Of a stretch of DNA of 50,672 nucleotides, positions 1-50,672 are shown piece by piece. This DNA is from a virus (taxonomy: Duplodnaviria > Caudoviricetes): positions 1 to 50,672 of the IMG/VR virus record IMGVR_UViG_3300044516_000053; one strand, written 5' to 3'. The notes below the pieces were generated by a model. It was not told the DNA's origin. It searched no databases and saw nothing but the letters and a program-made list of their open reading frames with translations. Within the stretch, counting starts at the first letter, position 1, and every line of letters begins with the position of its first letter. A program made the translations under genes and the position numbers.

Positions 1-241
1 CCCGTCCAAGATCAATCGCTCGGGGGTCGAACAACCTCGCCCAGATGGCATGAGCATCAGCGGGTCGATGGCGTGGTGGGCTAAGACGGATTGCGGGATC
101 ACGGTCCACAGGAAAGAGGGGCCTGTGGTGGAAATCGCCTGCTGGAAGTCCCGCTATAGGTGGGTGGGGACTCAGGGCGAGACTACGCTGCTGTACAACA
201 AAACATCCGGGACATACTCAGAGAACCTAGACCAGTTCTAA
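1..241 (+). CDS. Primase-helicase (T7 gp4/Twinkle-like DnaB family), C-terminal fragment
   Basis: Frame is open from base 2: PSKINRSG..P..MSISGSMAWWAKTDCGITVHR...WKSRYRWVGTQG. This matches the SF4 helicase H3/H4 pattern (xISGS..W..K.D....VHR; K.R....G..G). Confidence 0.75.
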   Translation, partial: PSKINRSGVEQPRPDGMSISGSMAWWAKTDCGITVHRKEGPVVEIACWKSRYRWVGTQGETTLLYNKTSGTYSENLDQF

Positions 242-243
242 AG

Positions 244-269
244 AAAAAAGGGGGCCAGTTGGCCCCCTT
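244..269. terminator. Intrinsic terminator between convergent genes
   Basis: AAGGGGGCCA-GT-TGGCCCCCTT hairpin. A6 at 244-249 gives a U-tract on the minus strand. Lies between the stops of the helicase (+) and the leftward operon (-). Confidence 0.8.
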
Positions 270-495
270 ATCGTTTGCAGTGAGCGGCATAGACCGCATC
301 GATCATGGACTTGTAGTGTCCACGTCGAACCCTCCCATCCTTCGTTTTCTTGAACACGTACAGCAACCCTCCCGCGCTTTCGATGTAAACGCTACCGGGT
401 TTGATGTACGGCTCACTGGTGCGCTCGACTAAGTTGGTGTAGCGGGGATCGAAGTCCCCGACAATTTTAATGAGCGGGTACATCCCTACTCTCAT
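268..495 (-). CDS. Hypothetical phage protein (75 aa, MRVGMYPLIK...)
   Basis: Distal part of ORF 268..663. ATG at 495 overlaps the end of the upstream gene, and the ORF ends at the terminator. Confidence 0.55.
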   Translation of the reverse strand: MRVGMYPLIKIVGDFDPRYTNLVERTSEPYIKPGSVYIESAGGLLYVFKKTKDGRVRRGHYKSMIDAVYAAHCKR

Positions 496-673
496 CAGTT
501 GCCCATGCCGCCTCGGGTAGCTCGGCGGCTGGCATCTTCCCGTCCAGCTTGCGCGCAGATTTAAACGCAACAAGGGTATGGTAGGCAAACTTAGCTGCGC
601 GTCTTGCGTTGGGGTCCAAAGCCTCACTGTTCCACAACGTGTCGAGCCCGTACAGAACGTCATCTACGGTCAT
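467..673 (-). CDS. Hypothetical phage protein (MTVDDVLYG...)
   Basis: ATG at 673 is coupled (TGATG) to the stop of the upstream small gene and preceded by GGAGG. Confidence 0.6.
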   Translation of the reverse strand: MTVDDVLYGLDTLWNSEALDPNARRAAKFAYHTLVAFKSARKLDGKMPAAELPEAAWATDESRDVPAH

Positions 674-768
674 CAGGGCCTCCAGACAAACAGGTCCAAC
701 AGCAGGACGATCACGCACAACAGCATCACGATGCGCTCGACGCGCTCGACAGGGGTCCACGGGTTCAT
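673..768 (-). CDS. 31-aa single-TM peptide MNPWTPVERVERIVMLLCVIVLLLDLFVWRP
   Basis: Below the ORF-track cutoff. Strong SD (GGAGGTGCAGC-ATG), ATGA overlap with the upstream gene, hydrophobic core. Confidence 0.7.
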   Translation of the reverse strand: MNPWTPVERVERIVMLLCVIVLLLDLFVWRP

Positions 769-1106
769 GCTGCACCTCCCGCCTTGGCGATGGCATCAGC
801 AATCACCTGCGCGGCAGCCCGGCGCATCTCGGCAACCCTGCGGCATTGCGCTGCGCTGCCACGCATCCCGCGCTCATCATTTAGCCGGGCCAAAGAATCA
901 TCCTTCTCCGCGCAAGCTTGGACATGGGGCAGGGCGAGGCGCAGCGCAGCCAGCAGGTCAGGCGCAGCATTCATCAGGCGCAGGTCATCATAGGTAACGT
1001 CATTCAAAGGGATACGGGCGACAGGGTGCCCCTGCTCTGATTCAATCGACCAGTTGTAGGTCAGGGGCTTGGCGATCCACGGGCCGGGGGTATGGGCAAA
1101 TGCCAT
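765..1106 (-). CDS. Conserved phage protein with HTPGPW ... L(M/I)xAAPDLLxAL motifs
   Basis: HTPGPW at the N-terminus and RLMNAAPDLLAAL form a motif pair common in phage early regions. SD GGAG upstream of ATG 1106. Confidence 0.75.
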   Translation of the reverse strand: MAFAHTPGPWIAKPLTYNWSIESEQGHPVARIPLNDVTYDDLRLMNAAPDLLAALRLALPHVQACAEKDDSLARLNDERGMRGSAAQCRRVAEMRRAAAQVIADAIAKAGGAA

Positions 1107-1108
1107 CT

Positions 1109-1270
1109 TCAATCTCCGTTTAAATGAATACGTTGTTCCGCGAGCGCGAGCCAGCGGTCAAAGAACTCGCAGCCTGCATCGCAAAGCACGGGCACGTCGG
1201 CAAAGGGTGCAATGCAGAGCAGCGCGAGGTAGTTGACGAATTGGGAGTAGGCCTCCCCCTCGGTCCTCAT
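1109..1270 (-). CDS. Hypothetical 53-aa protein (MRTEGEAYSQFVNYLALLC...)
   Basis: Translated by hand. Begins at the GGGGGTGCAGCATGA junction and fills the gap between its neighbours. Confidence 0.55.
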   Translation of the reverse strand: MRTEGEAYSQFVNYLALLCIAPFADVPVLCDAGCEFFDRWLALAEQRIHLNGD

Positions 1271-1608
1271 GCTGCACCCCCAATCGAATCAGGCACCTCG
1301 ACCTCGTCTCCGAGTCGGGATGCGACATAGCAGCGCATCGCTGCGATGAGGGGAGTGGGGCCATCCTCAAACACCGTCATGAAGTGCGGGGCTGTAGCCT
1401 TGCTGGCGGTCCAGCCCGTGTCCTCATAGGTGCGGCGCACCGCAATCTCCTCCCGCTCAATGATCGGGCCACCTTGCGCCCAATCGTAGGAATACCCGCA
1501 CTCGTTACGGAAGTTCCGCCAAACCTCCTCGAAATTGATTTCGTAGTTAGCTCGGACAACCGCCCAATCAAGGGCGAGGTCTTTCAGTTCGCTGGTTTTG
1601 ATCTTCAT
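1267..1608 (-). CDS. DUF2591/NinX-like phage protein
   Basis: MKIKTSEL...LDWAV, YSxDWAQGGPIIERExI and GPTPLIAAMRCYVASRLGDEVEVP are typical of this family. Confidence 0.75.
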   Translation of the reverse strand: MKIKTSELKDLALDWAVVRANYEINFEEVWRNFRNECGYSYDWAQGGPIIEREEIAVRRTYEDTGWTASKATAPHFMTVFEDGPTPLIAAMRCYVASRLGDEVEVPDSIGGAA

Positions 1609-1796
1609 GCTGCACCTCCAGCGTGTTCTTCAATTTCCTCGACGTGTTCAATGTCCCAATAAGAATCAGAGACAGCAGTCGCGCCGCCGCGCTCGACCTT
1701 ATCCCATGCCATCCCTTTCGCGGTCTCCTCATCCTTGGCCTCGACAAAAACAGTGCAATAGCTGTAACGCACCAATGTAACTTGATAGCTCTTCAC
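1605..1796 (-). CDS. Small acidic phage protein (DpnD/PcfM-like pattern)
   Basis: MKSYQVTL...TVFVEAKDEETA pattern. SD AGGAGAG upstream of GTG. Confidence 0.6.
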   Translation of the reverse strand: MKSYQVTLVRYSYCTVFVEAKDEETAKGMAWDKVERGGATAVSDSYWDIEHVEEIEEHAGGAA

Positions 1797-1807
1797 GTTG
1801 TCTCTCC

Positions 1808-1838
1808 TAAAAAAGCACCCGGTATCCGACCGGGGGCG
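1808..1838 (-). terminator. Intrinsic terminator after the vWA gene
   Basis: Minus strand reads GCCCCCGGT-CGGAT-ACCGGGTGC followed by a T-run. Confidence 0.65.
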
Positions 1839-1844
1839 GGGCAG

Positions 1845-3470
1845 TCAGACTGCCAGCTTGATAGATTTAAACGAAGCAGACCCAAGGTCCGAGACGTTGT
1901 TTACCCTGACGCTCTGGGGGTAGACGCGAGACACGTCCAGACGGATGCCGATCCCCACAGTGGTGATGCCCATCGCCTCGCCAGCGTGGACCTGTTGGGA
2001 CGTGGCCTGCGTCTGTCCGCAGCCGTCCGTCAGGACAATCAGCACCTTGCGCTCCTCTGGTCGTTGGGCCAGCAGCTTGTGGGCGTAGCGCACCGCGAAA
2101 AAGTCATTGGTGCCACCAGAAGCGCTCACAGTGGACAGGGCCTCAATGCCCTTGGCCTTGCGGTCCGTCCAGTCTTTGACCACGCTTGTCACGGTGCCGA
2201 ACGATAGTACGCAGGTCTTGACCTGAGCCCGGTCCAACGTGTCCAGCAGGGCGGCGCAGCACTCGACGGCGGGGCCAAGCAGCCGATCACTTTCCATGGA
2301 CTCGGACACGTCCAGCAGGATGACCACCGCAGAATCGACACCGTCCACCTCGCTGCGGCGCTTGAACAGCTTGTCGCTGGTGCCGATGCGGGACAGGGAG
2401 TTAACGTCCACAGACCCGGCCTTGCGACGTAGACCGAACTCGACCCGGGCACTGTTGTCAAACAGGCGCTTGAGGTTGTAGCGCAGGGCACCGGGCACCG
2501 TCACGTCCACTTTGTGCTGCCCGTTGCCGACGTGGTAGCCCTTGCGGGACAGGCCAGTGACCTCGCAGTAGCTCCCATAGAACCCGCCCTTGCCCTCACC
2601 GTCCGGGGACTCGACAGCAGGCTCGACGGTGCGGTAGTCCTCATAGCCCGTAGGAGCCCTTGCAGGGCCGGGTTGGGGGGTAGGGCTACCCTTGCCCTTT
2701 TCATCGCCTCCTGCGTCCTTCTGGGGGTCTTCCTGACCCTCTCCCTCGCCACCGTCGCCCTCGCCACCTTCACCGTCGCCCTCGCCACCGTCGCCCTCGT
2801 CCGGGTTGCCGGGCTGCGGTTTAGGTCGCGGCTTGGGCTGCGGGTTGTCTGGCAGGGCCATCAGTTGGGACTCGACCCACTGCGCGATCTTCAGCGCGTC
2901 ATCACTGTTGGCGCACGATTTAAACTGAGCGGCGGCACCAGCAAAGATCACGTCCAGACCGGGGGCCAGCGGCACCTTGACGGCGGCGTGGTCCCGCAGG
3001 TAGACAGCGAGGGCGAACGGGTACTGCTCCGGGGCTGACCAGTCAGTCACCTCACGCAGGGCCTCGCTCACCATGCCACCGATCAGCGTGGTGAACAGGG
3101 ATTCGATGTTGCCAGTGAGCCCGGAGCGGATAGCGCGGCGCTCAATGTAGGCATCCTCGACTGCGTTGTGCAGTTGACGCAGGAGCGGGGTGCCATGCTT
3201 CGCGGCAGACAGGGACACCCAATGGGTGTACGCATGATGGCAAAGCTCATGGGCACCCATGCCACAGTAGCGCACCAGTGTCGCGTGATCGACGCGACTG
3301 TCATCCGCCACGTCCGCCAGCAGGATGGTCCCGCTCACGTCGATAGCGGCGGTCTGGATGCGCTTGGTCCACTCGACCCGAATGGGGGTCAGGTCAAGGG
3401 CGGTATTGACCTTGCCGAGAATTTCCTCGACGGCGGCGCGGAACTCGGAGCCAGAGTAAAAAGCTTTCAT
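1845..3470 (-). CDS. CobT-like protein: N-terminal HEXXH metallopeptidase-like domain, acidic Gly/Pro linker, C-terminal vWA
   Basis: AHELCH...HNAVEDAYIE, GEGDG linker repeats, MIDAS DVSES, GGTND, LIVLTDG. Likely start is ATG 3470 (MKAFYSG) with SD GAGG. Confidence 0.85.
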   Translation of the reverse strand: MKAFYSGSEFRAAVEEILGKVNTALDLTPIRVEWTKRIQTAAIDVSGTILLADVADDSRVDHATLVRYCGMGAHELCHHAYTHWVSLSAAKHGTPLLRQLHNAVEDAYIERRAIRSGLTGNIESLFTTLIGGMVSEALREVTDWSAPEQYPFALAVYLRDHAAVKVPLAPGLDVIFAGAAAQFKSCANSDDALKIAQWVESQLMALPDNPQPKPRPKPQPGNPDEGDGGEGDGEGGEGDGGEGEGQEDPQKDAGGDEKGKGSPTPQPGPARAPTGYEDYRTVEPAVESPDGEGKGGFYGSYCEVTGLSRKGYHVGNGQHKVDVTVPGALRYNLKRLFDNSARVEFGLRRKAGSVDVNSLSRIGTSDKLFKRRSEVDGVDSAVVILLDVSESMESDRLLGPAVECCAALLDTLDRAQVKTCVLSFGTVTSVVKDWTDRKAKGIEALSTVSASGGTNDFFAVRYAHKLLAQRPEERKVLIVLTDGCGQTQATSQQVHAGEAMGITTVGIGIRLDVSRVYPQSVRVNNVSDLGSASFKSIKLAV

Positions 3471-3478
3471 GATTGACC

Positions 3479-4879
3479 TCACAGATTTTTTGCGATGGTT
3501 TCGCGGGACAGGCAGGTTTCGAAGATGCCACGCAGGACGGCGTGGCACTCGGACGGTTGACGGGCCACGACAGCAGCCTCCCATGCGTCATCCGGGGGCA
3601 GGACACGCAGGGCACGGATGAAGGCCATCGCCGAACGAATCGACGGCGCGTCGGTGATCTCGGCAGTGGTCACCTTGGACCGGGCCACCACAATGGCGGC
3701 GTGGACGTGCCGGGCCAGTGCGGGGGAGCAGCCAGTGTGCTGCGCGAGGGCCTTGATCTCCTGATCAGCAGGCAGGAATTTAAACGCGATCACCCGGGCG
3801 AAGCGGTCAACCAGCGCCGAGTTTTGATTGCGCGTCCCGGCGTAGCGACCCGAGTCATCACCCGAACCGAACGTGTTATCGGCTGCGAAGCAGAGAACAC
3901 CGGGGGCGCGGACGTGCGGCTGGCCCCCGAACGACACGCAAGCTTTCGGTTCCAGAAAACCGTTCAAGGGTGCCAGTTCGCCGGGGTCTGCGTTGGTGAT
4001 CTCGTCCAGCAGGATCACGCTCGACGGGCAGGTGTACGCCAGCAAAAAGTCCTTCTTTTCAAAGACTGTCTCGCCGTCCTTCAGGCCCACCGCGCCGACG
4101 TATTCCTCCGCAGCCGTGAACTTGTGAAAGTTGATGCGTGTAAACGCACGTCCGGTCCGGGCTGCAAACTGCCGGGCGGTCTCCGACTTACCCGTGCCTT
4201 TGTCACCCCCGAACCAGAGGTTCTCGCCTGTCTGCTGAGACAGCAGCAGGTGACGCAGGATGCCCTCGGTCCAAATAAAGTCAGGGTCCACGGCGGGGGC
4301 CTGCGGGTGATTCCAAACCTCTACGGTCATCGGTGCGCCCGTCATATCCAGCACGTCGATGCCGAACACGTCCACGGCGGGGCAGGTCCGCACGACGTGG
4401 ACGGCGGACAGGTCCGCGACTGCGGTCTGAGCACCAGCGGCCTCGACTGCGGTCTTGAAGGGGGCGAATGCATCCGCGATGGCGCGGGTGACGGCGGCAT
4501 TGATCTCGTCGCGCTCGACTGCCGGGGTCTGGGCGGCAAGCTTGTCGGACAGGGTGTTGACCATCGCCGCGACGTTCGTCACCGAATCCTTCACCGTCTT
4601 GATTGCAGCGACTGCATCAAGGGCAATCGACTCCGCCCGGCCTGCGACAGCAGCAGCAGCCGCCACGGCGGCGGTGTCCTGCTTGGGGGCAGGGGCAGCA
4701 GGGGTAGCAGGCAGCACGTCCGCCACGGCGATGGCACCGGAATAGATGCGGTCAGCGAGCCACCTAGCGGCGGCCTGCTTGCTACCGCCAACCGAGCCAC
4801 CGAATCGGTTCAGAGTTGCGGTGAGGACGGGGGTCGGCAGGGCCGTGATTTGGGTGACTAGGGCGTCATGGGACAGCAT
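3479..4879 (-). CDS. MoxR/CbbQ/CobS-like AAA+ ATPase with N-terminal extension
   Basis: Walker A GDKGTGKS, Walker B ILLDEI, AADNT, NSALVDRF arginine finger, SIRS sensor II. Adjacent to its vWA partner. Confidence 0.9.
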   Translation of the reverse strand: MLSHDALVTQITALPTPVLTATLNRFGGSVGGSKQAAARWLADRIYSGAIAVADVLPATPAAPAPKQDTAAVAAAAAVAGRAESIALDAVAAIKTVKDSVTNVAAMVNTLSDKLAAQTPAVERDEINAAVTRAIADAFAPFKTAVEAAGAQTAVADLSAVHVVRTCPAVDVFGIDVLDMTGAPMTVEVWNHPQAPAVDPDFIWTEGILRHLLLSQQTGENLWFGGDKGTGKSETARQFAARTGRAFTRINFHKFTAAEEYVGAVGLKDGETVFEKKDFLLAYTCPSSVILLDEITNADPGELAPLNGFLEPKACVSFGGQPHVRAPGVLCFAADNTFGSGDDSGRYAGTRNQNSALVDRFARVIAFKFLPADQEIKALAQHTGCSPALARHVHAAIVVARSKVTTAEITDAPSIRSAMAFIRALRVLPPDDAWEAAVVARQPSECHAVLRGIFETCLSRETIAKNL

Positions 4880-4893
4880 GATTGTTCTCCGAT

Positions 4894-5481
4894 TTAAACG
4901 TTGTGAAGGGTGTCACCGCAGGGGCAGGTCGGCAGGCCAGCAGCGACCCACTTGGCAGTGGTGCGGACGGTGTACCCGCAGGACGGGCAGCAAAGCTTGA
5001 GCATCCGGGTCGGCTGGACCTTGGTCTCCGCGCCGGGCACTAGCTCGGCATGGGCATAGTCCCCGAGGGCGGTCAGTGTGGCGGCATGGTCGGACGCAAA
5101 GGTGCTGTTGCCCTTCGTGGACTTCCACGCCTGCTTCCCGCCACCGCAGGCAACCAGACCCATGTCGGCGGCGACCCGCTGAAAGGCGATGCCGTGATTC
5201 ATGGCCCCGGCAGTGGCATGGCAAAGCTCATGCACCAGCACCTCCAGCACCGCCAGAGGGTTTGCCAGCACCGGGCTGATCATAATTTCGATGGTCTTAT
5301 CCGCCGAGGCAGTGCTGGCCCAACATTGACCAATGGCCTTGGACCGACGGGCGTGGAGCGGGAAACCGCAGGTCACGCGGATCGCCAGCGGCAGGGGTTT
5401 GTTCAGCGCGTCGAAGGACGGACGCAGCAGGTCAGTGGCGGCAGTGAGCCACGCCTCACGGGTATGGTGAATCAGGGACAT
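4894..5481 (-). CDS. SprT-like zinc metallopeptidase with C-terminal Zn ribbon
   Basis: VLVHELCH...HGIAF motif and C-terminal CPSCG...CPCG. Confidence 0.8.
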   Translation of the reverse strand: MSLIHHTREAWLTAATDLLRPSFDALNKPLPLAIRVTCGFPLHARRSKAIGQCWASTASADKTIEIMISPVLANPLAVLEVLVHELCHATAGAMNHGIAFQRVAADMGLVACGGGKQAWKSTKGNSTFASDHAATLTALGDYAHAELVPGAETKVQPTRMLKLCCPSCGYTVRTTAKWVAAGLPTCPCGDTLHNV

Positions 5482-5502
5482 AGTTTTCTCCGGGGGTTGT
5501 TG

Positions 5503-5817
5503 TCAGGCGAGGGTTGCGCGGGGGGTATGCAGACCGTGCGCGGTATGGGCGCAGGCCCGGGCGGCGGCGAGGTATGCACCTGCTTCGCTTGTGTACAGGC
5601 AGGGCTTGCCGTTGCTGTAGCGGAGGGTCCAGACATAGTCGGGCTTCCCGTCCACGTTGCGGCGGGTTGCCTGCGCGATCCATCGCTCGGACTGATCGGC
5701 GGCAGCTTGGGCCTGCTGCAAGGCATTCGGGTCATTGGCCCGTAGGTGTTGCAGGATCACGTTGTCGTTCAGCAGCACCATCAGCGCGTTTCTCAGGGCG
5801 GTTTCCGTTTTGGTCAT
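5503..5817 (-). CDS. Hypothetical phage protein (MTKTETALRN...)
   Basis: SD CCGGAGAAC upstream of ATG 5817. Confidence 0.65.
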   Translation of the reverse strand: MTKTETALRNALMVLLNDNVILQHLRANDPNALQQAQAAADQSERWIAQATRRNVDGKPDYVWTLRYSNGKPCLYTSEAGAYLAAARACAHTAHGLHTPRATLA

Positions 5818-5846
5818 AGGTTCTCCGGTTGGTTGAAGGGGGGACA

Positions 5847-5883
5847 GCACTCCAATGCCCTCTGGGGGAGGGCATCAGGCTGC
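5847..5883 (-). repeat. 37-nt structured repeat, copy 1
   Basis: Minus strand GCAGCCTGATGC-CCTC-CCCCA-GAGG-GCATTGGAGTGC. Intergenic; paralog at 6164-6200. Confidence 0.85.
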
Positions 5884-5885
5884 GG

Positions 5886-6137
5886 TCAGACGTTGCCGAC
5901 GTGGGCTGCGTCGGATAGCAGGAATGCGGCGGAGCCGCTTCCGGTCCAGCCGCCAGCGAGGGGGCCATGCCAGCCGAGTACATCGCACAGTTCGATGGCA
6001 GCCTCCGCATAAGCGGCGATGCCGCTCAGTTCGTTCGGGAAGGGGATGGTGACACCCTTGAAGGTGCCGCACGCCGCCTTTAGTCGGGCAGGTTGCGTGG
6101 CAGTAGAGGGCAGGTACTTGACGGTGATAGCTTCCAC
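5886..6137 (-). CDS. Hypothetical phage protein (MEAITVKYLPSTATQPARLKA...)
   Basis: GTG at 6137 with SD CCGGAGAAC. First gene of the leftward operon. Confidence 0.65.
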   Translation of the reverse strand: MEAITVKYLPSTATQPARLKAACGTFKGVTIPFPNELSGIAAYAEAAIELCDVLGWHGPLAGGWTGSGSAAFLLSDAAHVGNV

Positions 6138-6163
6138 AGTGTTCTCCGGGTTACGTGCGGGAT

Positions 6164-6200
6164 GCACTCCAATGCGTCCCAGAGGGGCGCATCAGGCTGC
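6164..6200 (-). repeat. 37-nt structured repeat, copy 2
   Basis: Minus strand GCAGCCTGATGC-GCCCC-TCT-GGGAC-GCATTGGAGTGC. The 12-nt flanks are identical to copy 1; the core differs but still pairs. Confidence 0.85.
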
Positions 6201-6444
6201 AAGCAGCTCTTACATATGTAAGCGGATGTTTTGTTGTCTACCGCGCCAGTAGCACGGTGCAGGTCGTATCACCTGCCTGAATTGAACCCGTTGCCGGGGA
6301 AGACTTGCGTCTTTTACCTCCTCAGACCGACCATATACAGGGCCGTTCTGTACCGGACTCCACCGGGGGGTCCAGCACTGAAGGGGCTGGCACCTGTAGG
6401 TTCGATCACCTTTGCCTCACTAGCTAGTGCTAGGGCATGGCGTG

Positions 6445-6474
6445 ACTGTAGCACTAGTTGCCCGTGTAAAGCAA
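6445..6474 (-). promoter_or_regulatory. Candidate sigma70 promoter for the leftward operon
   Basis: Minus strand TTGCTT-N18-TACAGT with extended -10 TG (TGcTACAGT). Confidence 0.45.
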
Positions 6475-6647
6475 TACCCGAGTGGAATGTGGGGGAATAG
6501 CCCGGGACGGCTAGGGACTGTGACTCTCTATATAGAGGGCAACGGTCACCAGTGGGAGGCGCTGAAAGGGGTTCAGGCGGGGGAGGTATAGGGTCAGTTC
6601 AGACAGGGCCTGCAAGGCCCGGTTGCAATAGGAAAGTTCTAGGTAGG

Positions 6648-6698
6648 TTATCCACAGGGGTGTGGATAAGATCAGAGTTATCCACAGGGTGTGGACAA
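6648..6698. promoter_or_regulatory. Cluster of four DnaA boxes (candidate replication origin)
   Basis: TTATCCACA 6648-6656, TGTGGATAA 6661-6669, TTATCCACA 6678-6686, TGTGGACAA 6690-6698 (1 mismatch). Confidence 0.8.
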
Positions 6699-6838
6699 GT
6701 TTTGTAGTACTTGTTTATTGCAGACAGGGTTTAAAGCGACGAACGGAAGCGGGGTAAGGGGTAGGGTAGTCCGGAGGCTGATAACCTGTTACGATGCGAA
6801 CGTCGTGTACGTTTACACAGTATGGAAGGAATCACAGT

Positions 6839-7495
6839 ATGACGGAGCGGAGCGAGACCCGGGACCGACTGAGGGCGACCAAAGACGAGTATCTAGCAGC
6901 ACTGGAGAGGGCTGCGGAGGATGACGATTTAAACGGGTATGACGGGGGCCCGGAACTGAGCGAAGCGGAACGGTTAGCCCTTCGCGCAGAACCTCCAGTA
7001 ATGAGAGCCGATGGGAGAGTAAGAGGATCAGAGATACCACGTCCAAGGCCACTGACAAGCAGCCAGATAGAGTTCACTAAGGGGCTGATACAGGGGAAGA
7101 CAATGCGTCAGGCCTACCGAGACGCATACCCCAACGCCAAGGGCGACGATAGGACGATCACCGCTGCGGCGTACAGGGTAAGCAGAGACCCAAGGGTGCA
7201 GAAGAGTCTTCAGGACGCATGGGGCGAGACAGTGGAAGTGCTGGCGGAGGACGTGAGTGCCACGAAGCGGTACGTACTGAAAGAGTTGCTTGCACTCAGC
7301 AAAGCAGGCAAGCAGGAAGGGTCTCGGTTGAAAGCACTGGAGTTGATGGGCAGAGCCGCTGGCATGTTCCAGCAGCAGCCAGAAGCGAAGGAGGCGGCAG
7401 TGTCACCAGAGACGCTACGCAGAGAACTGGCTGGACACTTGAAGTTGCTGGACAACGTCAAGCCGATCAGCAAGGCGCAGGTCAGGGAGGGTTAG
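6839..7495 (+). CDS. terS: Terminase small subunit
   Basis: LTSSQIEF..GLIQGKTMRQAYRDAY...AAAYRVSRDPRVQ HTH pattern and RLKALELMG. Upstream of terL; SD GGAAGGA before ATG 6839. Confidence 0.75.
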   Translation: MTERSETRDRLRATKDEYLAALERAAEDDDLNGYDGGPELSEAERLALRAEPPVMRADGRVRGSEIPRPRPLTSSQIEFTKGLIQGKTMRQAYRDAYPNAKGDDRTITAAAYRVSRDPRVQKSLQDAWGETVEVLAEDVSATKRYVLKELLALSKAGKQEGSRLKALELMGRAAGMFQQQPEAKEAAVSPETLRRELAGHLKLLDNVKPISKAQVREG

Positions 7496-7710
7496 CCCCT
7501 CTACGGTCATCAGCGTTTACACGGGCGGAGTGGGCATCAGGTTTGCCGCTGGCGGCGACCCACCGCCCCCCGACCCCCCGCTGGGGCCGCTTACCTCCCC
7601 CTCCCATGCTTACGCTGTAATCCACTCTTCCCATCACATTCCCATAAACACCCCCCCATCACCCGCAAATCACTGACCCCCCGGGGTATATATATTTTGA
7701 TTTACACCCC

Positions 7711-7739
7711 TTGCGAACGTTCGGATTGTGATTTAAACT
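7711..7739 (+). promoter_or_regulatory. Candidate sigma70 promoter overlapping palindrome CGAACGTTCG
   Basis: TTGCGA-N17-TAAACT, palindrome at 7714-7723, ATG at 7746. Confidence 0.45.
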
Positions 7740-7745
7740 AGAGAT

Positions 7746-7943
7746 ATGGACGACATCATTGATTATGCGAGGCCAACTCTTCTTGCCGAGAAGGCTCTCA
7801 AGGACATGCACAACGCAGTGATTGAGAAGAGGTATGCCAATGCCAAGGAGCATGCCTTGGAGGCTTTGACGCAGTTGAGGCTTGCGTATCAGGCTATTTG
7901 TGAGGAGCAGAAGAATGTACGAAAAGCATCAACTGGTGCTTGA
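7746..7943 (+). CDS. Hypothetical helical phage protein
   Basis: 65-aa ORF in operon orientation, overlapping the next gene. Confidence 0.65.
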   Translation: MDDIIDYARPTLLAEKALKDMHNAVIEKRYANAKEHALEALTQLRLAYQAICEEQKNVRKASTGA

Positions 7944-8145
7944 TTTCATCCGGGCGTACATCAAGCTCCATGGTGTGGCTCCCTCTTACACAGTCATAGC
8001 CAAGGGGATAGGACTGAGGTCTAAGGCCAATGTCCACCGGATTGTTCATAGACTCAAGGATGAGGGGCACTTGACCCTCCGGCCCCATAAGTTCAACTCT
8101 ATTGCTGTCAGGGATCAGTCTGTCCGGGCTGTGGGTCGCCTGTGA
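7915..8145 (+). CDS. LexA-type winged-HTH DNA-binding protein (no peptidase domain)
   Basis: QLVLDFIRAYIKLHGVAPSYTVIAKGIGLRSKANVHRIVHRLKDEGHL matches the LexA N-terminal domain pattern. SD GAGGAG; GTGA overlap with terL. Confidence 0.8.
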   Translation: MYEKHQLVLDFIRAYIKLHGVAPSYTVIAKGIGLRSKANVHRIVHRLKDEGHLTLRPHKFNSIAVRDQSVRAVGRL

Positions 8146-9653
8146 GTTTCCTTACAAAGAAAGAGGTATCGGACTATCAGTCCTTGATTCCTCTTGTGGA
8201 TGATGATGGCCGGGCAAAGATTCTCCAGCTTTTGGAGCTAGACAAGGTCCAGAGGTGTAAGGAGTCTTACATCTTCTTTGTCTCTCAGATGTGGCCGGTG
8301 TTTATCTCTGGGAAACACCATCAGATCATGGCAGATGCCTTTGAGAGGGTGGCTAAGGGGGAGTTGAAGAGGCTGATTATTAATATGCCTCCCCGGCACA
8401 CCAAGTCGGAGTTTGCTTCCTATCTGCTTCCTGCGTGGTTTTTGGGGAAGTTCCCCCACAAGAAGATCATTCAGACTGCTCACACCGCAGAACTGGCCGT
8501 CGGCTTCGGACGTAAGGTCCGTAACTTGGTGTCTTCGGACCCCTACCAGAAGGTCTTTGGCACAAAACTATCCTCTGACTCCAAAGCCGCAGGACGATGG
8601 AACACGGACGTAGGGGGGGATTACTTCGCTATCGGTGTTGGGGGAGCCGTGACGGGTAAGGGTGCTGACCTACTCATCATTGACGACCCTCATTCGGAAC
8701 AAGAAGCCAAGCAGGGCAACCCTGCGGTCTATGACAACGTGTATGAGTGGTACACATCCGGTCCCCGGCAGCGTTTACAGCCGGGCGGAGCAATCATTAT
8801 TGTGATGACCCGGTGGTCCAAGAGGGACCTGACCGGGCAAATCCTGAAAAACAGCGAAAAAGACGGCACAAATGAGTGGGAAGTCATCGAATTTCCCGCG
8901 ATTCTTCCCTCCGGGACCCCTCTATGGCCCGGATTCTGGAAAAAAGAAGAACTTGAGGCCCTAAAAGCAGAACTTCCCGTCGCTAAATGGGAGGCGCAGT
9001 ACCAACAGAACCCCACTTCGGAAGAAGGGGCCATCATCAAGCGGGAAAACTGGAGAATCTGGACAGAAGATGCTCCCCCGCAGTGCGAATACATCATCCA
9101 AAGCTGGGATACAGCCTTCGAGAAGTCAAACAGGGCCGACTACTCCGCCTGTACAACATGGGGAGTCTTTAAACAGGCCGATGACAAGGGGAACTACAAG
9201 ACCAACATCATCGTTCTGGATGCGTTTAAACGACGGATGGAGTTCCCAGAGCTAAAACAGAGGGCTTTTGAGATGTACAAGGAATGGTCCCCAGATTCCT
9301 TGATCGTGGAGAAGAAGGCCGCCGGGGCTCCGCTTGTCTATGAGCTACGGCAGATGGGCATCCCTCTTCAGGAATATACACCGGGCAAAGGAAGCGATAA
9401 GATCGCCCGTGTAAATGCTATCTCGGACCTCTTTGCGTCCGGGGTGGTGTGGTGCCCCGAGACAAGATGGGCTGATGAACTCATGGAAGAACTCGCAGCT
9501 TTCCCGAACGGCGATCACGACGACTTGGTGGACTCAACCAGCCAAGCTCTTCTGCGTTTCCGGCAGGGCGGGTTTGTGTCTATCAGTTCTGACGAGCCTG
9601 AAGAACCTAAGTACTTCAAGGGCCGCAGGGCTGATCGCTACTACACGGTGTAA
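8142..9653 (+). CDS. terL: Terminase large subunit
   Basis: NMPPRHTKSE (Walker A), LLIIDDP (Walker B), MTRW coupling motif, RNase-H domain QSWDTA...VEKKAAG...HDDLVDSTSQA. Confidence 0.95.
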   Translation: MSFLTKKEVSDYQSLIPLVDDDGRAKILQLLELDKVQRCKESYIFFVSQMWPVFISGKHHQIMADAFERVAKGELKRLIINMPPRHTKSEFASYLLPAWFLGKFPHKKIIQTAHTAELAVGFGRKVRNLVSSDPYQKVFGTKLSSDSKAAGRWNTDVGGDYFAIGVGGAVTGKGADLLIIDDPHSEQEAKQGNPAVYDNVYEWYTSGPRQRLQPGGAIIIVMTRWSKRDLTGQILKNSEKDGTNEWEVIEFPAILPSGTPLWPGFWKKEELEALKAELPVAKWEAQYQQNPTSEEGAIIKRENWRIWTEDAPPQCEYIIQSWDTAFEKSNRADYSACTTWGVFKQADDKGNYKTNIIVLDAFKRRMEFPELKQRAFEMYKEWSPDSLIVEKKAAGAPLVYELRQMGIPLQEYTPGKGSDKIARVNAISDLFASGVVWCPETRWADELMEELAAFPNGDHDDLVDSTSQALLRFRQGGFVSISSDEPEEPKYFKGRRADRYYTV

Positions 9654-9656
9654 ATC

Positions 9657-10391
9657 ATGGAACCAAGATACAAAGTTAAAGGCGCGTACTTTGTTCCCGG
9701 CACTCCGGAGTACGAGAAGTTCCTGAAAACCGTTGACCGCAACAACAAAGACAACTGGGTTGCGGGCGGCGGCGTTTACCTGCCAATCACAAAAGAAGTT
9801 TCTGCCAAGAACTACATCACGGCAAGACGCGCCAACCCAAATAACAACTTTGGCGCAAAAGATCGGATGGAGACGCAGGACTACGCCTACGACAGAGAAA
9901 CCATGGCAAATCTTCTTGCCGCCTACAAAAAGGCCGCAGAGCGCCATGGCGTGCAGATGATGCATCCGGATGAACTGACCAACCTCGCTCTTCTTGAGGG
10001 CCGGTCAAACTTCGGATACAACGACTACGATGTAAACAGCAAGCAAGCCAATAAAATTGCCAAAGACCTAGTGGCCCAAGGCATCGACCCCTACGCAGCA
10101 GGATTCCCGGCGGCAATTGTCTCCAAGCAGATAATGGCCAAGCGTTTAAATCTTCCATTCGCTCAGGTGTGGAACGGCGCAGGACCCAAGGCCCGGGCAT
10201 ACGCCAAGAATTTTGAAGATCAAAGGTACGCGGTGGAAGACCCCCGCAACCAGTCTCTCAGACAGTTCATCCGGCAGTCCATTGGTTACAAAGAGCCTGA
10301 AGTCCAAGTTGCCTCATCTGAGGAATTTAAACAGGGCGGCTCGGTGAGGATGCCTGACAATTACAGCCCCGGCGGCTGGAAGCTGATTTAA
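9657..10391 (+). CDS. Putative lysozyme/transglycosylase-fold protein with C-terminal FKQGG motif
   Basis: KAAERHGV..HPDELTNLALLEGRSNFG resembles the SLT catalytic-Glu helix; later AQVWNGAG. Confidence 0.5.
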   Translation: MEPRYKVKGAYFVPGTPEYEKFLKTVDRNNKDNWVAGGGVYLPITKEVSAKNYITARRANPNNNFGAKDRMETQDYAYDRETMANLLAAYKKAAERHGVQMMHPDELTNLALLEGRSNFGYNDYDVNSKQANKIAKDLVAQGIDPYAAGFPAAIVSKQIMAKRLNLPFAQVWNGAGPKARAYAKNFEDQRYAVEDPRNQSLRQFIRQSIGYKEPEVQVASSEEFKQGGSVRMPDNYSPGGWKLI

Positions 10392-10402
10392 AGGAAAACA
10401 AC

Positions 10403-12889
10403 ATGATTGATAAAGGTCTGTACCAAGCCCCGCAAGGGATTTCTGATTTGGCAGAGCCTCCTATCGAGATTGAGATTGAAAACCCCGACTCGGTATCTAT
10501 CGACATGGGGGATATTGAGATCGACCTAGTCCCCCAAGAAGAAACCGCAGAAGACTTCGATGCCAACCTCGCTGACTACATGGATGAAAGCGCGTTGGAT
10601 TCTCTGGCCTCGGAACTCATTGCAGACTTTGATAAAGACCAGCGAGACCGCAAGGAATGGGTCCAGACCTACGTTGATGGTTTAAAGCTCCTCGGCCTCA
10701 AGTACGAGGAGAGGACCGAGCCGTGGGACGGTGCCTGCGGTGTGTTCCACCCCATGCTCACTGAGTCCGTGGTCCGCTTCCAAGCCGAAGGGATCATGGA
10801 GACCTTCCCCGCGATGGGGCCGGTCAAGACGCAGATCATTGGCCGTGAGACGGTAGACAAGAAAGATGCCGCTTTGCGTGTGCAAAACGACATGAACTAC
10901 CAGCTAACCGACCGGATGACGGAGTACCGCCCGGAGCATGAGAAGCTGCTGTGGTCCCTGCCTATCACCGGCTCGGCCTTCAAAAAGGTCTACTACGACC
11001 CCTCTATTGGCCGCCAAGTTGCCATGTTCATCTCCGCAGAGGACATTGTTGTCCCCTACGGAGCCCCGGACTTGGAGCGCTCCGAGCGTGTTACCCACGT
11101 CATGCGCAAGACCGAGAATGATGTTCTGCGCCTTCAGGAAGCCGGTTTCTACCGGGATGTCGATCTAGGCGAGCCCACGGGCGAACTGGACGACATTGAG
11201 AAGCAAAAGGCCGAAGAGCAGGGCATGTCGGCCATCCAAGACGACCGCTTCCGCATCCTTGAGATGCATGTAGACCGAGACCTCCCCGGCCATGAGCACA
11301 CCAATAAGTATGGTGAAGAGACTGGCATCGCGCTGCCGTACGTCATCACCGTGGAAAAAGGCACATCGAAAATCCTTGCCATCCGCCGTAACTGGCACGA
11401 GGGTGACAAGCTCCACCTCAAGCGACAGCACTTCGTCCATTACCAGTACATTCCCGGGTTTGGTTTCTATGGCTATGGCCTCATCCACCTCATCGGCGGC
11501 TATGCCAAGAGCGCGACTATGCTTATCCGCCAGCTTGTTGACGCTGGCACTTTGTCTAACCTCCCCGGTGGCCTCAAATCGCGGGGTCTTCGGATCAAGG
11601 GAGATGACACCCCCATCGCACCGGGAGAGTTCCGCGACGTAGATGTGCCCTCCGGCTCCATCCGCGACAACATTCTTCCCCTGCCGTACAAGGAACCCAG
11701 TCAGGTTCTGTACGCCCTCTTCGAGAACATCGTCCAAGAAGGCCGTGCGTTTGCCTCCTCTGGCGATTTAAACGTCAGCGATATGTCGGCCAACGCCCCC
11801 GTGGGCACGACGCTGGCGCTGTTGGAGCGGACCCTGAAGGTCATGGGCGCGGTGCAGTCCCGTATGCACTACGCCATGAAGCAGGAATTTAAACTGCTCA
11901 AAAGCATCATTGCCGACTACACCCCGGAGGAGTACACCTACGAACCGGAAGAAGGCAGCCGCTTCGCCAAGAAGTCTGACTACGACCAAGTCGATGTCAT
12001 CCCGGTCAGCGACCCCAACGCAGCCACCATGGCGCAGAAGGTTGTCCAGTATCAGGCAGTCATGCAGCTTGCCCAGCAAGCCCCGCAACTCTACAACCTG
12101 CCTTTGCTGCACCGCCAGATGATTGATGTTCTGGGGGTCAAGAACGCCCAGAAGCTGGTCCCGATTGAAGACGACGCAGTCCCCACCGATCCTATTCAAG
12201 AGAACATGAATGCGATCACGGGCAAGCCCTTGAAGGCGTTCATTGAACAGAACCACAAGGCCCACATCCAAGTCCACATGATGGCGATGCAGGACCCGAA
12301 GATTGCTCAGATCATCGGCCAGAACCCCCAAGCGCAGGCCATTCAGGCAGCGATGATGGCTCACATCAACGAGCACGTTGCCTTTGAGTACCGCATGGAG
12401 ATGGAAAAGCGCATGGGCTTCACCCTCCCGGGCGAGGAAGAGAACAAGACCATTGACCCCCAGATAGCCGATCAGATTGCCCAGATGGCGGCGCAGGCGG
12501 CTCAGCAACTGTTTAAACAGAACAGTGACGAGGTCAAGCAACAGCAGTACCAACAGCAGATGCAGGACCCGGTGGTTCAGATGCAGATGCAGGAACTCAA
12601 GATCAAGGAAGCCGAGATTCAACTCAAGGCTCAGAAGCAACAGGTCGAGGCAGCCGCCAAGGCGGATCAAATTCGAATCGAAGAATCACGTATCGCGGCT
12701 CAGAAAGAGATCGCTGCTATGCAAGTCGCGGCAACCGCCGCTGCACAAAAGGACAAGCTTGCTCGCCAGCAGGAGAGCGAAGGAATGCGGATCGGCGCTG
12801 ACATTGCTAAACACCGTGCTCAGATGTCGTCCCAGCAAGCGCAACGGGTAGCGCGTCCATTTACCCCAACCAAAAAAGGAAATGAGTGA
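10403..12889 (+). CDS. Portal protein (P22-like, long Gln-rich C-terminal barrel)
   Basis: 828 aa after terL. GSAFKKVYYD, GFYGYGLIHLIG, APVGTTLAL motifs and a Q-rich coiled-coil tail. Confidence 0.9.
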   Translation: MIDKGLYQAPQGISDLAEPPIEIEIENPDSVSIDMGDIEIDLVPQEETAEDFDANLADYMDESALDSLASELIADFDKDQRDRKEWVQTYVDGLKLLGLKYEERTEPWDGACGVFHPMLTESVVRFQAEGIMETFPAMGPVKTQIIGRETVDKKDAALRVQNDMNYQLTDRMTEYRPEHEKLLWSLPITGSAFKKVYYDPSIGRQVAMFISAEDIVVPYGAPDLERSERVTHVMRKTENDVLRLQEAGFYRDVDLGEPTGELDDIEKQKAEEQGMSAIQDDRFRILEMHVDRDLPGHEHTNKYGEETGIALPYVITVEKGTSKILAIRRNWHEGDKLHLKRQHFVHYQYIPGFGFYGYGLIHLIGGYAKSATMLIRQLVDAGTLSNLPGGLKSRGLRIKGDDTPIAPGEFRDVDVPSGSIRDNILPLPYKEPSQVLYALFENIVQEGRAFASSGDLNVSDMSANAPVGTTLALLERTLKVMGAVQSRMHYAMKQEFKLLKSIIADYTPEEYTYEPEEGSRFAKKSDYDQVDVIPVSDPNAATMAQKVVQYQAVMQLAQQAPQLYNLPLLHRQMIDVLGVKNAQKLVPIEDDAVPTDPIQENMNAITGKPLKAFIEQNHKAHIQVHMMAMQDPKIAQIIGQNPQAQAIQAAMMAHINEHVAFEYRMEMEKRMGFTLPGEEENKTIDPQIADQIAQMAAQAAQQLFKQNSDEVKQQQYQQQMQDPVVQMQMQELKIKEAEIQLKAQKQQVEAAAKADQIRIEESRIAAQKEIAAMQVAATAAAQKDKLARQQESEGMRIGADIAKHRAQMSSQQAQRVARPFTPTKKGNE

Positions 12890-13083
12890 ATGAAGTGAAG
12901 GTATTGGCGCACGCCGCCAAAGTCATAGCTGATACACGCGCAGACCAAGAAGCCTTCGTGGCTGGCGGTCGCGCTGCTGATTACGCCGAGTACCGGCATG
13001 TCTGCGGGATCATCCGAGGTCTGAACACCGCAGAACAAATCATTAAAGACCTTGTGCAACGATTGGAAAAAGACGATGAGTGA
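12886..13083 (+). CDS. Conserved small head-region protein
   Basis: DYAEYRHVCGIIRGL motif. GTGA overlap with the portal gene. Confidence 0.7.
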   Translation: MNEVKVLAHAAKVIADTRADQEAFVAGGRAADYAEYRHVCGIIRGLNTAEQIIKDLVQRLEKDDE

Positions 13084-13483
13084 GTTTGACCTGAAGGCTA
13101 TCGACCTGTCACCTTTGCTGAACAAGCCTGCGGAAGAGAAGGCTAAGCAACTCCCCGACCCCAAAACCTTCCACCTTCTGTGCGTTGTGCCGGAAGCCAT
13201 GGAAGAGTATCAAGACAGTGAGGTTGGGATTCTCAAGGACTCCAAGACCATGCACTACGAGGAGGTCCTGACCCCCGTGCTGTTTGTGGTCAAGGTTGGC
13301 CCCGACGCCTATAAAGACGCTACCCGTTTTCCCAACGGCCCTAGCTGCAAGCAAGGTGACTTTGTCATCGTGCGCCCCAATTCAGGAACCCGCCTGAAGA
13401 TTCATGGCCGTGAATTCCGGATCATCAACGATGACTCGGTTGAAGCTGTCGTGGAAGACCCGCGTGGTATTGCGCGTGCATAA
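13076..13483 (+). CDS. groES: GroES/Cpn10-like co-chaperonin
   Basis: VVKVGPDAY...CKQGDFVIVRPNSGTRLKIHGREFRIINDDSVEAVV matches the Cpn10 fold pattern. Confidence 0.8.
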   Translation: MSEFDLKAIDLSPLLNKPAEEKAKQLPDPKTFHLLCVVPEAMEEYQDSEVGILKDSKTMHYEEVLTPVLFVVKVGPDAYKDATRFPNGPSCKQGDFVIVRPNSGTRLKIHGREFRIINDDSVEAVVEDPRGIARA

Positions 13484-13495
13484 GGAGTGATTTAA

Positions 13496-14446
13496 ATGGC
13501 AGAGTACGAAGAGTTTAAATTTCCAGACGAGCAGAAGGCAGACGCCAAGCCCGAGGTGGAAATTGAGATTGAAGACGATACCCCTGAACAGGATCGTGGC
13601 CGCAAGGCCGCACCACCGCCGGAAGACCCGACCGACGAAGAGCTAAACAGCTACGACGAGAAGGTCCAGCAGCGGATCAAGAAATTTACACGCGGCTACC
13701 ACGACGAGCGCAGGGCCAAGGAATCAGCCCTCCGTGAGCGTGAAGCCGCAGAGAACTTTGCCCGGCAAGTGCTTGAGGAGAACAAGCGCCTCAAGGGACA
13801 GCTTGAAGCCGGAAGTAAGGTACTTATCGAACAAACCAAGTTCTCCGCCAATGGAGAACTTGAAGCCGCAAAGAAGCGACTTAAAGACGCATTTGAGTCG
13901 GGAGATTCTGATGCCCTCGTAGAGGCGCAGGAGCAGGTAGCACGAGCTACCCTGCGGATAGATAAGACTGAGAACATGCGGCCTATCGTCTCGGAAGAGA
14001 CGGAGTTCAAACCCGCAGCCAAAGAGCTACCCCAGAAAACCAAGAGTTGGGTTCAATCCAACAAGGATTGGTTCGGGGTAGATGAAGAAATGACCATGGC
14101 TGCGATGGGTATTGACAAAAAGTTGCAGCGTCAGTATGGTGCTGACTATATTGGTACTGATGATTACTTTGAAGCAGTCGATCAGACCATGCGGAAAAGA
14201 TTTCCTGAGTACTTTGAATCTCAGAGCCATGAGGATGATGCTCCTCGCAAAAAAGCATCGGAACCGGCTGACGAGGAAGAACCTCCGCGCCGTGCCTCAA
14301 AATCCACTGTGGTGGCCCCGGCCTCTCGCAGTACCCCGCCTACTCGCGTGAAACTGAAGTCATCCGAAGCAGCGTTAGCCCGCCGCCTTGGGGTGCCTTT
14401 GGAAGTCTATGCTAAAGAGGTTGCTAAGCTTGGAAGGAGTCAGTAA
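13496..14446 (+). CDS. Capsid scaffolding protein
   Basis: Acidic, coiled-coil, C-terminal LKSSEAALARRLGVPLEVYAK helix-turn-helix. Lies between portal and MCP. Confidence 0.7.
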   Translation: MAEYEEFKFPDEQKADAKPEVEIEIEDDTPEQDRGRKAAPPPEDPTDEELNSYDEKVQQRIKKFTRGYHDERRAKESALREREAAENFARQVLEENKRLKGQLEAGSKVLIEQTKFSANGELEAAKKRLKDAFESGDSDALVEAQEQVARATLRIDKTENMRPIVSEETEFKPAAKELPQKTKSWVQSNKDWFGVDEEMTMAAMGIDKKLQRQYGADYIGTDDYFEAVDQTMRKRFPEYFESQSHEDDAPRKKASEPADEEEPPRRASKSTVVAPASRSTPPTRVKLKSSEAALARRLGVPLEVYAKEVAKLGRSQ

Positions 14447-14907
14447 TGGAACAGGTTCAACAAAATCGCCGTAGCCGTGAGGCAGATGTCCGTGATGTGG
14501 CCTTTAAACGGCCCGAAGCATGGCGTCCGCCGGAAATGCTGCCTAGCCCTGATGATCGGCCCGACTGGTCTCATCGCTGGGTTCGTATCTCCGCTATGGG
14601 TGCTCCCGACGCCACCAATATTTCTTCTAAGTTGCGCGAAGGATATGAGCCCTGCAAGGCAGAGGACTATCCCGAGCTAATGATGCACGCTTCCACCGAA
14701 GGTCGCTTTAAAGGCAACGTTGAGGTGGGTGGACTGTTGCTTTGCCGGATTCCTAAAGAGTTTATGGAGCAACGTGCTGATCACTATGCACGCCAGAACA
14801 AGGCTCAGATGGAGTCGGTAGACAACAACTTTCTTCGTGAAAATGATCCTCGGATGCCCCTTTTCTCGGAAAAGAAATCCAAGGTCAGTTTCGGTTCTGG
14901 TTCTTAA
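14446..14907 (+). CDS. Conserved head-associated protein
   Basis: WRPPEML, HRWVR, KLREGYEP, VGGLLLCRIP motifs. TAATG coupling. Confidence 0.7.
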   Translation: MEQVQQNRRSREADVRDVAFKRPEAWRPPEMLPSPDDRPDWSHRWVRISAMGAPDATNISSKLREGYEPCKAEDYPELMMHASTEGRFKGNVEVGGLLLCRIPKEFMEQRADHYARQNKAQMESVDNNFLRENDPRMPLFSEKKSKVSFGSGS

Positions 14908-14920
14908 TTTGGAGTTTTAA

Positions 14921-15547
14921 ATGGCTTCTACCGCTTCTCCCTACGGGCTAAAACCCGTAAACCAGTTGGGCGGCACCCCGTATGCAGGTGCAACCCGTAC
15001 TTACCTGATCGACCCGGCAGGTACCGCTTCGAACATTTACAACGGCTCGCCCGTGTACGTGAACGCATCCGGCTATCTGGCTGTGGCTACCGCCACCGGC
15101 GCTGACGCGACGACTAACGGCTTCCCCACCGGCACCGCTAACACCGGTATCGTGGGTGTGTTCGTTGGCTGCTCGTACTACAACGCCCAAGGCCAACTGA
15201 TCTTCTCCCAGTACTACCCCACCGGTGTGACTGGCGTGATCCAAGCCTCGGTTGTTGACGACCCCAACGTTGTGTTCCAAGTCCAGTCCGCTGGCTCTGT
15301 GACGCAAGCCGCTGTGGGCGCGAACCTGTTCTTCACCACTGGCGCTGTTGCTACTGGCAGCACCACCACGGGCAACTCCACGGCTTCTGTCGTGGCGGGC
15401 TCGTCGGCTGTGGCGACCACCGCAGCTTTCCGTGTTGTCGGGTTCCCCAACGTGCAAGGCTTCTCGGTTGTGGGCGATGCCTTCACCGACGTCTACGTGA
15501 AGATCAACCCCGGCTATCACACCTATACCAACGCTGTTGGTCTGTAA
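14921..15547 (+). CDS. Putative head decoration/minor capsid protein
   Basis: Ala/Gly/Thr-rich beta protein just before the MCP, with strongly biased codons. Confidence 0.6.
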   Translation: MASTASPYGLKPVNQLGGTPYAGATRTYLIDPAGTASNIYNGSPVYVNASGYLAVATATGADATTNGFPTGTANTGIVGVFVGCSYYNAQGQLIFSQYYPTGVTGVIQASVVDDPNVVFQVQSAGSVTQAAVGANLFFTTGAVATGSTTTGNSTASVVAGSSAVATTAAFRVVGFPNVQGFSVVGDAFTDVYVKINPGYHTYTNAVGL

Positions 15548-15560
15548 GGAGTAACATAAA

Positions 15561-16493
15561 ATGGCTATTTCACGCGCACAGCTACTTAAAGAACTCCTTC
15601 CCGGCCTCAATGCCTTGTTTGGCATGGAGTACGCTCGCTACGGTGAGCAGCACAAGGAAATCTACGAATCCGAGACCTCCGAGCGTTCCTTCGAAGAAGA
15701 AACCAAGCTCGCTGGCTTCGGTGCTGCACCTGTCAAGAACGAAGGCTCTGCCATCGCTTACGACAACGCGCAGGAAGCTTTCACTGCTCGCTACACCCAC
15801 GAAACCATTGCTCTGGGCTTCTCCATCACGGAAGAAGCTGTGGAAGACAACCTGTACGACAGTCTGTCTGCCCGCTACACCAAAGCTCTGGCTCGCGCTA
15901 TGGCGTTCACCAAGCAGGTCAAGGCTGCTTCCATCCTGAACAACGGCTTCAACGGCTCCTACCCCGGTGGTGACGGCGTGTCCTTGTTCGGTGTTAACTC
16001 CAGTTCTAGCCGCGTGGGTCACCCCACCGTCGGCGGCACTGTGAACTTCAACAGCCCGGCTACTGCGGTTGACCTGAACGAAACCTCGCTGGAAAACGCC
16101 ACGATTCAAATCGCAGCGTGGACCGACGAGCGTGGACTGCTGATCGCCGCCAAGCCTGTCAAGCTGGTGATTCCGCCGAGCCTGATGTTCGTTGCCAAGC
16201 GTCTGCTGGACACCGAACTGCGTGTTTCTACTGCTGACAACGACATCAACGCGTTGAAGCAGATGGGCACCATCTCTGGTGGCTACACCGTCAACAACTT
16301 CTTGACCGACACGAACGCTTGGTTCCTGACCACGGACGTTCCTAACGGCATGAAGCACTTCGTGCGTACCCCGCTGCAAAACAGCATGGACGGCGACTTT
16401 GATACGGGCAACGTCCGTTACAAGTCCCGCGAGCGTTACAGCTTCGGCTGGTCTGACCCGCTCGGCATGTGGGGTTCTTCCGGTTCGTCTTGA
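15561..16493 (+). CDS. Major capsid protein (HK97 fold, Mu gpT-like)
   Basis: MAISRAQLLKELLPGLNALFG...KSRERYSFGWSDP. Strong SD, highly biased codons, followed by a terminator. Confidence 0.9.
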   Translation: MAISRAQLLKELLPGLNALFGMEYARYGEQHKEIYESETSERSFEEETKLAGFGAAPVKNEGSAIAYDNAQEAFTARYTHETIALGFSITEEAVEDNLYDSLSARYTKALARAMAFTKQVKAASILNNGFNGSYPGGDGVSLFGVNSSSSRVGHPTVGGTVNFNSPATAVDLNETSLENATIQIAAWTDERGLLIAAKPVKLVIPPSLMFVAKRLLDTELRVSTADNDINALKQMGTISGGYTVNNFLTDTNAWFLTTDVPNGMKHFVRTPLQNSMDGDFDTGNVRYKSRERYSFGWSDPLGMWGSSGSS

Positions 16494-16507
16494 TCGACCG
16501 GTAAGCT

Positions 16508-16539
16508 AGGAAAAGGGGCCTTGTGCCCCTTTTTCTTTT
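16508..16539 (+). terminator. Intrinsic terminator after MCP
   Basis: AAAAGGGGC-CTTGT-GCCCCTTTT followed by TCTTTT. Confidence 0.85.
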
Positions 16540-16549
16540 GGGTTATATT
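16521..16549 (+). promoter_or_regulatory. Candidate sigma70 promoter embedded in the MCP terminator
   Basis: TTGTGC-N17-TATATT. Confidence 0.45.
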
Positions 16550-16555
16550 GCAGCC

Positions 16556-16639
16556 ACTCCCGGACTTTTCCGGTGTATCTGACGGCTCCGGGCCGACGTC
16601 ATGCAGACAGATACACCTTAACCGCATGAGGAAAAAATC
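16556..16639 (+). ncRNA. Candidate structured leader RNA (double pseudoknot)
   Basis: 10-bp stem 16572-81/16608-17. Inner hairpin CGGC/GCCG whose loop TCCGG is complementary to 16560-64. TCATGC 16599-604 is complementary to GCATGA 16624-29, next to the SD. Confidence 0.55.
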
Positions 16640-17158
16640 ATGGCAAATACCACATTCAACGGCCCAGTTCGCTCCGAGAACGGCTTTCAAGACATCACCG
16701 TTAACGCCACCACTGGCGCTGTTACCGTGGACGCCACCTTTGGCGCAACCACAAGCGTGACCAACCTGACAACCACCAATCTGGTTTTTACCGACCAGAA
16801 CCACCCTTCGACTGCCGCAATCAACGCCACCGCAACCGCCACTGCGGCTGAAGTTGCAACCGGCTACATCACTTCCACTTCGGCCTCTCCGACCACCATC
16901 ACACTGCCCACCGGCACGTTGCTGGGCGCGGCTATTGGTGCGGCTAGGGGCACTGTGCTGGAACTGTACGTGGACAACACCGCCGGTGCGAGCACCGTGA
17001 CTATTGCTGTTGCAGTCAACGGTATCTTGTCCACCGCAGCTACTGACACAGCCGGTTCGTTTGGTGACCTGACCATTGCTTCCGGTGTCACCGGTCTGGC
17101 ACGATTCACCATCATGTTCTCCAGCGCCACCGCATACGTGTTCACACGCACTGCCTAA
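16640..17158 (+). CDS. Putative virion structural protein (Thr/Ala-rich)
   Basis: MANTTFNGPVRSENGF N-terminus; beta-rich composition; follows the MCP. Confidence 0.7.
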   Translation: MANTTFNGPVRSENGFQDITVNATTGAVTVDATFGATTSVTNLTTTNLVFTDQNHPSTAAINATATATAAEVATGYITSTSASPTTITLPTGTLLGAAIGAARGTVLELYVDNTAGASTVTIAVAVNGILSTAATDTAGSFGDLTIASGVTGLARFTIMFSSATAYVFTRTA

Positions 17159-17201
17159 TTGATCTCGGGGGCCTCGGCCCCTGTCTTACAGGAGATTAGT
17201 T

Positions 17202-17492
17202 ATGACGATGCAATATGACGTTAAGTCAACCCATAGAAACTCCTCGGGGTCCATTTTTGGCTCCCGGGCGCGTATCAAAGGGTTTTCTATCTGCGCGACT
17301 GCCAGCGCTGCTGGCACGTTGCTGCTGAAGGACGGCGGTTCCGGCGGAACCACGGTGATCGAAATCGACATCCCCTCTAACTCCAACCCGAACTCGTTTT
17401 ATATTTCGGTGCCGGGTGAGGGGGTGCTGTGCTCGACTGACATCTACGCATCGCTGACGAACATCGCCAGCGTCACGGTGTTCTATGGCTAA
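17202..17492 (+). CDS. Conserved hypothetical virion protein
   Basis: MQYDVKS...VPGEGVL...VTVFYG. SD AGGAG. Confidence 0.7.
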   Translation: MTMQYDVKSTHRNSSGSIFGSRARIKGFSICATASAAGTLLLKDGGSGGTTVIEIDIPSNSNPNSFYISVPGEGVLCSTDIYASLTNIASVTVFYG

Positions 17493-17739
17493 GACCGCAG
17501 CATGGACTCGCAAGGAAGGCAAGAACCCCAAAGGCGGTCTGAACGCCAAGGGACGAGCCTCCTACAACGCAGCGAATCCGGGCAAGCCCGGCTTGAAGGC
17601 CCCTCAACCAGAGGGCGGCAAACGCCGCGACTCTTTCTGTGCCCGGATGACTGGCATGAAGAAAAAGCTGACCTCGGAAAAGACCGCGAACGACCCCAAT
17701 AGCCGGATCAACAAGAGCCTTCGGGCTTGGAAATGCTGA
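17485..17739 (+). CDS. Small basic protein (KGGLNAKGRASYN...SFCARM...LRAWKC)
   Basis: Lys/Arg-rich, overlaps the upstream gene. Motif type recurrent in phage head regions. Confidence 0.75.
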   Translation: MAKTAAWTRKEGKNPKGGLNAKGRASYNAANPGKPGLKAPQPEGGKRRDSFCARMTGMKKKLTSEKTANDPNSRINKSLRAWKC

Positions 17740-17740
17740 C

Positions 17741-17944
17741 ATGACTGAGAAAACAGAGACTGTTAAAAACGTGCTGGACTTCGTGGCCGTGTTCACGGCG
17801 ATTGGCTCTTTCTTGCAGATTCTTACCCCGGTGTTTGGTCTGATCGGCGCTATCGTGGGCGTCATGCGCATCTACGAGATGGCGACCGGGAAAGAGTTTT
17901 CTATGCTTTGGCGCAAGAAGGCAGAAGATGCCGAGCACAAGTAA
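17741..17944 (+). CDS. Small membrane protein
   Basis: Hydrophobic stretch VLDFVAVFTAIGSFLQILTPVFGLIGAIVGVM. Confidence 0.65.
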   Translation: MTEKTETVKNVLDFVAVFTAIGSFLQILTPVFGLIGAIVGVMRIYEMATGKEFSMLWRKKAEDAEHK

Positions 17945-18320
17945 GAAGCAGCACAACTTTATGGCAGCGGTGGCTAACAGCCCCGCGTTTGCCAAGAAGG
18001 CCGGAGTCCCTACGAGTGCGGGGAAAGACTTCATCAACGCGGACAAGGGCCGCAAATTTAAAGAAGGTGGCGATATGAAAGAGTCTAAGGCGATGGTTGC
18101 CAAAGAGATGGCCTTCATGAAGAAGAAGGGCGCTCCCAAGTCCATGATCAAGCATGAGATGGGCGAGATGAAGATGGCTAAGGGTAAACCCTTTGCCAAG
18201 GGCGGCATGACCAAGATGGGTGCTGTGAAGACTGCCGCCCCCAGCAAAGACGGTGTTGCTGTCAAAGGCAAGACTCAGGGCAAGATGGTCAAGATGAACT
18301 ACGGCGGCAAAGCCTGCTGA
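17928..18320 (+). CDS. Basic Met/Lys-rich protein with three xxxGG motifs and a degenerate C-terminal tag
   Basis: FKEGG, FAKGG, MNYGG; KDGVAVKGKTQGKMV. Confidence 0.75.
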   Translation: MPSTSKKQHNFMAAVANSPAFAKKAGVPTSAGKDFINADKGRKFKEGGDMKESKAMVAKEMAFMKKKGAPKSMIKHEMGEMKMAKGKPFAKGGMTKMGAVKTAAPSKDGVAVKGKTQGKMVKMNYGGKAC

Positions 18321-18332
18321 TAGGGGAAGAGC

Positions 18333-19466
18333 ATGGGAAAACGCACAGGACAACTAGCTGGCCTTGCTGCACTTGGTGCGTTGGGCTACATGCTCTCCCG
18401 AGACAAGAAGGGTGAGTCTTCTAAGTCTGAAACTCGCTTTTCTGCTCCCAGCGCTAGATCAATGCCTGCGGCAGAGCGACCTGCCCCCATGGCAAGAATG
18501 GTTGACAACGGGGATGATCGGGATGTTGGTGGTGGTTTTAACCCGGCTGGTCTCCGTCGCAACATGGAAACGGGTGAGGTGTATGACCCGGGTACAGTCT
18601 CAAATCAAGCTGTTGCAGCCCCTGTAGCTTCCAAGGCTCCCGTTCGCGCCGCCCCTGCTGCCGCCCGAGCCGCAACCCCTGCTGCCGCCCCTGCCGCAGC
18701 CCCTTCTGACGCCAGCAAAACGCCCGCAGTAAGTGACACATCTCCTGATGAGTCTCGTAGCGGGCGGATGACATCTGCTCCAGAGTCCGATGACGTGCCC
18801 GGTGCAGCCGCTGCGGTAGCTCGGTTTAAACAGGAAACGGCAGGCATGCCCCCAGCAATTGCGCAGGGCCGTGCTCCGATGACTAAACGTCAACCAGTTG
18901 TCAACACGTATACCCGCAAGATGGGCGCTCAAGCTGGCGAGGCCGAAGCGTATCGTGCGGCACAAGCAGCCCGTGCTGGTAAAGACAATCGTCCAGACCT
19001 GTCTACGCCAGAGGGCCGCAAGCGGGCAGAACAAGCGCAAGGTTTGGAAAGGGTGTACCCGGAACAGGCAATGATTGCCCCGGGTGTCAAAGGTGTTGCG
19101 GCCTTGGCTAAGGGTCTTGCCAATCGCTCCCCCCGGCTGTCAGAAATGACGATGCAGTCTCTTCCGGCTCCGACAGCACGACTTACAGGACCTAGCGCAT
19201 CGGCTCTAAAAGAAGCTGAACGTGCAAAACGCGCAGCAACACGTCAAGCTGAAATGCGGGCTGAAAATGCATCCCGCTACGGACTTGATACTACATCTCC
19301 GGGCGCAAGGGCTCTGCGCAACAAGATTGATGGAGAAGGGTTTGTTTTGAGGAAAAATGGCGGCGCAGTCAAGAAGATGGCTTCTGGCGGCATGACTGTT
19401 TCCAAAGCATCGTCTCGCGCAGATGGTATTGCCCAGCGCGGCAAGACCCGTGGCAAAATTTGTTAA
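18333..19466 (+). CDS. Low-complexity protein, N-terminal hydrophobic helix, C-terminal tag (type A)
   Basis: Ends KKMASGG...RADGIAQRGKTRGKIC. Confidence 0.75.
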   Translation: MGKRTGQLAGLAALGALGYMLSRDKKGESSKSETRFSAPSARSMPAAERPAPMARMVDNGDDRDVGGGFNPAGLRRNMETGEVYDPGTVSNQAVAAPVASKAPVRAAPAAARAATPAAAPAAAPSDASKTPAVSDTSPDESRSGRMTSAPESDDVPGAAAAVARFKQETAGMPPAIAQGRAPMTKRQPVVNTYTRKMGAQAGEAEAYRAAQAARAGKDNRPDLSTPEGRKRAEQAQGLERVYPEQAMIAPGVKGVAALAKGLANRSPRLSEMTMQSLPAPTARLTGPSASALKEAERAKRAATRQAEMRAENASRYGLDTTSPGARALRNKIDGEGFVLRKNGGAVKKMASGGMTVSKASSRADGIAQRGKTRGKIC

Positions 19467-19474
19467 GGTAACCT

Positions 19475-19687
19475 ATGTCACGTCCTACCCCCCAAGAGAT
19501 TCAAGACATTCGGGATCAGGCCAAGACTGACAAGGCGTATGAAGACTCCTTGCGATTGACTGCTCCTGCTCCTGCCGCCTCGGCTCCTAAGCCTGCTGCA
19601 TCTCGGCCAGTTAAAAGGGCTGGTGGTGGTGTCACCCGTGCAGACGGCTGCATTACCAAGGGCCACACCAAAGGCAGGATGATCTAA
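19475..19687 (+). CDS. Small protein with C-terminal tag (type B)
   Basis: Ends KRAGGGVTRADGCITKGHTKGRMI. Confidence 0.75.
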   Translation: MSRPTPQEIQDIRDQAKTDKAYEDSLRLTAPAPAASAPKPAASRPVKRAGGGVTRADGCITKGHTKGRMI

Positions 19688-19696
19688 GGATTGATC

Positions 19697-19912
19697 ATGG
19701 CAGAAGAGAAGCCTCGCATGATGACCCTGAAGAAGTTGTACGAGGAAATGACAACTTCTCCTGCCAAGATGTCCATGGGTCACACCACCCAAAAAATGGA
19801 TATTGCCGACAGTATGTTTGACGCACCCAAGGCCAAGAAGATGGCTAAGGGTGGTTGCTGCCGGGGCGATGGTATTGCTCAGCGCGGCAAGACGAAAGGC
19901 AGGATGGTGTAA
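19697..19912 (+). CDS. Small protein with C-terminal tag (type A)
   Basis: Ends KKMAKGGCCRGDGIAQRGKTKGRMV. SD AAGGA. Confidence 0.75.
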   Translation: MAEEKPRMMTLKKLYEEMTTSPAKMSMGHTTQKMDIADSMFDAPKAKKMAKGGCCRGDGIAQRGKTKGRMV

Positions 19913-20280
19913 TGGCTAAAGGCAGGAAAACAGCAGCGTTGCTTGGGGTTCTTGGCGCTGGCCTTGCGGCCAGCAAGCTTGGCAATGTGTCTTTGGGTCA
20001 ACTCGACCCTGACCGTGCAGATGTCGTTGATGAAGCCAAGCGCAAGTACGGCTTCAAAGGGGCGTTGGAATATTTTGACAACCCCTACCGCAAAGTTACC
20101 GATGCCGAGCGCGAGCAGGCTCGCCGCCGCGCTTTCAAAGACAGCCCGACCACGGTACTGACCGAGAGCGGCCTTCCGATTGAGACGGCGGGCGGCTACC
20201 TGAAGACGTACAAAAAGGGCGGTGTCACCCGTGCGGATGGATGCATCACCAAGGGTCATACTCGCGGGAAAATGGTATGA
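19912..20280 (+). CDS. Protein with N-terminal hydrophobic helix and C-terminal tag (type B)
   Basis: TAATG-coupled start MAKGRKTAALLGVLGAG; ends YKKGGVTRADGCITKGHTRGKMV. Confidence 0.75.
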   Translation: MAKGRKTAALLGVLGAGLAASKLGNVSLGQLDPDRADVVDEAKRKYGFKGALEYFDNPYRKVTDAEREQARRRAFKDSPTTVLTESGLPIETAGGYLKTYKKGGVTRADGCITKGHTRGKMV

Positions 20281-20555
20281 GAGCCAGCCGAGGCATGGGT
20301 GCAATCAACCCCAGCAAGATGCCAAAGAAGAAGGTCATCCGGCGCAAGGACGACCCTAACTCTGTGGACATGTATGCCGATGGTGGCAGTGTAAACGCTG
20401 CGGGCAACTATACTAAGCCAAGCCTGCGCAAGCGGATTGTGTCTCAGGTAAAGGCTGCTGCTACGCATGGCACCGGGGCAGGCCAGTGGTCCGCCCGTAA
20501 GGCTCAGCTTGTTGCCAAGAAGTACAAGGCAGCAGGCGGGGGGTATAGAGATTGA
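20277..20555 (+). CDS. Basic protein, DUF5872-like N-terminal half
   Basis: ATGA-coupled start. YADGG, then YTKPSLR...GQWSARKAQLVAKKYKAAGGGYRD. Confidence 0.7.
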   Translation: MRASRGMGAINPSKMPKKKVIRRKDDPNSVDMYADGGSVNAAGNYTKPSLRKRIVSQVKAAATHGTGAGQWSARKAQLVAKKYKAAGGGYRD

Positions 20556-20785
20556 AAGCGCCGCAGCAGTCATTGAAGGCTTGGGGCGACCAGAAGTGGA
20601 GAACCAAGAGTGGCAAACCGTCTAGTAAAACTGGTGAGCGATACCTTCCGGAGGCTGCTATCAAGGCTCTCAGCCCGGCTGAATACGCTGCGACAACCCG
20701 GGCCAAAAGAGCAGGTAAAGCCGCCGGAAAACAATTTGTGAAGCAGCCCAAAGGCATAGCTAAGAAAACAGCAGGGTTCCGATAA
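20552..20785 (+). CDS. Basic protein, DUF5872-like C-terminal half
   Basis: TTG start overlapping the upstream TGA. SLKAWGDQKWRTK...RYLPEAAI...GKQFV. Confidence 0.7.
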   Translation: MKAPQQSLKAWGDQKWRTKSGKPSSKTGERYLPEAAIKALSPAEYAATTRAKRAGKAAGKQFVKQPKGIAKKTAGFR

Positions 20786-21720
20786 TGGCAGTCACATCCG
20801 GCGCAAGCAGTTTTAACCTCGACCTCTCTGAGATCGTTGAGGAGGCTTTCGAGCGCTGTGGCTCGGAACTTCGCACGGGTTATGACCTGAAGACTGCCCG
20901 CCGGTCCTTGAACCTGATGTTCGCTGACTGGGCCAACCGGGGGGTCAACATGTGGACGTTTGAGCAAGGGACTATCCCCCTTGTTCAGGGGCAGAACACC
21001 TATGCCCTACCCAACGACACGGTTGACCTCCTTGAGCACGTTATCCGCACGGGGGCGGGAGCAGCCTCGACGCAGGCAGACCTGACCATTACCCGGATCA
21101 GTGTCTCCACCTACGCCACGATCCCTAACAAGCTACAGCAGGCCCGGCCTATCCAGATTTGGGTCCAAAGGTACAACGGGCAGAACTCCACCACAGGGCT
21201 AACTATCTCTGGTGGCACTCTCTCGGCCAGCAACACGACCGTTACTCTTAGCTCCACCGTGGGTCTTCCTGCCACGGGTTTTATCAAGGTTGATAACGAG
21301 ATCATCAACTACGGGGCCATCAGCGGGAATACCCTGACTAGCTGCTCGCGGGGACAGGACAACACCACTGCCGCCAGCCACACCAATGGCACGGCTGTGT
21401 ACTGGGCGCAGGTTCCTGCCGTCACTGTATGGCCTACCCCGGATGGCTCGCAGAGCTATCAGTTGATCTACTGGCGGCTGCGGCGTACCCAAGACGCAGG
21501 TGATGGTGTAAACGTCATGGACGTGCCGTTCCGGTTCATCCCCTGCATGGTTGCCGGGCTGGCCTACTACCTGTCCATGAAGGTCACTGGCGCGGGGGAT
21601 CGGATGCAGATGCTCAAGGCGCAGTACGACGAGGCATGGACCCTCGCCTCTGATGAGGACCGGGAGAAGGCTGCCATCCGATTTGTTCCCCGCCGGGCAT
21701 ATATCGGGGGCAGCACCTAA
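20785..21720 (+). CDS. Head-tail adaptor-like protein with an inserted beta domain
   Basis: EEAFERCG...TARRSLNL...WANRG and PFRFIPCMVAGLAYYLS. Insert of about 70 aa (TLSASNTT...CSRGQDNTTAASH). Confidence 0.65.
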   Translation: MAVTSGASSFNLDLSEIVEEAFERCGSELRTGYDLKTARRSLNLMFADWANRGVNMWTFEQGTIPLVQGQNTYALPNDTVDLLEHVIRTGAGAASTQADLTITRISVSTYATIPNKLQQARPIQIWVQRYNGQNSTTGLTISGGTLSASNTTVTLSSTVGLPATGFIKVDNEIINYGAISGNTLTSCSRGQDNTTAASHTNGTAVYWAQVPAVTVWPTPDGSQSYQLIYWRLRRTQDAGDGVNVMDVPFRFIPCMVAGLAYYLSMKVTGAGDRMQMLKAQYDEAWTLASDEDREKAAIRFVPRRAYIGGST

Positions 21721-22110
21721 ATGGCAAACAGGTTTGCCTCTGGCAAGAATGCGATTGCTATGTGTGATCGCTGCGGCCAGAGATTTAAACTGACGCAGTT
21801 AAAGACAGAGGTCATCAAGACCAAGCTGTACCAACTGCTTGTCTGCCATGAATGCTGGGACCCAGACCACCCGCAGCTTCAGTTGGGTATGTATCCTGTG
21901 GATGATCCACAAGGTCTCAGGAACCCCCGCCCGGACAGTACATATCAGATTGCCGGTACAGGCCCTGATGGTTACACTACAGGGGGTAGCCGGGTTATCC
22001 AGTGGGGATGGAATCCCGTAGGTGGATCATCGTTTTTTGATGCAGCACTGACACCTAACAATCTAGTGTTGTCTGTGCAAATTGGCGCAGTCACGGTTGC
22101 AACGACATAA
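21721..22110 (+). CDS. Zn-binding protein (CDRCG...CHECWD)
   Basis: Two CxxC motifs and DPQGLRNPRPD. Confidence 0.7.
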   Translation: MANRFASGKNAIAMCDRCGQRFKLTQLKTEVIKTKLYQLLVCHECWDPDHPQLQLGMYPVDDPQGLRNPRPDSTYQIAGTGPDGYTTGGSRVIQWGWNPVGGSSFFDAALTPNNLVLSVQIGAVTVATT

Positions 22111-22120
22111 GGAGTCGATC

Positions 22121-22285
22121 ATGGACGGAAAGACCGCCGTGCGAAAGCACGAAAAGAACATGCACCCCGGCAAGACGCCGACGAAGATGAAGGCGGGTGG
22201 CAAGACCAACGCCGACATGCTCAAGTACGGGCGCAACATGGCTAAGGTCATGAACCAGCGCAGCACCGGTCGCAAGGGAGGCTGA
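22121..22285 (+). CDS. Small basic protein with MKAGG motif
   Basis: SD AAGGAG. MDGKTAVRKHEKNMHPGK..TKMKAGG. Confidence 0.7.
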   Translation: MDGKTAVRKHEKNMHPGKTPTKMKAGGKTNADMLKYGRNMAKVMNQRSTGRKGG

Positions 22286-22286
22286 T

Positions 22287-22484
22287 ATGGCAACGTACAA
22301 GCAACCCAAGAAGATGGCGGCTCCTGTTGTGGGCCAGATGCCGGTCAAAGAGGCGCTCAAGAAGAACGTCTCCGTGGCTAACGAGCGTTCAAACGAATAC
22401 GACGGGGTGAAGACCTCGGGCATCAAGATTCGTGGCACTGGCGCAGCTACCAAAGGTGTGATGGCTCGCGGGCCCATGGCTTGA
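22287..22484 (+). CDS. Small basic protein with tag-like C-terminus
   Basis: SD GGAGG. Ends IRGTGAATKGVMARGPMA. Confidence 0.7.
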   Translation: MATYKQPKKMAAPVVGQMPVKEALKKNVSVANERSNEYDGVKTSGIKIRGTGAATKGVMARGPMA

Positions 22485-22491
22485 GGTTTAA

Positions 22492-23199
22492 ATGAACTAC
22501 GCCGCGTTGGTCACTGCTATTCAGGACTACACTGAGAACACGTTCGATTACTCGACTAATCCGTCGATCATCAACACGTTTATCAAGCAGGCCGAGCAGC
22601 GCATCTACAACACGGTGCAGTTCCCGGTACTCCGCAGGAACGTCACTGGCTCCACATCCTCCAGCAACAAGTACTTGTCCTGCCCGGGCGACTTCCTGTC
22701 CGTCTATTCGATGGCTGTGATTGATGCGTCGGGCAACTACGAGTACTTGCTGAACAAGGATGTGAGCTTCATCCGTCAGGCGTACCCCAACCCCAGCACT
22801 ACGGGCATCCCCAAGTACTATGCGCTGTTCGGCCCCACGACCACCAGCGGTCCTAGCCCTGTGTTGACGGACGAGTTGAGCTTCATCCTTGGCCCCACGC
22901 CAGATGCCGTTTACAGCGTCGAGCTGCACTACTTCTTCTATCCTGAGTCGATCACGGTTGCTGCGGACGGTCAGACTTGGCTGGGTGATAACTTCGACAC
23001 GGTGCTGCTCTACGGTTCGCTGGTGGAGGCGTACACCTACATGAAGGGTGAGACGGACATGATGGCCCTGTACTCTCAGAGGTACAGCGAGGCTCTGTCG
23101 CAGGCCAAGCGTCTGGGTGATGGTCTGGAGCGCAGCGATGCGTATCGCAGTGGTCAGGCTCGCATGGCTCCTCTACCTCAGAATAACGGAGTTGCCTGA
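22492..23199 (+). CDS. Tail adaptor/tubular-A-like protein
   Basis: FIKQAEQRI, G.PKYY, GPTPD, LLYGSLVEAYTYMKG motifs. Confidence 0.7.
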   Translation: MNYAALVTAIQDYTENTFDYSTNPSIINTFIKQAEQRIYNTVQFPVLRRNVTGSTSSSNKYLSCPGDFLSVYSMAVIDASGNYEYLLNKDVSFIRQAYPNPSTTGIPKYYALFGPTTTSGPSPVLTDELSFILGPTPDAVYSVELHYFFYPESITVAADGQTWLGDNFDTVLLYGSLVEAYTYMKGETDMMALYSQRYSEALSQAKRLGDGLERSDAYRSGQARMAPLPQNNGVA

Positions 23200-23621
23200 T
23201 GGCCTTCACAGGTAACTTTGCCTGCAACTCGTTCAAGACGGGGCTGATGAAGGGCACCTTCGACTTCGATGTCGATACCTATTACATCGCCCTGTACACC
23301 AACGCAGCCTCGTTCGATTACACAACCACGGCCTACACCACGACGGGCGAGGTGGTTGCGTCTGGATACACCGCAGGTGGTGAGCCTCTGACGGTAACTG
23401 TGACCCCGACAACCGGGACCACCGGGACGGTGGCCTACATCTCGTTCAGTAATGTCTCGTGGACCGCAGCGTTTACAGCACGCGGTGCGCTCATCTACAA
23501 GCCCGGGGCGGACGGGGCTATGTGCGTGCTAGACTTTGGAAGCGACAAGACTTCCACGACGACATTCACGGTGCAGTTCCCCGCAGCCACCAACACCTCT
23601 GCAATCATCCGAATCGCGTAA
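23199..23621 (+). CDS. Putative tail structural protein
   Basis: SFK.GL, YIALYT, GYTAGG, ARGALIY, VLDFGSDKT motifs. Confidence 0.65.
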   Translation: MAFTGNFACNSFKTGLMKGTFDFDVDTYYIALYTNAASFDYTTTAYTTTGEVVASGYTAGGEPLTVTVTPTTGTTGTVAYISFSNVSWTAAFTARGALIYKPGADGAMCVLDFGSDKTSTTTFTVQFPAATNTSAIIRIA

Positions 23622-23630
23622 GGAGCGACC

Positions 23631-24206
23631 ATGTCTCACGAAATTGCTAAAGCCTCTGATGCTGTTGCTGGCGGTCTGGTCGCTGGTACCCGTCACACCG
23701 AAACTGCCAAGGCCACGGGCCGGTTCCTGATGGAATGCTACGACAAGGACGGCCTACTCAAGTGGTCCGCCGAAGAGAGCAACCTCGTTGTGAACGTCGG
23801 CCTCCAGTACATGGCTGGCACTGCCCTGACCAGCACCACCCAGATTACCACTTGGTACATCGGCCTGTACGGCGCTGGCGCTTCTAACACCCCGGCGGCT
23901 GGTGATACCATGGCTTCCCACGCTGGCTGGACTGAGGTGACCCCGTACTCTGGTGCGCGTCCCACGGCTACCTTTGCTGCGGCTACCAACGCCAACCCCT
24001 CAGTGGTGACCAACAGCGCCTCCCCGGCCTCGTTCTCCATCAACGCCACGCAGACTGTGGGCGGAGCCTTCCTGACCAGCGACAGCACCGCTGGTGGCTC
24101 GACGGGCACTCTGTTCTCTGCCGCTGACTTTCAGTCCCCCGGCGACCGCTCGGTTGTGTCTGGCGACACGCTGAACGTCACCTACACCTTCAGCTTGGCG
24201 GGTTAA
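23631..24206 (+). CDS. Putative tail structural protein
   Basis: NLVVNVG, WYIGL, GTLFSAADF, VVSGDTLNVTYT motifs. SD AAGGAG. Confidence 0.7.
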   Translation: MSHEIAKASDAVAGGLVAGTRHTETAKATGRFLMECYDKDGLLKWSAEESNLVVNVGLQYMAGTALTSTTQITTWYIGLYGAGASNTPAAGDTMASHAGWTEVTPYSGARPTATFAAATNANPSVVTNSASPASFSINATQTVGGAFLTSDSTAGGSTGTLFSAADFQSPGDRSVVSGDTLNVTYTFSLAG

Positions 24207-24213
24207 TGAGGGT

Positions 24214-24411
24214 ATGGTCAAGATCGACTTTGAGTTTGACTCCCAGTACGGCGTCTTTCGGGACGCCCTTCACTTGCCCGAGGATCACGGGCTGAGTGAT
24301 GCTGAGATTCAGGCGCTGAAACAGCAGCGCTTCGACAACTGGCTCGCCATCGTAACCGCCCCCTCCGAAGAACTACCTCCGGTAGAATCGCCCCCTGAAC
24401 CGGGGGTGTAA
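24214..24411 (+). CDS. Small acidic protein (fibre chaperone-like position)
   Basis: 65 aa directly upstream of the giant fibre; FRDALHLP..KQQRFDNW. Confidence 0.6.
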   Translation: MVKIDFEFDSQYGVFRDALHLPEDHGLSDAEIQALKQQRFDNWLAIVTAPSEELPPVESPPEPGV

Positions 24412-27400
24412 ATGGCTGATCGTTACTGGGTAGGTGGCACGGGGACGTGGAACACCACCAGCACAACAAACTGGTCCGCATCTACTGGCGGAGCTAGTGG
24501 CGCATCTGTCCCCACCGTAGCGGACAGCGTCTTCTTTGACCAAGCAGGAACCTACACCGTCACGATGACGGGCGCTTTGGCGTGTCTGGACATCACCGTT
24601 TCCGCAGGCACCGTCACCTTTGCTACAGGGACATCTCCCACGCTAGACATTCGCGGCTCTATGTCGCTGCTGGCCGGGACAGTCTGGAGTTCTACCGGCA
24701 ACGTCACGTTCAGTTCCACGTCTACCGGAAGGACAGTAACTACCAACGGCACCACAATTAATGCGGCAGTGACATTTAACGGCGCTGGAGGCGGCTGGAC
24801 CCTTGGCTCTGCGCTAAATATTGGCGGCAACCAATTTAGCATGTCTCAAGGGACATTTGACACCTCTGCTGTCGGAAACTACTCATTAACATGTGGCAGA
24901 TTTAATAGCTCGGTAGGATTTACAAGAACAATAAATTTAAATGCATCCACAATAACTCTTACATTTTCTAGTATTGTAATAAATATTTTAGTGGGACTTA
25001 CTTTTAATGTCGGCACGTCAACATTTGTTGTGACCGGCCAAAACCCGGTATTTAACGGATCAGGCTTAACATTTTATAATCTAACTTTTACAAACTCAAC
25101 TTTAGGAACCGCCGCTGTTACCGGTACCAACACGTTTAATAATTTCACTGTTACCGGGCCGTTAACATCATTGACCGCCTTTACAAATACCGTAACATTT
25201 AACGCGCAGCAGACCATCAACGGCACCTTGTCCACCACTTCCACGGCGGGTAATAGGCGCGTACTCTTTGCATCAGCCACTTACGGCATCTCTGTTGACC
25301 TCGTAGTCAACTCCGCCCCCAGCCTGACAGACGCAGACTTCCGGGGGCTCTATGTCAGGGGCACATCGGCCCCCATCAGCGGCACGCGCATTGGCAACCG
25401 GGGGGAGTGCAGGAACATCACGTTCAGCACGCCAAAGACGGTGTATTGGAACCTTGCGGGCTCTCAAAACTGGATTGCTAATGCATGGGCCACAACATCT
25501 ACCGGAACACCATCTACAGACAACTTTCCTCTGCCGCAGGACACCGCCACATTTACTAATGCCGGGTCGGTAACTGGGACAATATCTATCAGTACATCAA
25601 CGCCGTATCTTCCTACCGTAGATATGTCGGGGCGCACTACTTCGATGACATTCAGCACCAATGCCCCGGTGCCTGTATACGGAGATTGGAAGAATGGCTC
25701 TGGCACTTTATTTTCTGTTGGGACTTCTACCTTAACTTTTTCTGGTGGCGGTACGCAGACCATCACCAGTGCAGGCAAGGCGTTTATTTGTTCCATCACC
25801 ATCGACACCTATGGCGGCACGGTACAGCTTGTTGATGCTTTGAACATTGGCACAACTAACACAATAACCGTTACTAACGGCACGTTTACTACAGCAGGCT
25901 ATACCGTAACTGCGGGGGGTTTAAGTTCCAGTAATAGTAACATTAGAACTATTTTGCTTGGGGCAAGTGCCGTTACTTTGGGTAGCGCAAACCCAGTTAC
26001 GTTGACAACATCTACAAACCTTACATTTAACGCAGGGACATCTAGCATTACCTGTACGGCGCAAAGTCCAACTTTTGCAACAGGCGGACAGACGTTTTAT
26101 AATGTAACTTATACAAATCCAAATGATAGTTTTTTTAGAATTCAAGGGGCAACAGGAAATACTTTTAATAATTTAACTATTAATCCCCCAAACTTGGGAG
26201 TTACTACCTGTGTTTTTAGTGCTAACCAAACCGTTACCGGCACATTGACGGGTGCTTCTGCATCAGCAGTACGACGTATCTTTTTTCAGTCTAATACTGC
26301 TGGCACCCAGCGCACGCTGACGGTTAACAGTATTTCCGCCACCGACTGCGACTTCCGAGACATCAACCTTGCCGGGGCTGCGGCGGGCTCTTCTCCCACA
26401 CGCGCAGGAGATTGCGGCGGCAATACCGGCATCACATTCCCCGCAGCAAAGACGGTCTACTGGAACCTTGCGGGCACGCAGAACTGGAGCGCTACGGGAT
26501 GGTGCCCCTCTTCTGGCGGCACGCCCGACATCAACCAATTCCCCCTAGCACAAGACACGGCGGTATTTGATAACACTGGATCGGTGACGGGCACAATCAC
26601 GATTAATTCCGCATGGAACATTGGCACTTTTGACGCTTCGCTGCGCACCAGCGCGATGACATTAGGTTTTTCTGCGTCGATCACGGTGGCTGTTTATGGA
26701 GATTGGAAGTTTGGTACTGGGGTCACTGCCAATAGCACTGCCAGCGTCATCTCATTTTGTAAAGATGGAACACAGACTATTACTAGCAATGGAGTTCAGT
26801 TTAATTGCATCTTAACTGTCTCCCGCCCATCCGCATATGCTCAGCTTGCTGACGCATTATCGTTAAATTCAACAAGTTTTTTACGCTTTGGAACAGGTAC
26901 CTTTGATGCAGTCACATACAACGTAACTGCTGGAGGTGTTGATAATACGACCACACCTGCAACTCCCACTATAAAAATGGGCTCAGGTACTTGGACGTTG
27001 ACGGGTACAGGGGCGGTTTGGAATTTTGCAAATGCACCGTCGGCCTTAATTGCTGGAACAGCAACCATCGTGTTGTCCAACACCACCGCCACTGCTAGAA
27101 CTTTTAATGGCGGCGGACTGTACTACAACAAGCTAACAATTGGTGGGACGACGGGAACGTCCACACTAACTATTAGTGGCAGCAACATATTTGGTGAACT
27201 TGCGTCTACTAAGACAGTAGCACATACAATTATTTTTCCATCTACTACCACAACAACGGTTGGAAAATGGTCCGTTACCGGCACGGTGGGCAACGTAGTC
27301 ACACTGGCCCCTTCCACCGCTGTTACCGCGTACACACTTTCCATAGCTGGCCCTGCTAACACCGGCATCGACTACTTGTCGATCAGCTACTGCGCGGTCT

Positions 27401-30400
27401 CTACCACCAGCCCCGGGGAGTTCTACGTCGGTGTAAATAGCACCAACACTGCTGGTAACACAGGCGCAATCATCTTCACGGCCACCCCCGCCCCTCGGAC
27501 GCTCTACTGGGTAGGCGGAACAGGTAACTGGTCCTCGACCACCAAGTGGTCAACATCCTCTGGCGGCGGTTCGGGAGCAGCCATCCCCACATCCCTAGAT
27601 GCGGTCAACTTTGACTCTTTATCCAATGCCACGGCCTATACCGCCACCATTGACGCGGGCGTGACTCTGGCCCGGTGCGCATCGTTCACCATGGCTGGCC
27701 CCGCCGCAGGTAACGTGACCTTTGCCGGGACTGTGGGTATCGCCTTCCATGGCAACGTCAGTTTTGCAGCTACCGGTATCACCCGGACATACACGGGCGC
27801 AATGAACTGGGCGGGTAACGCCAGTTATACGTTTACGTCAAACGGAACCACGTTTGCTGGCGGTTTAAATATTGTCGGTATTGGAGCCACTTGGACACTG
27901 GGGAGTTCTTTTACAAATGCTAGTGGCGTAACTGCCTGCAATTTAACATATGGAACATTTGATACTTCTGTAAGTAATTACAGCGTGTCGTTTCCCGGGA
28001 TTTTAACGTCTTCTGGAACCGGGGTTAGGACGTTGTCTTTAAACGGATCAACATGTACTTTTCTTACTGGTGTATCTGGTGGAACAACACTTTTTAATGC
28101 AGTAAATCTTACGTTAAATGCTGGAACTTCTACCATCCAAATTGCTGCATCTCCGGGCACAGCTTGGGGGTCTTCAAACGGAATCGTTACTTTTAACAAT
28201 GTCAGTTTTACCAGCGCATCAATTTCCGCCCTTGATATTACCGGATCAAACACATTTAACAACCTGTCTTTTGCTGGCCGCACCACCGTCGGTATTGCTA
28301 CATTTACATTCAGTGGCAACCAGACCATCAACGGCACCTTGACTGTTAGCGCTGGCACAGCTTCCGCCTATCGCACCTTCCTTGCCTCTAACACCTTTGG
28401 CACCACGCGCACCCTGACCTGCGCGGCGGTATCGGCAACCGACGTTGACTTCCGAGACATCACTATTGCTGGCGCAGCAGCCCCTGCCAGCGGCACACGG
28501 CTTGGCGATGCGAAGGGCAACGCAGGCATCACGTTCCCGGCAGCGAAGACGGTCTACTGGGCCCTTGCTGGAAGTAACAACTGGGGCAACACTGGCGCAG
28601 GATCGTGGTCTGCTACATCAGGCGGCGCGGCAGCAGCCGATCAATTCCCTCTCCCCCAAGACACTGCATACATTCCGTTTGCCACGCCCACCAGCGGTAG
28701 CACCATCACGGTCAACGCCAACTACAACATTGGCACGCTCGACATGAGCAACCGTAACGGCAGTGCGCTGGTTACGTTGGCAACGGGCACGACAACACCG
28801 ACGATCTATGGCAACTGGATCAACGGGACGGGGACGACGCTAAGTGGAACGGGCCGCATAACATTTGCCGGGCGCACAACTCAGCAGATTACAAGCGCGG
28901 GTAAGACATGGACACAAGCGTTCACCATTAATACCCCCGGGGGATCGGTGACGTTGCAAGACGCTTTTGTCGCAGATCAATCTCTTACCACTCTTTTAAC
29001 TCTTACCGCCGGAACATTTGATGCGGCCACCTACAACGTCACATTGTCATCCGCCAATTCTGGAGTTCTTTTGTCTGGTACTAGCACAAGAACCATGGCC
29101 GTAGGGTCGGGGACGTGGATTTTGAATGGCGCTGCAAGCGCATGGGACGCTCAAACCTCCACAAATTTAACTGTTACCGGAACCGGGACTATTAGCTTAA
29201 CTCGGGTAGCAACAAAATTCTTTCGTGGCGGCAACCTTTCCTACTCCGGCATCACTCTTGACCAAGGCGGTGCAGGTGCGTTGGACATATCCGGTAACAA
29301 TACCTTCAAGACGATCAGCAACACATACAGCGCCACGGGCGCTACGTCTATCTCGCTCGGCGGCACTACCACAACGCTAACCGATCCTTGGACTGCCACG
29401 GGCGCAGCCACCCGGGTTCTGACTGTTAGCGGGTCTCCGGCCAACCTTGTTTACACCGGCGCAGGGGTAGCCGCCAACTCAGTTGACTACCTCTCCATCA
29501 GCAACGTCCGCGCTTATCCACTTGTTGATGAATGGTACGCAGGGGCCAACTCCACCAACGGCGGCTCTCTAGGCTGGTACTTCGTTGCCGCAGGCGGCAC
29601 GGTCTACGCTGCGACCATTACTGAGACGGGTACTGGCTCCGACTCTATCCTCGCCCGGGCGATCTTCAACAGCAGCATCTCCGAGACCGGCACCGGCACG
29701 GACTCCATCAGCGCAAGCCTTGGAGGGATCACCTACCTCGGCACTATTGAAGAGCTTGCCACCGGCTCTGACGCTGTTCTGGCTCGGGCTATCTTCCGGG
29801 CATCGCTGGCTGAGTCTGGCACAGGCACCGACACCATCTCCGCACGGTCTGCGTTTGGTACTGCGATCCTCGAATCCGCAACCATTGCCGACACTAACCT
29901 TGCCCGGCTGATCGCCCGCGCCACGCTATCTGAGACCGCCACTGGGTCCGACACTGAGTCCGCCAGCCTGACTGCACGCTCTACTCTTTCCGAATCTGCC
30001 ACCATCACTGACGCGGATGTTGGACGCATCAGCTTCCCTACGGTCATCAGTGAAACGGCCTCTGGCTCCGATACCGACGCAGCCAGCCTGACTGTTAATC
30101 CTGCGATCTCTGAGACTGCCACGGGTACAGATGCTGTTTCTGCCCGGGCGATCTTCCTTGCTGCGGTTGCTGAGTCCGGCACGATCACAGACCTGATCTC
30201 CGCAATTAAGGGGTACTTCGTTGCCATCCTTGAGAGCGCCACGGGCACGGACACCTTCTCTGCCAAGTACACCACCCTGCCCAGCGTCTCCGAGACTGCC
30301 ACCATCACCGACGCCAACGTCGGGTTCATCAGTTTTCCCACGACGATTTCCGAGACCGCAACCGGTACGGATACTGACTCCGCCCAGTACATCACCCGGC

Positions 30401-31812
30401 CCAGCATTGCCGAGTCTGCTACCGGTACTGAGACCGTCTCTACCCTCTACAGCACCAACCCCAGCGTTGCCGAGTCTGCTACCGGCACTGAGACCGTCAG
30501 CCCGGGCTATATTGCCAATCCCAGCATCGTGGAGTCTGCGTCCATCACTGACGCAGTGGCTGCCCGGTACATTGCCCTGCCCAGCATCTTTGAGTCTGCC
30601 TCCGGGTCGGACATCGTCGTTGGTGGCCTGCGCTTCATAGGCGTTATTGCAGAGACTGCCACGGGTACTGAGACTGTCGCCGCCCGGTACATCACCAACC
30701 CGTTCATCGCAGAGACAGCCACTGGCTCTGATACTGACGCAGCCAGACTGTCTGCCGCAGGGATCATCTCTGAGACCGCAACCGGGACGGAGGCCATCAC
30801 CACCCGGGCCACGTTTAAATCGGATATTTCCGAGTCTGCCGTCGCCCAAGAGATTGTTCAGGCATTCTTCACCGCTGCCGCGCAGGTCAGCGAGCTTGCC
30901 ACGGGTGCGGATCAGGTCAGCGCCTTGCGTGCGTTGGCTGCGGCGGTTGCTGAGACAGCCACGATTACGGATAGCCTGTCCGCCCGGGCGGTGTTTATCG
31001 GGCTTCTCCAAGAGGCAGCAACAGCCCAAGATGCTGTAAACGCCCCGGGCTCGACCTACAACATCTTGATGCAGGAGCTTGCACAGGCGCAGGACGCAAT
31101 CACCGCGCAGGCCATCTTCCCGGCTTCTCTGGCCGAGACCGCCACCGGCACCGAGACCAACAGCGCAGCCTTTATCCCCCGGGCCACGATCACTGAGTCG
31201 GCCACCATCACGGACGCAGTTAGCGCCCTCCAAGCATTTGCTGCCAGCATTTCCGAGACCTCCGCAGCCTTGGATGTGGTTCTGGTGGCTCCGTCAATCT
31301 TCAACGCCATCGCTGTTGCCTCTGCCACAGCCCTAGACAACTTCAACCCGGCGGGCAGCATCTACAACGTCAGCATCCCTGAGAGCGCCACCCTGTCTGA
31401 CAGCGTGATCGGGGCGTTCCTGTGGAACCTGATTGACGATTCCCAGCCGGAAAGCTGGCAGAACGTGCTGGACGCACAGTCTGTTACTTGGAGCGCCATA
31501 AATGCCAGCCAGACTGCGGGCTGGGGAGAAGTTGATAGTGCGCAGGCTACCTCATGGGGTAACGCAGACTCTGCTCAGGCCCCGGGCTGGCAGGACGTGC
31601 AGACCTCCCAAACTGGGACTTGGAACTCCGTGGATGACTCCCAGAGCGTTAACTGGCAAAATGTGGTAAGTGAGCAGTCGGTTAGCTGGAATGCCATAAA
31701 CGCCAGCCAGAATGCCGACTGGAACAATGTGGATAACACCCAGTCCACCTCTTGGGGCAACATCCAAGACGACCAAGACCCGGACTGGAACGACATCCCG
31801 ACATTGAATTAG
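24412..31812 (+). CDS. Giant tail fibre/adhesin-like protein (2466 aa)
   Basis: Five YW/NW-headed beta-helix-like modules, then about 30 20-aa ExATxxD repeats, then 12 11-aa Trp repeats. Confidence 0.85.
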   Translation: MADRYWVGGTGTWNTTSTTNWSASTGGASGASVPTVADSVFFDQAGTYTVTMTGALACLDITVSAGTVTFATGTSPTLDIRGSMSLLAGTVWSSTGNVTFSSTSTGRTVTTNGTTINAAVTFNGAGGGWTLGSALNIGGNQFSMSQGTFDTSAVGNYSLTCGRFNSSVGFTRTINLNASTITLTFSSIVINILVGLTFNVGTSTFVVTGQNPVFNGSGLTFYNLTFTNSTLGTAAVTGTNTFNNFTVTGPLTSLTAFTNTVTFNAQQTINGTLSTTSTAGNRRVLFASATYGISVDLVVNSAPSLTDADFRGLYVRGTSAPISGTRIGNRGECRNITFSTPKTVYWNLAGSQNWIANAWATTSTGTPSTDNFPLPQDTATFTNAGSVTGTISISTSTPYLPTVDMSGRTTSMTFSTNAPVPVYGDWKNGSGTLFSVGTSTLTFSGGGTQTITSAGKAFICSITIDTYGGTVQLVDALNIGTTNTITVTNGTFTTAGYTVTAGGLSSSNSNIRTILLGASAVTLGSANPVTLTTSTNLTFNAGTSSITCTAQSPTFATGGQTFYNVTYTNPNDSFFRIQGATGNTFNNLTINPPNLGVTTCVFSANQTVTGTLTGASASAVRRIFFQSNTAGTQRTLTVNSISATDCDFRDINLAGAAAGSSPTRAGDCGGNTGITFPAAKTVYWNLAGTQNWSATGWCPSSGGTPDINQFPLAQDTAVFDNTGSVTGTITINSAWNIGTFDASLRTSAMTLGFSASITVAVYGDWKFGTGVTANSTASVISFCKDGTQTITSNGVQFNCILTVSRPSAYAQLADALSLNSTSFLRFGTGTFDAVTYNVTAGGVDNTTTPATPTIKMGSGTWTLTGTGAVWNFANAPSALIAGTATIVLSNTTATARTFNGGGLYYNKLTIGGTTGTSTLTISGSNIFGELASTKTVAHTIIFPSTTTTTVGKWSVTGTVGNVVTLAPSTAVTAYTLSIAGPANTGIDYLSISYCAVSTTSPGEFYVGVNSTNTAGNTGAIIFTATPAPRTLYWVGGTGNWSSTTKWSTSSGGGSGAAIPTSLDAVNFDSLSNATAYTATIDAGVTLARCASFTMAGPAAGNVTFAGTVGIAFHGNVSFAATGITRTYTGAMNWAGNASYTFTSNGTTFAGGLNIVGIGATWTLGSSFTNASGVTACNLTYGTFDTSVSNYSVSFPGILTSSGTGVRTLSLNGSTCTFLTGVSGGTTLFNAVNLTLNAGTSTIQIAASPGTAWGSSNGIVTFNNVSFTSASISALDITGSNTFNNLSFAGRTTVGIATFTFSGNQTINGTLTVSAGTASAYRTFLASNTFGTTRTLTCAAVSATDVDFRDITIAGAAAPASGTRLGDAKGNAGITFPAAKTVYWALAGSNNWGNTGAGSWSATSGGAAAADQFPLPQDTAYIPFATPTSGSTITVNANYNIGTLDMSNRNGSALVTLATGTTTPTIYGNWINGTGTTLSGTGRITFAGRTTQQITSAGKTWTQAFTINTPGGSVTLQDAFVADQSLTTLLTLTAGTFDAATYNVTLSSANSGVLLSGTSTRTMAVGSGTWILNGAASAWDAQTSTNLTVTGTGTISLTRVATKFFRGGNLSYSGITLDQGGAGALDISGNNTFKTISNTYSATGATSISLGGTTTTLTDPWTATGAATRVLTVSGSPANLVYTGAGVAANSVDYLSISNVRAYPLVDEWYAGANSTNGGSLGWYFVAAGGTVYAATITETGTGSDSILARAIFNSSISETGTGTDSISASLGGITYLGTIEELATGSDAVLARAIFRASLAESGTGTDTISARSAFGTAILESATIADTNLARLIARATLSETATGSDTESASLTARSTLSESATITDADVGRISFPTVISETASGSDTDAASLTVNPAISETATGTDAVSARAIFLAAVAESGTITDLISAIKGYFVAILESATGTDTFSAKYTTLPSVSETATITDANVGFISFPTTISETATGTDTDSAQYITRPSIAESATGTETVSTLYSTNPSVAESATGTETVSPGYIANPSIVESASITDAVAARYIALPSIFESASGSDIVVGGLRFIGVIAETATGTETVAARYITNPFIAETATGSDTDAARLSAAGIISETATGTEAITTRATFKSDISESAVAQEIVQAFFTAAAQVSELATGADQVSALRALAAAVAETATITDSLSARAVFIGLLQEAATAQDAVNAPGSTYNILMQELAQAQDAITAQAIFPASLAETATGTETNSAAFIPRATITESATITDAVSALQAFAASISETSAALDVVLVAPSIFNAIAVASATALDNFNPAGSIYNVSIPESATLSDSVIGAFLWNLIDDSQPESWQNVLDAQSVTWSAINASQTAGWGEVDSAQATSWGNADSAQAPGWQDVQTSQTGTWNSVDDSQSVNWQNVVSEQSVSWNAINASQNADWNNVDNTQSTSWGNIQDDQDPDWNDIPTLN
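29600..31410 (+). repeat. About 60-nt (20-aa) tandem coding repeat (I/V)xE(S/T)AT(G/I)(T/S)D
   Basis: For example, CCAGCATTGCCGAGTCTGCTACCGG at 30401 recurs near-identically at 30461. The period is 60 nt across 30281-30600. Confidence 0.85.
31423..31809 (+). repeat. 33-nt (11-aa) Trp repeat Wxx(V/I)xxxQxxx, 12 units
   Basis: WNLIDDSQPES WQNVLDAQSVT WSAINASQTAG ... WGNIQDDQDPD WNDIPTLN. Confidence 0.9.
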
Positions 31813-31828
31813 TTACAAGGAGCAACGA

Positions 31829-32425
31829 ATGCCTTCTTCTTATACCCCAGTACTGGGGCTTGTCCAGCCAAACCCGGGCGAACTCCTCGATCAGTGGGGC
31901 GGCGTGGTCAACACCCAGCTTACCGCGCTGATTGAAGCTTCGATTGTTTCTGTGTCGTCCCAAAGCGTAACCGCTGGCGACTGGACGCTGACCACTACGG
32001 GCGCGGGCGACCCTAACCAAGCGCGTAGCGCTGTGCTGGTTGTCACGGGAACTCCGGGCACCACGCGCAACATCTACGCGCCCAAGCAAACGAAGCTCTA
32101 TGTCGTCGTCAACAACTCGGACAGCGTGGTCTACCTCAAGGGTGGGCCGACTTCTCCGACTACCGGTGTGTTCATTAACGCGGGTCAGTCTGCCCTGTGC
32201 GCATGGGACACGACGCTGGCTACGCCGGACTTTGTGAAGGTTGCTGGTGGCGGTGGCGGTGCAACGGGTGGCGGCACGAACGAGGTGTTCTTCCTCAACG
32301 GCCCAACCGTCTCGGTTGACTACTCAATCCCCTCGGGCAGGAACGCGGGTACCTTCGGCCCCGTTACGATCAATAGTGGCGTCACCGTCACCGTGCCGAC
32401 TGGCAGCGTGTGGTCTGTGGTGTAA
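31829..32425 (+). CDS. Tail fibre/fibre-connector protein
   Basis: MPSSYT..LGL..P..GEL..QWG..VN N-terminus; GGGGGATGGG hinge; GPVTINSGVTVTVPTGSVW C-terminus. Confidence 0.7.
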   Translation: MPSSYTPVLGLVQPNPGELLDQWGGVVNTQLTALIEASIVSVSSQSVTAGDWTLTTTGAGDPNQARSAVLVVTGTPGTTRNIYAPKQTKLYVVVNNSDSVVYLKGGPTSPTTGVFINAGQSALCAWDTTLATPDFVKVAGGGGGATGGGTNEVFFLNGPTVSVDYSIPSGRNAGTFGPVTINSGVTVTVPTGSVWSVV

Positions 32426-32434
32426 GGAGAGAAC

Positions 32435-33082
32435 ATGTCCTCAGTAGCAATCCAAGGCAACGCAAGCGGCACAGGGGTTATCACCCTAGCCTCGCCCAAC
32501 ACTAACAGCAGCTATACCGTCTCTCTACCTGCGGCAACCACGACTTTGGTGGGCACAGATGCCACCCAAACGCTGACTAACAAAACAATTGGTAGTGGAT
32601 ACGGCGGCGGGGTTGTCATATTGGGCACAGCGGTTGCGTCTACCAGCGGCACCAGCATTGACTTCACCAGCATCCCGTCATGGGTCAAGCGGGTGACGGT
32701 GATGTTTAGCGGGGTCAGTACAAACGGCAGCAGTAACTTACTGGTTCAAATTGGCGCTGGTTCTTTTACAACTTCCGGGTATGTTAGCCAAGCAACTCAA
32801 ACCTCTGCATCTAATAACACGGCCTCTTCTACTGCGGGTTTTATTGCTACGGGTGCCTTTGCGGCAAACATAACTTACTCTGGACACGCCGTTATTACCA
32901 ACATCACAGGAAATACTTGGGTTGAATCTAATGTGTTGGGCGGTCAAAGTGGATTTGCTAACAACAACTATGGCGCGGGTAATGTTGCCCTTGGTGGCAC
33001 CCTAGACCGCGTGCGCATCACAACTACAGGCGGCACCGACACCTTCGACGCTGGCTCCATCAACATCCTCTACGAAGGCTAA
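32435..33082 (+). CDS. Fibre-tip/receptor-binding paralog 1
   Basis: TQTLTNKT; STSGTSIDFTSIPSWVKR...LDRVRITT..GTDTFDAGSINILYEG. Confidence 0.75.
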   Translation: MSSVAIQGNASGTGVITLASPNTNSSYTVSLPAATTTLVGTDATQTLTNKTIGSGYGGGVVILGTAVASTSGTSIDFTSIPSWVKRVTVMFSGVSTNGSSNLLVQIGAGSFTTSGYVSQATQTSASNNTASSTAGFIATGAFAANITYSGHAVITNITGNTWVESNVLGGQSGFANNNYGAGNVALGGTLDRVRITTTGGTDTFDAGSINILYEG

Positions 33083-33084
33083 AT

Positions 33085-33282
33085 ATGCAACGCATTGAAG
33101 TCGATGTCATCACTGGCGAGATAAAAGTTATTGACCTGACGCCTGAAGAAGTTGCGCAGGCTATGGCGCAGCAAGCTGCTTGGGAAGCTGAGCAAGCACA
33201 AGCTCAATCTACGCCGACGGTCGAAGAGCAACTGGCGGAATTGCGAGCAGAACTGGCCGCACTTAGAGGAGCACAAGCATGA
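33085..33282 (+). CDS. Small fibre-assembly chaperone-like protein
   Basis: MQRIEVDVITGE..DLTPEE; C-terminal coiled coil PTVEEQLAELRAEL. Confidence 0.65.
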   Translation: MQRIEVDVITGEIKVIDLTPEEVAQAMAQQAAWEAEQAQAQSTPTVEEQLAELRAELAALRGAQA

Positions 33283-34091
33283 CCGCCAAAATTGACGGCA
33301 CCAACGGCGTACTGCAAGCGTACGACTACCAGACACCCGCGACAGGGTTTAGCTACACCTTTGCGGCGGGGACGCAGACGCTGTTCATGGTGCCTGCGGC
33401 TACTCTGGCTACGGGCACGATCACGATGCCTGCCTCACCTGCTGACGGGATGATGATCACGTTTAGCTCCAGCCAGCAGATCACGGCGCTCACGCTTCAA
33501 GGCAACACGGGGCAGAGCATCTCTAGCGCTGTGACGTTCCTCCCGGCCAAAACGGCGGCTTCGTATGTGTACCGGCTGTCGAACACGACGTGGTATCCAA
33601 CCGAGACTGTGCCGGGTACTGGCTCCCAGTTGGTGAGCGGTGTTTCACAGGCCAGCACCTCTGGCACTTCGATTGACTTCACCGGCATCCCATCGTGGGT
33701 GAAGCGCATTACCGTGATGTTTAACGGAGTCAGTACAAGTGGAACTTCCGCGATTTTGATTCAAGGCGGCAACAGCGGCGGTATTGTGAGTTCAGGGTAC
33801 ATCTCGACTTCAACTCACATTACTCAGTCAAACACTACCTCTGGGGCGTCTAGCACTTCGGGGTTTATTTTTTGGTCTAATCTAGCCTCCTACACGCATT
33901 CTGGAATCATTACTCTAACGAACCTAAGCGGTTCTACATGGGTTTCATCGCACTCGGCAAAAAGTACAACCAACTTGGTTGTTATGGGTGGCGGGGACGG
34001 AAGCATCTCTACGCTTGACCGAGTGCGCATCACCACCGTGAACGGCACCGACACGTTCGACGCTGGCTCCATCAACATCCTCTACGAGTAA
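33279..34091 (+). CDS. Fibre-tip/receptor-binding paralog 2
   Basis: Same C-terminal domain (SIDFTGIPSWVKR...DTFDAGSINILYE) with a different N-terminus. Confidence 0.75.
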   Translation: MTAKIDGTNGVLQAYDYQTPATGFSYTFAAGTQTLFMVPAATLATGTITMPASPADGMMITFSSSQQITALTLQGNTGQSISSAVTFLPAKTAASYVYRLSNTTWYPTETVPGTGSQLVSGVSQASTSGTSIDFTGIPSWVKRITVMFNGVSTSGTSAILIQGGNSGGIVSSGYISTSTHITQSNTTSGASSTSGFIFWSNLASYTHSGIITLTNLSGSTWVSSHSAKSTTNLVVMGGGDGSISTLDRVRITTVNGTDTFDAGSINILYE

Positions 34092-34096
34092 ACGCT

Positions 34097-34696
34097 ATGA
34101 CTATTACAGTTTCTGGATCGGCTGGCGTCACGTTTCCTGCGGGCGGTGTTGGCAACCCTGCCGGTGCTGTGGTCGGTACCACGGACACTCAAACGCTGAC
34201 CAACAAAACGCTGAGTGGGGCTATCTGGACTGCTCCTTCTGGCAGCACGATCACGTCTGGCACTTCTCAGGCAAGCACCTCGGGCACAAGCATCGACTTC
34301 ACCGGTATCCCTTCGTGGGTCAAGCGAGTGACGGTTTTGTTTAGCGGAGTAAGCCTTAGCAGCACCGCCAACATCCTCGTTCAGTTGGGGGCAGGGTCGG
34401 TGCAAAATACAGGCTACGTGGGCAGCACCATTAACCAGACTCCTACGGTAACCAACTCCACGGCGGGGTTCATTATTTCGACGGGCAACGCCGCCGCGTC
34501 TATGAACGGCGCACTTCAGGTAAGCACTTTGGGCAGCAATATCTGGGCGGCAACAGGAGCTTTTGGACGCGCCGATGCCGCGTTTGCAACCACTGCTGGG
34601 TCGGTCACGCTTTCTGGAACGATTGATCGCGTTCGGATTACCACGACTAGCACCGACACGTTCGACGCGGGCTCCATCAACATCCTCTACGAGTAA
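34097..34696 (+). CDS. Fibre-tip/receptor-binding paralog 3
   Basis: TQTLTNKT and the same C-terminal domain. Confidence 0.75.
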   Translation: MTITVSGSAGVTFPAGGVGNPAGAVVGTTDTQTLTNKTLSGAIWTAPSGSTITSGTSQASTSGTSIDFTGIPSWVKRVTVLFSGVSLSSTANILVQLGAGSVQNTGYVGSTINQTPTVTNSTAGFIISTGNAAASMNGALQVSTLGSNIWAATGAFGRADAAFATTAGSVTLSGTIDRVRITTTSTDTFDAGSINILYE

Positions 34697-34709
34697 AGCG
34701 TGCGCCAAA

Positions 34710-35165
34710 ATGATCGACCCAATCACTGCGTTTGCCACTGCGCAAGCTGCGGTGGCGGGCATCCAGAAAGCGCTCAAGCTGGGGAAGGACATTACCGGCT
34801 GCATCAAGGAGTTCTCGGCGCTTTTTGAGTCTGCCGACGTTATCAACAAGGCAGCGAACGATGCCAACGCTGGAAAGTCAGACGCGGCGCAGGCGATGGA
34901 GATCGTCATGCAGCAAAACAAGCTGCGTGAGGACATGGAGCATTTAAAGCACCAGTTGGTGTACGGAGGTTACCCAGAGTTGTGGACCCTCTTCCTCCAG
35001 AAGCACATGGAGATTCAAAGGGCTAGGAAGAAGAGAGAAGCAGAGGAGAAGGCGGCAAAACTAAAACGTAGGCAAGAGCAGGCGATGTTTGTCCTGTACA
35101 CCTGCATCACCGTTGGGTTTGTTGCTTTCCTCATCGGCTTCGTTTACATCATCATGCAGGTATGA
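34710..35165 (+). CDS. Lysis-cassette membrane protein (MIDPITAFA..., C-terminal TM)
   Basis: ATG 34710; coiled coil followed by TM helix AMFVLYTCITVGFVAFLIGFVYIIM. Confidence 0.65.
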   Translation: MIDPITAFATAQAAVAGIQKALKLGKDITGCIKEFSALFESADVINKAANDANAGKSDAAQAMEIVMQQNKLREDMEHLKHQLVYGGYPELWTLFLQKHMEIQRARKKREAEEKAAKLKRRQEQAMFVLYTCITVGFVAFLIGFVYIIMQV

Positions 35166-35779
35166 GCGACGAGAAGATCAACCACAACAGCCTGATCGAC
35201 AAGGTCCTCGGGTATGTGGACTCTCCGTTTAAATTGTTTGCCATCGTGCTGATGGCTGTCTTCGCGTTCGTGGGGTACTTTGTCTGGCAGAACCAAGAGT
35301 TTTTGATCGGGGCCTACAAGGAACAAAGAAAGCTGCCCACGATTGCCGAAGACAGGGTGGAGGATGTGGCGGCGCATCTGTTCAAAAACACTGACGCTGC
35401 GGTGGTCGCCATCTTCAAGGTCAACCCCATGTTTGGCACTCGCGTGCTGCATAGGGCGTACACCAAGGACGGCAGGGACAAGACCCACGAAGGGTTGGAT
35501 GTCGGCCTCTTTACTGCCAACGCAGCAAACAACAGAGATGTCGTGGCGCTGATGGCAAGTGAGATTCCCTGCGGCGCGTACAAAACCGCGCAGTCTGAGA
35601 TCGGGTTGTGGTATATCGAAAAGGGCGTTACTTACGGGTGCCGCATCAGTGTCCCACCCGAGCAGGGTAAATTTATCGGGCAGATTACGGTAGGCTGGAA
35701 AGAAGAGCCCCCGGATGTTGACCAATACCGCGTCCTTCTGCAAATCGCAGCAACCATGCTTTCAAGGAGCAAACAGTAA
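35162..35779 (+). CDS. Putative T4 gpT-like holin (single TM plus GAF-like periplasmic domain)
   Basis: N-terminal TM. C-terminus C....P..GKFIGQITVGW...LQIAATMLSRSK resembles the T4 T C-terminus as I recall it (AGTITMYW...AARILGRAK). Confidence 0.5.
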   Translation: MSDEKINHNSLIDKVLGYVDSPFKLFAIVLMAVFAFVGYFVWQNQEFLIGAYKEQRKLPTIAEDRVEDVAAHLFKNTDAAVVAIFKVNPMFGTRVLHRAYTKDGRDKTHEGLDVGLFTANAANNRDVVALMASEIPCGAYKTAQSEIGLWYIEKGVTYGCRISVPPEQGKFIGQITVGWKEEPPDVDQYRVLLQIAATMLSRSKQ

Positions 35780-36276
35780 TGGAATGGCTTAAACAGATCG
35801 CCCCCACTATCGCCACAGCGATGGGTGGCCCCTTGGCCGGTATGGCCGTCTCTGCAATCTCCAAGGCCATCGGTGTCGAGCCGGAGAAGGTCGGAGACAT
35901 GATCTCCAACAACAAACTCACTGCCGAGCAGATCGCGCAGGTCAAGATTGCCGAGATTGAACTGCAAAAGCAGGCCAACGAACTGGGCCTGAACTTTGAA
36001 AAGCTGTCAGTAGAAGACCGCAAATCCGCTCGTGAGATGCAGGCCACGACCCGGTCTATCGTGCCCCCGGCACTGGCTGCGATTGTCACCGTCGGCTTCT
36101 TCGGCATCATGGTCATGATGCTGCTGGGCAAAGTGGACTCCAACAACCCCGCTATCCTGATGATGCTGGGCTCCCTCGGCACCGCATGGACTGGCATCAT
36201 CGCCTATTATTTTGGCTCCAGCGCAGGCTCGCAAGCCAAGACCGATCTTCTCTCTAAGGCACCAGCAATCAAATGA
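35779..36276 (+). CDS. Holin-like membrane protein (GTA 3TM-holin type)
   Basis: APTIATAMGGPLAG, EDRKSAREMQ, two C-terminal TMs, YYFGSS. Overlaps the endolysin start. Confidence 0.7.
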   Translation: MEWLKQIAPTIATAMGGPLAGMAVSAISKAIGVEPEKVGDMISNNKLTAEQIAQVKIAEIELQKQANELGLNFEKLSVEDRKSAREMQATTRSIVPPALAAIVTVGFFGIMVMMLLGKVDSNNPAILMMLGSLGTAWTGIIAYYFGSSAGSQAKTDLLSKAPAIK

Positions 36277-36794
36277 AAGAAAACTTCGACTCCGCTCTTG
36301 AGGCTATCCTCCACCACGAGGGTGGTTATGTAAATCACCCGGCTGACCCCGGCGGCATGACCAATCTGGGCGTCACCAAGCGCGTCTGGGAAGAGTGGGT
36401 CGGCCACGAGGTGGACGAGAAAACCATGCGGGCGCTGACCCCTGAGATTGTTGGCCCCATGTACAAGGCCAAGTACTGGGACAAGATCAAGGGCGACGAT
36501 CTCCCTGCCGGGGTGGACTACATCGTGTTTGATGCTGCTATTAACTCTGGCCCGGGTCGGGCGGCTAAGTGGCTACAGCAAACCGTGGGTGCGACTCCAG
36601 ACGGGGCTATTGGCCCCGGCACGCTGGGCAAGGTGGCGGCTATGCCTGCGGACGATATTGTGGAAAAATACCAGCAAACCCGCTTGGAGTTTCTGCGGTC
36701 CCTGTCAACTTGGAACACCTTTGGTAAGGGGTGGGGTCGCCGGGTCCAAGAGGTCCAAGTCACTGCCGCCAAGATGACCGAGTCTGAGGCGTAA
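36273..36794 (+). CDS. Endolysin, glycoside hydrolase family 108 plus PG-binding domain
   Basis: HEGGYVNHPADPGGMTNLGVT, FDAAINSGPGRA, DGAIGPGT, FGKGWGRR. Confidence 0.92.
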   Translation: MKENFDSALEAILHHEGGYVNHPADPGGMTNLGVTKRVWEEWVGHEVDEKTMRALTPEIVGPMYKAKYWDKIKGDDLPAGVDYIVFDAAINSGPGRAAKWLQQTVGATPDGAIGPGTLGKVAAMPADDIVEKYQQTRLEFLRSLSTWNTFGKGWGRRVQEVQVTAAKMTESEA

Positions 36795-36804
36795 GGACGC
36801 ACCC

Positions 36805-39150
36805 ATGCCGCTCCAAAAAATTCTTCTCAAGCCCGGTGTAAACCAAGAGAACACCCGTTACACAAACGAGGGTGGTTGGTACTCGTGCGACAAGGTACGG
36901 TTCCGTCAAGGCACCCCGGAGAAGATTGGCGGCTGGGAACAAATTTCCGCGTATACCTTTCAAGGCGTTTGCCGGTCGCTCTGGACATGGGGAACTGTCA
37001 CTGCGCCGTCGGTTGTTACTGGCGTGGGTACCAACCTCAAGTTCTACATCGAACAGGGCGGAGGCTACGACGACATCACGCCTATGCGTGCCAACTCTGG
37101 GGCGCTCAGCAATCCGTTTGTCGCCACCACAGGCTCGACGACCATCACCGTCACAGACAACGCACACGGCTGCACCACGGGCGACTTCGTCACGTTTTCC
37201 GGCGCTCGGGCGCTTAGCTACCAGACGTTCACTCGCTCGACGGCTACCGACTTCATTCTGACCACGGCGTTGGCTGCCAACACTCCGGTGATTCTGTCGG
37301 TCTCTGTTGGGGGCGCTTTGCCGACTGGCTTGACCGCCGGTGTGGTCTATTACATCCGTGTGGTGGCAGGCACCACAGTGCAGTTTGCCAACGTAGCTGA
37401 TGGCGCGGCTATTACGACTACTACCGCTGGCTCTGGCACCTTTGAGTTGGAGGTCAATCAAGGTATCACCGTAGAGGTCCTGAACCAGAACTTCCAAGTC
37501 ACCGTCACCAACGCCAACATCTACACCATCACTTCTCCGGTCGCAGCCACGGCGTACGATACGGGCGGCGGTGGGACCGGGGTCTACGCTGTTTATGAAA
37601 TCCCGGTAGGTAACGCAAACGTGACGCCCTTTACCGGCTGGGGCGCTGGGTCGTGGGGCTCGGGTACGTGGGGGTTTGGTGTTACGTCCACGACGGGCAT
37701 TCGTCTCTGGTATCAAAACAACTTTGGCGAAGACCTGATCTACGGCTACCGTGGCGGGGTGCTCTACTACTGGAACGCCAAGCTGGGCACATCCGCACTG
37801 ACTTTCACGGTGACTATTGCTTCGCCGGGGGTGGTCACGTATTTGGGTTCAGGGCTTGTAGACAATACCGCTGTCATTCTCCAGACCACGGGGGCGCTCC
37901 CCACCGGGCTCATTGCGGGCGCTATCTACTACGTGGTCAACTCCACGGGCATCACGTTCAACCTCGCGGCAACTCCGGGCGGCACCGCAATTATCACTAC
38001 CGGCACGCAGTCGGGCACGCACACGATTTCGCCGAGAGGCATCCCGGTTTCCAGTCTGGCTGGTGCCTTGCAGGTGCCGACAGTCGTGAACAACATGGTC
38101 GTGTCTGATGTCAGCCGGTTTGTGATTTGCCTCGGCTGTAACCCTATCGGTGAGACTCAGCTTGATCCGATGTTTATCCGCTGGTCCGCTCAAGAATCAG
38201 TGGTGGATTGGGAGCCTTCGGCCACTAACCAAGCGGGCGGTGTGCGCCTGTCGCACGGCTCTGAGATTCGTAGTTTCGTCCAGACCCGTCAGGAAATTGT
38301 GGTGTTCACGGACGCCTCCGTCTACTCGCTGCAATACCTTGGCCCTCCGTTTGTCTGGGGCGTTCAGCTTCTGGGCGATGCCATTTCGATTGCTGGCGTC
38401 AACACCGCTGTATCCGCATCCGGGGTTGTGTACTGGATGGGCGTGGACAAGTTCTACCGTTACGACGGGCGAATCCAAACGCTGTCTTGCGACCTGCGCC
38501 AACACGTCTTTGGCAACATCAACCTAAACCAGCAGGATCAGTTCTTTGTCGGAACCAACGAAGGGTTTAACGAGGTCTGGTGGTTCTATTGCTCCGCCGA
38601 CGCTACCGAAATTGACAGCTACGTGGTCTACAACTATTTGGAGAACATCTGGTACTACGGCACCATGGCGCGGACAGCTTGGATCGACTCTGGGCTGAAC
38701 GAGTATCCGATGGCTGCGACCTACGAAGACAACCTTGTGTTCCACGAACTTGGTGTGGACGACAACATCACCGGCACCCCCGCAGCTATATCCTCGTACA
38801 TCACATCTGCTGAATTCGACATTGGTGACGGGCACAACTTTGGCTACGTCTGGCGCTTGCTGCCTGACATGACGTTCCGGGGGTCTTCGGCGGCTAACCC
38901 GCAGGTGACCATGACGCTGCTGCCATTGCAGAACTCTGGCTCTGGGTACAACGCCCCGCCTTCTGTTGGCGGAACGGACAACGCTTCAGTGGTTCGGTCT
39001 GCGGTGGTCCCGGTTGAGAAGTACACCGGGCAGGTTCTGATTCGGGTGCGCGGACGGCAGATGTCGATCAAGGTCGAAGGCAATCAGCTTGGGCTCCAGT
39101 GGCAGGTCGGTGCGCCGCGTATCGACATCAAACCTGACGGACGTAGGTAA
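36805..39150 (+). CDS. Tail nozzle/tubular-B-like (P22 gp10-type) protein with inserted beta domains
   Basis: KPGVN..W...DKVRFRQG.PEKIGGW, IRWSAQE, YWMG, EVWWFY, RVRGRQ, DIKPDGRR. Beta-propeller-like size. Confidence 0.75.
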   Translation: MPLQKILLKPGVNQENTRYTNEGGWYSCDKVRFRQGTPEKIGGWEQISAYTFQGVCRSLWTWGTVTAPSVVTGVGTNLKFYIEQGGGYDDITPMRANSGALSNPFVATTGSTTITVTDNAHGCTTGDFVTFSGARALSYQTFTRSTATDFILTTALAANTPVILSVSVGGALPTGLTAGVVYYIRVVAGTTVQFANVADGAAITTTTAGSGTFELEVNQGITVEVLNQNFQVTVTNANIYTITSPVAATAYDTGGGGTGVYAVYEIPVGNANVTPFTGWGAGSWGSGTWGFGVTSTTGIRLWYQNNFGEDLIYGYRGGVLYYWNAKLGTSALTFTVTIASPGVVTYLGSGLVDNTAVILQTTGALPTGLIAGAIYYVVNSTGITFNLAATPGGTAIITTGTQSGTHTISPRGIPVSSLAGALQVPTVVNNMVVSDVSRFVICLGCNPIGETQLDPMFIRWSAQESVVDWEPSATNQAGGVRLSHGSEIRSFVQTRQEIVVFTDASVYSLQYLGPPFVWGVQLLGDAISIAGVNTAVSASGVVYWMGVDKFYRYDGRIQTLSCDLRQHVFGNINLNQQDQFFVGTNEGFNEVWWFYCSADATEIDSYVVYNYLENIWYYGTMARTAWIDSGLNEYPMAATYEDNLVFHELGVDDNITGTPAAISSYITSAEFDIGDGHNFGYVWRLLPDMTFRGSSAANPQVTMTLLPLQNSGSGYNAPPSVGGTDNASVVRSAVVPVEKYTGQVLIRVRGRQMSIKVEGNQLGLQWQVGAPRIDIKPDGRR

Positions 39151-39158
39151 AAACCCTT

Positions 39159-39794
39159 ATGACTTTGATCGTTACCTCTGACAAAGCGCTGCAACGGGTA
39201 GCACCGCACAACTTACCCAATGCCCCGGTGGAGTATGCGCAGCAGTATCACGATCAGTTTTCTAACGTCTTGCGCCTTTACTTCAACCGACTCAATACCA
39301 TTATTGGGCAGTTGAACACCTTATCCGTTCCGTATGGAGCGTTTTCCAGCGATCAAGATCAGACCGCCACGGCAAACACAGCCACGCTGATGACGCTCAA
39401 CACCACGGATTTTGCTAATGGTGTAAGTATTGCAACCTCTAAAATCACGGTAACTAATGCAGGTATTTATAACCTACAGTTTAGTACGCAGTTTGCAAAC
39501 ACAAATAGTAACGTCCAAGATGTATACATTTGGTTAAAGCAAAGCGGGGTAGACATACCGGGTTCGACTGGCTTTGTATCTATTCCGGGTAGCCACGGAG
39601 GTACGGATGGACATTCAATTGTTGGTTGGAATTATTTTCTAAGCATGACGGCGGGCCAGTACATAGAAATCTACTGGTCTGTTCCCAACACCGCTGTGTC
39701 CATTCAACACCTCGCCGCTTCCGGCACGCCAACCAAGCCAGCTACGCAATCTGTGGTGGCGACAATGACATTTGTCTCTGCGCTCCCCCCATGA
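39159..39794 (+). CDS. Tail-associated protein with C-terminal C1q/BclA-like beta domain
   Basis: PNAPVEY...NVLRLYFNRL helix; YGAFS...AGIYNLQFSTQF...YIEIYW. Confidence 0.6.
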   Translation: MTLIVTSDKALQRVAPHNLPNAPVEYAQQYHDQFSNVLRLYFNRLNTIIGQLNTLSVPYGAFSSDQDQTATANTATLMTLNTTDFANGVSIATSKITVTNAGIYNLQFSTQFANTNSNVQDVYIWLKQSGVDIPGSTGFVSIPGSHGGTDGHSIVGWNYFLSMTAGQYIEIYWSVPNTAVSIQHLAASGTPTKPATQSVVATMTFVSALPP

Positions 39795-39800
39795 TACTAT
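39772..39800 (+). promoter_or_regulatory. Candidate promoter for the ejection-protein module
   Basis: TTGTCT-N17-TACTAT with extended -10 TG. Confidence 0.4.
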
Positions 39801-39828
39801 CCACTAACCCTTCTTCCGTGAGGCCCCA

Positions 39829-41622
39829 ATGAGCCTGCAACTCGCCGCACAACACATGGCTTCCCGTGGTCGGGGGCCGGATACGATGCTTGTCCACATG
39901 GCCCCAAGCGAGGTGAACGCCCTCCAAACGGTGGCTAAAGCGCATGGTGGATCACTGACCCTTAACCCCGATACCGGCCTGCCTGAAGCAGGCTTTCTGT
40001 CGTCCATCCTGCCAATGATTGCAGGTGTGGGGCTGACTGCGCTATCTGGTGGCACCCTAACTCCTGTGATGGCTGGCTTGCTGACCGGCGGCGGCACCGC
40101 CTTGGCTACTGGCAACCTCCAGAAGGGTCTGATGGCGGGTCTGGGAGCATACGGCGGCGCAGGTATTGGTAGTTCTCTGGCTACCGCAGGCGGTAACGCT
40201 CTTACCCAAGAGGCTCTTTTGAAAGCCAACCCGGGCATGAATGCGATAGATATTGCCCAGAACGGCGCTGGATTTACATTGCCTGAGATGTCCATGACGG
40301 ACAAGATGATGGCTGGCGTAAAGGGTCTCGGTTCTGAAGCTGGCCGCGACATGTTCATGCAAAGCATTGGCGGGGCCAAGGGGCTGTTTAAATCAGGCGC
40401 TTCCGCAGCCCTGCCTGTGATAATGGCGGGGTCTGGAGAGACTGCTTCTCCTCCGCCGGGAAGCGGTAAAAACCCGTACGAATACGATTTCACCCCGGGC
40501 TACACAGGCCCTGTCAGAACTCCGGGCGGAGGGATTCGGTTCTTTGATCCTCGTTTCGTTCTCCGCAGGGCAGAGGGTGGAGAAACTTATGCCGATGGCG
40601 GAAATACCGGCATGACGGGGGAGTCGGATGAGTACTACCGCTACCTGATGGGTCTTGCCCCCATGCCTACGGCCTATGTGGCACCTGTCGCTGCTCCCGC
40701 TGCGACTCAAGCTGATACTGCCCCGCTGACTGTCACCAACCCGATGGCTGCACGCCGTGATGTCAATTACTCTGACCCCGGAAGCATGGCGTTTGATGAT
40801 CCGAACAACCCGCAGAATCCTAACAGTTGGGGCAACTTGACCCCGATGCAGCAAGCGGCCTTTTATGCGGGAAACCCGGGGTATGCTAAAGCTACACAGC
40901 TTATGCAGGCGGGCTTTGCTCTGACTCCCATGGGGAGATTGCAAGCCGCAATGGTCCCTAACTTTGTCCTTCAACAAGGACTTATTGCAAAAGGTCTTGA
41001 CCCGGCAACCGGACTACCTCCCGGGCTTAACTTAAACACAGTGCCAGTTTCTATTCAAGAAGGCATGATGTCTGGTCTTGAGGGCATCGGGCCTAACTTG
41101 GTTGATGTGCCCGCCTCTGTTCAAGAGGGTATGTTGTCTGGTCTTGATGGCCCAACAGATGCCGCAGGTCAGCCCGGCGTGGATATTGGTGCTATAGGCC
41201 CTTCAATTGGCGACGCTGTTGCTGGCATTAGTAATGCTGATGTTAGCGCCGCTGCTGACGCTGCCGCCGCCGCCGAAGGCGACGGCCTAGCTCGTGGCGG
41301 GCTCTCCTCCCTCGCAGCTTTTGCTCGTGGCGGATACAACCTTGGCGACTACTCCGATGGCGGCAGGCTCCTGCGCGGCCCCGGCGATGGTGTGAGCGAC
41401 TCCATCCCTGCGTCTATTGGCAACAAGCGTCCTGCCCGGCTGGCTGATGGTGAGTTTGTTGTCCCGGCTCGGATCGTGTCTGAGTTGGGTAACGGCTCCA
41501 CAGAAGCTGGCGCTCGTAAGCTCTACGCCATGATGGACCGTGTCCAGAAAACCCGAGGCAAGACTACTGGAAAAGGCAGGGTGGCGGTTAACAGCCGCTC
41601 GGATAGATATCTGCCTGCATGA
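39829..41622 (+). CDS. Putative internal virion/ejection protein with multiple xAxGG motifs
   Basis: N-terminal GRGPDTMLVHM...NPDTGLPEA, Gly/Ala hydrophobic helices, C-terminal GPGDGVSDSIPA...LADGEFVVPA. Confidence 0.7.
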   Translation: MSLQLAAQHMASRGRGPDTMLVHMAPSEVNALQTVAKAHGGSLTLNPDTGLPEAGFLSSILPMIAGVGLTALSGGTLTPVMAGLLTGGGTALATGNLQKGLMAGLGAYGGAGIGSSLATAGGNALTQEALLKANPGMNAIDIAQNGAGFTLPEMSMTDKMMAGVKGLGSEAGRDMFMQSIGGAKGLFKSGASAALPVIMAGSGETASPPPGSGKNPYEYDFTPGYTGPVRTPGGGIRFFDPRFVLRRAEGGETYADGGNTGMTGESDEYYRYLMGLAPMPTAYVAPVAAPAATQADTAPLTVTNPMAARRDVNYSDPGSMAFDDPNNPQNPNSWGNLTPMQQAAFYAGNPGYAKATQLMQAGFALTPMGRLQAAMVPNFVLQQGLIAKGLDPATGLPPGLNLNTVPVSIQEGMMSGLEGIGPNLVDVPASVQEGMLSGLDGPTDAAGQPGVDIGAIGPSIGDAVAGISNADVSAAADAAAAAEGDGLARGGLSSLAAFARGGYNLGDYSDGGRLLRGPGDGVSDSIPASIGNKRPARLADGEFVVPARIVSELGNGSTEAGARKLYAMMDRVQKTRGKTTGKGRVAVNSRSDRYLPA

Positions 41623-42047
41623 AGATAGACATTGTTCCCGTAAGCCAACTGCTCAGCGTCCTTCCGACGCTGATGCCTTATCTGGAGGAGTCTGCCAGAT
41701 GGTCGCGGGGACGGGCTATCACAGGGGACATTTTTCGCTTTCTGCTCAACGGGCAGATGCTGCTGCTAGTCGTACACGATAAAGGTACGGTATACGGGCA
41801 TGTGATTTGTGAGGTCAAGTCCTACCCCCAGTGCAAGATGCTGACTGTTCAGTACTGCTCCGGGGAACCAAATCACATGCAATTTATTGAGGACGAGATG
41901 TACGCTCTGTTGGACAATCTAGCCAAGGAAGCGGGCGCTGCGGGCATAGAGTTCGTTGGCCGTCCCGGCTGGAAGAAGTCTGCGGAGAGCCATGGCTACG
42001 AAGTGCAGAGCGTCACATACCAGAAGTTTTTTGAGGTGTCTAAATGA
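41619..42047 (+). CDS. GNAT-fold-like virion assembly protein (P22 gp14/T7 gp13 position)
   Basis: AKEAGAAGIEFVGRPGW motif; lies before the ejection proteins. Confidence 0.55.
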   Translation: MKIDIVPVSQLLSVLPTLMPYLEESARWSRGRAITGDIFRFLLNGQMLLLVVHDKGTVYGHVICEVKSYPQCKMLTVQYCSGEPNHMQFIEDEMYALLDNLAKEAGAAGIEFVGRPGWKKSAESHGYEVQSVTYQKFFEVSK

Positions 42048-44287
42048 TCATCCCGAGCAAGCATAGCGGTTACGGTGAAGGTGGACGCCTTACCTCCACT
42101 CGTCGGGTGTATGACAGCGGCGGCGGTGGTGCTTCACAAACCCAGATCACCGATCTCCCAGACTGGGCAAAGCCGACCGCGCAGAAGCTCCTTGGTCAGA
42201 CATCTGCACTGACATTAGGGCTGGATAAGGAGGGCAAGCCCCTCAATCCATATCAGCAATACGAAGGCCAGCGCACCGCACAATTTACACCGCTGCAACA
42301 GCAGGCGTATGGCAATGCGTATGGCATGGACGCAGGCCCCCAAGGGTTTGCCCAGAACATTGGTACGTACATGTCGCCGTACCAGCAGAACGTCATTGAC
42401 CGGGAGAAGATGGAGGCCGCTCGCGCCTCCCAGTTGCTAGGTCAGGAACAACAAGCTCGGGCTACCCAAGCAGGTGCGTTTGGCGGCTATCGTGAAGGTA
42501 TCCAACGCGCAGAGCGTGAGCGGGGTCTTCGTTCTCAGTTGCAGGACATTCAGGCCCGTGGCTCTCAGGCAGCGTATGACCGCGCTGCGGATCAGTTCCG
42601 TTCTGGCATCACCCAACAGCTTGCCGTCGGGCAACAGCAGGCCCAGTTTGGTGGGCAGCAGCAGCAGACTGTTCAGCAGATGCTGGATCAAAGGTATCAG
42701 GACTTCTTGAACGAGAAGAAGTACCCGTATCAGCAGCTTGAGTTCATGTCGAACATCCTGCGTGGCACCCCCATGGGCGGGGCCAGCACGCTCTATGGTG
42801 GCGCTGGTAGCTCTATGGGTCAGCTTACTGGCCTTGGCACTGCTCTTGCTGGGCTGTTTAGCAAGGCTGAAGGCGGCATGGTGGATTCCTACGCCGAGGG
42901 CGGAGTCACTGATGTAAACAACGTCCGGTCTATTCTTGACAAGCTCTCTGACCAGCAGCTACAGGAAGCCCAGAAGGCTGCTATGGCTCGCGGGGACGCA
43001 GAGCAACTCCAACTCATCGCAGCAGAGATGGCACAACGTGCCTCCATGCGCACCGGGATTGCCTCTGGCATCACCGATGAGTTTGCCGACAGCATGGAAG
43101 AGGGAATGGCTCACGGTGGTATCGTGGCCTTTGCTAATGGTGGCTCCAATGATGTTGATCCTTTGTCTCAATTCAGCGGGCTAGACCCGGCTGGTCTTGC
43201 GGCAGATGAGGTTCGCAGGCAATCTATTATTCAAGCTCGCAAAAAAGAAGAAGAAGCTCAGAAGCAAGAGTTTCTAAGGCAGGCTGCCCCCGAGGTTGCT
43301 GCGCGGTTGGAAAAAGAGCGTGCGGCAAAAGAACCCAAGGCTGCTGCCCCCGTGGCGAAAGCAGAGGCTGCTCCCAAGAAAAACGAGCCAAAAGTACAAC
43401 CCAAGGCCAAGAAGGAAGTGGTTGCTGCTGTAAAGGAAGTTGCCAAGGAAACTGGCGTTCCTGAGAGCACCCTGACTCAAGAGGCCATGACCCTGTTTAA
43501 CCAGTTGCAGGGTATGTCTAACCCTAAACTGGACAAGTTAAACGCTCTGATTGCACAGCAGGCGAGCCGGGCGGAAGAAATCAAGGGTCGCGGCCTGTCC
43601 GATGCCCTGATGAACTTTGGCTTCACCATGGCTGCCGAAGCGTCTAAACCCGGTGCTAGGTTCCTTGAAAGCGCCAGCCGGGCAGCGCCTGAAATCACCC
43701 GGACCATGGGTGAGAACCAGAAGGCTGTACAGGCTGCGCAGGATGCGTTTAACAAGGCGCAGATTGAGCAGCTTCGCAATGAGATCACCGGCGGCGGGCA
43801 GGACATGCGCACGTCCTTGACCACCGCGCAGGCCATCATGCGTGATCGTCTGGATCAGAAGAGGATGGCGCAAGATGCAGACTACCGCAACCGCTCTCTT
43901 GCAATGCGGGCGGCAGAAGTGGGAGCCAGAGAACCCAACGTCTATGACCTTGCAAGAAAAATCATGGCTGACCCGAAATTCACGGGTTCTGAGCGTGAGG
44001 CTTTGGCTGAAGCCTATGCCATGAAGACCGGGACAGCCATGCGGGCGGAATCTTCGGCACGGTTGAAGTACGGCGAGGCAGTCAGAGAAATAGATAAAAG
44101 AATGGAAGTGTTCTTGGCCGCTGCAAAGACTCCAGCAGAGAAAGCTGCTGTGCAAGATCAAATTAAAAAGGCAAAAGATTCTGTTGCTCAGGCATACGGA
44201 ATTTCTCCCGGTGTCAGTACACTATCCCCCGCCGAGATATCTCAAGTACAGGCAGACATCAGCAAATACCTGAACCCCGGGAAGTAA
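42044..44287 (+). CDS. DNA ejection/pilot protein
   Basis: YMSPYQQNVI, AGAFGG.R, Gln-rich helices, several xAxGG motifs, coiled-coil C-terminal half. Confidence 0.7.
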   Translation: MIIPSKHSGYGEGGRLTSTRRVYDSGGGGASQTQITDLPDWAKPTAQKLLGQTSALTLGLDKEGKPLNPYQQYEGQRTAQFTPLQQQAYGNAYGMDAGPQGFAQNIGTYMSPYQQNVIDREKMEAARASQLLGQEQQARATQAGAFGGYREGIQRAERERGLRSQLQDIQARGSQAAYDRAADQFRSGITQQLAVGQQQAQFGGQQQQTVQQMLDQRYQDFLNEKKYPYQQLEFMSNILRGTPMGGASTLYGGAGSSMGQLTGLGTALAGLFSKAEGGMVDSYAEGGVTDVNNVRSILDKLSDQQLQEAQKAAMARGDAEQLQLIAAEMAQRASMRTGIASGITDEFADSMEEGMAHGGIVAFANGGSNDVDPLSQFSGLDPAGLAADEVRRQSIIQARKKEEEAQKQEFLRQAAPEVAARLEKERAAKEPKAAAPVAKAEAAPKKNEPKVQPKAKKEVVAAVKEVAKETGVPESTLTQEAMTLFNQLQGMSNPKLDKLNALIAQQASRAEEIKGRGLSDALMNFGFTMAAEASKPGARFLESASRAAPEITRTMGENQKAVQAAQDAFNKAQIEQLRNEITGGGQDMRTSLTTAQAIMRDRLDQKRMAQDADYRNRSLAMRAAEVGAREPNVYDLARKIMADPKFTGSEREALAEAYAMKTGTAMRAESSARLKYGEAVREIDKRMEVFLAAAKTPAEKAAVQDQIKKAKDSVAQAYGISPGVSTLSPAEISQVQADISKYLNPGK

Positions 44288-44288
44288 T

Positions 44289-47200
44289 ATGGAACTGAGG
44301 CAAGCCATCCAAGCCTTCCGTAACGCAGAGGCGGCAGGCGATGTTGAGGCGGCATCAAGGTTGGCCCGGTTCATTGATCAGAACCTTAACCAAGAACCGC
44401 AACCCGCAGCCCCAGCCCCCGAGTCGGGCGTAATTTCTTCCACCATAGGTGGATTTAAACGACTTGGTGCAGGGCTTGAGACGGCGGCAGGGTCAATCGT
44501 TGATCCTCAAGGCGCTGCCCAGCGTGGTTTACAGCGACAGCAAGAGCTTTCTGAGCAGTATGCTCCGGGCGCAAGCCTTGACCGCGTTAAACAGGCGTAC
44601 GAGAAGAGTGGCCTTCTGTCTGCTGCCGGGGAGGCAATTAGCCAAATCCCCTCTGCTTTTGCAGAGCAGCTACCCAACATCGCTGCCACCATTGCTGGCG
44701 GTAAAGCTGGTGCCATGGCGGGAACCGCTATCGCCCCCGGTATTGGCACTGTTGTGGGTGGCTTAACTGGTGCTGCGGTGCCATCCTTGCTGCAACTGTA
44801 CGGTTCTAACCTAGTCCGTCAGGCAGAAGAAACCCCGCAGGACATCTCCCGCCTATCTGCCTTGGGGGCAGCCGTGCCCGGGACAGCGCTTGAGGTTGCG
44901 TCTACGGCTATCCCCCTTGGCCGTACATTCATTGGCAAGATTCTTGGCCCCGAGGCTGAGAAGATGCTGGCCCGTGGGACAAACGCTTCTTTGGAGAGAG
45001 CAGCCAAGGAATCGGTCGCCACAAGCCTTGTGCGTGGTGGCGGTGTAGGCGCTCTTGCGGAAATCCCTACCGAGGTAACCCAGCAGATGCTGGAGCGCCT
45101 GCAAGCTGGCCTCCCCCTGACTACCGATGATGCTCTTGCAGAGTACGCTGAAGCAGCCTACGGGGCTACCTTGGTTGGCACTCCGTTTGGCGCTATCGCT
45201 CGCACCGCCGGTCGTTCTTCTGTTCAACAAGAATATGCTGCACTGAAGCAACAAGAGGACGCCCGTCTGGCGGTCTCCGAGGAAGAGCTTGCCCAGCGTT
45301 TCCCCGACACCTTGCCCGGCGGTTTCAAGATTGAGCAGGAAGAGCTTGGCCGTGAGATGGGGCCGCAGGGCTACAACATCATGGCAGAGGGCCGTGAGCA
45401 GCCCCTGTCGGTGGTGGATACCGAAGAAGAGGCCACGGCAAAACTTGAGGCCCTAACCAAGATCAGGGCGGAAGAGCGGGAAAACCTTCTCAAGGAAGAA
45501 GGGAAGATCAACGCCGCAATCCAGAAGGCGCAGCAAAATCTGGAACGTCTGGAGGCGACCGAGCAGACCGACACGGACGAGTACAGGAGCCTGAAGGCTC
45601 AGTTGCCGACCATGATGGATGAGTCGGCGCAGAAGATCAAAGACACATACGACAAGATCGAAGCCCTGTCCAAGCCGCTATCTGTTACCCCGTTTGGCGA
45701 GGTCGAGCGTGTAAACAGCCAGTTCAAACTCTTTGGCCCCGACAGTCAGCAGGTTGGCGTGTTTAAAACACGAGAGCAGGCCGAGGGTGCCATTGAACAA
45801 AGCATTGGCGAGGACACGTTTAAACAGGCCAAAGAAAACCAAGCGGCTGCCAAAGAGCTTTACAAAACCTTTGTCCCCCAGATGCGCAAGTTCGGTCTGG
45901 GTGATGTGGGTCTGAACATCGTTGATCGAATTGAGAATGGCGCGGGTGGCGCTTACCTCGACAAGTTGATCCGGGTGTCGCTGGAGGATTCCAATCCTGT
46001 CCAGACCATGCGCCATGAGTCCCTTCACGCCCTGAAGGACTTGGGCTTCTTCACGCCCCAGCAATGGAAGGCTCTGGAGCGGCAAGCCAAGAAGACTTGG
46101 ATTGAAGACCTGAAAAAGATTTCTCAAGAAGAGGGTAAGAGCCGCCACGATGCCTACATTGAGTTGTTCACTAAAGAGGCGCAGGACAAGGGCCTCGAAG
46201 GGAAAGAGCTTGATGAGTACGTCAACAACAGTCTGATTGAAGAGGCTATTGCTGACGCCTTTGGTGCCTACGACAAGGGGGCCAAGCCGCCCCCGGGCAT
46301 GATTGCCGCCCTCTACCGCAAGATCAAGAACTTCTTTGCCAACCTGTCTCAGGCTCTGCGTGGTGCAGGGTTCCAGTCTGCGGATGATATTTTCCAAGCC
46401 GTCGAGCGCGGCGAGTTGAAGCCTGCCGCCAAGGCCAAGCCCGAAGCGAAGCAAGAAGCCAAGCCCGGGAAAGCAGCGCCCAAGGTTAAGGATATAGAGA
46501 CACAAACCATGGAGGAGCGCTTGAGTCTCCTCCGTGCTGCAAATCCTGATGAGATTGAAATCTCTACTCAGAACCCGCAGGGCAAAACTCGCAAGTACGA
46601 CCCCATCACCCAAATGCTTTCAATTGATAGCGATGCTATCAAAGAGGCGATGGAGACCAACAAGGAACTTTCCGGGCGGATCACGCAAGCCATCTCTGAG
46701 TATGGCTTCGTCCCGAAGGACACAGCCCCCGAGGACGTGATTGATGTCTTCAAGAAGAACATCATCAACAACCTTGTCTTCTTGCACAACAAGGTTCCCA
46801 AGGAAATCAGGGAGCGCAGCAAACTTTGGTATGACGGCGCTAATGTGATTGCCGACCAAATGGCAGATCAGTACGACATGTCCCTGCGCCAAGTGGCGGG
46901 GATCATGGCTGCCATGTCTCCGCAAAAGGATTGGTTCCAGAACGTGTCTATGGCTGAACGTGCCATTGACATCCTTACCAATGAAGGCGATTCCGTCTGG
47001 ACCCCGGAGATGCTGCAATACGCAGACAGCTACGTCAAAGAAACCGACGACCGGAAAGAACGCGAGAAGCGTCAAGAACACCGCGACAAGATTCAGAAGA
47101 TTGCCGACCGTGGTGTTTCCTTGAAGGACATGAACGCAAAGGATGCTGCTGCGTTTATCCGCGCATTTGATGAGGCGTTTAACTCGCGTCAGTACCGGAT

Positions 47201-50200
47201 CGTTACCCCCGAGGGCGGGTTTGGTGACCTAGTCAGGAACAATGACGGCACTCCATCGACCATGATGTGGTCTACCTATGGGCCGATTGAAAAGACGGTC
47301 AATATTTTCCGTGACGGAAGCCGCACCAACGTCAGCCAGCAGCTTGGCTTCGAACACAAAATCCGCTCCTTCTACAACAACATTGCAGCACCTAACAGTG
47401 AAATTGGGCACGTAACCATTGATACCCATGCTGTTGCTGCTGCGTTGTTTGAGGCTCTTGCCGGAACCGATACAGAGGTAATCCAGAATTTCGGCGGTAC
47501 TGGCAAGTCAGATGTTCTTGGCGTTGGCGGCACCTACGGCCTGATTGCCGATGCCTACCGTGATGCAGCCAAGCAGCTTGGTTTAAAGCCACGCGAGCTC
47601 CAGTCCATTACTTGGGAAGCTGTGCGAGGTCTCTTCTCTGAAGAAATGAAGGCTTCTTTGAAGCCCAAGGTCCGCGCAGAATGGGCCAAGTACAAGAATG
47701 GCGATCAGACATTTAACGAGACCCGTGAAAATATCCTGAAGATTGCAGGGCAACAAGAGAAGCTTAACGAGCCTGACTGGGTTGGCTCTGGCGAGGGCCA
47801 GTCTGTTGATGAGGGTGGAACCAGCTATGACAAGGACTTCGTGCCTGAAGGCGGGGTTCGCCTCCGCGCAGCACGAGAACTCAAAGAGCGGGCGATTATC
47901 AACTTGTCTGCTGCGTCGGAGCGTGCAGCGCTTCCCGGCATCAATGAACTTTACAACCGCGCTCGCAACGGGGATGTAGACGCATACAAGCTACTTCAGA
48001 ATGTTGCAGGAAACTCTCTGAAGTATCTGCTCAACGACACCAACGCTCGCATCAAGGTGAAGCCCGTCAAGGGCGTTTACATGAGCAACCGCGAGCCTGC
48101 CATTGTTGCAATGGTGACGTTCAAAGAATCGGAGTCGCAAGATGTTCTTGCTAGGATTGAGCGGTTCGCAGAAAATTATGAGCAGGAGCAAATTCATGTC
48201 CGCGTTGGCACGAACAAGAAACCCGGCCATGATTTTGGAGATGGTTCTTACGCAACCCCTTCGTACACCATCAAGCTCCAAAAAGAACTGACAGATGCCG
48301 AGATTAACGACCTGATTGAACAGACGGGTCTTCCGGCGTTCTCAGTTGAAGATGACACGATAACAACCTACTGGGTGGCACCAAATGAGAGAGAACAAGG
48401 AAGTCAAGGGTTCAATGAGTTTGCGGAAAGAGTCAAGCAACTCAATGCCTTGGTTGGAGAAAGCGGTTCAAGACCTCAACAGAGAACTGAACGCCTCTAC
48501 GTCTACGGATCAGGATTCGGAGCAAGAATCTCATATGAAAGAATACAAAGCGACCTTCCTGCCAAGGAAGCGCCAGACCTAAACACCCCCCGGATGATTG
48601 CGGGCTATCTGTTCCGCAACCCGGTGAAGGTGTTTAAACAGAAGTCTCTAACGCTTGAACAAAAGAAGCAGCAGAGGCTTCTGGCTCAGGTCTTTAATGA
48701 TCTTCCTGTAAATGATCTGAGGAATCCGCTTGTCCGGCAGGCGTATGAAGCTTTGGCGCGTGCGCTAGAGGATCAATTTAAAGTTCTCCCAATCAAGGTT
48801 GAACTACAGACACAAAAATATCGACAGGGCCAGAAAATCCCCAAGGGGTTTAAAGTTGGCGACTTAGTGCCGCCTTACAGCAACAACTCCTCCGAGATGA
48901 GGAGGGACATTTCTGAGAACAACCACCTTCTGGTGTACCCGACAAGCCCGGAAACTTTTGGACCAGAGGGCAGCGATTTCTCTAACCATCCGCTACTCAA
49001 GCGGTCTGACATAACAGATGTAAACGGCACAAAGCTTCTGTACAACGACCTGCTGCGTGCGGTGCATGACTACTATGCACACGGTATGGCAGAGGCGCAG
49101 TTTGGACCTGCTGGCGAATACACTGCGTGGGCTAACCACATGGCTGCTACCGCCGACCCCATGGCTCGGTGGGCGCTAACGGCAGAGACTCGGTCTCAGA
49201 ATGCATGGCAAAACTTCACCGCAGGGGCGGAGCAACTTGCTGTTGCTGATCGTCCGTATGCAGATCAAAAAGCTGCACTGCCCCCGGTCAACTATCTCTT
49301 GACCGGAGATAAGGATGTTGATGCCCCTGTCTTGGAGATGATTGGCTCCCTTGATGGCAAGCAGCTTCTCGGCAGTCTCAAAGAGCGCAGCAAGACAGCG
49401 CCTGAAGTTCGGAAAGCCTTGGAAAAGGTTATGCCTGCCAAGGAGGCAAAGCTAAGCCTGCGCCGTACTGAAACCAAGGAGTTCAAGGACTGGCTTGGCA
49501 GGTCTAAGATCGTCAACAAAGACGGTACGCCAATGGTCATGTACCACGGGCTGGCAAAAGACACTACAGACTTCACCCGCAAGACCAAGCGCGGCGCACC
49601 CATCTTCCTGACGGACGATCCAACCTTTGCAGAGACGTTTGCCGCAGACAGCTACGAAGCTGTCGCTCGCTACCCTGAAAAGTATCTGTCCAAAGAACAG
49701 ATTGCTGACGGGGTAAAGAGAGCCATCGCCGCGATCAAGAAGGACTACGGCAAGGACTCTCTCGGCAAGGAGATGATTGAGAGCCTGCAAACGGGCAACC
49801 TTAAAGATGCAACCCCTGAAGCAAGGGAGTACATCCAGAAGGAACTCATTAGCCTGCTTCCCACTGGCCCTCACATCATGCCCCTGTACGTCAGGGCAGA
49901 GAATCCGTTTGATTACGATAACCAAAGCCATGTTGGAAAGGTTGTTCTTGAGTTAAACAAAACAACAGACTCAAATGGCCGGATGCTTGGCAGCAAGATG
50001 TTCAGGGACATTGAGAATGGCAAATGGGATGCCATTGAAGATGGCTTTGTTCAGGACGCCATCAAAGCGCTTGGGTTTGACTCCTTCTATGTAGAAGAGC
50101 AGGGCCGCAAGAACCTTGCTGTTTACGAACCCAATCAGGTCAAGTCTGCCACTGGCAACGTCGGAACCTACAGCCTTGATTCAAATGATGTGCGGTACAG

Positions 50201-50672
50201 CCTGCGCAACGTAGCATTCCCGACCGCCAAAGAGGCGACGGAAGCTGCTGATGCTGTTGAGGTGCCCGACACCATTGAATTTAAACGGTACATCGCTGGT
50301 AACCAATGGGTAGACGAAGAGGGCAAGGCCAAGAAGTTCTACCACGCCACCACCTCCAACTTCTTTGAGTTCAACGAGGGAGTTATCTACCTCTCTGACA
50401 CCGCAGAAGAAGCAGAGAAGTGGGGCAGGATTGCAGAGGACCGTCTGCGTGAGCAGGTTTACAGGGCTCTGAACAAGGACGAGAAGCTGCCCTTCTTCCA
50501 GAAGGCCGTCGATGAAGCTGTCTCCAACGACAAGATAACGCAGGCTCAGGGCGAGAGGTTCATGCGTGACGCTGGCCGCAAGATTCCTGAGTTCGGTAGC
50601 TACGACCTCATCAAGAAGGAGATGGACGAGGCCCTGCTGTCTCTGGCTCCTGAGCGCATGAAGATCATGCCG
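44289..50672 (+). CDS. Large polyvalent ejection protein (>2128 aa, truncated): TM-like N-terminus, HEXXH zincin, glycosylase-like domain, HDxxxH domain, two ART-PolyVal-like domains
   Basis: ATG 44289 (MELRQAIQAF). Absent from the ORF track, consistent with no stop before the edge. In-frame motifs: MRHESLHAL (46008), KLWYDG..MSPQKDW..KIRSFYNNI..VTIDTH, RAVHDYYAHG, FKDW...VMYHG..IFLTD..NQVKSATGN, and a second KFYHAT..IYLSD. Confidence 0.85.
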   Translation, partial: MELRQAIQAFRNAEAAGDVEAASRLARFIDQNLNQEPQPAAPAPESGVISSTIGGFKRLGAGLETAAGSIVDPQGAAQRGLQRQQELSEQYAPGASLDRVKQAYEKSGLLSAAGEAISQIPSAFAEQLPNIAATIAGGKAGAMAGTAIAPGIGTVVGGLTGAAVPSLLQLYGSNLVRQAEETPQDISRLSALGAAVPGTALEVASTAIPLGRTFIGKILGPEAEKMLARGTNASLERAAKESVATSLVRGGGVGALAEIPTEVTQQMLERLQAGLPLTTDDALAEYAEAAYGATLVGTPFGAIARTAGRSSVQQEYAALKQQEDARLAVSEEELAQRFPDTLPGGFKIEQEELGREMGPQGYNIMAEGREQPLSVVDTEEEATAKLEALTKIRAEERENLLKEEGKINAAIQKAQQNLERLEATEQTDTDEYRSLKAQLPTMMDESAQKIKDTYDKIEALSKPLSVTPFGEVERVNSQFKLFGPDSQQVGVFKTREQAEGAIEQSIGEDTFKQAKENQAAAKELYKTFVPQMRKFGLGDVGLNIVDRIENGAGGAYLDKLIRVSLEDSNPVQTMRHESLHALKDLGFFTPQQWKALERQAKKTWIEDLKKISQEEGKSRHDAYIELFTKEAQDKGLEGKELDEYVNNSLIEEAIADAFGAYDKGAKPPPGMIAALYRKIKNFFANLSQALRGAGFQSADDIFQAVERGELKPAAKAKPEAKQEAKPGKAAPKVKDIETQTMEERLSLLRAANPDEIEISTQNPQGKTRKYDPITQMLSIDSDAIKEAMETNKELSGRITQAISEYGFVPKDTAPEDVIDVFKKNIINNLVFLHNKVPKEIRERSKLWYDGANVIADQMADQYDMSLRQVAGIMAAMSPQKDWFQNVSMAERAIDILTNEGDSVWTPEMLQYADSYVKETDDRKEREKRQEHRDKIQKIADRGVSLKDMNAKDAAAFIRAFDEAFNSRQYRIVTPEGGFGDLVRNNDGTPSTMMWSTYGPIEKTVNIFRDGSRTNVSQQLGFEHKIRSFYNNIAAPNSEIGHVTIDTHAVAAALFEALAGTDTEVIQNFGGTGKSDVLGVGGTYGLIADAYRDAAKQLGLKPRELQSITWEAVRGLFSEEMKASLKPKVRAEWAKYKNGDQTFNETRENILKIAGQQEKLNEPDWVGSGEGQSVDEGGTSYDKDFVPEGGVRLRAARELKERAIINLSAASERAALPGINELYNRARNGDVDAYKLLQNVAGNSLKYLLNDTNARIKVKPVKGVYMSNREPAIVAMVTFKESESQDVLARIERFAENYEQEQIHVRVGTNKKPGHDFGDGSYATPSYTIKLQKELTDAEINDLIEQTGLPAFSVEDDTITTYWVAPNEREQGSQGFNEFAERVKQLNALVGESGSRPQQRTERLYVYGSGFGARISYERIQSDLPAKEAPDLNTPRMIAGYLFRNPVKVFKQKSLTLEQKKQQRLLAQVFNDLPVNDLRNPLVRQAYEALARALEDQFKVLPIKVELQTQKYRQGQKIPKGFKVGDLVPPYSNNSSEMRRDISENNHLLVYPTSPETFGPEGSDFSNHPLLKRSDITDVNGTKLLYNDLLRAVHDYYAHGMAEAQFGPAGEYTAWANHMAATADPMARWALTAETRSQNAWQNFTAGAEQLAVADRPYADQKAALPPVNYLLTGDKDVDAPVLEMIGSLDGKQLLGSLKERSKTAPEVRKALEKVMPAKEAKLSLRRTETKEFKDWLGRSKIVNKDGTPMVMYHGLAKDTTDFTRKTKRGAPIFLTDDPTFAETFAADSYEAVARYPEKYLSKEQIADGVKRAIAAIKKDYGKDSLGKEMIESLQTGNLKDATPEAREYIQKELISLLPTGPHIMPLYVRAENPFDYDNQSHVGKVVLELNKTTDSNGRMLGSKMFRDIENGKWDAIEDGFVQDAIKALGFDSFYVEEQGRKNLAVYEPNQVKSATGNVGTYSLDSNDVRYSLRNVAFPTAKEATEAADAVEVPDTIEFKRYIAGNQWVDEEGKAKKFYHATTSNFFEFNEGVIYLSDTAEEAEKWGRIAEDRLREQVYRALNKDEKLPFFQKAVDEAVSNDKITQAQGERFMRDAGRKIPEFGSYDLIKKEMDEALLSLAPERMKIMP

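Follow-up and report, generated by a model that had tools for sequence, protein, structure and literature searches.

Does the AT-rich word TTTAAA, which recurs throughout the genome of a freshwater phage and even inside its genes, represent a selected DNA signal, and which protein would read it? The window in which this question arose, that is, the whole stretch of DNA that was analysed, is a single virus contig of 50,672 bases (IMGVR_UViG_3300044516_000053). It is most of an ∼60-kb HTVC023P-related freshwater phage genome and carries terS, a LexA-like wHTH gene, terL and genes for portal, GroES, capsid, adaptor, endolysin and giant ejection proteins. The nearest cultured phages by TerL are those of the HTVC023P group (50–59%), and the same protein is 77–100% identical to that of 80 IMG/VR loci; a megablast search with window bases 1–25,000 against cultured phages returned no match. 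Near-complete relatives are 55–66 kb long and additionally encode a primase-helicase, Sak, an exonuclease, a RusA-like protein and an RHH protein; neither a DNA polymerase nor an integrase turned up among the proteins that were scanned. About 10 kb of the primase-helicase/Sak/RusA-like/RHH arm is missing from the window. Host clues for the clade conflict, with one terL contig in a Burkholderiales MAG and two in unrelated MAGs.

The word is selected within coding DNA

The count by eye of about 42 TTTAAA, about 34 of them extended, was exact: the window holds 42 copies, 34 of which are preceded by G or trailed by C, compared with a recomputed composition-only expectation of 5.5 (previously estimated as about 5). 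All eight positions given for the 10-mer GATTTAAACG or its complement were exact as well (Table 1), and the related GTTTACAC/GTGTAAAC was found at 4138, 6811, 7515, 20389, 21506, 29449 (originally placed at 29450), 36836 and 45709. The gaps in the left arm measured 559–1114 bp, for a proposed spacing of 0.6–1.1 kb. TTTAAA is the top over-represented 6-bp palindrome of the window (42 vs. 4.8 expected), and the genome mostly avoids 6-bp palindromes (median ratio 0.35).

A codon-shuffled null had been proposed as a check, and the excess survived it. With per-gene synonymous codon shuffling (500 rounds), TTTAAA occurred 33 times within genes, compared with 7.6 expected and a maximum of 14; the corresponding values were 6 vs. 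0.06 for the 10-mer and 7 vs. 0.67 for GTTTACAC/GTGTAAAC, and AAATTT, TTATAA, AATATT and TTTTAA were not enriched in the window genes by the same measure. Two of the 46 gene coordinates in the shuffle set were off; automatic gene sets gave 28 vs. 7.2 and 31 vs. 7.9. The sites had also been thought to force TTT-AAA codons against a preference for TTC-AAG, which holds for AAG (493 vs. 220) and fails for TTC (TTT 278, TTC 264). Of the 66 Phe-Lys pairs in the window and the long relative nearest to it (G008) taken together, 41 are written as TTT-AAA (0.62 vs. 0.13 expected), and the Phe-Lys pair itself is 1.58-fold over-represented. A codon or frameshift artefact was rejected, given that the sites fall equally often in the two open frames (61 vs. 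66) and show no strand bias.

The unit of the word is RT(T/G)TAAAY, extended to Y-R-T-(T/G)-T-A-A-A-Y-R, so that it spans 8–10 bp, is near-palindromic and has a graded specificity; no information was found outside these ∼10 bp. The commonest site forms in the window are GTTTAAAT/ATTTAAAC (21), GTGTAAAC/GTTTACAC (8), ATTTACAC/GTGTAAAT (7) and GTTTAAAC (5), at a density of 1.67 per kb in positions 1–15,000 and 0.76 per kb beyond. Spacing is not even over the whole window (CV of the gaps 1.07 vs. 0.97 at random), nor in seven near-complete relatives. The sites show no strand bias relative to transcription (183 sense vs. 162 antisense) and no consistent strand switch around the origin (88/102 for the first half and 148/121 for the second after the origin, without consistency across 14 genomes), and we therefore infer that the signal is read on double-stranded DNA.

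Table 1. Positions of the sites, genes and predicted promoters in the 50,672-base window.
Feature	Position	Strand	Remarks
GATTTAAACG copies	558, 1864, 4891, 6926, 11765, 44452	+	First copy 558..567
GATTTAAACG copies	10143, 30812	-	Exact match
Word-family array, RT(T/G)TAAAY / RTTTACAY, 52 sites	383..50286		Both strands
VWA-domain gene	1845..3470	-	Lost from the word-less lineage along with the SprT-like gene; dispensable, G265 lacks it
MoxR-type AAA+ gene	3479..4879	-	Lost from the word-less lineage along with the SprT-like gene; dispensable, G265 lacks it
10-mer site	4891..4900		Overlaps the SprT-like stop codon, directly in front of the AAA+ gene's ribosome-binding site
SprT-like protein, 195 aa, candidate word reader	4894..5481	-	phrog_6361 E 8e-39; Pfam SprT-like E 2.9e-5, below cut-off
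Zinc-ribbon coding part	4897..5016	-	Ribbon signature; unlike HEXXH, co-varies with the word
Putative sigma70-like early promoter of the SprT-like arm	6445..6474	-	By eye: TTGCTT, 18 bp, TG-C-TACAGT
DnaA-box-like 9-mers, four	6648..6698		Likely origin; clade-conserved; next sites at 6730 (GGTTTAAAG) and 6811, then terS
Putative sigma70-like promoter before the LexA-like/terL operon	7700..7739	+	TTGCGA at 7711, 17 bp, TAAACT at 7734

The word in relatives and its loss in one lineage

The word was enriched in 79 of the 80 terL loci and in 75 of 80 RHH loci under a rule (at least 2.5 times the expectation plus 1, seven words) that is lenient on short loci. Only one of 24 distant terL loci passes (L170, 5 vs. 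1.5), and the word is absent from four cultured outgroups. Its variants are lineage-bound, with GTTTAAAC in most lineages, GTTTAAAT in the clade of the window and TGTAAAC in a GC-rich clade. About two thirds of the sites lie inside genes; in the clade, 228 of 694 sites are not wholly within CDS, compared with 80 of 354 for AT-rich control words. The coding sites are old, one terL site being common to 70 of 89 distinct proteins. The shuffle tests confirm an iterated 8-bp palindrome within coding DNA, and the original proposal of a selected dispersed DNA signal is supported: the word is real and selected.

In a nested lineage (G264, L131 and L233) the word has been lost. Taken over all its contigs, this lineage retains terS, the LexA-like gene, the DnaA boxes, the primase and HNH, and some contigs also retain RHH, Sak and the exonuclease; the RusA-like, SprT-like, AAA+ and VWA genes are missing. 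In G264 the early arm, which elsewhere holds the SprT-like gene, contains an ArdC-like gene (ArdcN E 5e-12); the ArdcN domain was matched in G264 alone and had no match in the window protein. In a further relative without AAA+ and VWA (G265) only the SprT ribbon is left, and a weak excess of ATTTAAA was found (16 vs. 5.8, maximum 10). The proposal of a phage protein binding site is supported. The proposed binders are not, as the LexA-like HTH and TerS both persist in word-less G264 and L131, and the recognition helix of the LexA-like protein does not predict the word variant. HNH-like, RHH, RusA-like and the zinc domain of the primase were also considered as readers and were rejected, being kept in word-less lineages or showing no co-variation.

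The zinc ribbon of a SprT-like protein tracks the word

The SprT-like protein of the window consists of a zincin-like domain with the motif HELCH (aa 84–88), a linker and a C-terminal zinc ribbon (aa 156–192). The ribbon has the signature Q-x-T-R-M-x-K..CPxCGY-x-V-R-x-T-x-K-W..CPC, and its cysteines read CPSC..CPC in the window. Among clade loci that extend 3 kb or more upstream of terS, the word is present in 42 of 43 that carry the SprT-like gene and in none of the five that do not, these five representing two lineages. The one exception with the gene (L152) has the variant GTAAAC in excess (24 vs. 3.8). Retrieval via the SprT-like gene gave 80 loci, all from this clade and all enriched.

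Matches to the gene were found in cultured phages (164, of which 161 cover at least 80% of the query, i.e., full-length homology) and in plasmids (74). From these, 21 named records (19 phages and 2 plasmids from two phyla) were hand-picked for spread, and their contrasts reduce to about four lineages. An intact ribbon is found in 14 records, ten of which hold 14–41 sites where fewer than 1 is expected or the control gives 0. The observed numbers and Markov expectations were 19/0.04 for Caron, 20/0.10 for Yang, 41/0.05 for LazerLemon, 14/0.24 for 4A, 17/0.28 for R5C, 19/0.84 for a Magnetospira plasmid, 7/0.37 for Mica, 5/2.0 for ECO1230-10 and 2/0.36 for pBSY17_4; Honk (33), Zeta1847 (22), Pan1 (16), GardenState (16) and Persinger (4) were counted against a reversed-pattern control of 0. 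ECO1230-10 is not clearly enriched, and pBSY17_4 has no array despite its intact ribbon. All seven records with a degenerate ribbon, which come from two lineages, hold 0–1 sites (Quenya 0, CN1 1, Eden 0, Franklin22 1, Armstrong 0, BAjuniper 0, Epa43 0). The array is also present on a mobilizable plasmid, and ribbon state differs among phages of a single host, M. foliorum.

The HEXXH motif is kept in all five degenerate-ribbon records whose motif was inspected, and it is lost in G009, G266, G267, L060 and L152, which keep both ribbon and word; judged from these sequences, HEXXH is dispensable for the association with the word. In nine of the 14 intact-ribbon records, a site is found 100 bp or less from the start of the SprT-like gene; in three more the distance is at most 400 bp. 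A site near the start of its own gene is the usual layout for an autoregulated DNA-binding protein. Among the clade and the named records, ribbon residues do not predict the word variant: the KLCC..VRTT ribbon of the window and the KAVC..IRLT ribbon of G269/L276 both pair with GTTTAAAT, and G010, L124 and L128 have class-A-like ribbons, yet use TGTAAAC.

Predicted structure of the SprT-like protein

In the AlphaFold2 monomer (pLDDT 84, pTM 0.70), a zincin-like domain is joined to a small ribbon by a linker that is poorly defined. A Foldseek search with this model gave nothing at E ≤ 0.001; the best, weak rows were SPRTN (6MDW, E 0.023), abylysin, CapP and IrrE, next to small ribosomal chains with short alignments. 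Searching PDB sequences with the SprT alignment returned no match at E ≤ 1. A homodimer joined via the protease-like domain is predicted: its model scored 0.68, compared with 0.00 for the best of three controls, with a contact agreement of at least 92% and a pLDDT of at least 85 across the runs. Of 30 solved homodimers, 20 reached the mark used, as did one of 23 monomers. The modelled interface comprises residues 37–45, 54–73, 143–150 and 168–187, several of which are invariant in the alignment, and because the interface uses invariant residues it would explain why the SprT fold outlasts catalysis. The dimer model supports a putative two-fold reader of the near-palindrome.

Site placement and proposed function

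Sites recur at promoter-like positions. A one-mismatch site (6464–6471) overlaps the -35 element of the putative early promoter, and six of the seven near-complete relatives have a full site in its spacer. At the putative promoter of the LexA-like/terL operon, one site (7700) lies upstream of the -35 element and another (7731) covers the -10 element. Recurrent positions in relatives, with promoters assigned by eye, are the spacer of the early leftward promoter, the -10 element of the terL operon and the interval between the DnaA boxes and terS, and the sites near terS and the likely origin are clustered.

The reading that we favour, at roughly even odds (∼0.5), is that the SprT-like protein is the reader of the word and that the sites form a self-encoded operator array which quiets the phage genome. 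Binding of the word by an early-expressed SprT-like dimer is the component that we consider quite probable. The two zinc ribbons of such a homodimer would recognize the near-palindrome, and by repressing its own early promoter the dimer would autorepress the early arm. It would also repress transcription, or act as a roadblock, both within genes and at the promoters of terS/origin and terL; with ∼50 further sites occupied, transcription would be damped and the genome would become quiet. The purpose may be to hold the genome silent in a lysogen-like state, which would here be non-integrated, given the DnaA-box cluster and the failure to find an integrase. Proteolysis is probably not the core function of the protein.

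Cluster AZ phages are, according to the available part of a recent preprint, temperate and have no known repressor, and the SprT-like protein is named there as a candidate; the same text describes a truncated SprT-like allele with clear plaques (bioRxiv 10.1101/2025.05.26.655371). The truncation in Liebe falls in the protease-like domain, and Liebe carries three further changes. Three properties of the array speak against a repressor: the even spacing seen in six named records is not needed for promoter control, two thirds of the sites are intragenic, and a word common across phyla provides no immunity specificity, unlike in known repressor systems.

Alternative explanations

In the main rival reading, the same protein may instead coat incoming phage or plasmid DNA every 1–4 kb against host enzymes that track along DNA, which we regard as possible and a good deal short of likely. 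Type I restriction enzymes, exonuclease-helicases and silencers might then be blocked, either by a shield or by a site-anchored protease, and, equally tentatively, the promoter sites would merely set the level of the SprT-like protein itself. Six named records are evenly spaced (CV 0.44–0.62 vs. 0.90–0.96, P 0.000–0.057), whereas the window and its seven near-complete relatives are not. The genome appears to be under strong restriction pressure because it avoids most 6-bp palindromes, the identical word occurs on a mobilizable plasmid, and the best, weak fold matches are SPRTN 6MDW, CapP and IrrE. Word-less G264 has its ArdC-like gene in the same early arm, and ArdC, as far as the available text of PMC7213743 describes it, is a DNA-binding zincin that acts in antirestriction without protease activity. 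A protein made only after entry, however, could not guard the DNA in the first minutes unless it is packaged; the CN1 homologue, labelled 'antirestriction protein' in RefSeq, comes without an array; and the pair of clear and turbid plaques suggests lysogeny. A speculative form of this idea, which we consider rather unlikely, is a portable self-marking module, in which one small gene is joined by a universal 8-bp word, which any phage or plasmid could build into its codons; the dimer would dock every 1–4 kb, its zincin domains would clear or block tracking host proteins, and self would be told from host by sequence and not by methylation.

It is improbable that another phage protein (RHH, the LexA-like wHTH, TerS, the RusA-like resolvase or AAA+/VWA) reads the word with the SprT-like protein as a passenger. 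The RusA-like, AAA+ and VWA genes were indeed lost along with the word in the G264 lineage, and the LexA-like gene lies behind a predicted promoter with a site on its -10 element. Against this, RHH is kept in five word-less loci of 80, LexA-like and TerS are kept in G264, and the RusA core is near-invariant across word variants and present in word-less MinM2; moreover, it was the SprT-like gene alone that led to the named Actinobacteria and Proteobacteria phages and to the plasmid. The suggestion of a nick site (as in T5 or phiKMV-like phages), a packaging or ejection signal or a phage methyltransferase target seems quite improbable. The clustering of sites near terS and the likely origin would suit a nick or packaging signal, but the strand counts given above show neither a bias nor a consistent switch, a nick or packaging signal fits poorly with an array on a plasmid, and the specificity is graded and not sharp. 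No methyltransferase was matched among the 62 ORFs of the window, which lacks ∼10 kb of the phage where one may be encoded, and there were three sporadic matches among 139 representative proteins (at least 100 aa) of relatives. GTWWAC, which we take to be a methylation motif, was rejected as a target, GTTAAC and GTATAC not being enriched. A host factor (a regulator, nucleoid protein or methyltransferase) that the phage titrates or exploits is, in our view, highly improbable. The word matches GT-N-TA-N-AC, the pattern of HutC/GntR operators. In the comparison with host genomes that had been proposed, YGTKTAAACR stayed at or below its reversed control in 250 of the 251 genomes of Burkholderiales, an order that may not be the host's, and a host-wide signal was rejected within that scope; the sole genome that departed from this (G078) is rich in AT, with 32% GC in one 3-kb locus. 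The same word also occurs in phages of Actinobacteria and Proteobacteria, and M. foliorum phages differ by ribbon state.

Implications

The window adds to this picture the shifted variant GTTTAAAT and a nested word loss in which the same arm holds an ArdC-like gene, and its analysis adds two lineages that combine a decayed ribbon with loss of the word, as well as the dimer model. A widespread phage and plasmid family now annotated only as 'SprT-like protease' gains a candidate DNA target, which points to a kind of sequence-specific DNA reader made of a zincin scaffold and a zinc ribbon, with sites that reshape codon and even amino-acid use. The repressor question in cluster AZ Arthrobacter phages becomes testable, as Yang, the one AZ genome counted, has 20 sites and, according to the accessible AZ text, a natural clear/turbid plaque pair exists in the cluster. 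Should the protective reading be true, mobile DNA would have a new way to mark itself.

Comparison with known systems

The N-terminal domain is weakly like those of SPRTN/Spartan, Wss1, IrrE and CapP (best Foldseek E 0.023, 6MDW). These are DNA-activated proteases for which, to our knowledge, no sequence-specific site has been described; in the SprT-like family, unlike in these zincins, HEXXH is often lost and the word co-varies with the ribbon. Polar signals of the Chi/KOPS type differ in that the present sites have no strand polarity relative to replication. HIP1 and the alternate HIPs of cyanobacteria, going by the available portion of PMC4390886, are GC-rich and chromosomal and have a cognate methyltransferase. 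They share with the present word an 8-bp palindrome repeated through coding DNA and lineage-specific alternates, whereas no conserved methyltransferase was found in the window or its relatives. ArdC of plasmid R388 binds single-stranded DNA without sequence specificity and, within what the available text of PMC7213743 covers, has the opposite domain order and no site array. For Lizalica gp46, a SprT-like protease of cluster AZ Arthrobacter phages, the preprint expects a Spartan-like repair protease; 'TAAAC', 'operator' and 'stoperator' occur 0 times in its main text, which names no binding site (bioRxiv 10.1101/2025.05.26.655371). The SprT-like peptidases of jumbo phages are discussed, in the accessible part of a review, as possible anti-host proteases. 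None of the literature searched, most of it outside subscription papers and the AZ supplements, links the word to the SprT-like protein.

The closest counterpart is found in the cluster A mycobacteriophages (L5, Bxb1), where, according to the available text of PMC6550527, 20–30 or more sites for one phage protein are spread genome-wide, a few in the early promoter and most of them not promoter-associated; these stoperators are 13 bp long, oriented with transcription and phage-specific (heteroimmunity). The 52 sites across the window, some of them at promoter-like positions, resemble this layout. Unlike in cluster A, the word is 8–10 bp long, near-palindromic, unoriented (183 vs. 162) and shared across phyla, with the same word family in unrelated phages; its variant does not track the ribbon of the candidate reader, which combines a zincin-like domain with a zinc ribbon. 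By analogy, the array likely works in the manner of mycobacteriophage stoperators, outside that family.

Probable replication signals and flanking genes

The DnaA-box-like 9-mers clustered in the window (see table) recur at 2–7 boxes per clade genome, and no such cluster was found in G265, the relative with only the SprT ribbon, or in the outgroups. Because this cluster is present and no polymerase or integrase was found, the gene content and motifs suggest that replication of the window phage is host-initiated and possibly plasmid-like.

Downstream of the cluster, a conserved GAACGTTC at 7715 lies within the promoter of the LexA-type gene and may be that protein's own site. Ahead of the small early genes, CACTCCAATGC is repeated at 5848 and 6165 and is followed by a GC-rich hairpin-like stretch; both elements were found in relatives too. 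The AAA+/VWA pair is kept in every complete genome bearing the RT(T/G)TAAAY word except G265, and in the relative G268 the VWA gene is split in two, as separate ORFs (locus L204, 15030–16799). At the other end of the window, the giant ejection protein is truncated; that of relatives carries LPD38 at its end.

Features of the window and of a word-less relative
Feature	Location	Context
MoxR-type AAA+ and VWA gene pair	window 1845–4879	immediately after SprT-like gene
Four DnaA-box-like 9-mers, clustered	window 6648–6698	5' of terS
LexA-type DNA-binding domain without C-terminal domain	window 7915–8145	overlaps terL start
Truncated giant ejection protein; DUF7178 and two ART-PolyVal domains	window 44289–50672	
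ArdC-like gene	L188 4697–5458 (G264)	early arm of word-less relative

The recombination module of the word-less G264 also differs. A second word-less locus, L074, has a tandem repeat array 3' of terS (1870–2160), and no SprT-like gene was found in its 1.3 kb upstream.

Other over- and under-represented words

Palindromes of 6 bp were strongly depleted over the whole window (for example CTGCAG, 0 vs 26 expected; CAGCTG, 0 vs 27.5; CGGCCG, 0 vs 29). CTACGGTCAT occurred four times, always on the same strand (664, 4321, 7501 and 30038), the expectation being 0.08 for both strands. Codon shuffling revealed a second enriched signal in the coding DNA of the window, CGCAGG/CCTGCG (93 vs 44, shuffle maximum 53), and an enrichment of GGCAGA in two relatives (G264, 95 vs 36; G002, 68 vs 34). 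The excess of these words could be a Chi-like host signal. A modest excess was also seen for GGCGGTGG, which we take to be the Caulobacter chi, in G265 (20 vs 13) and in the HTVC023P locus L111 (11 vs 4.7).
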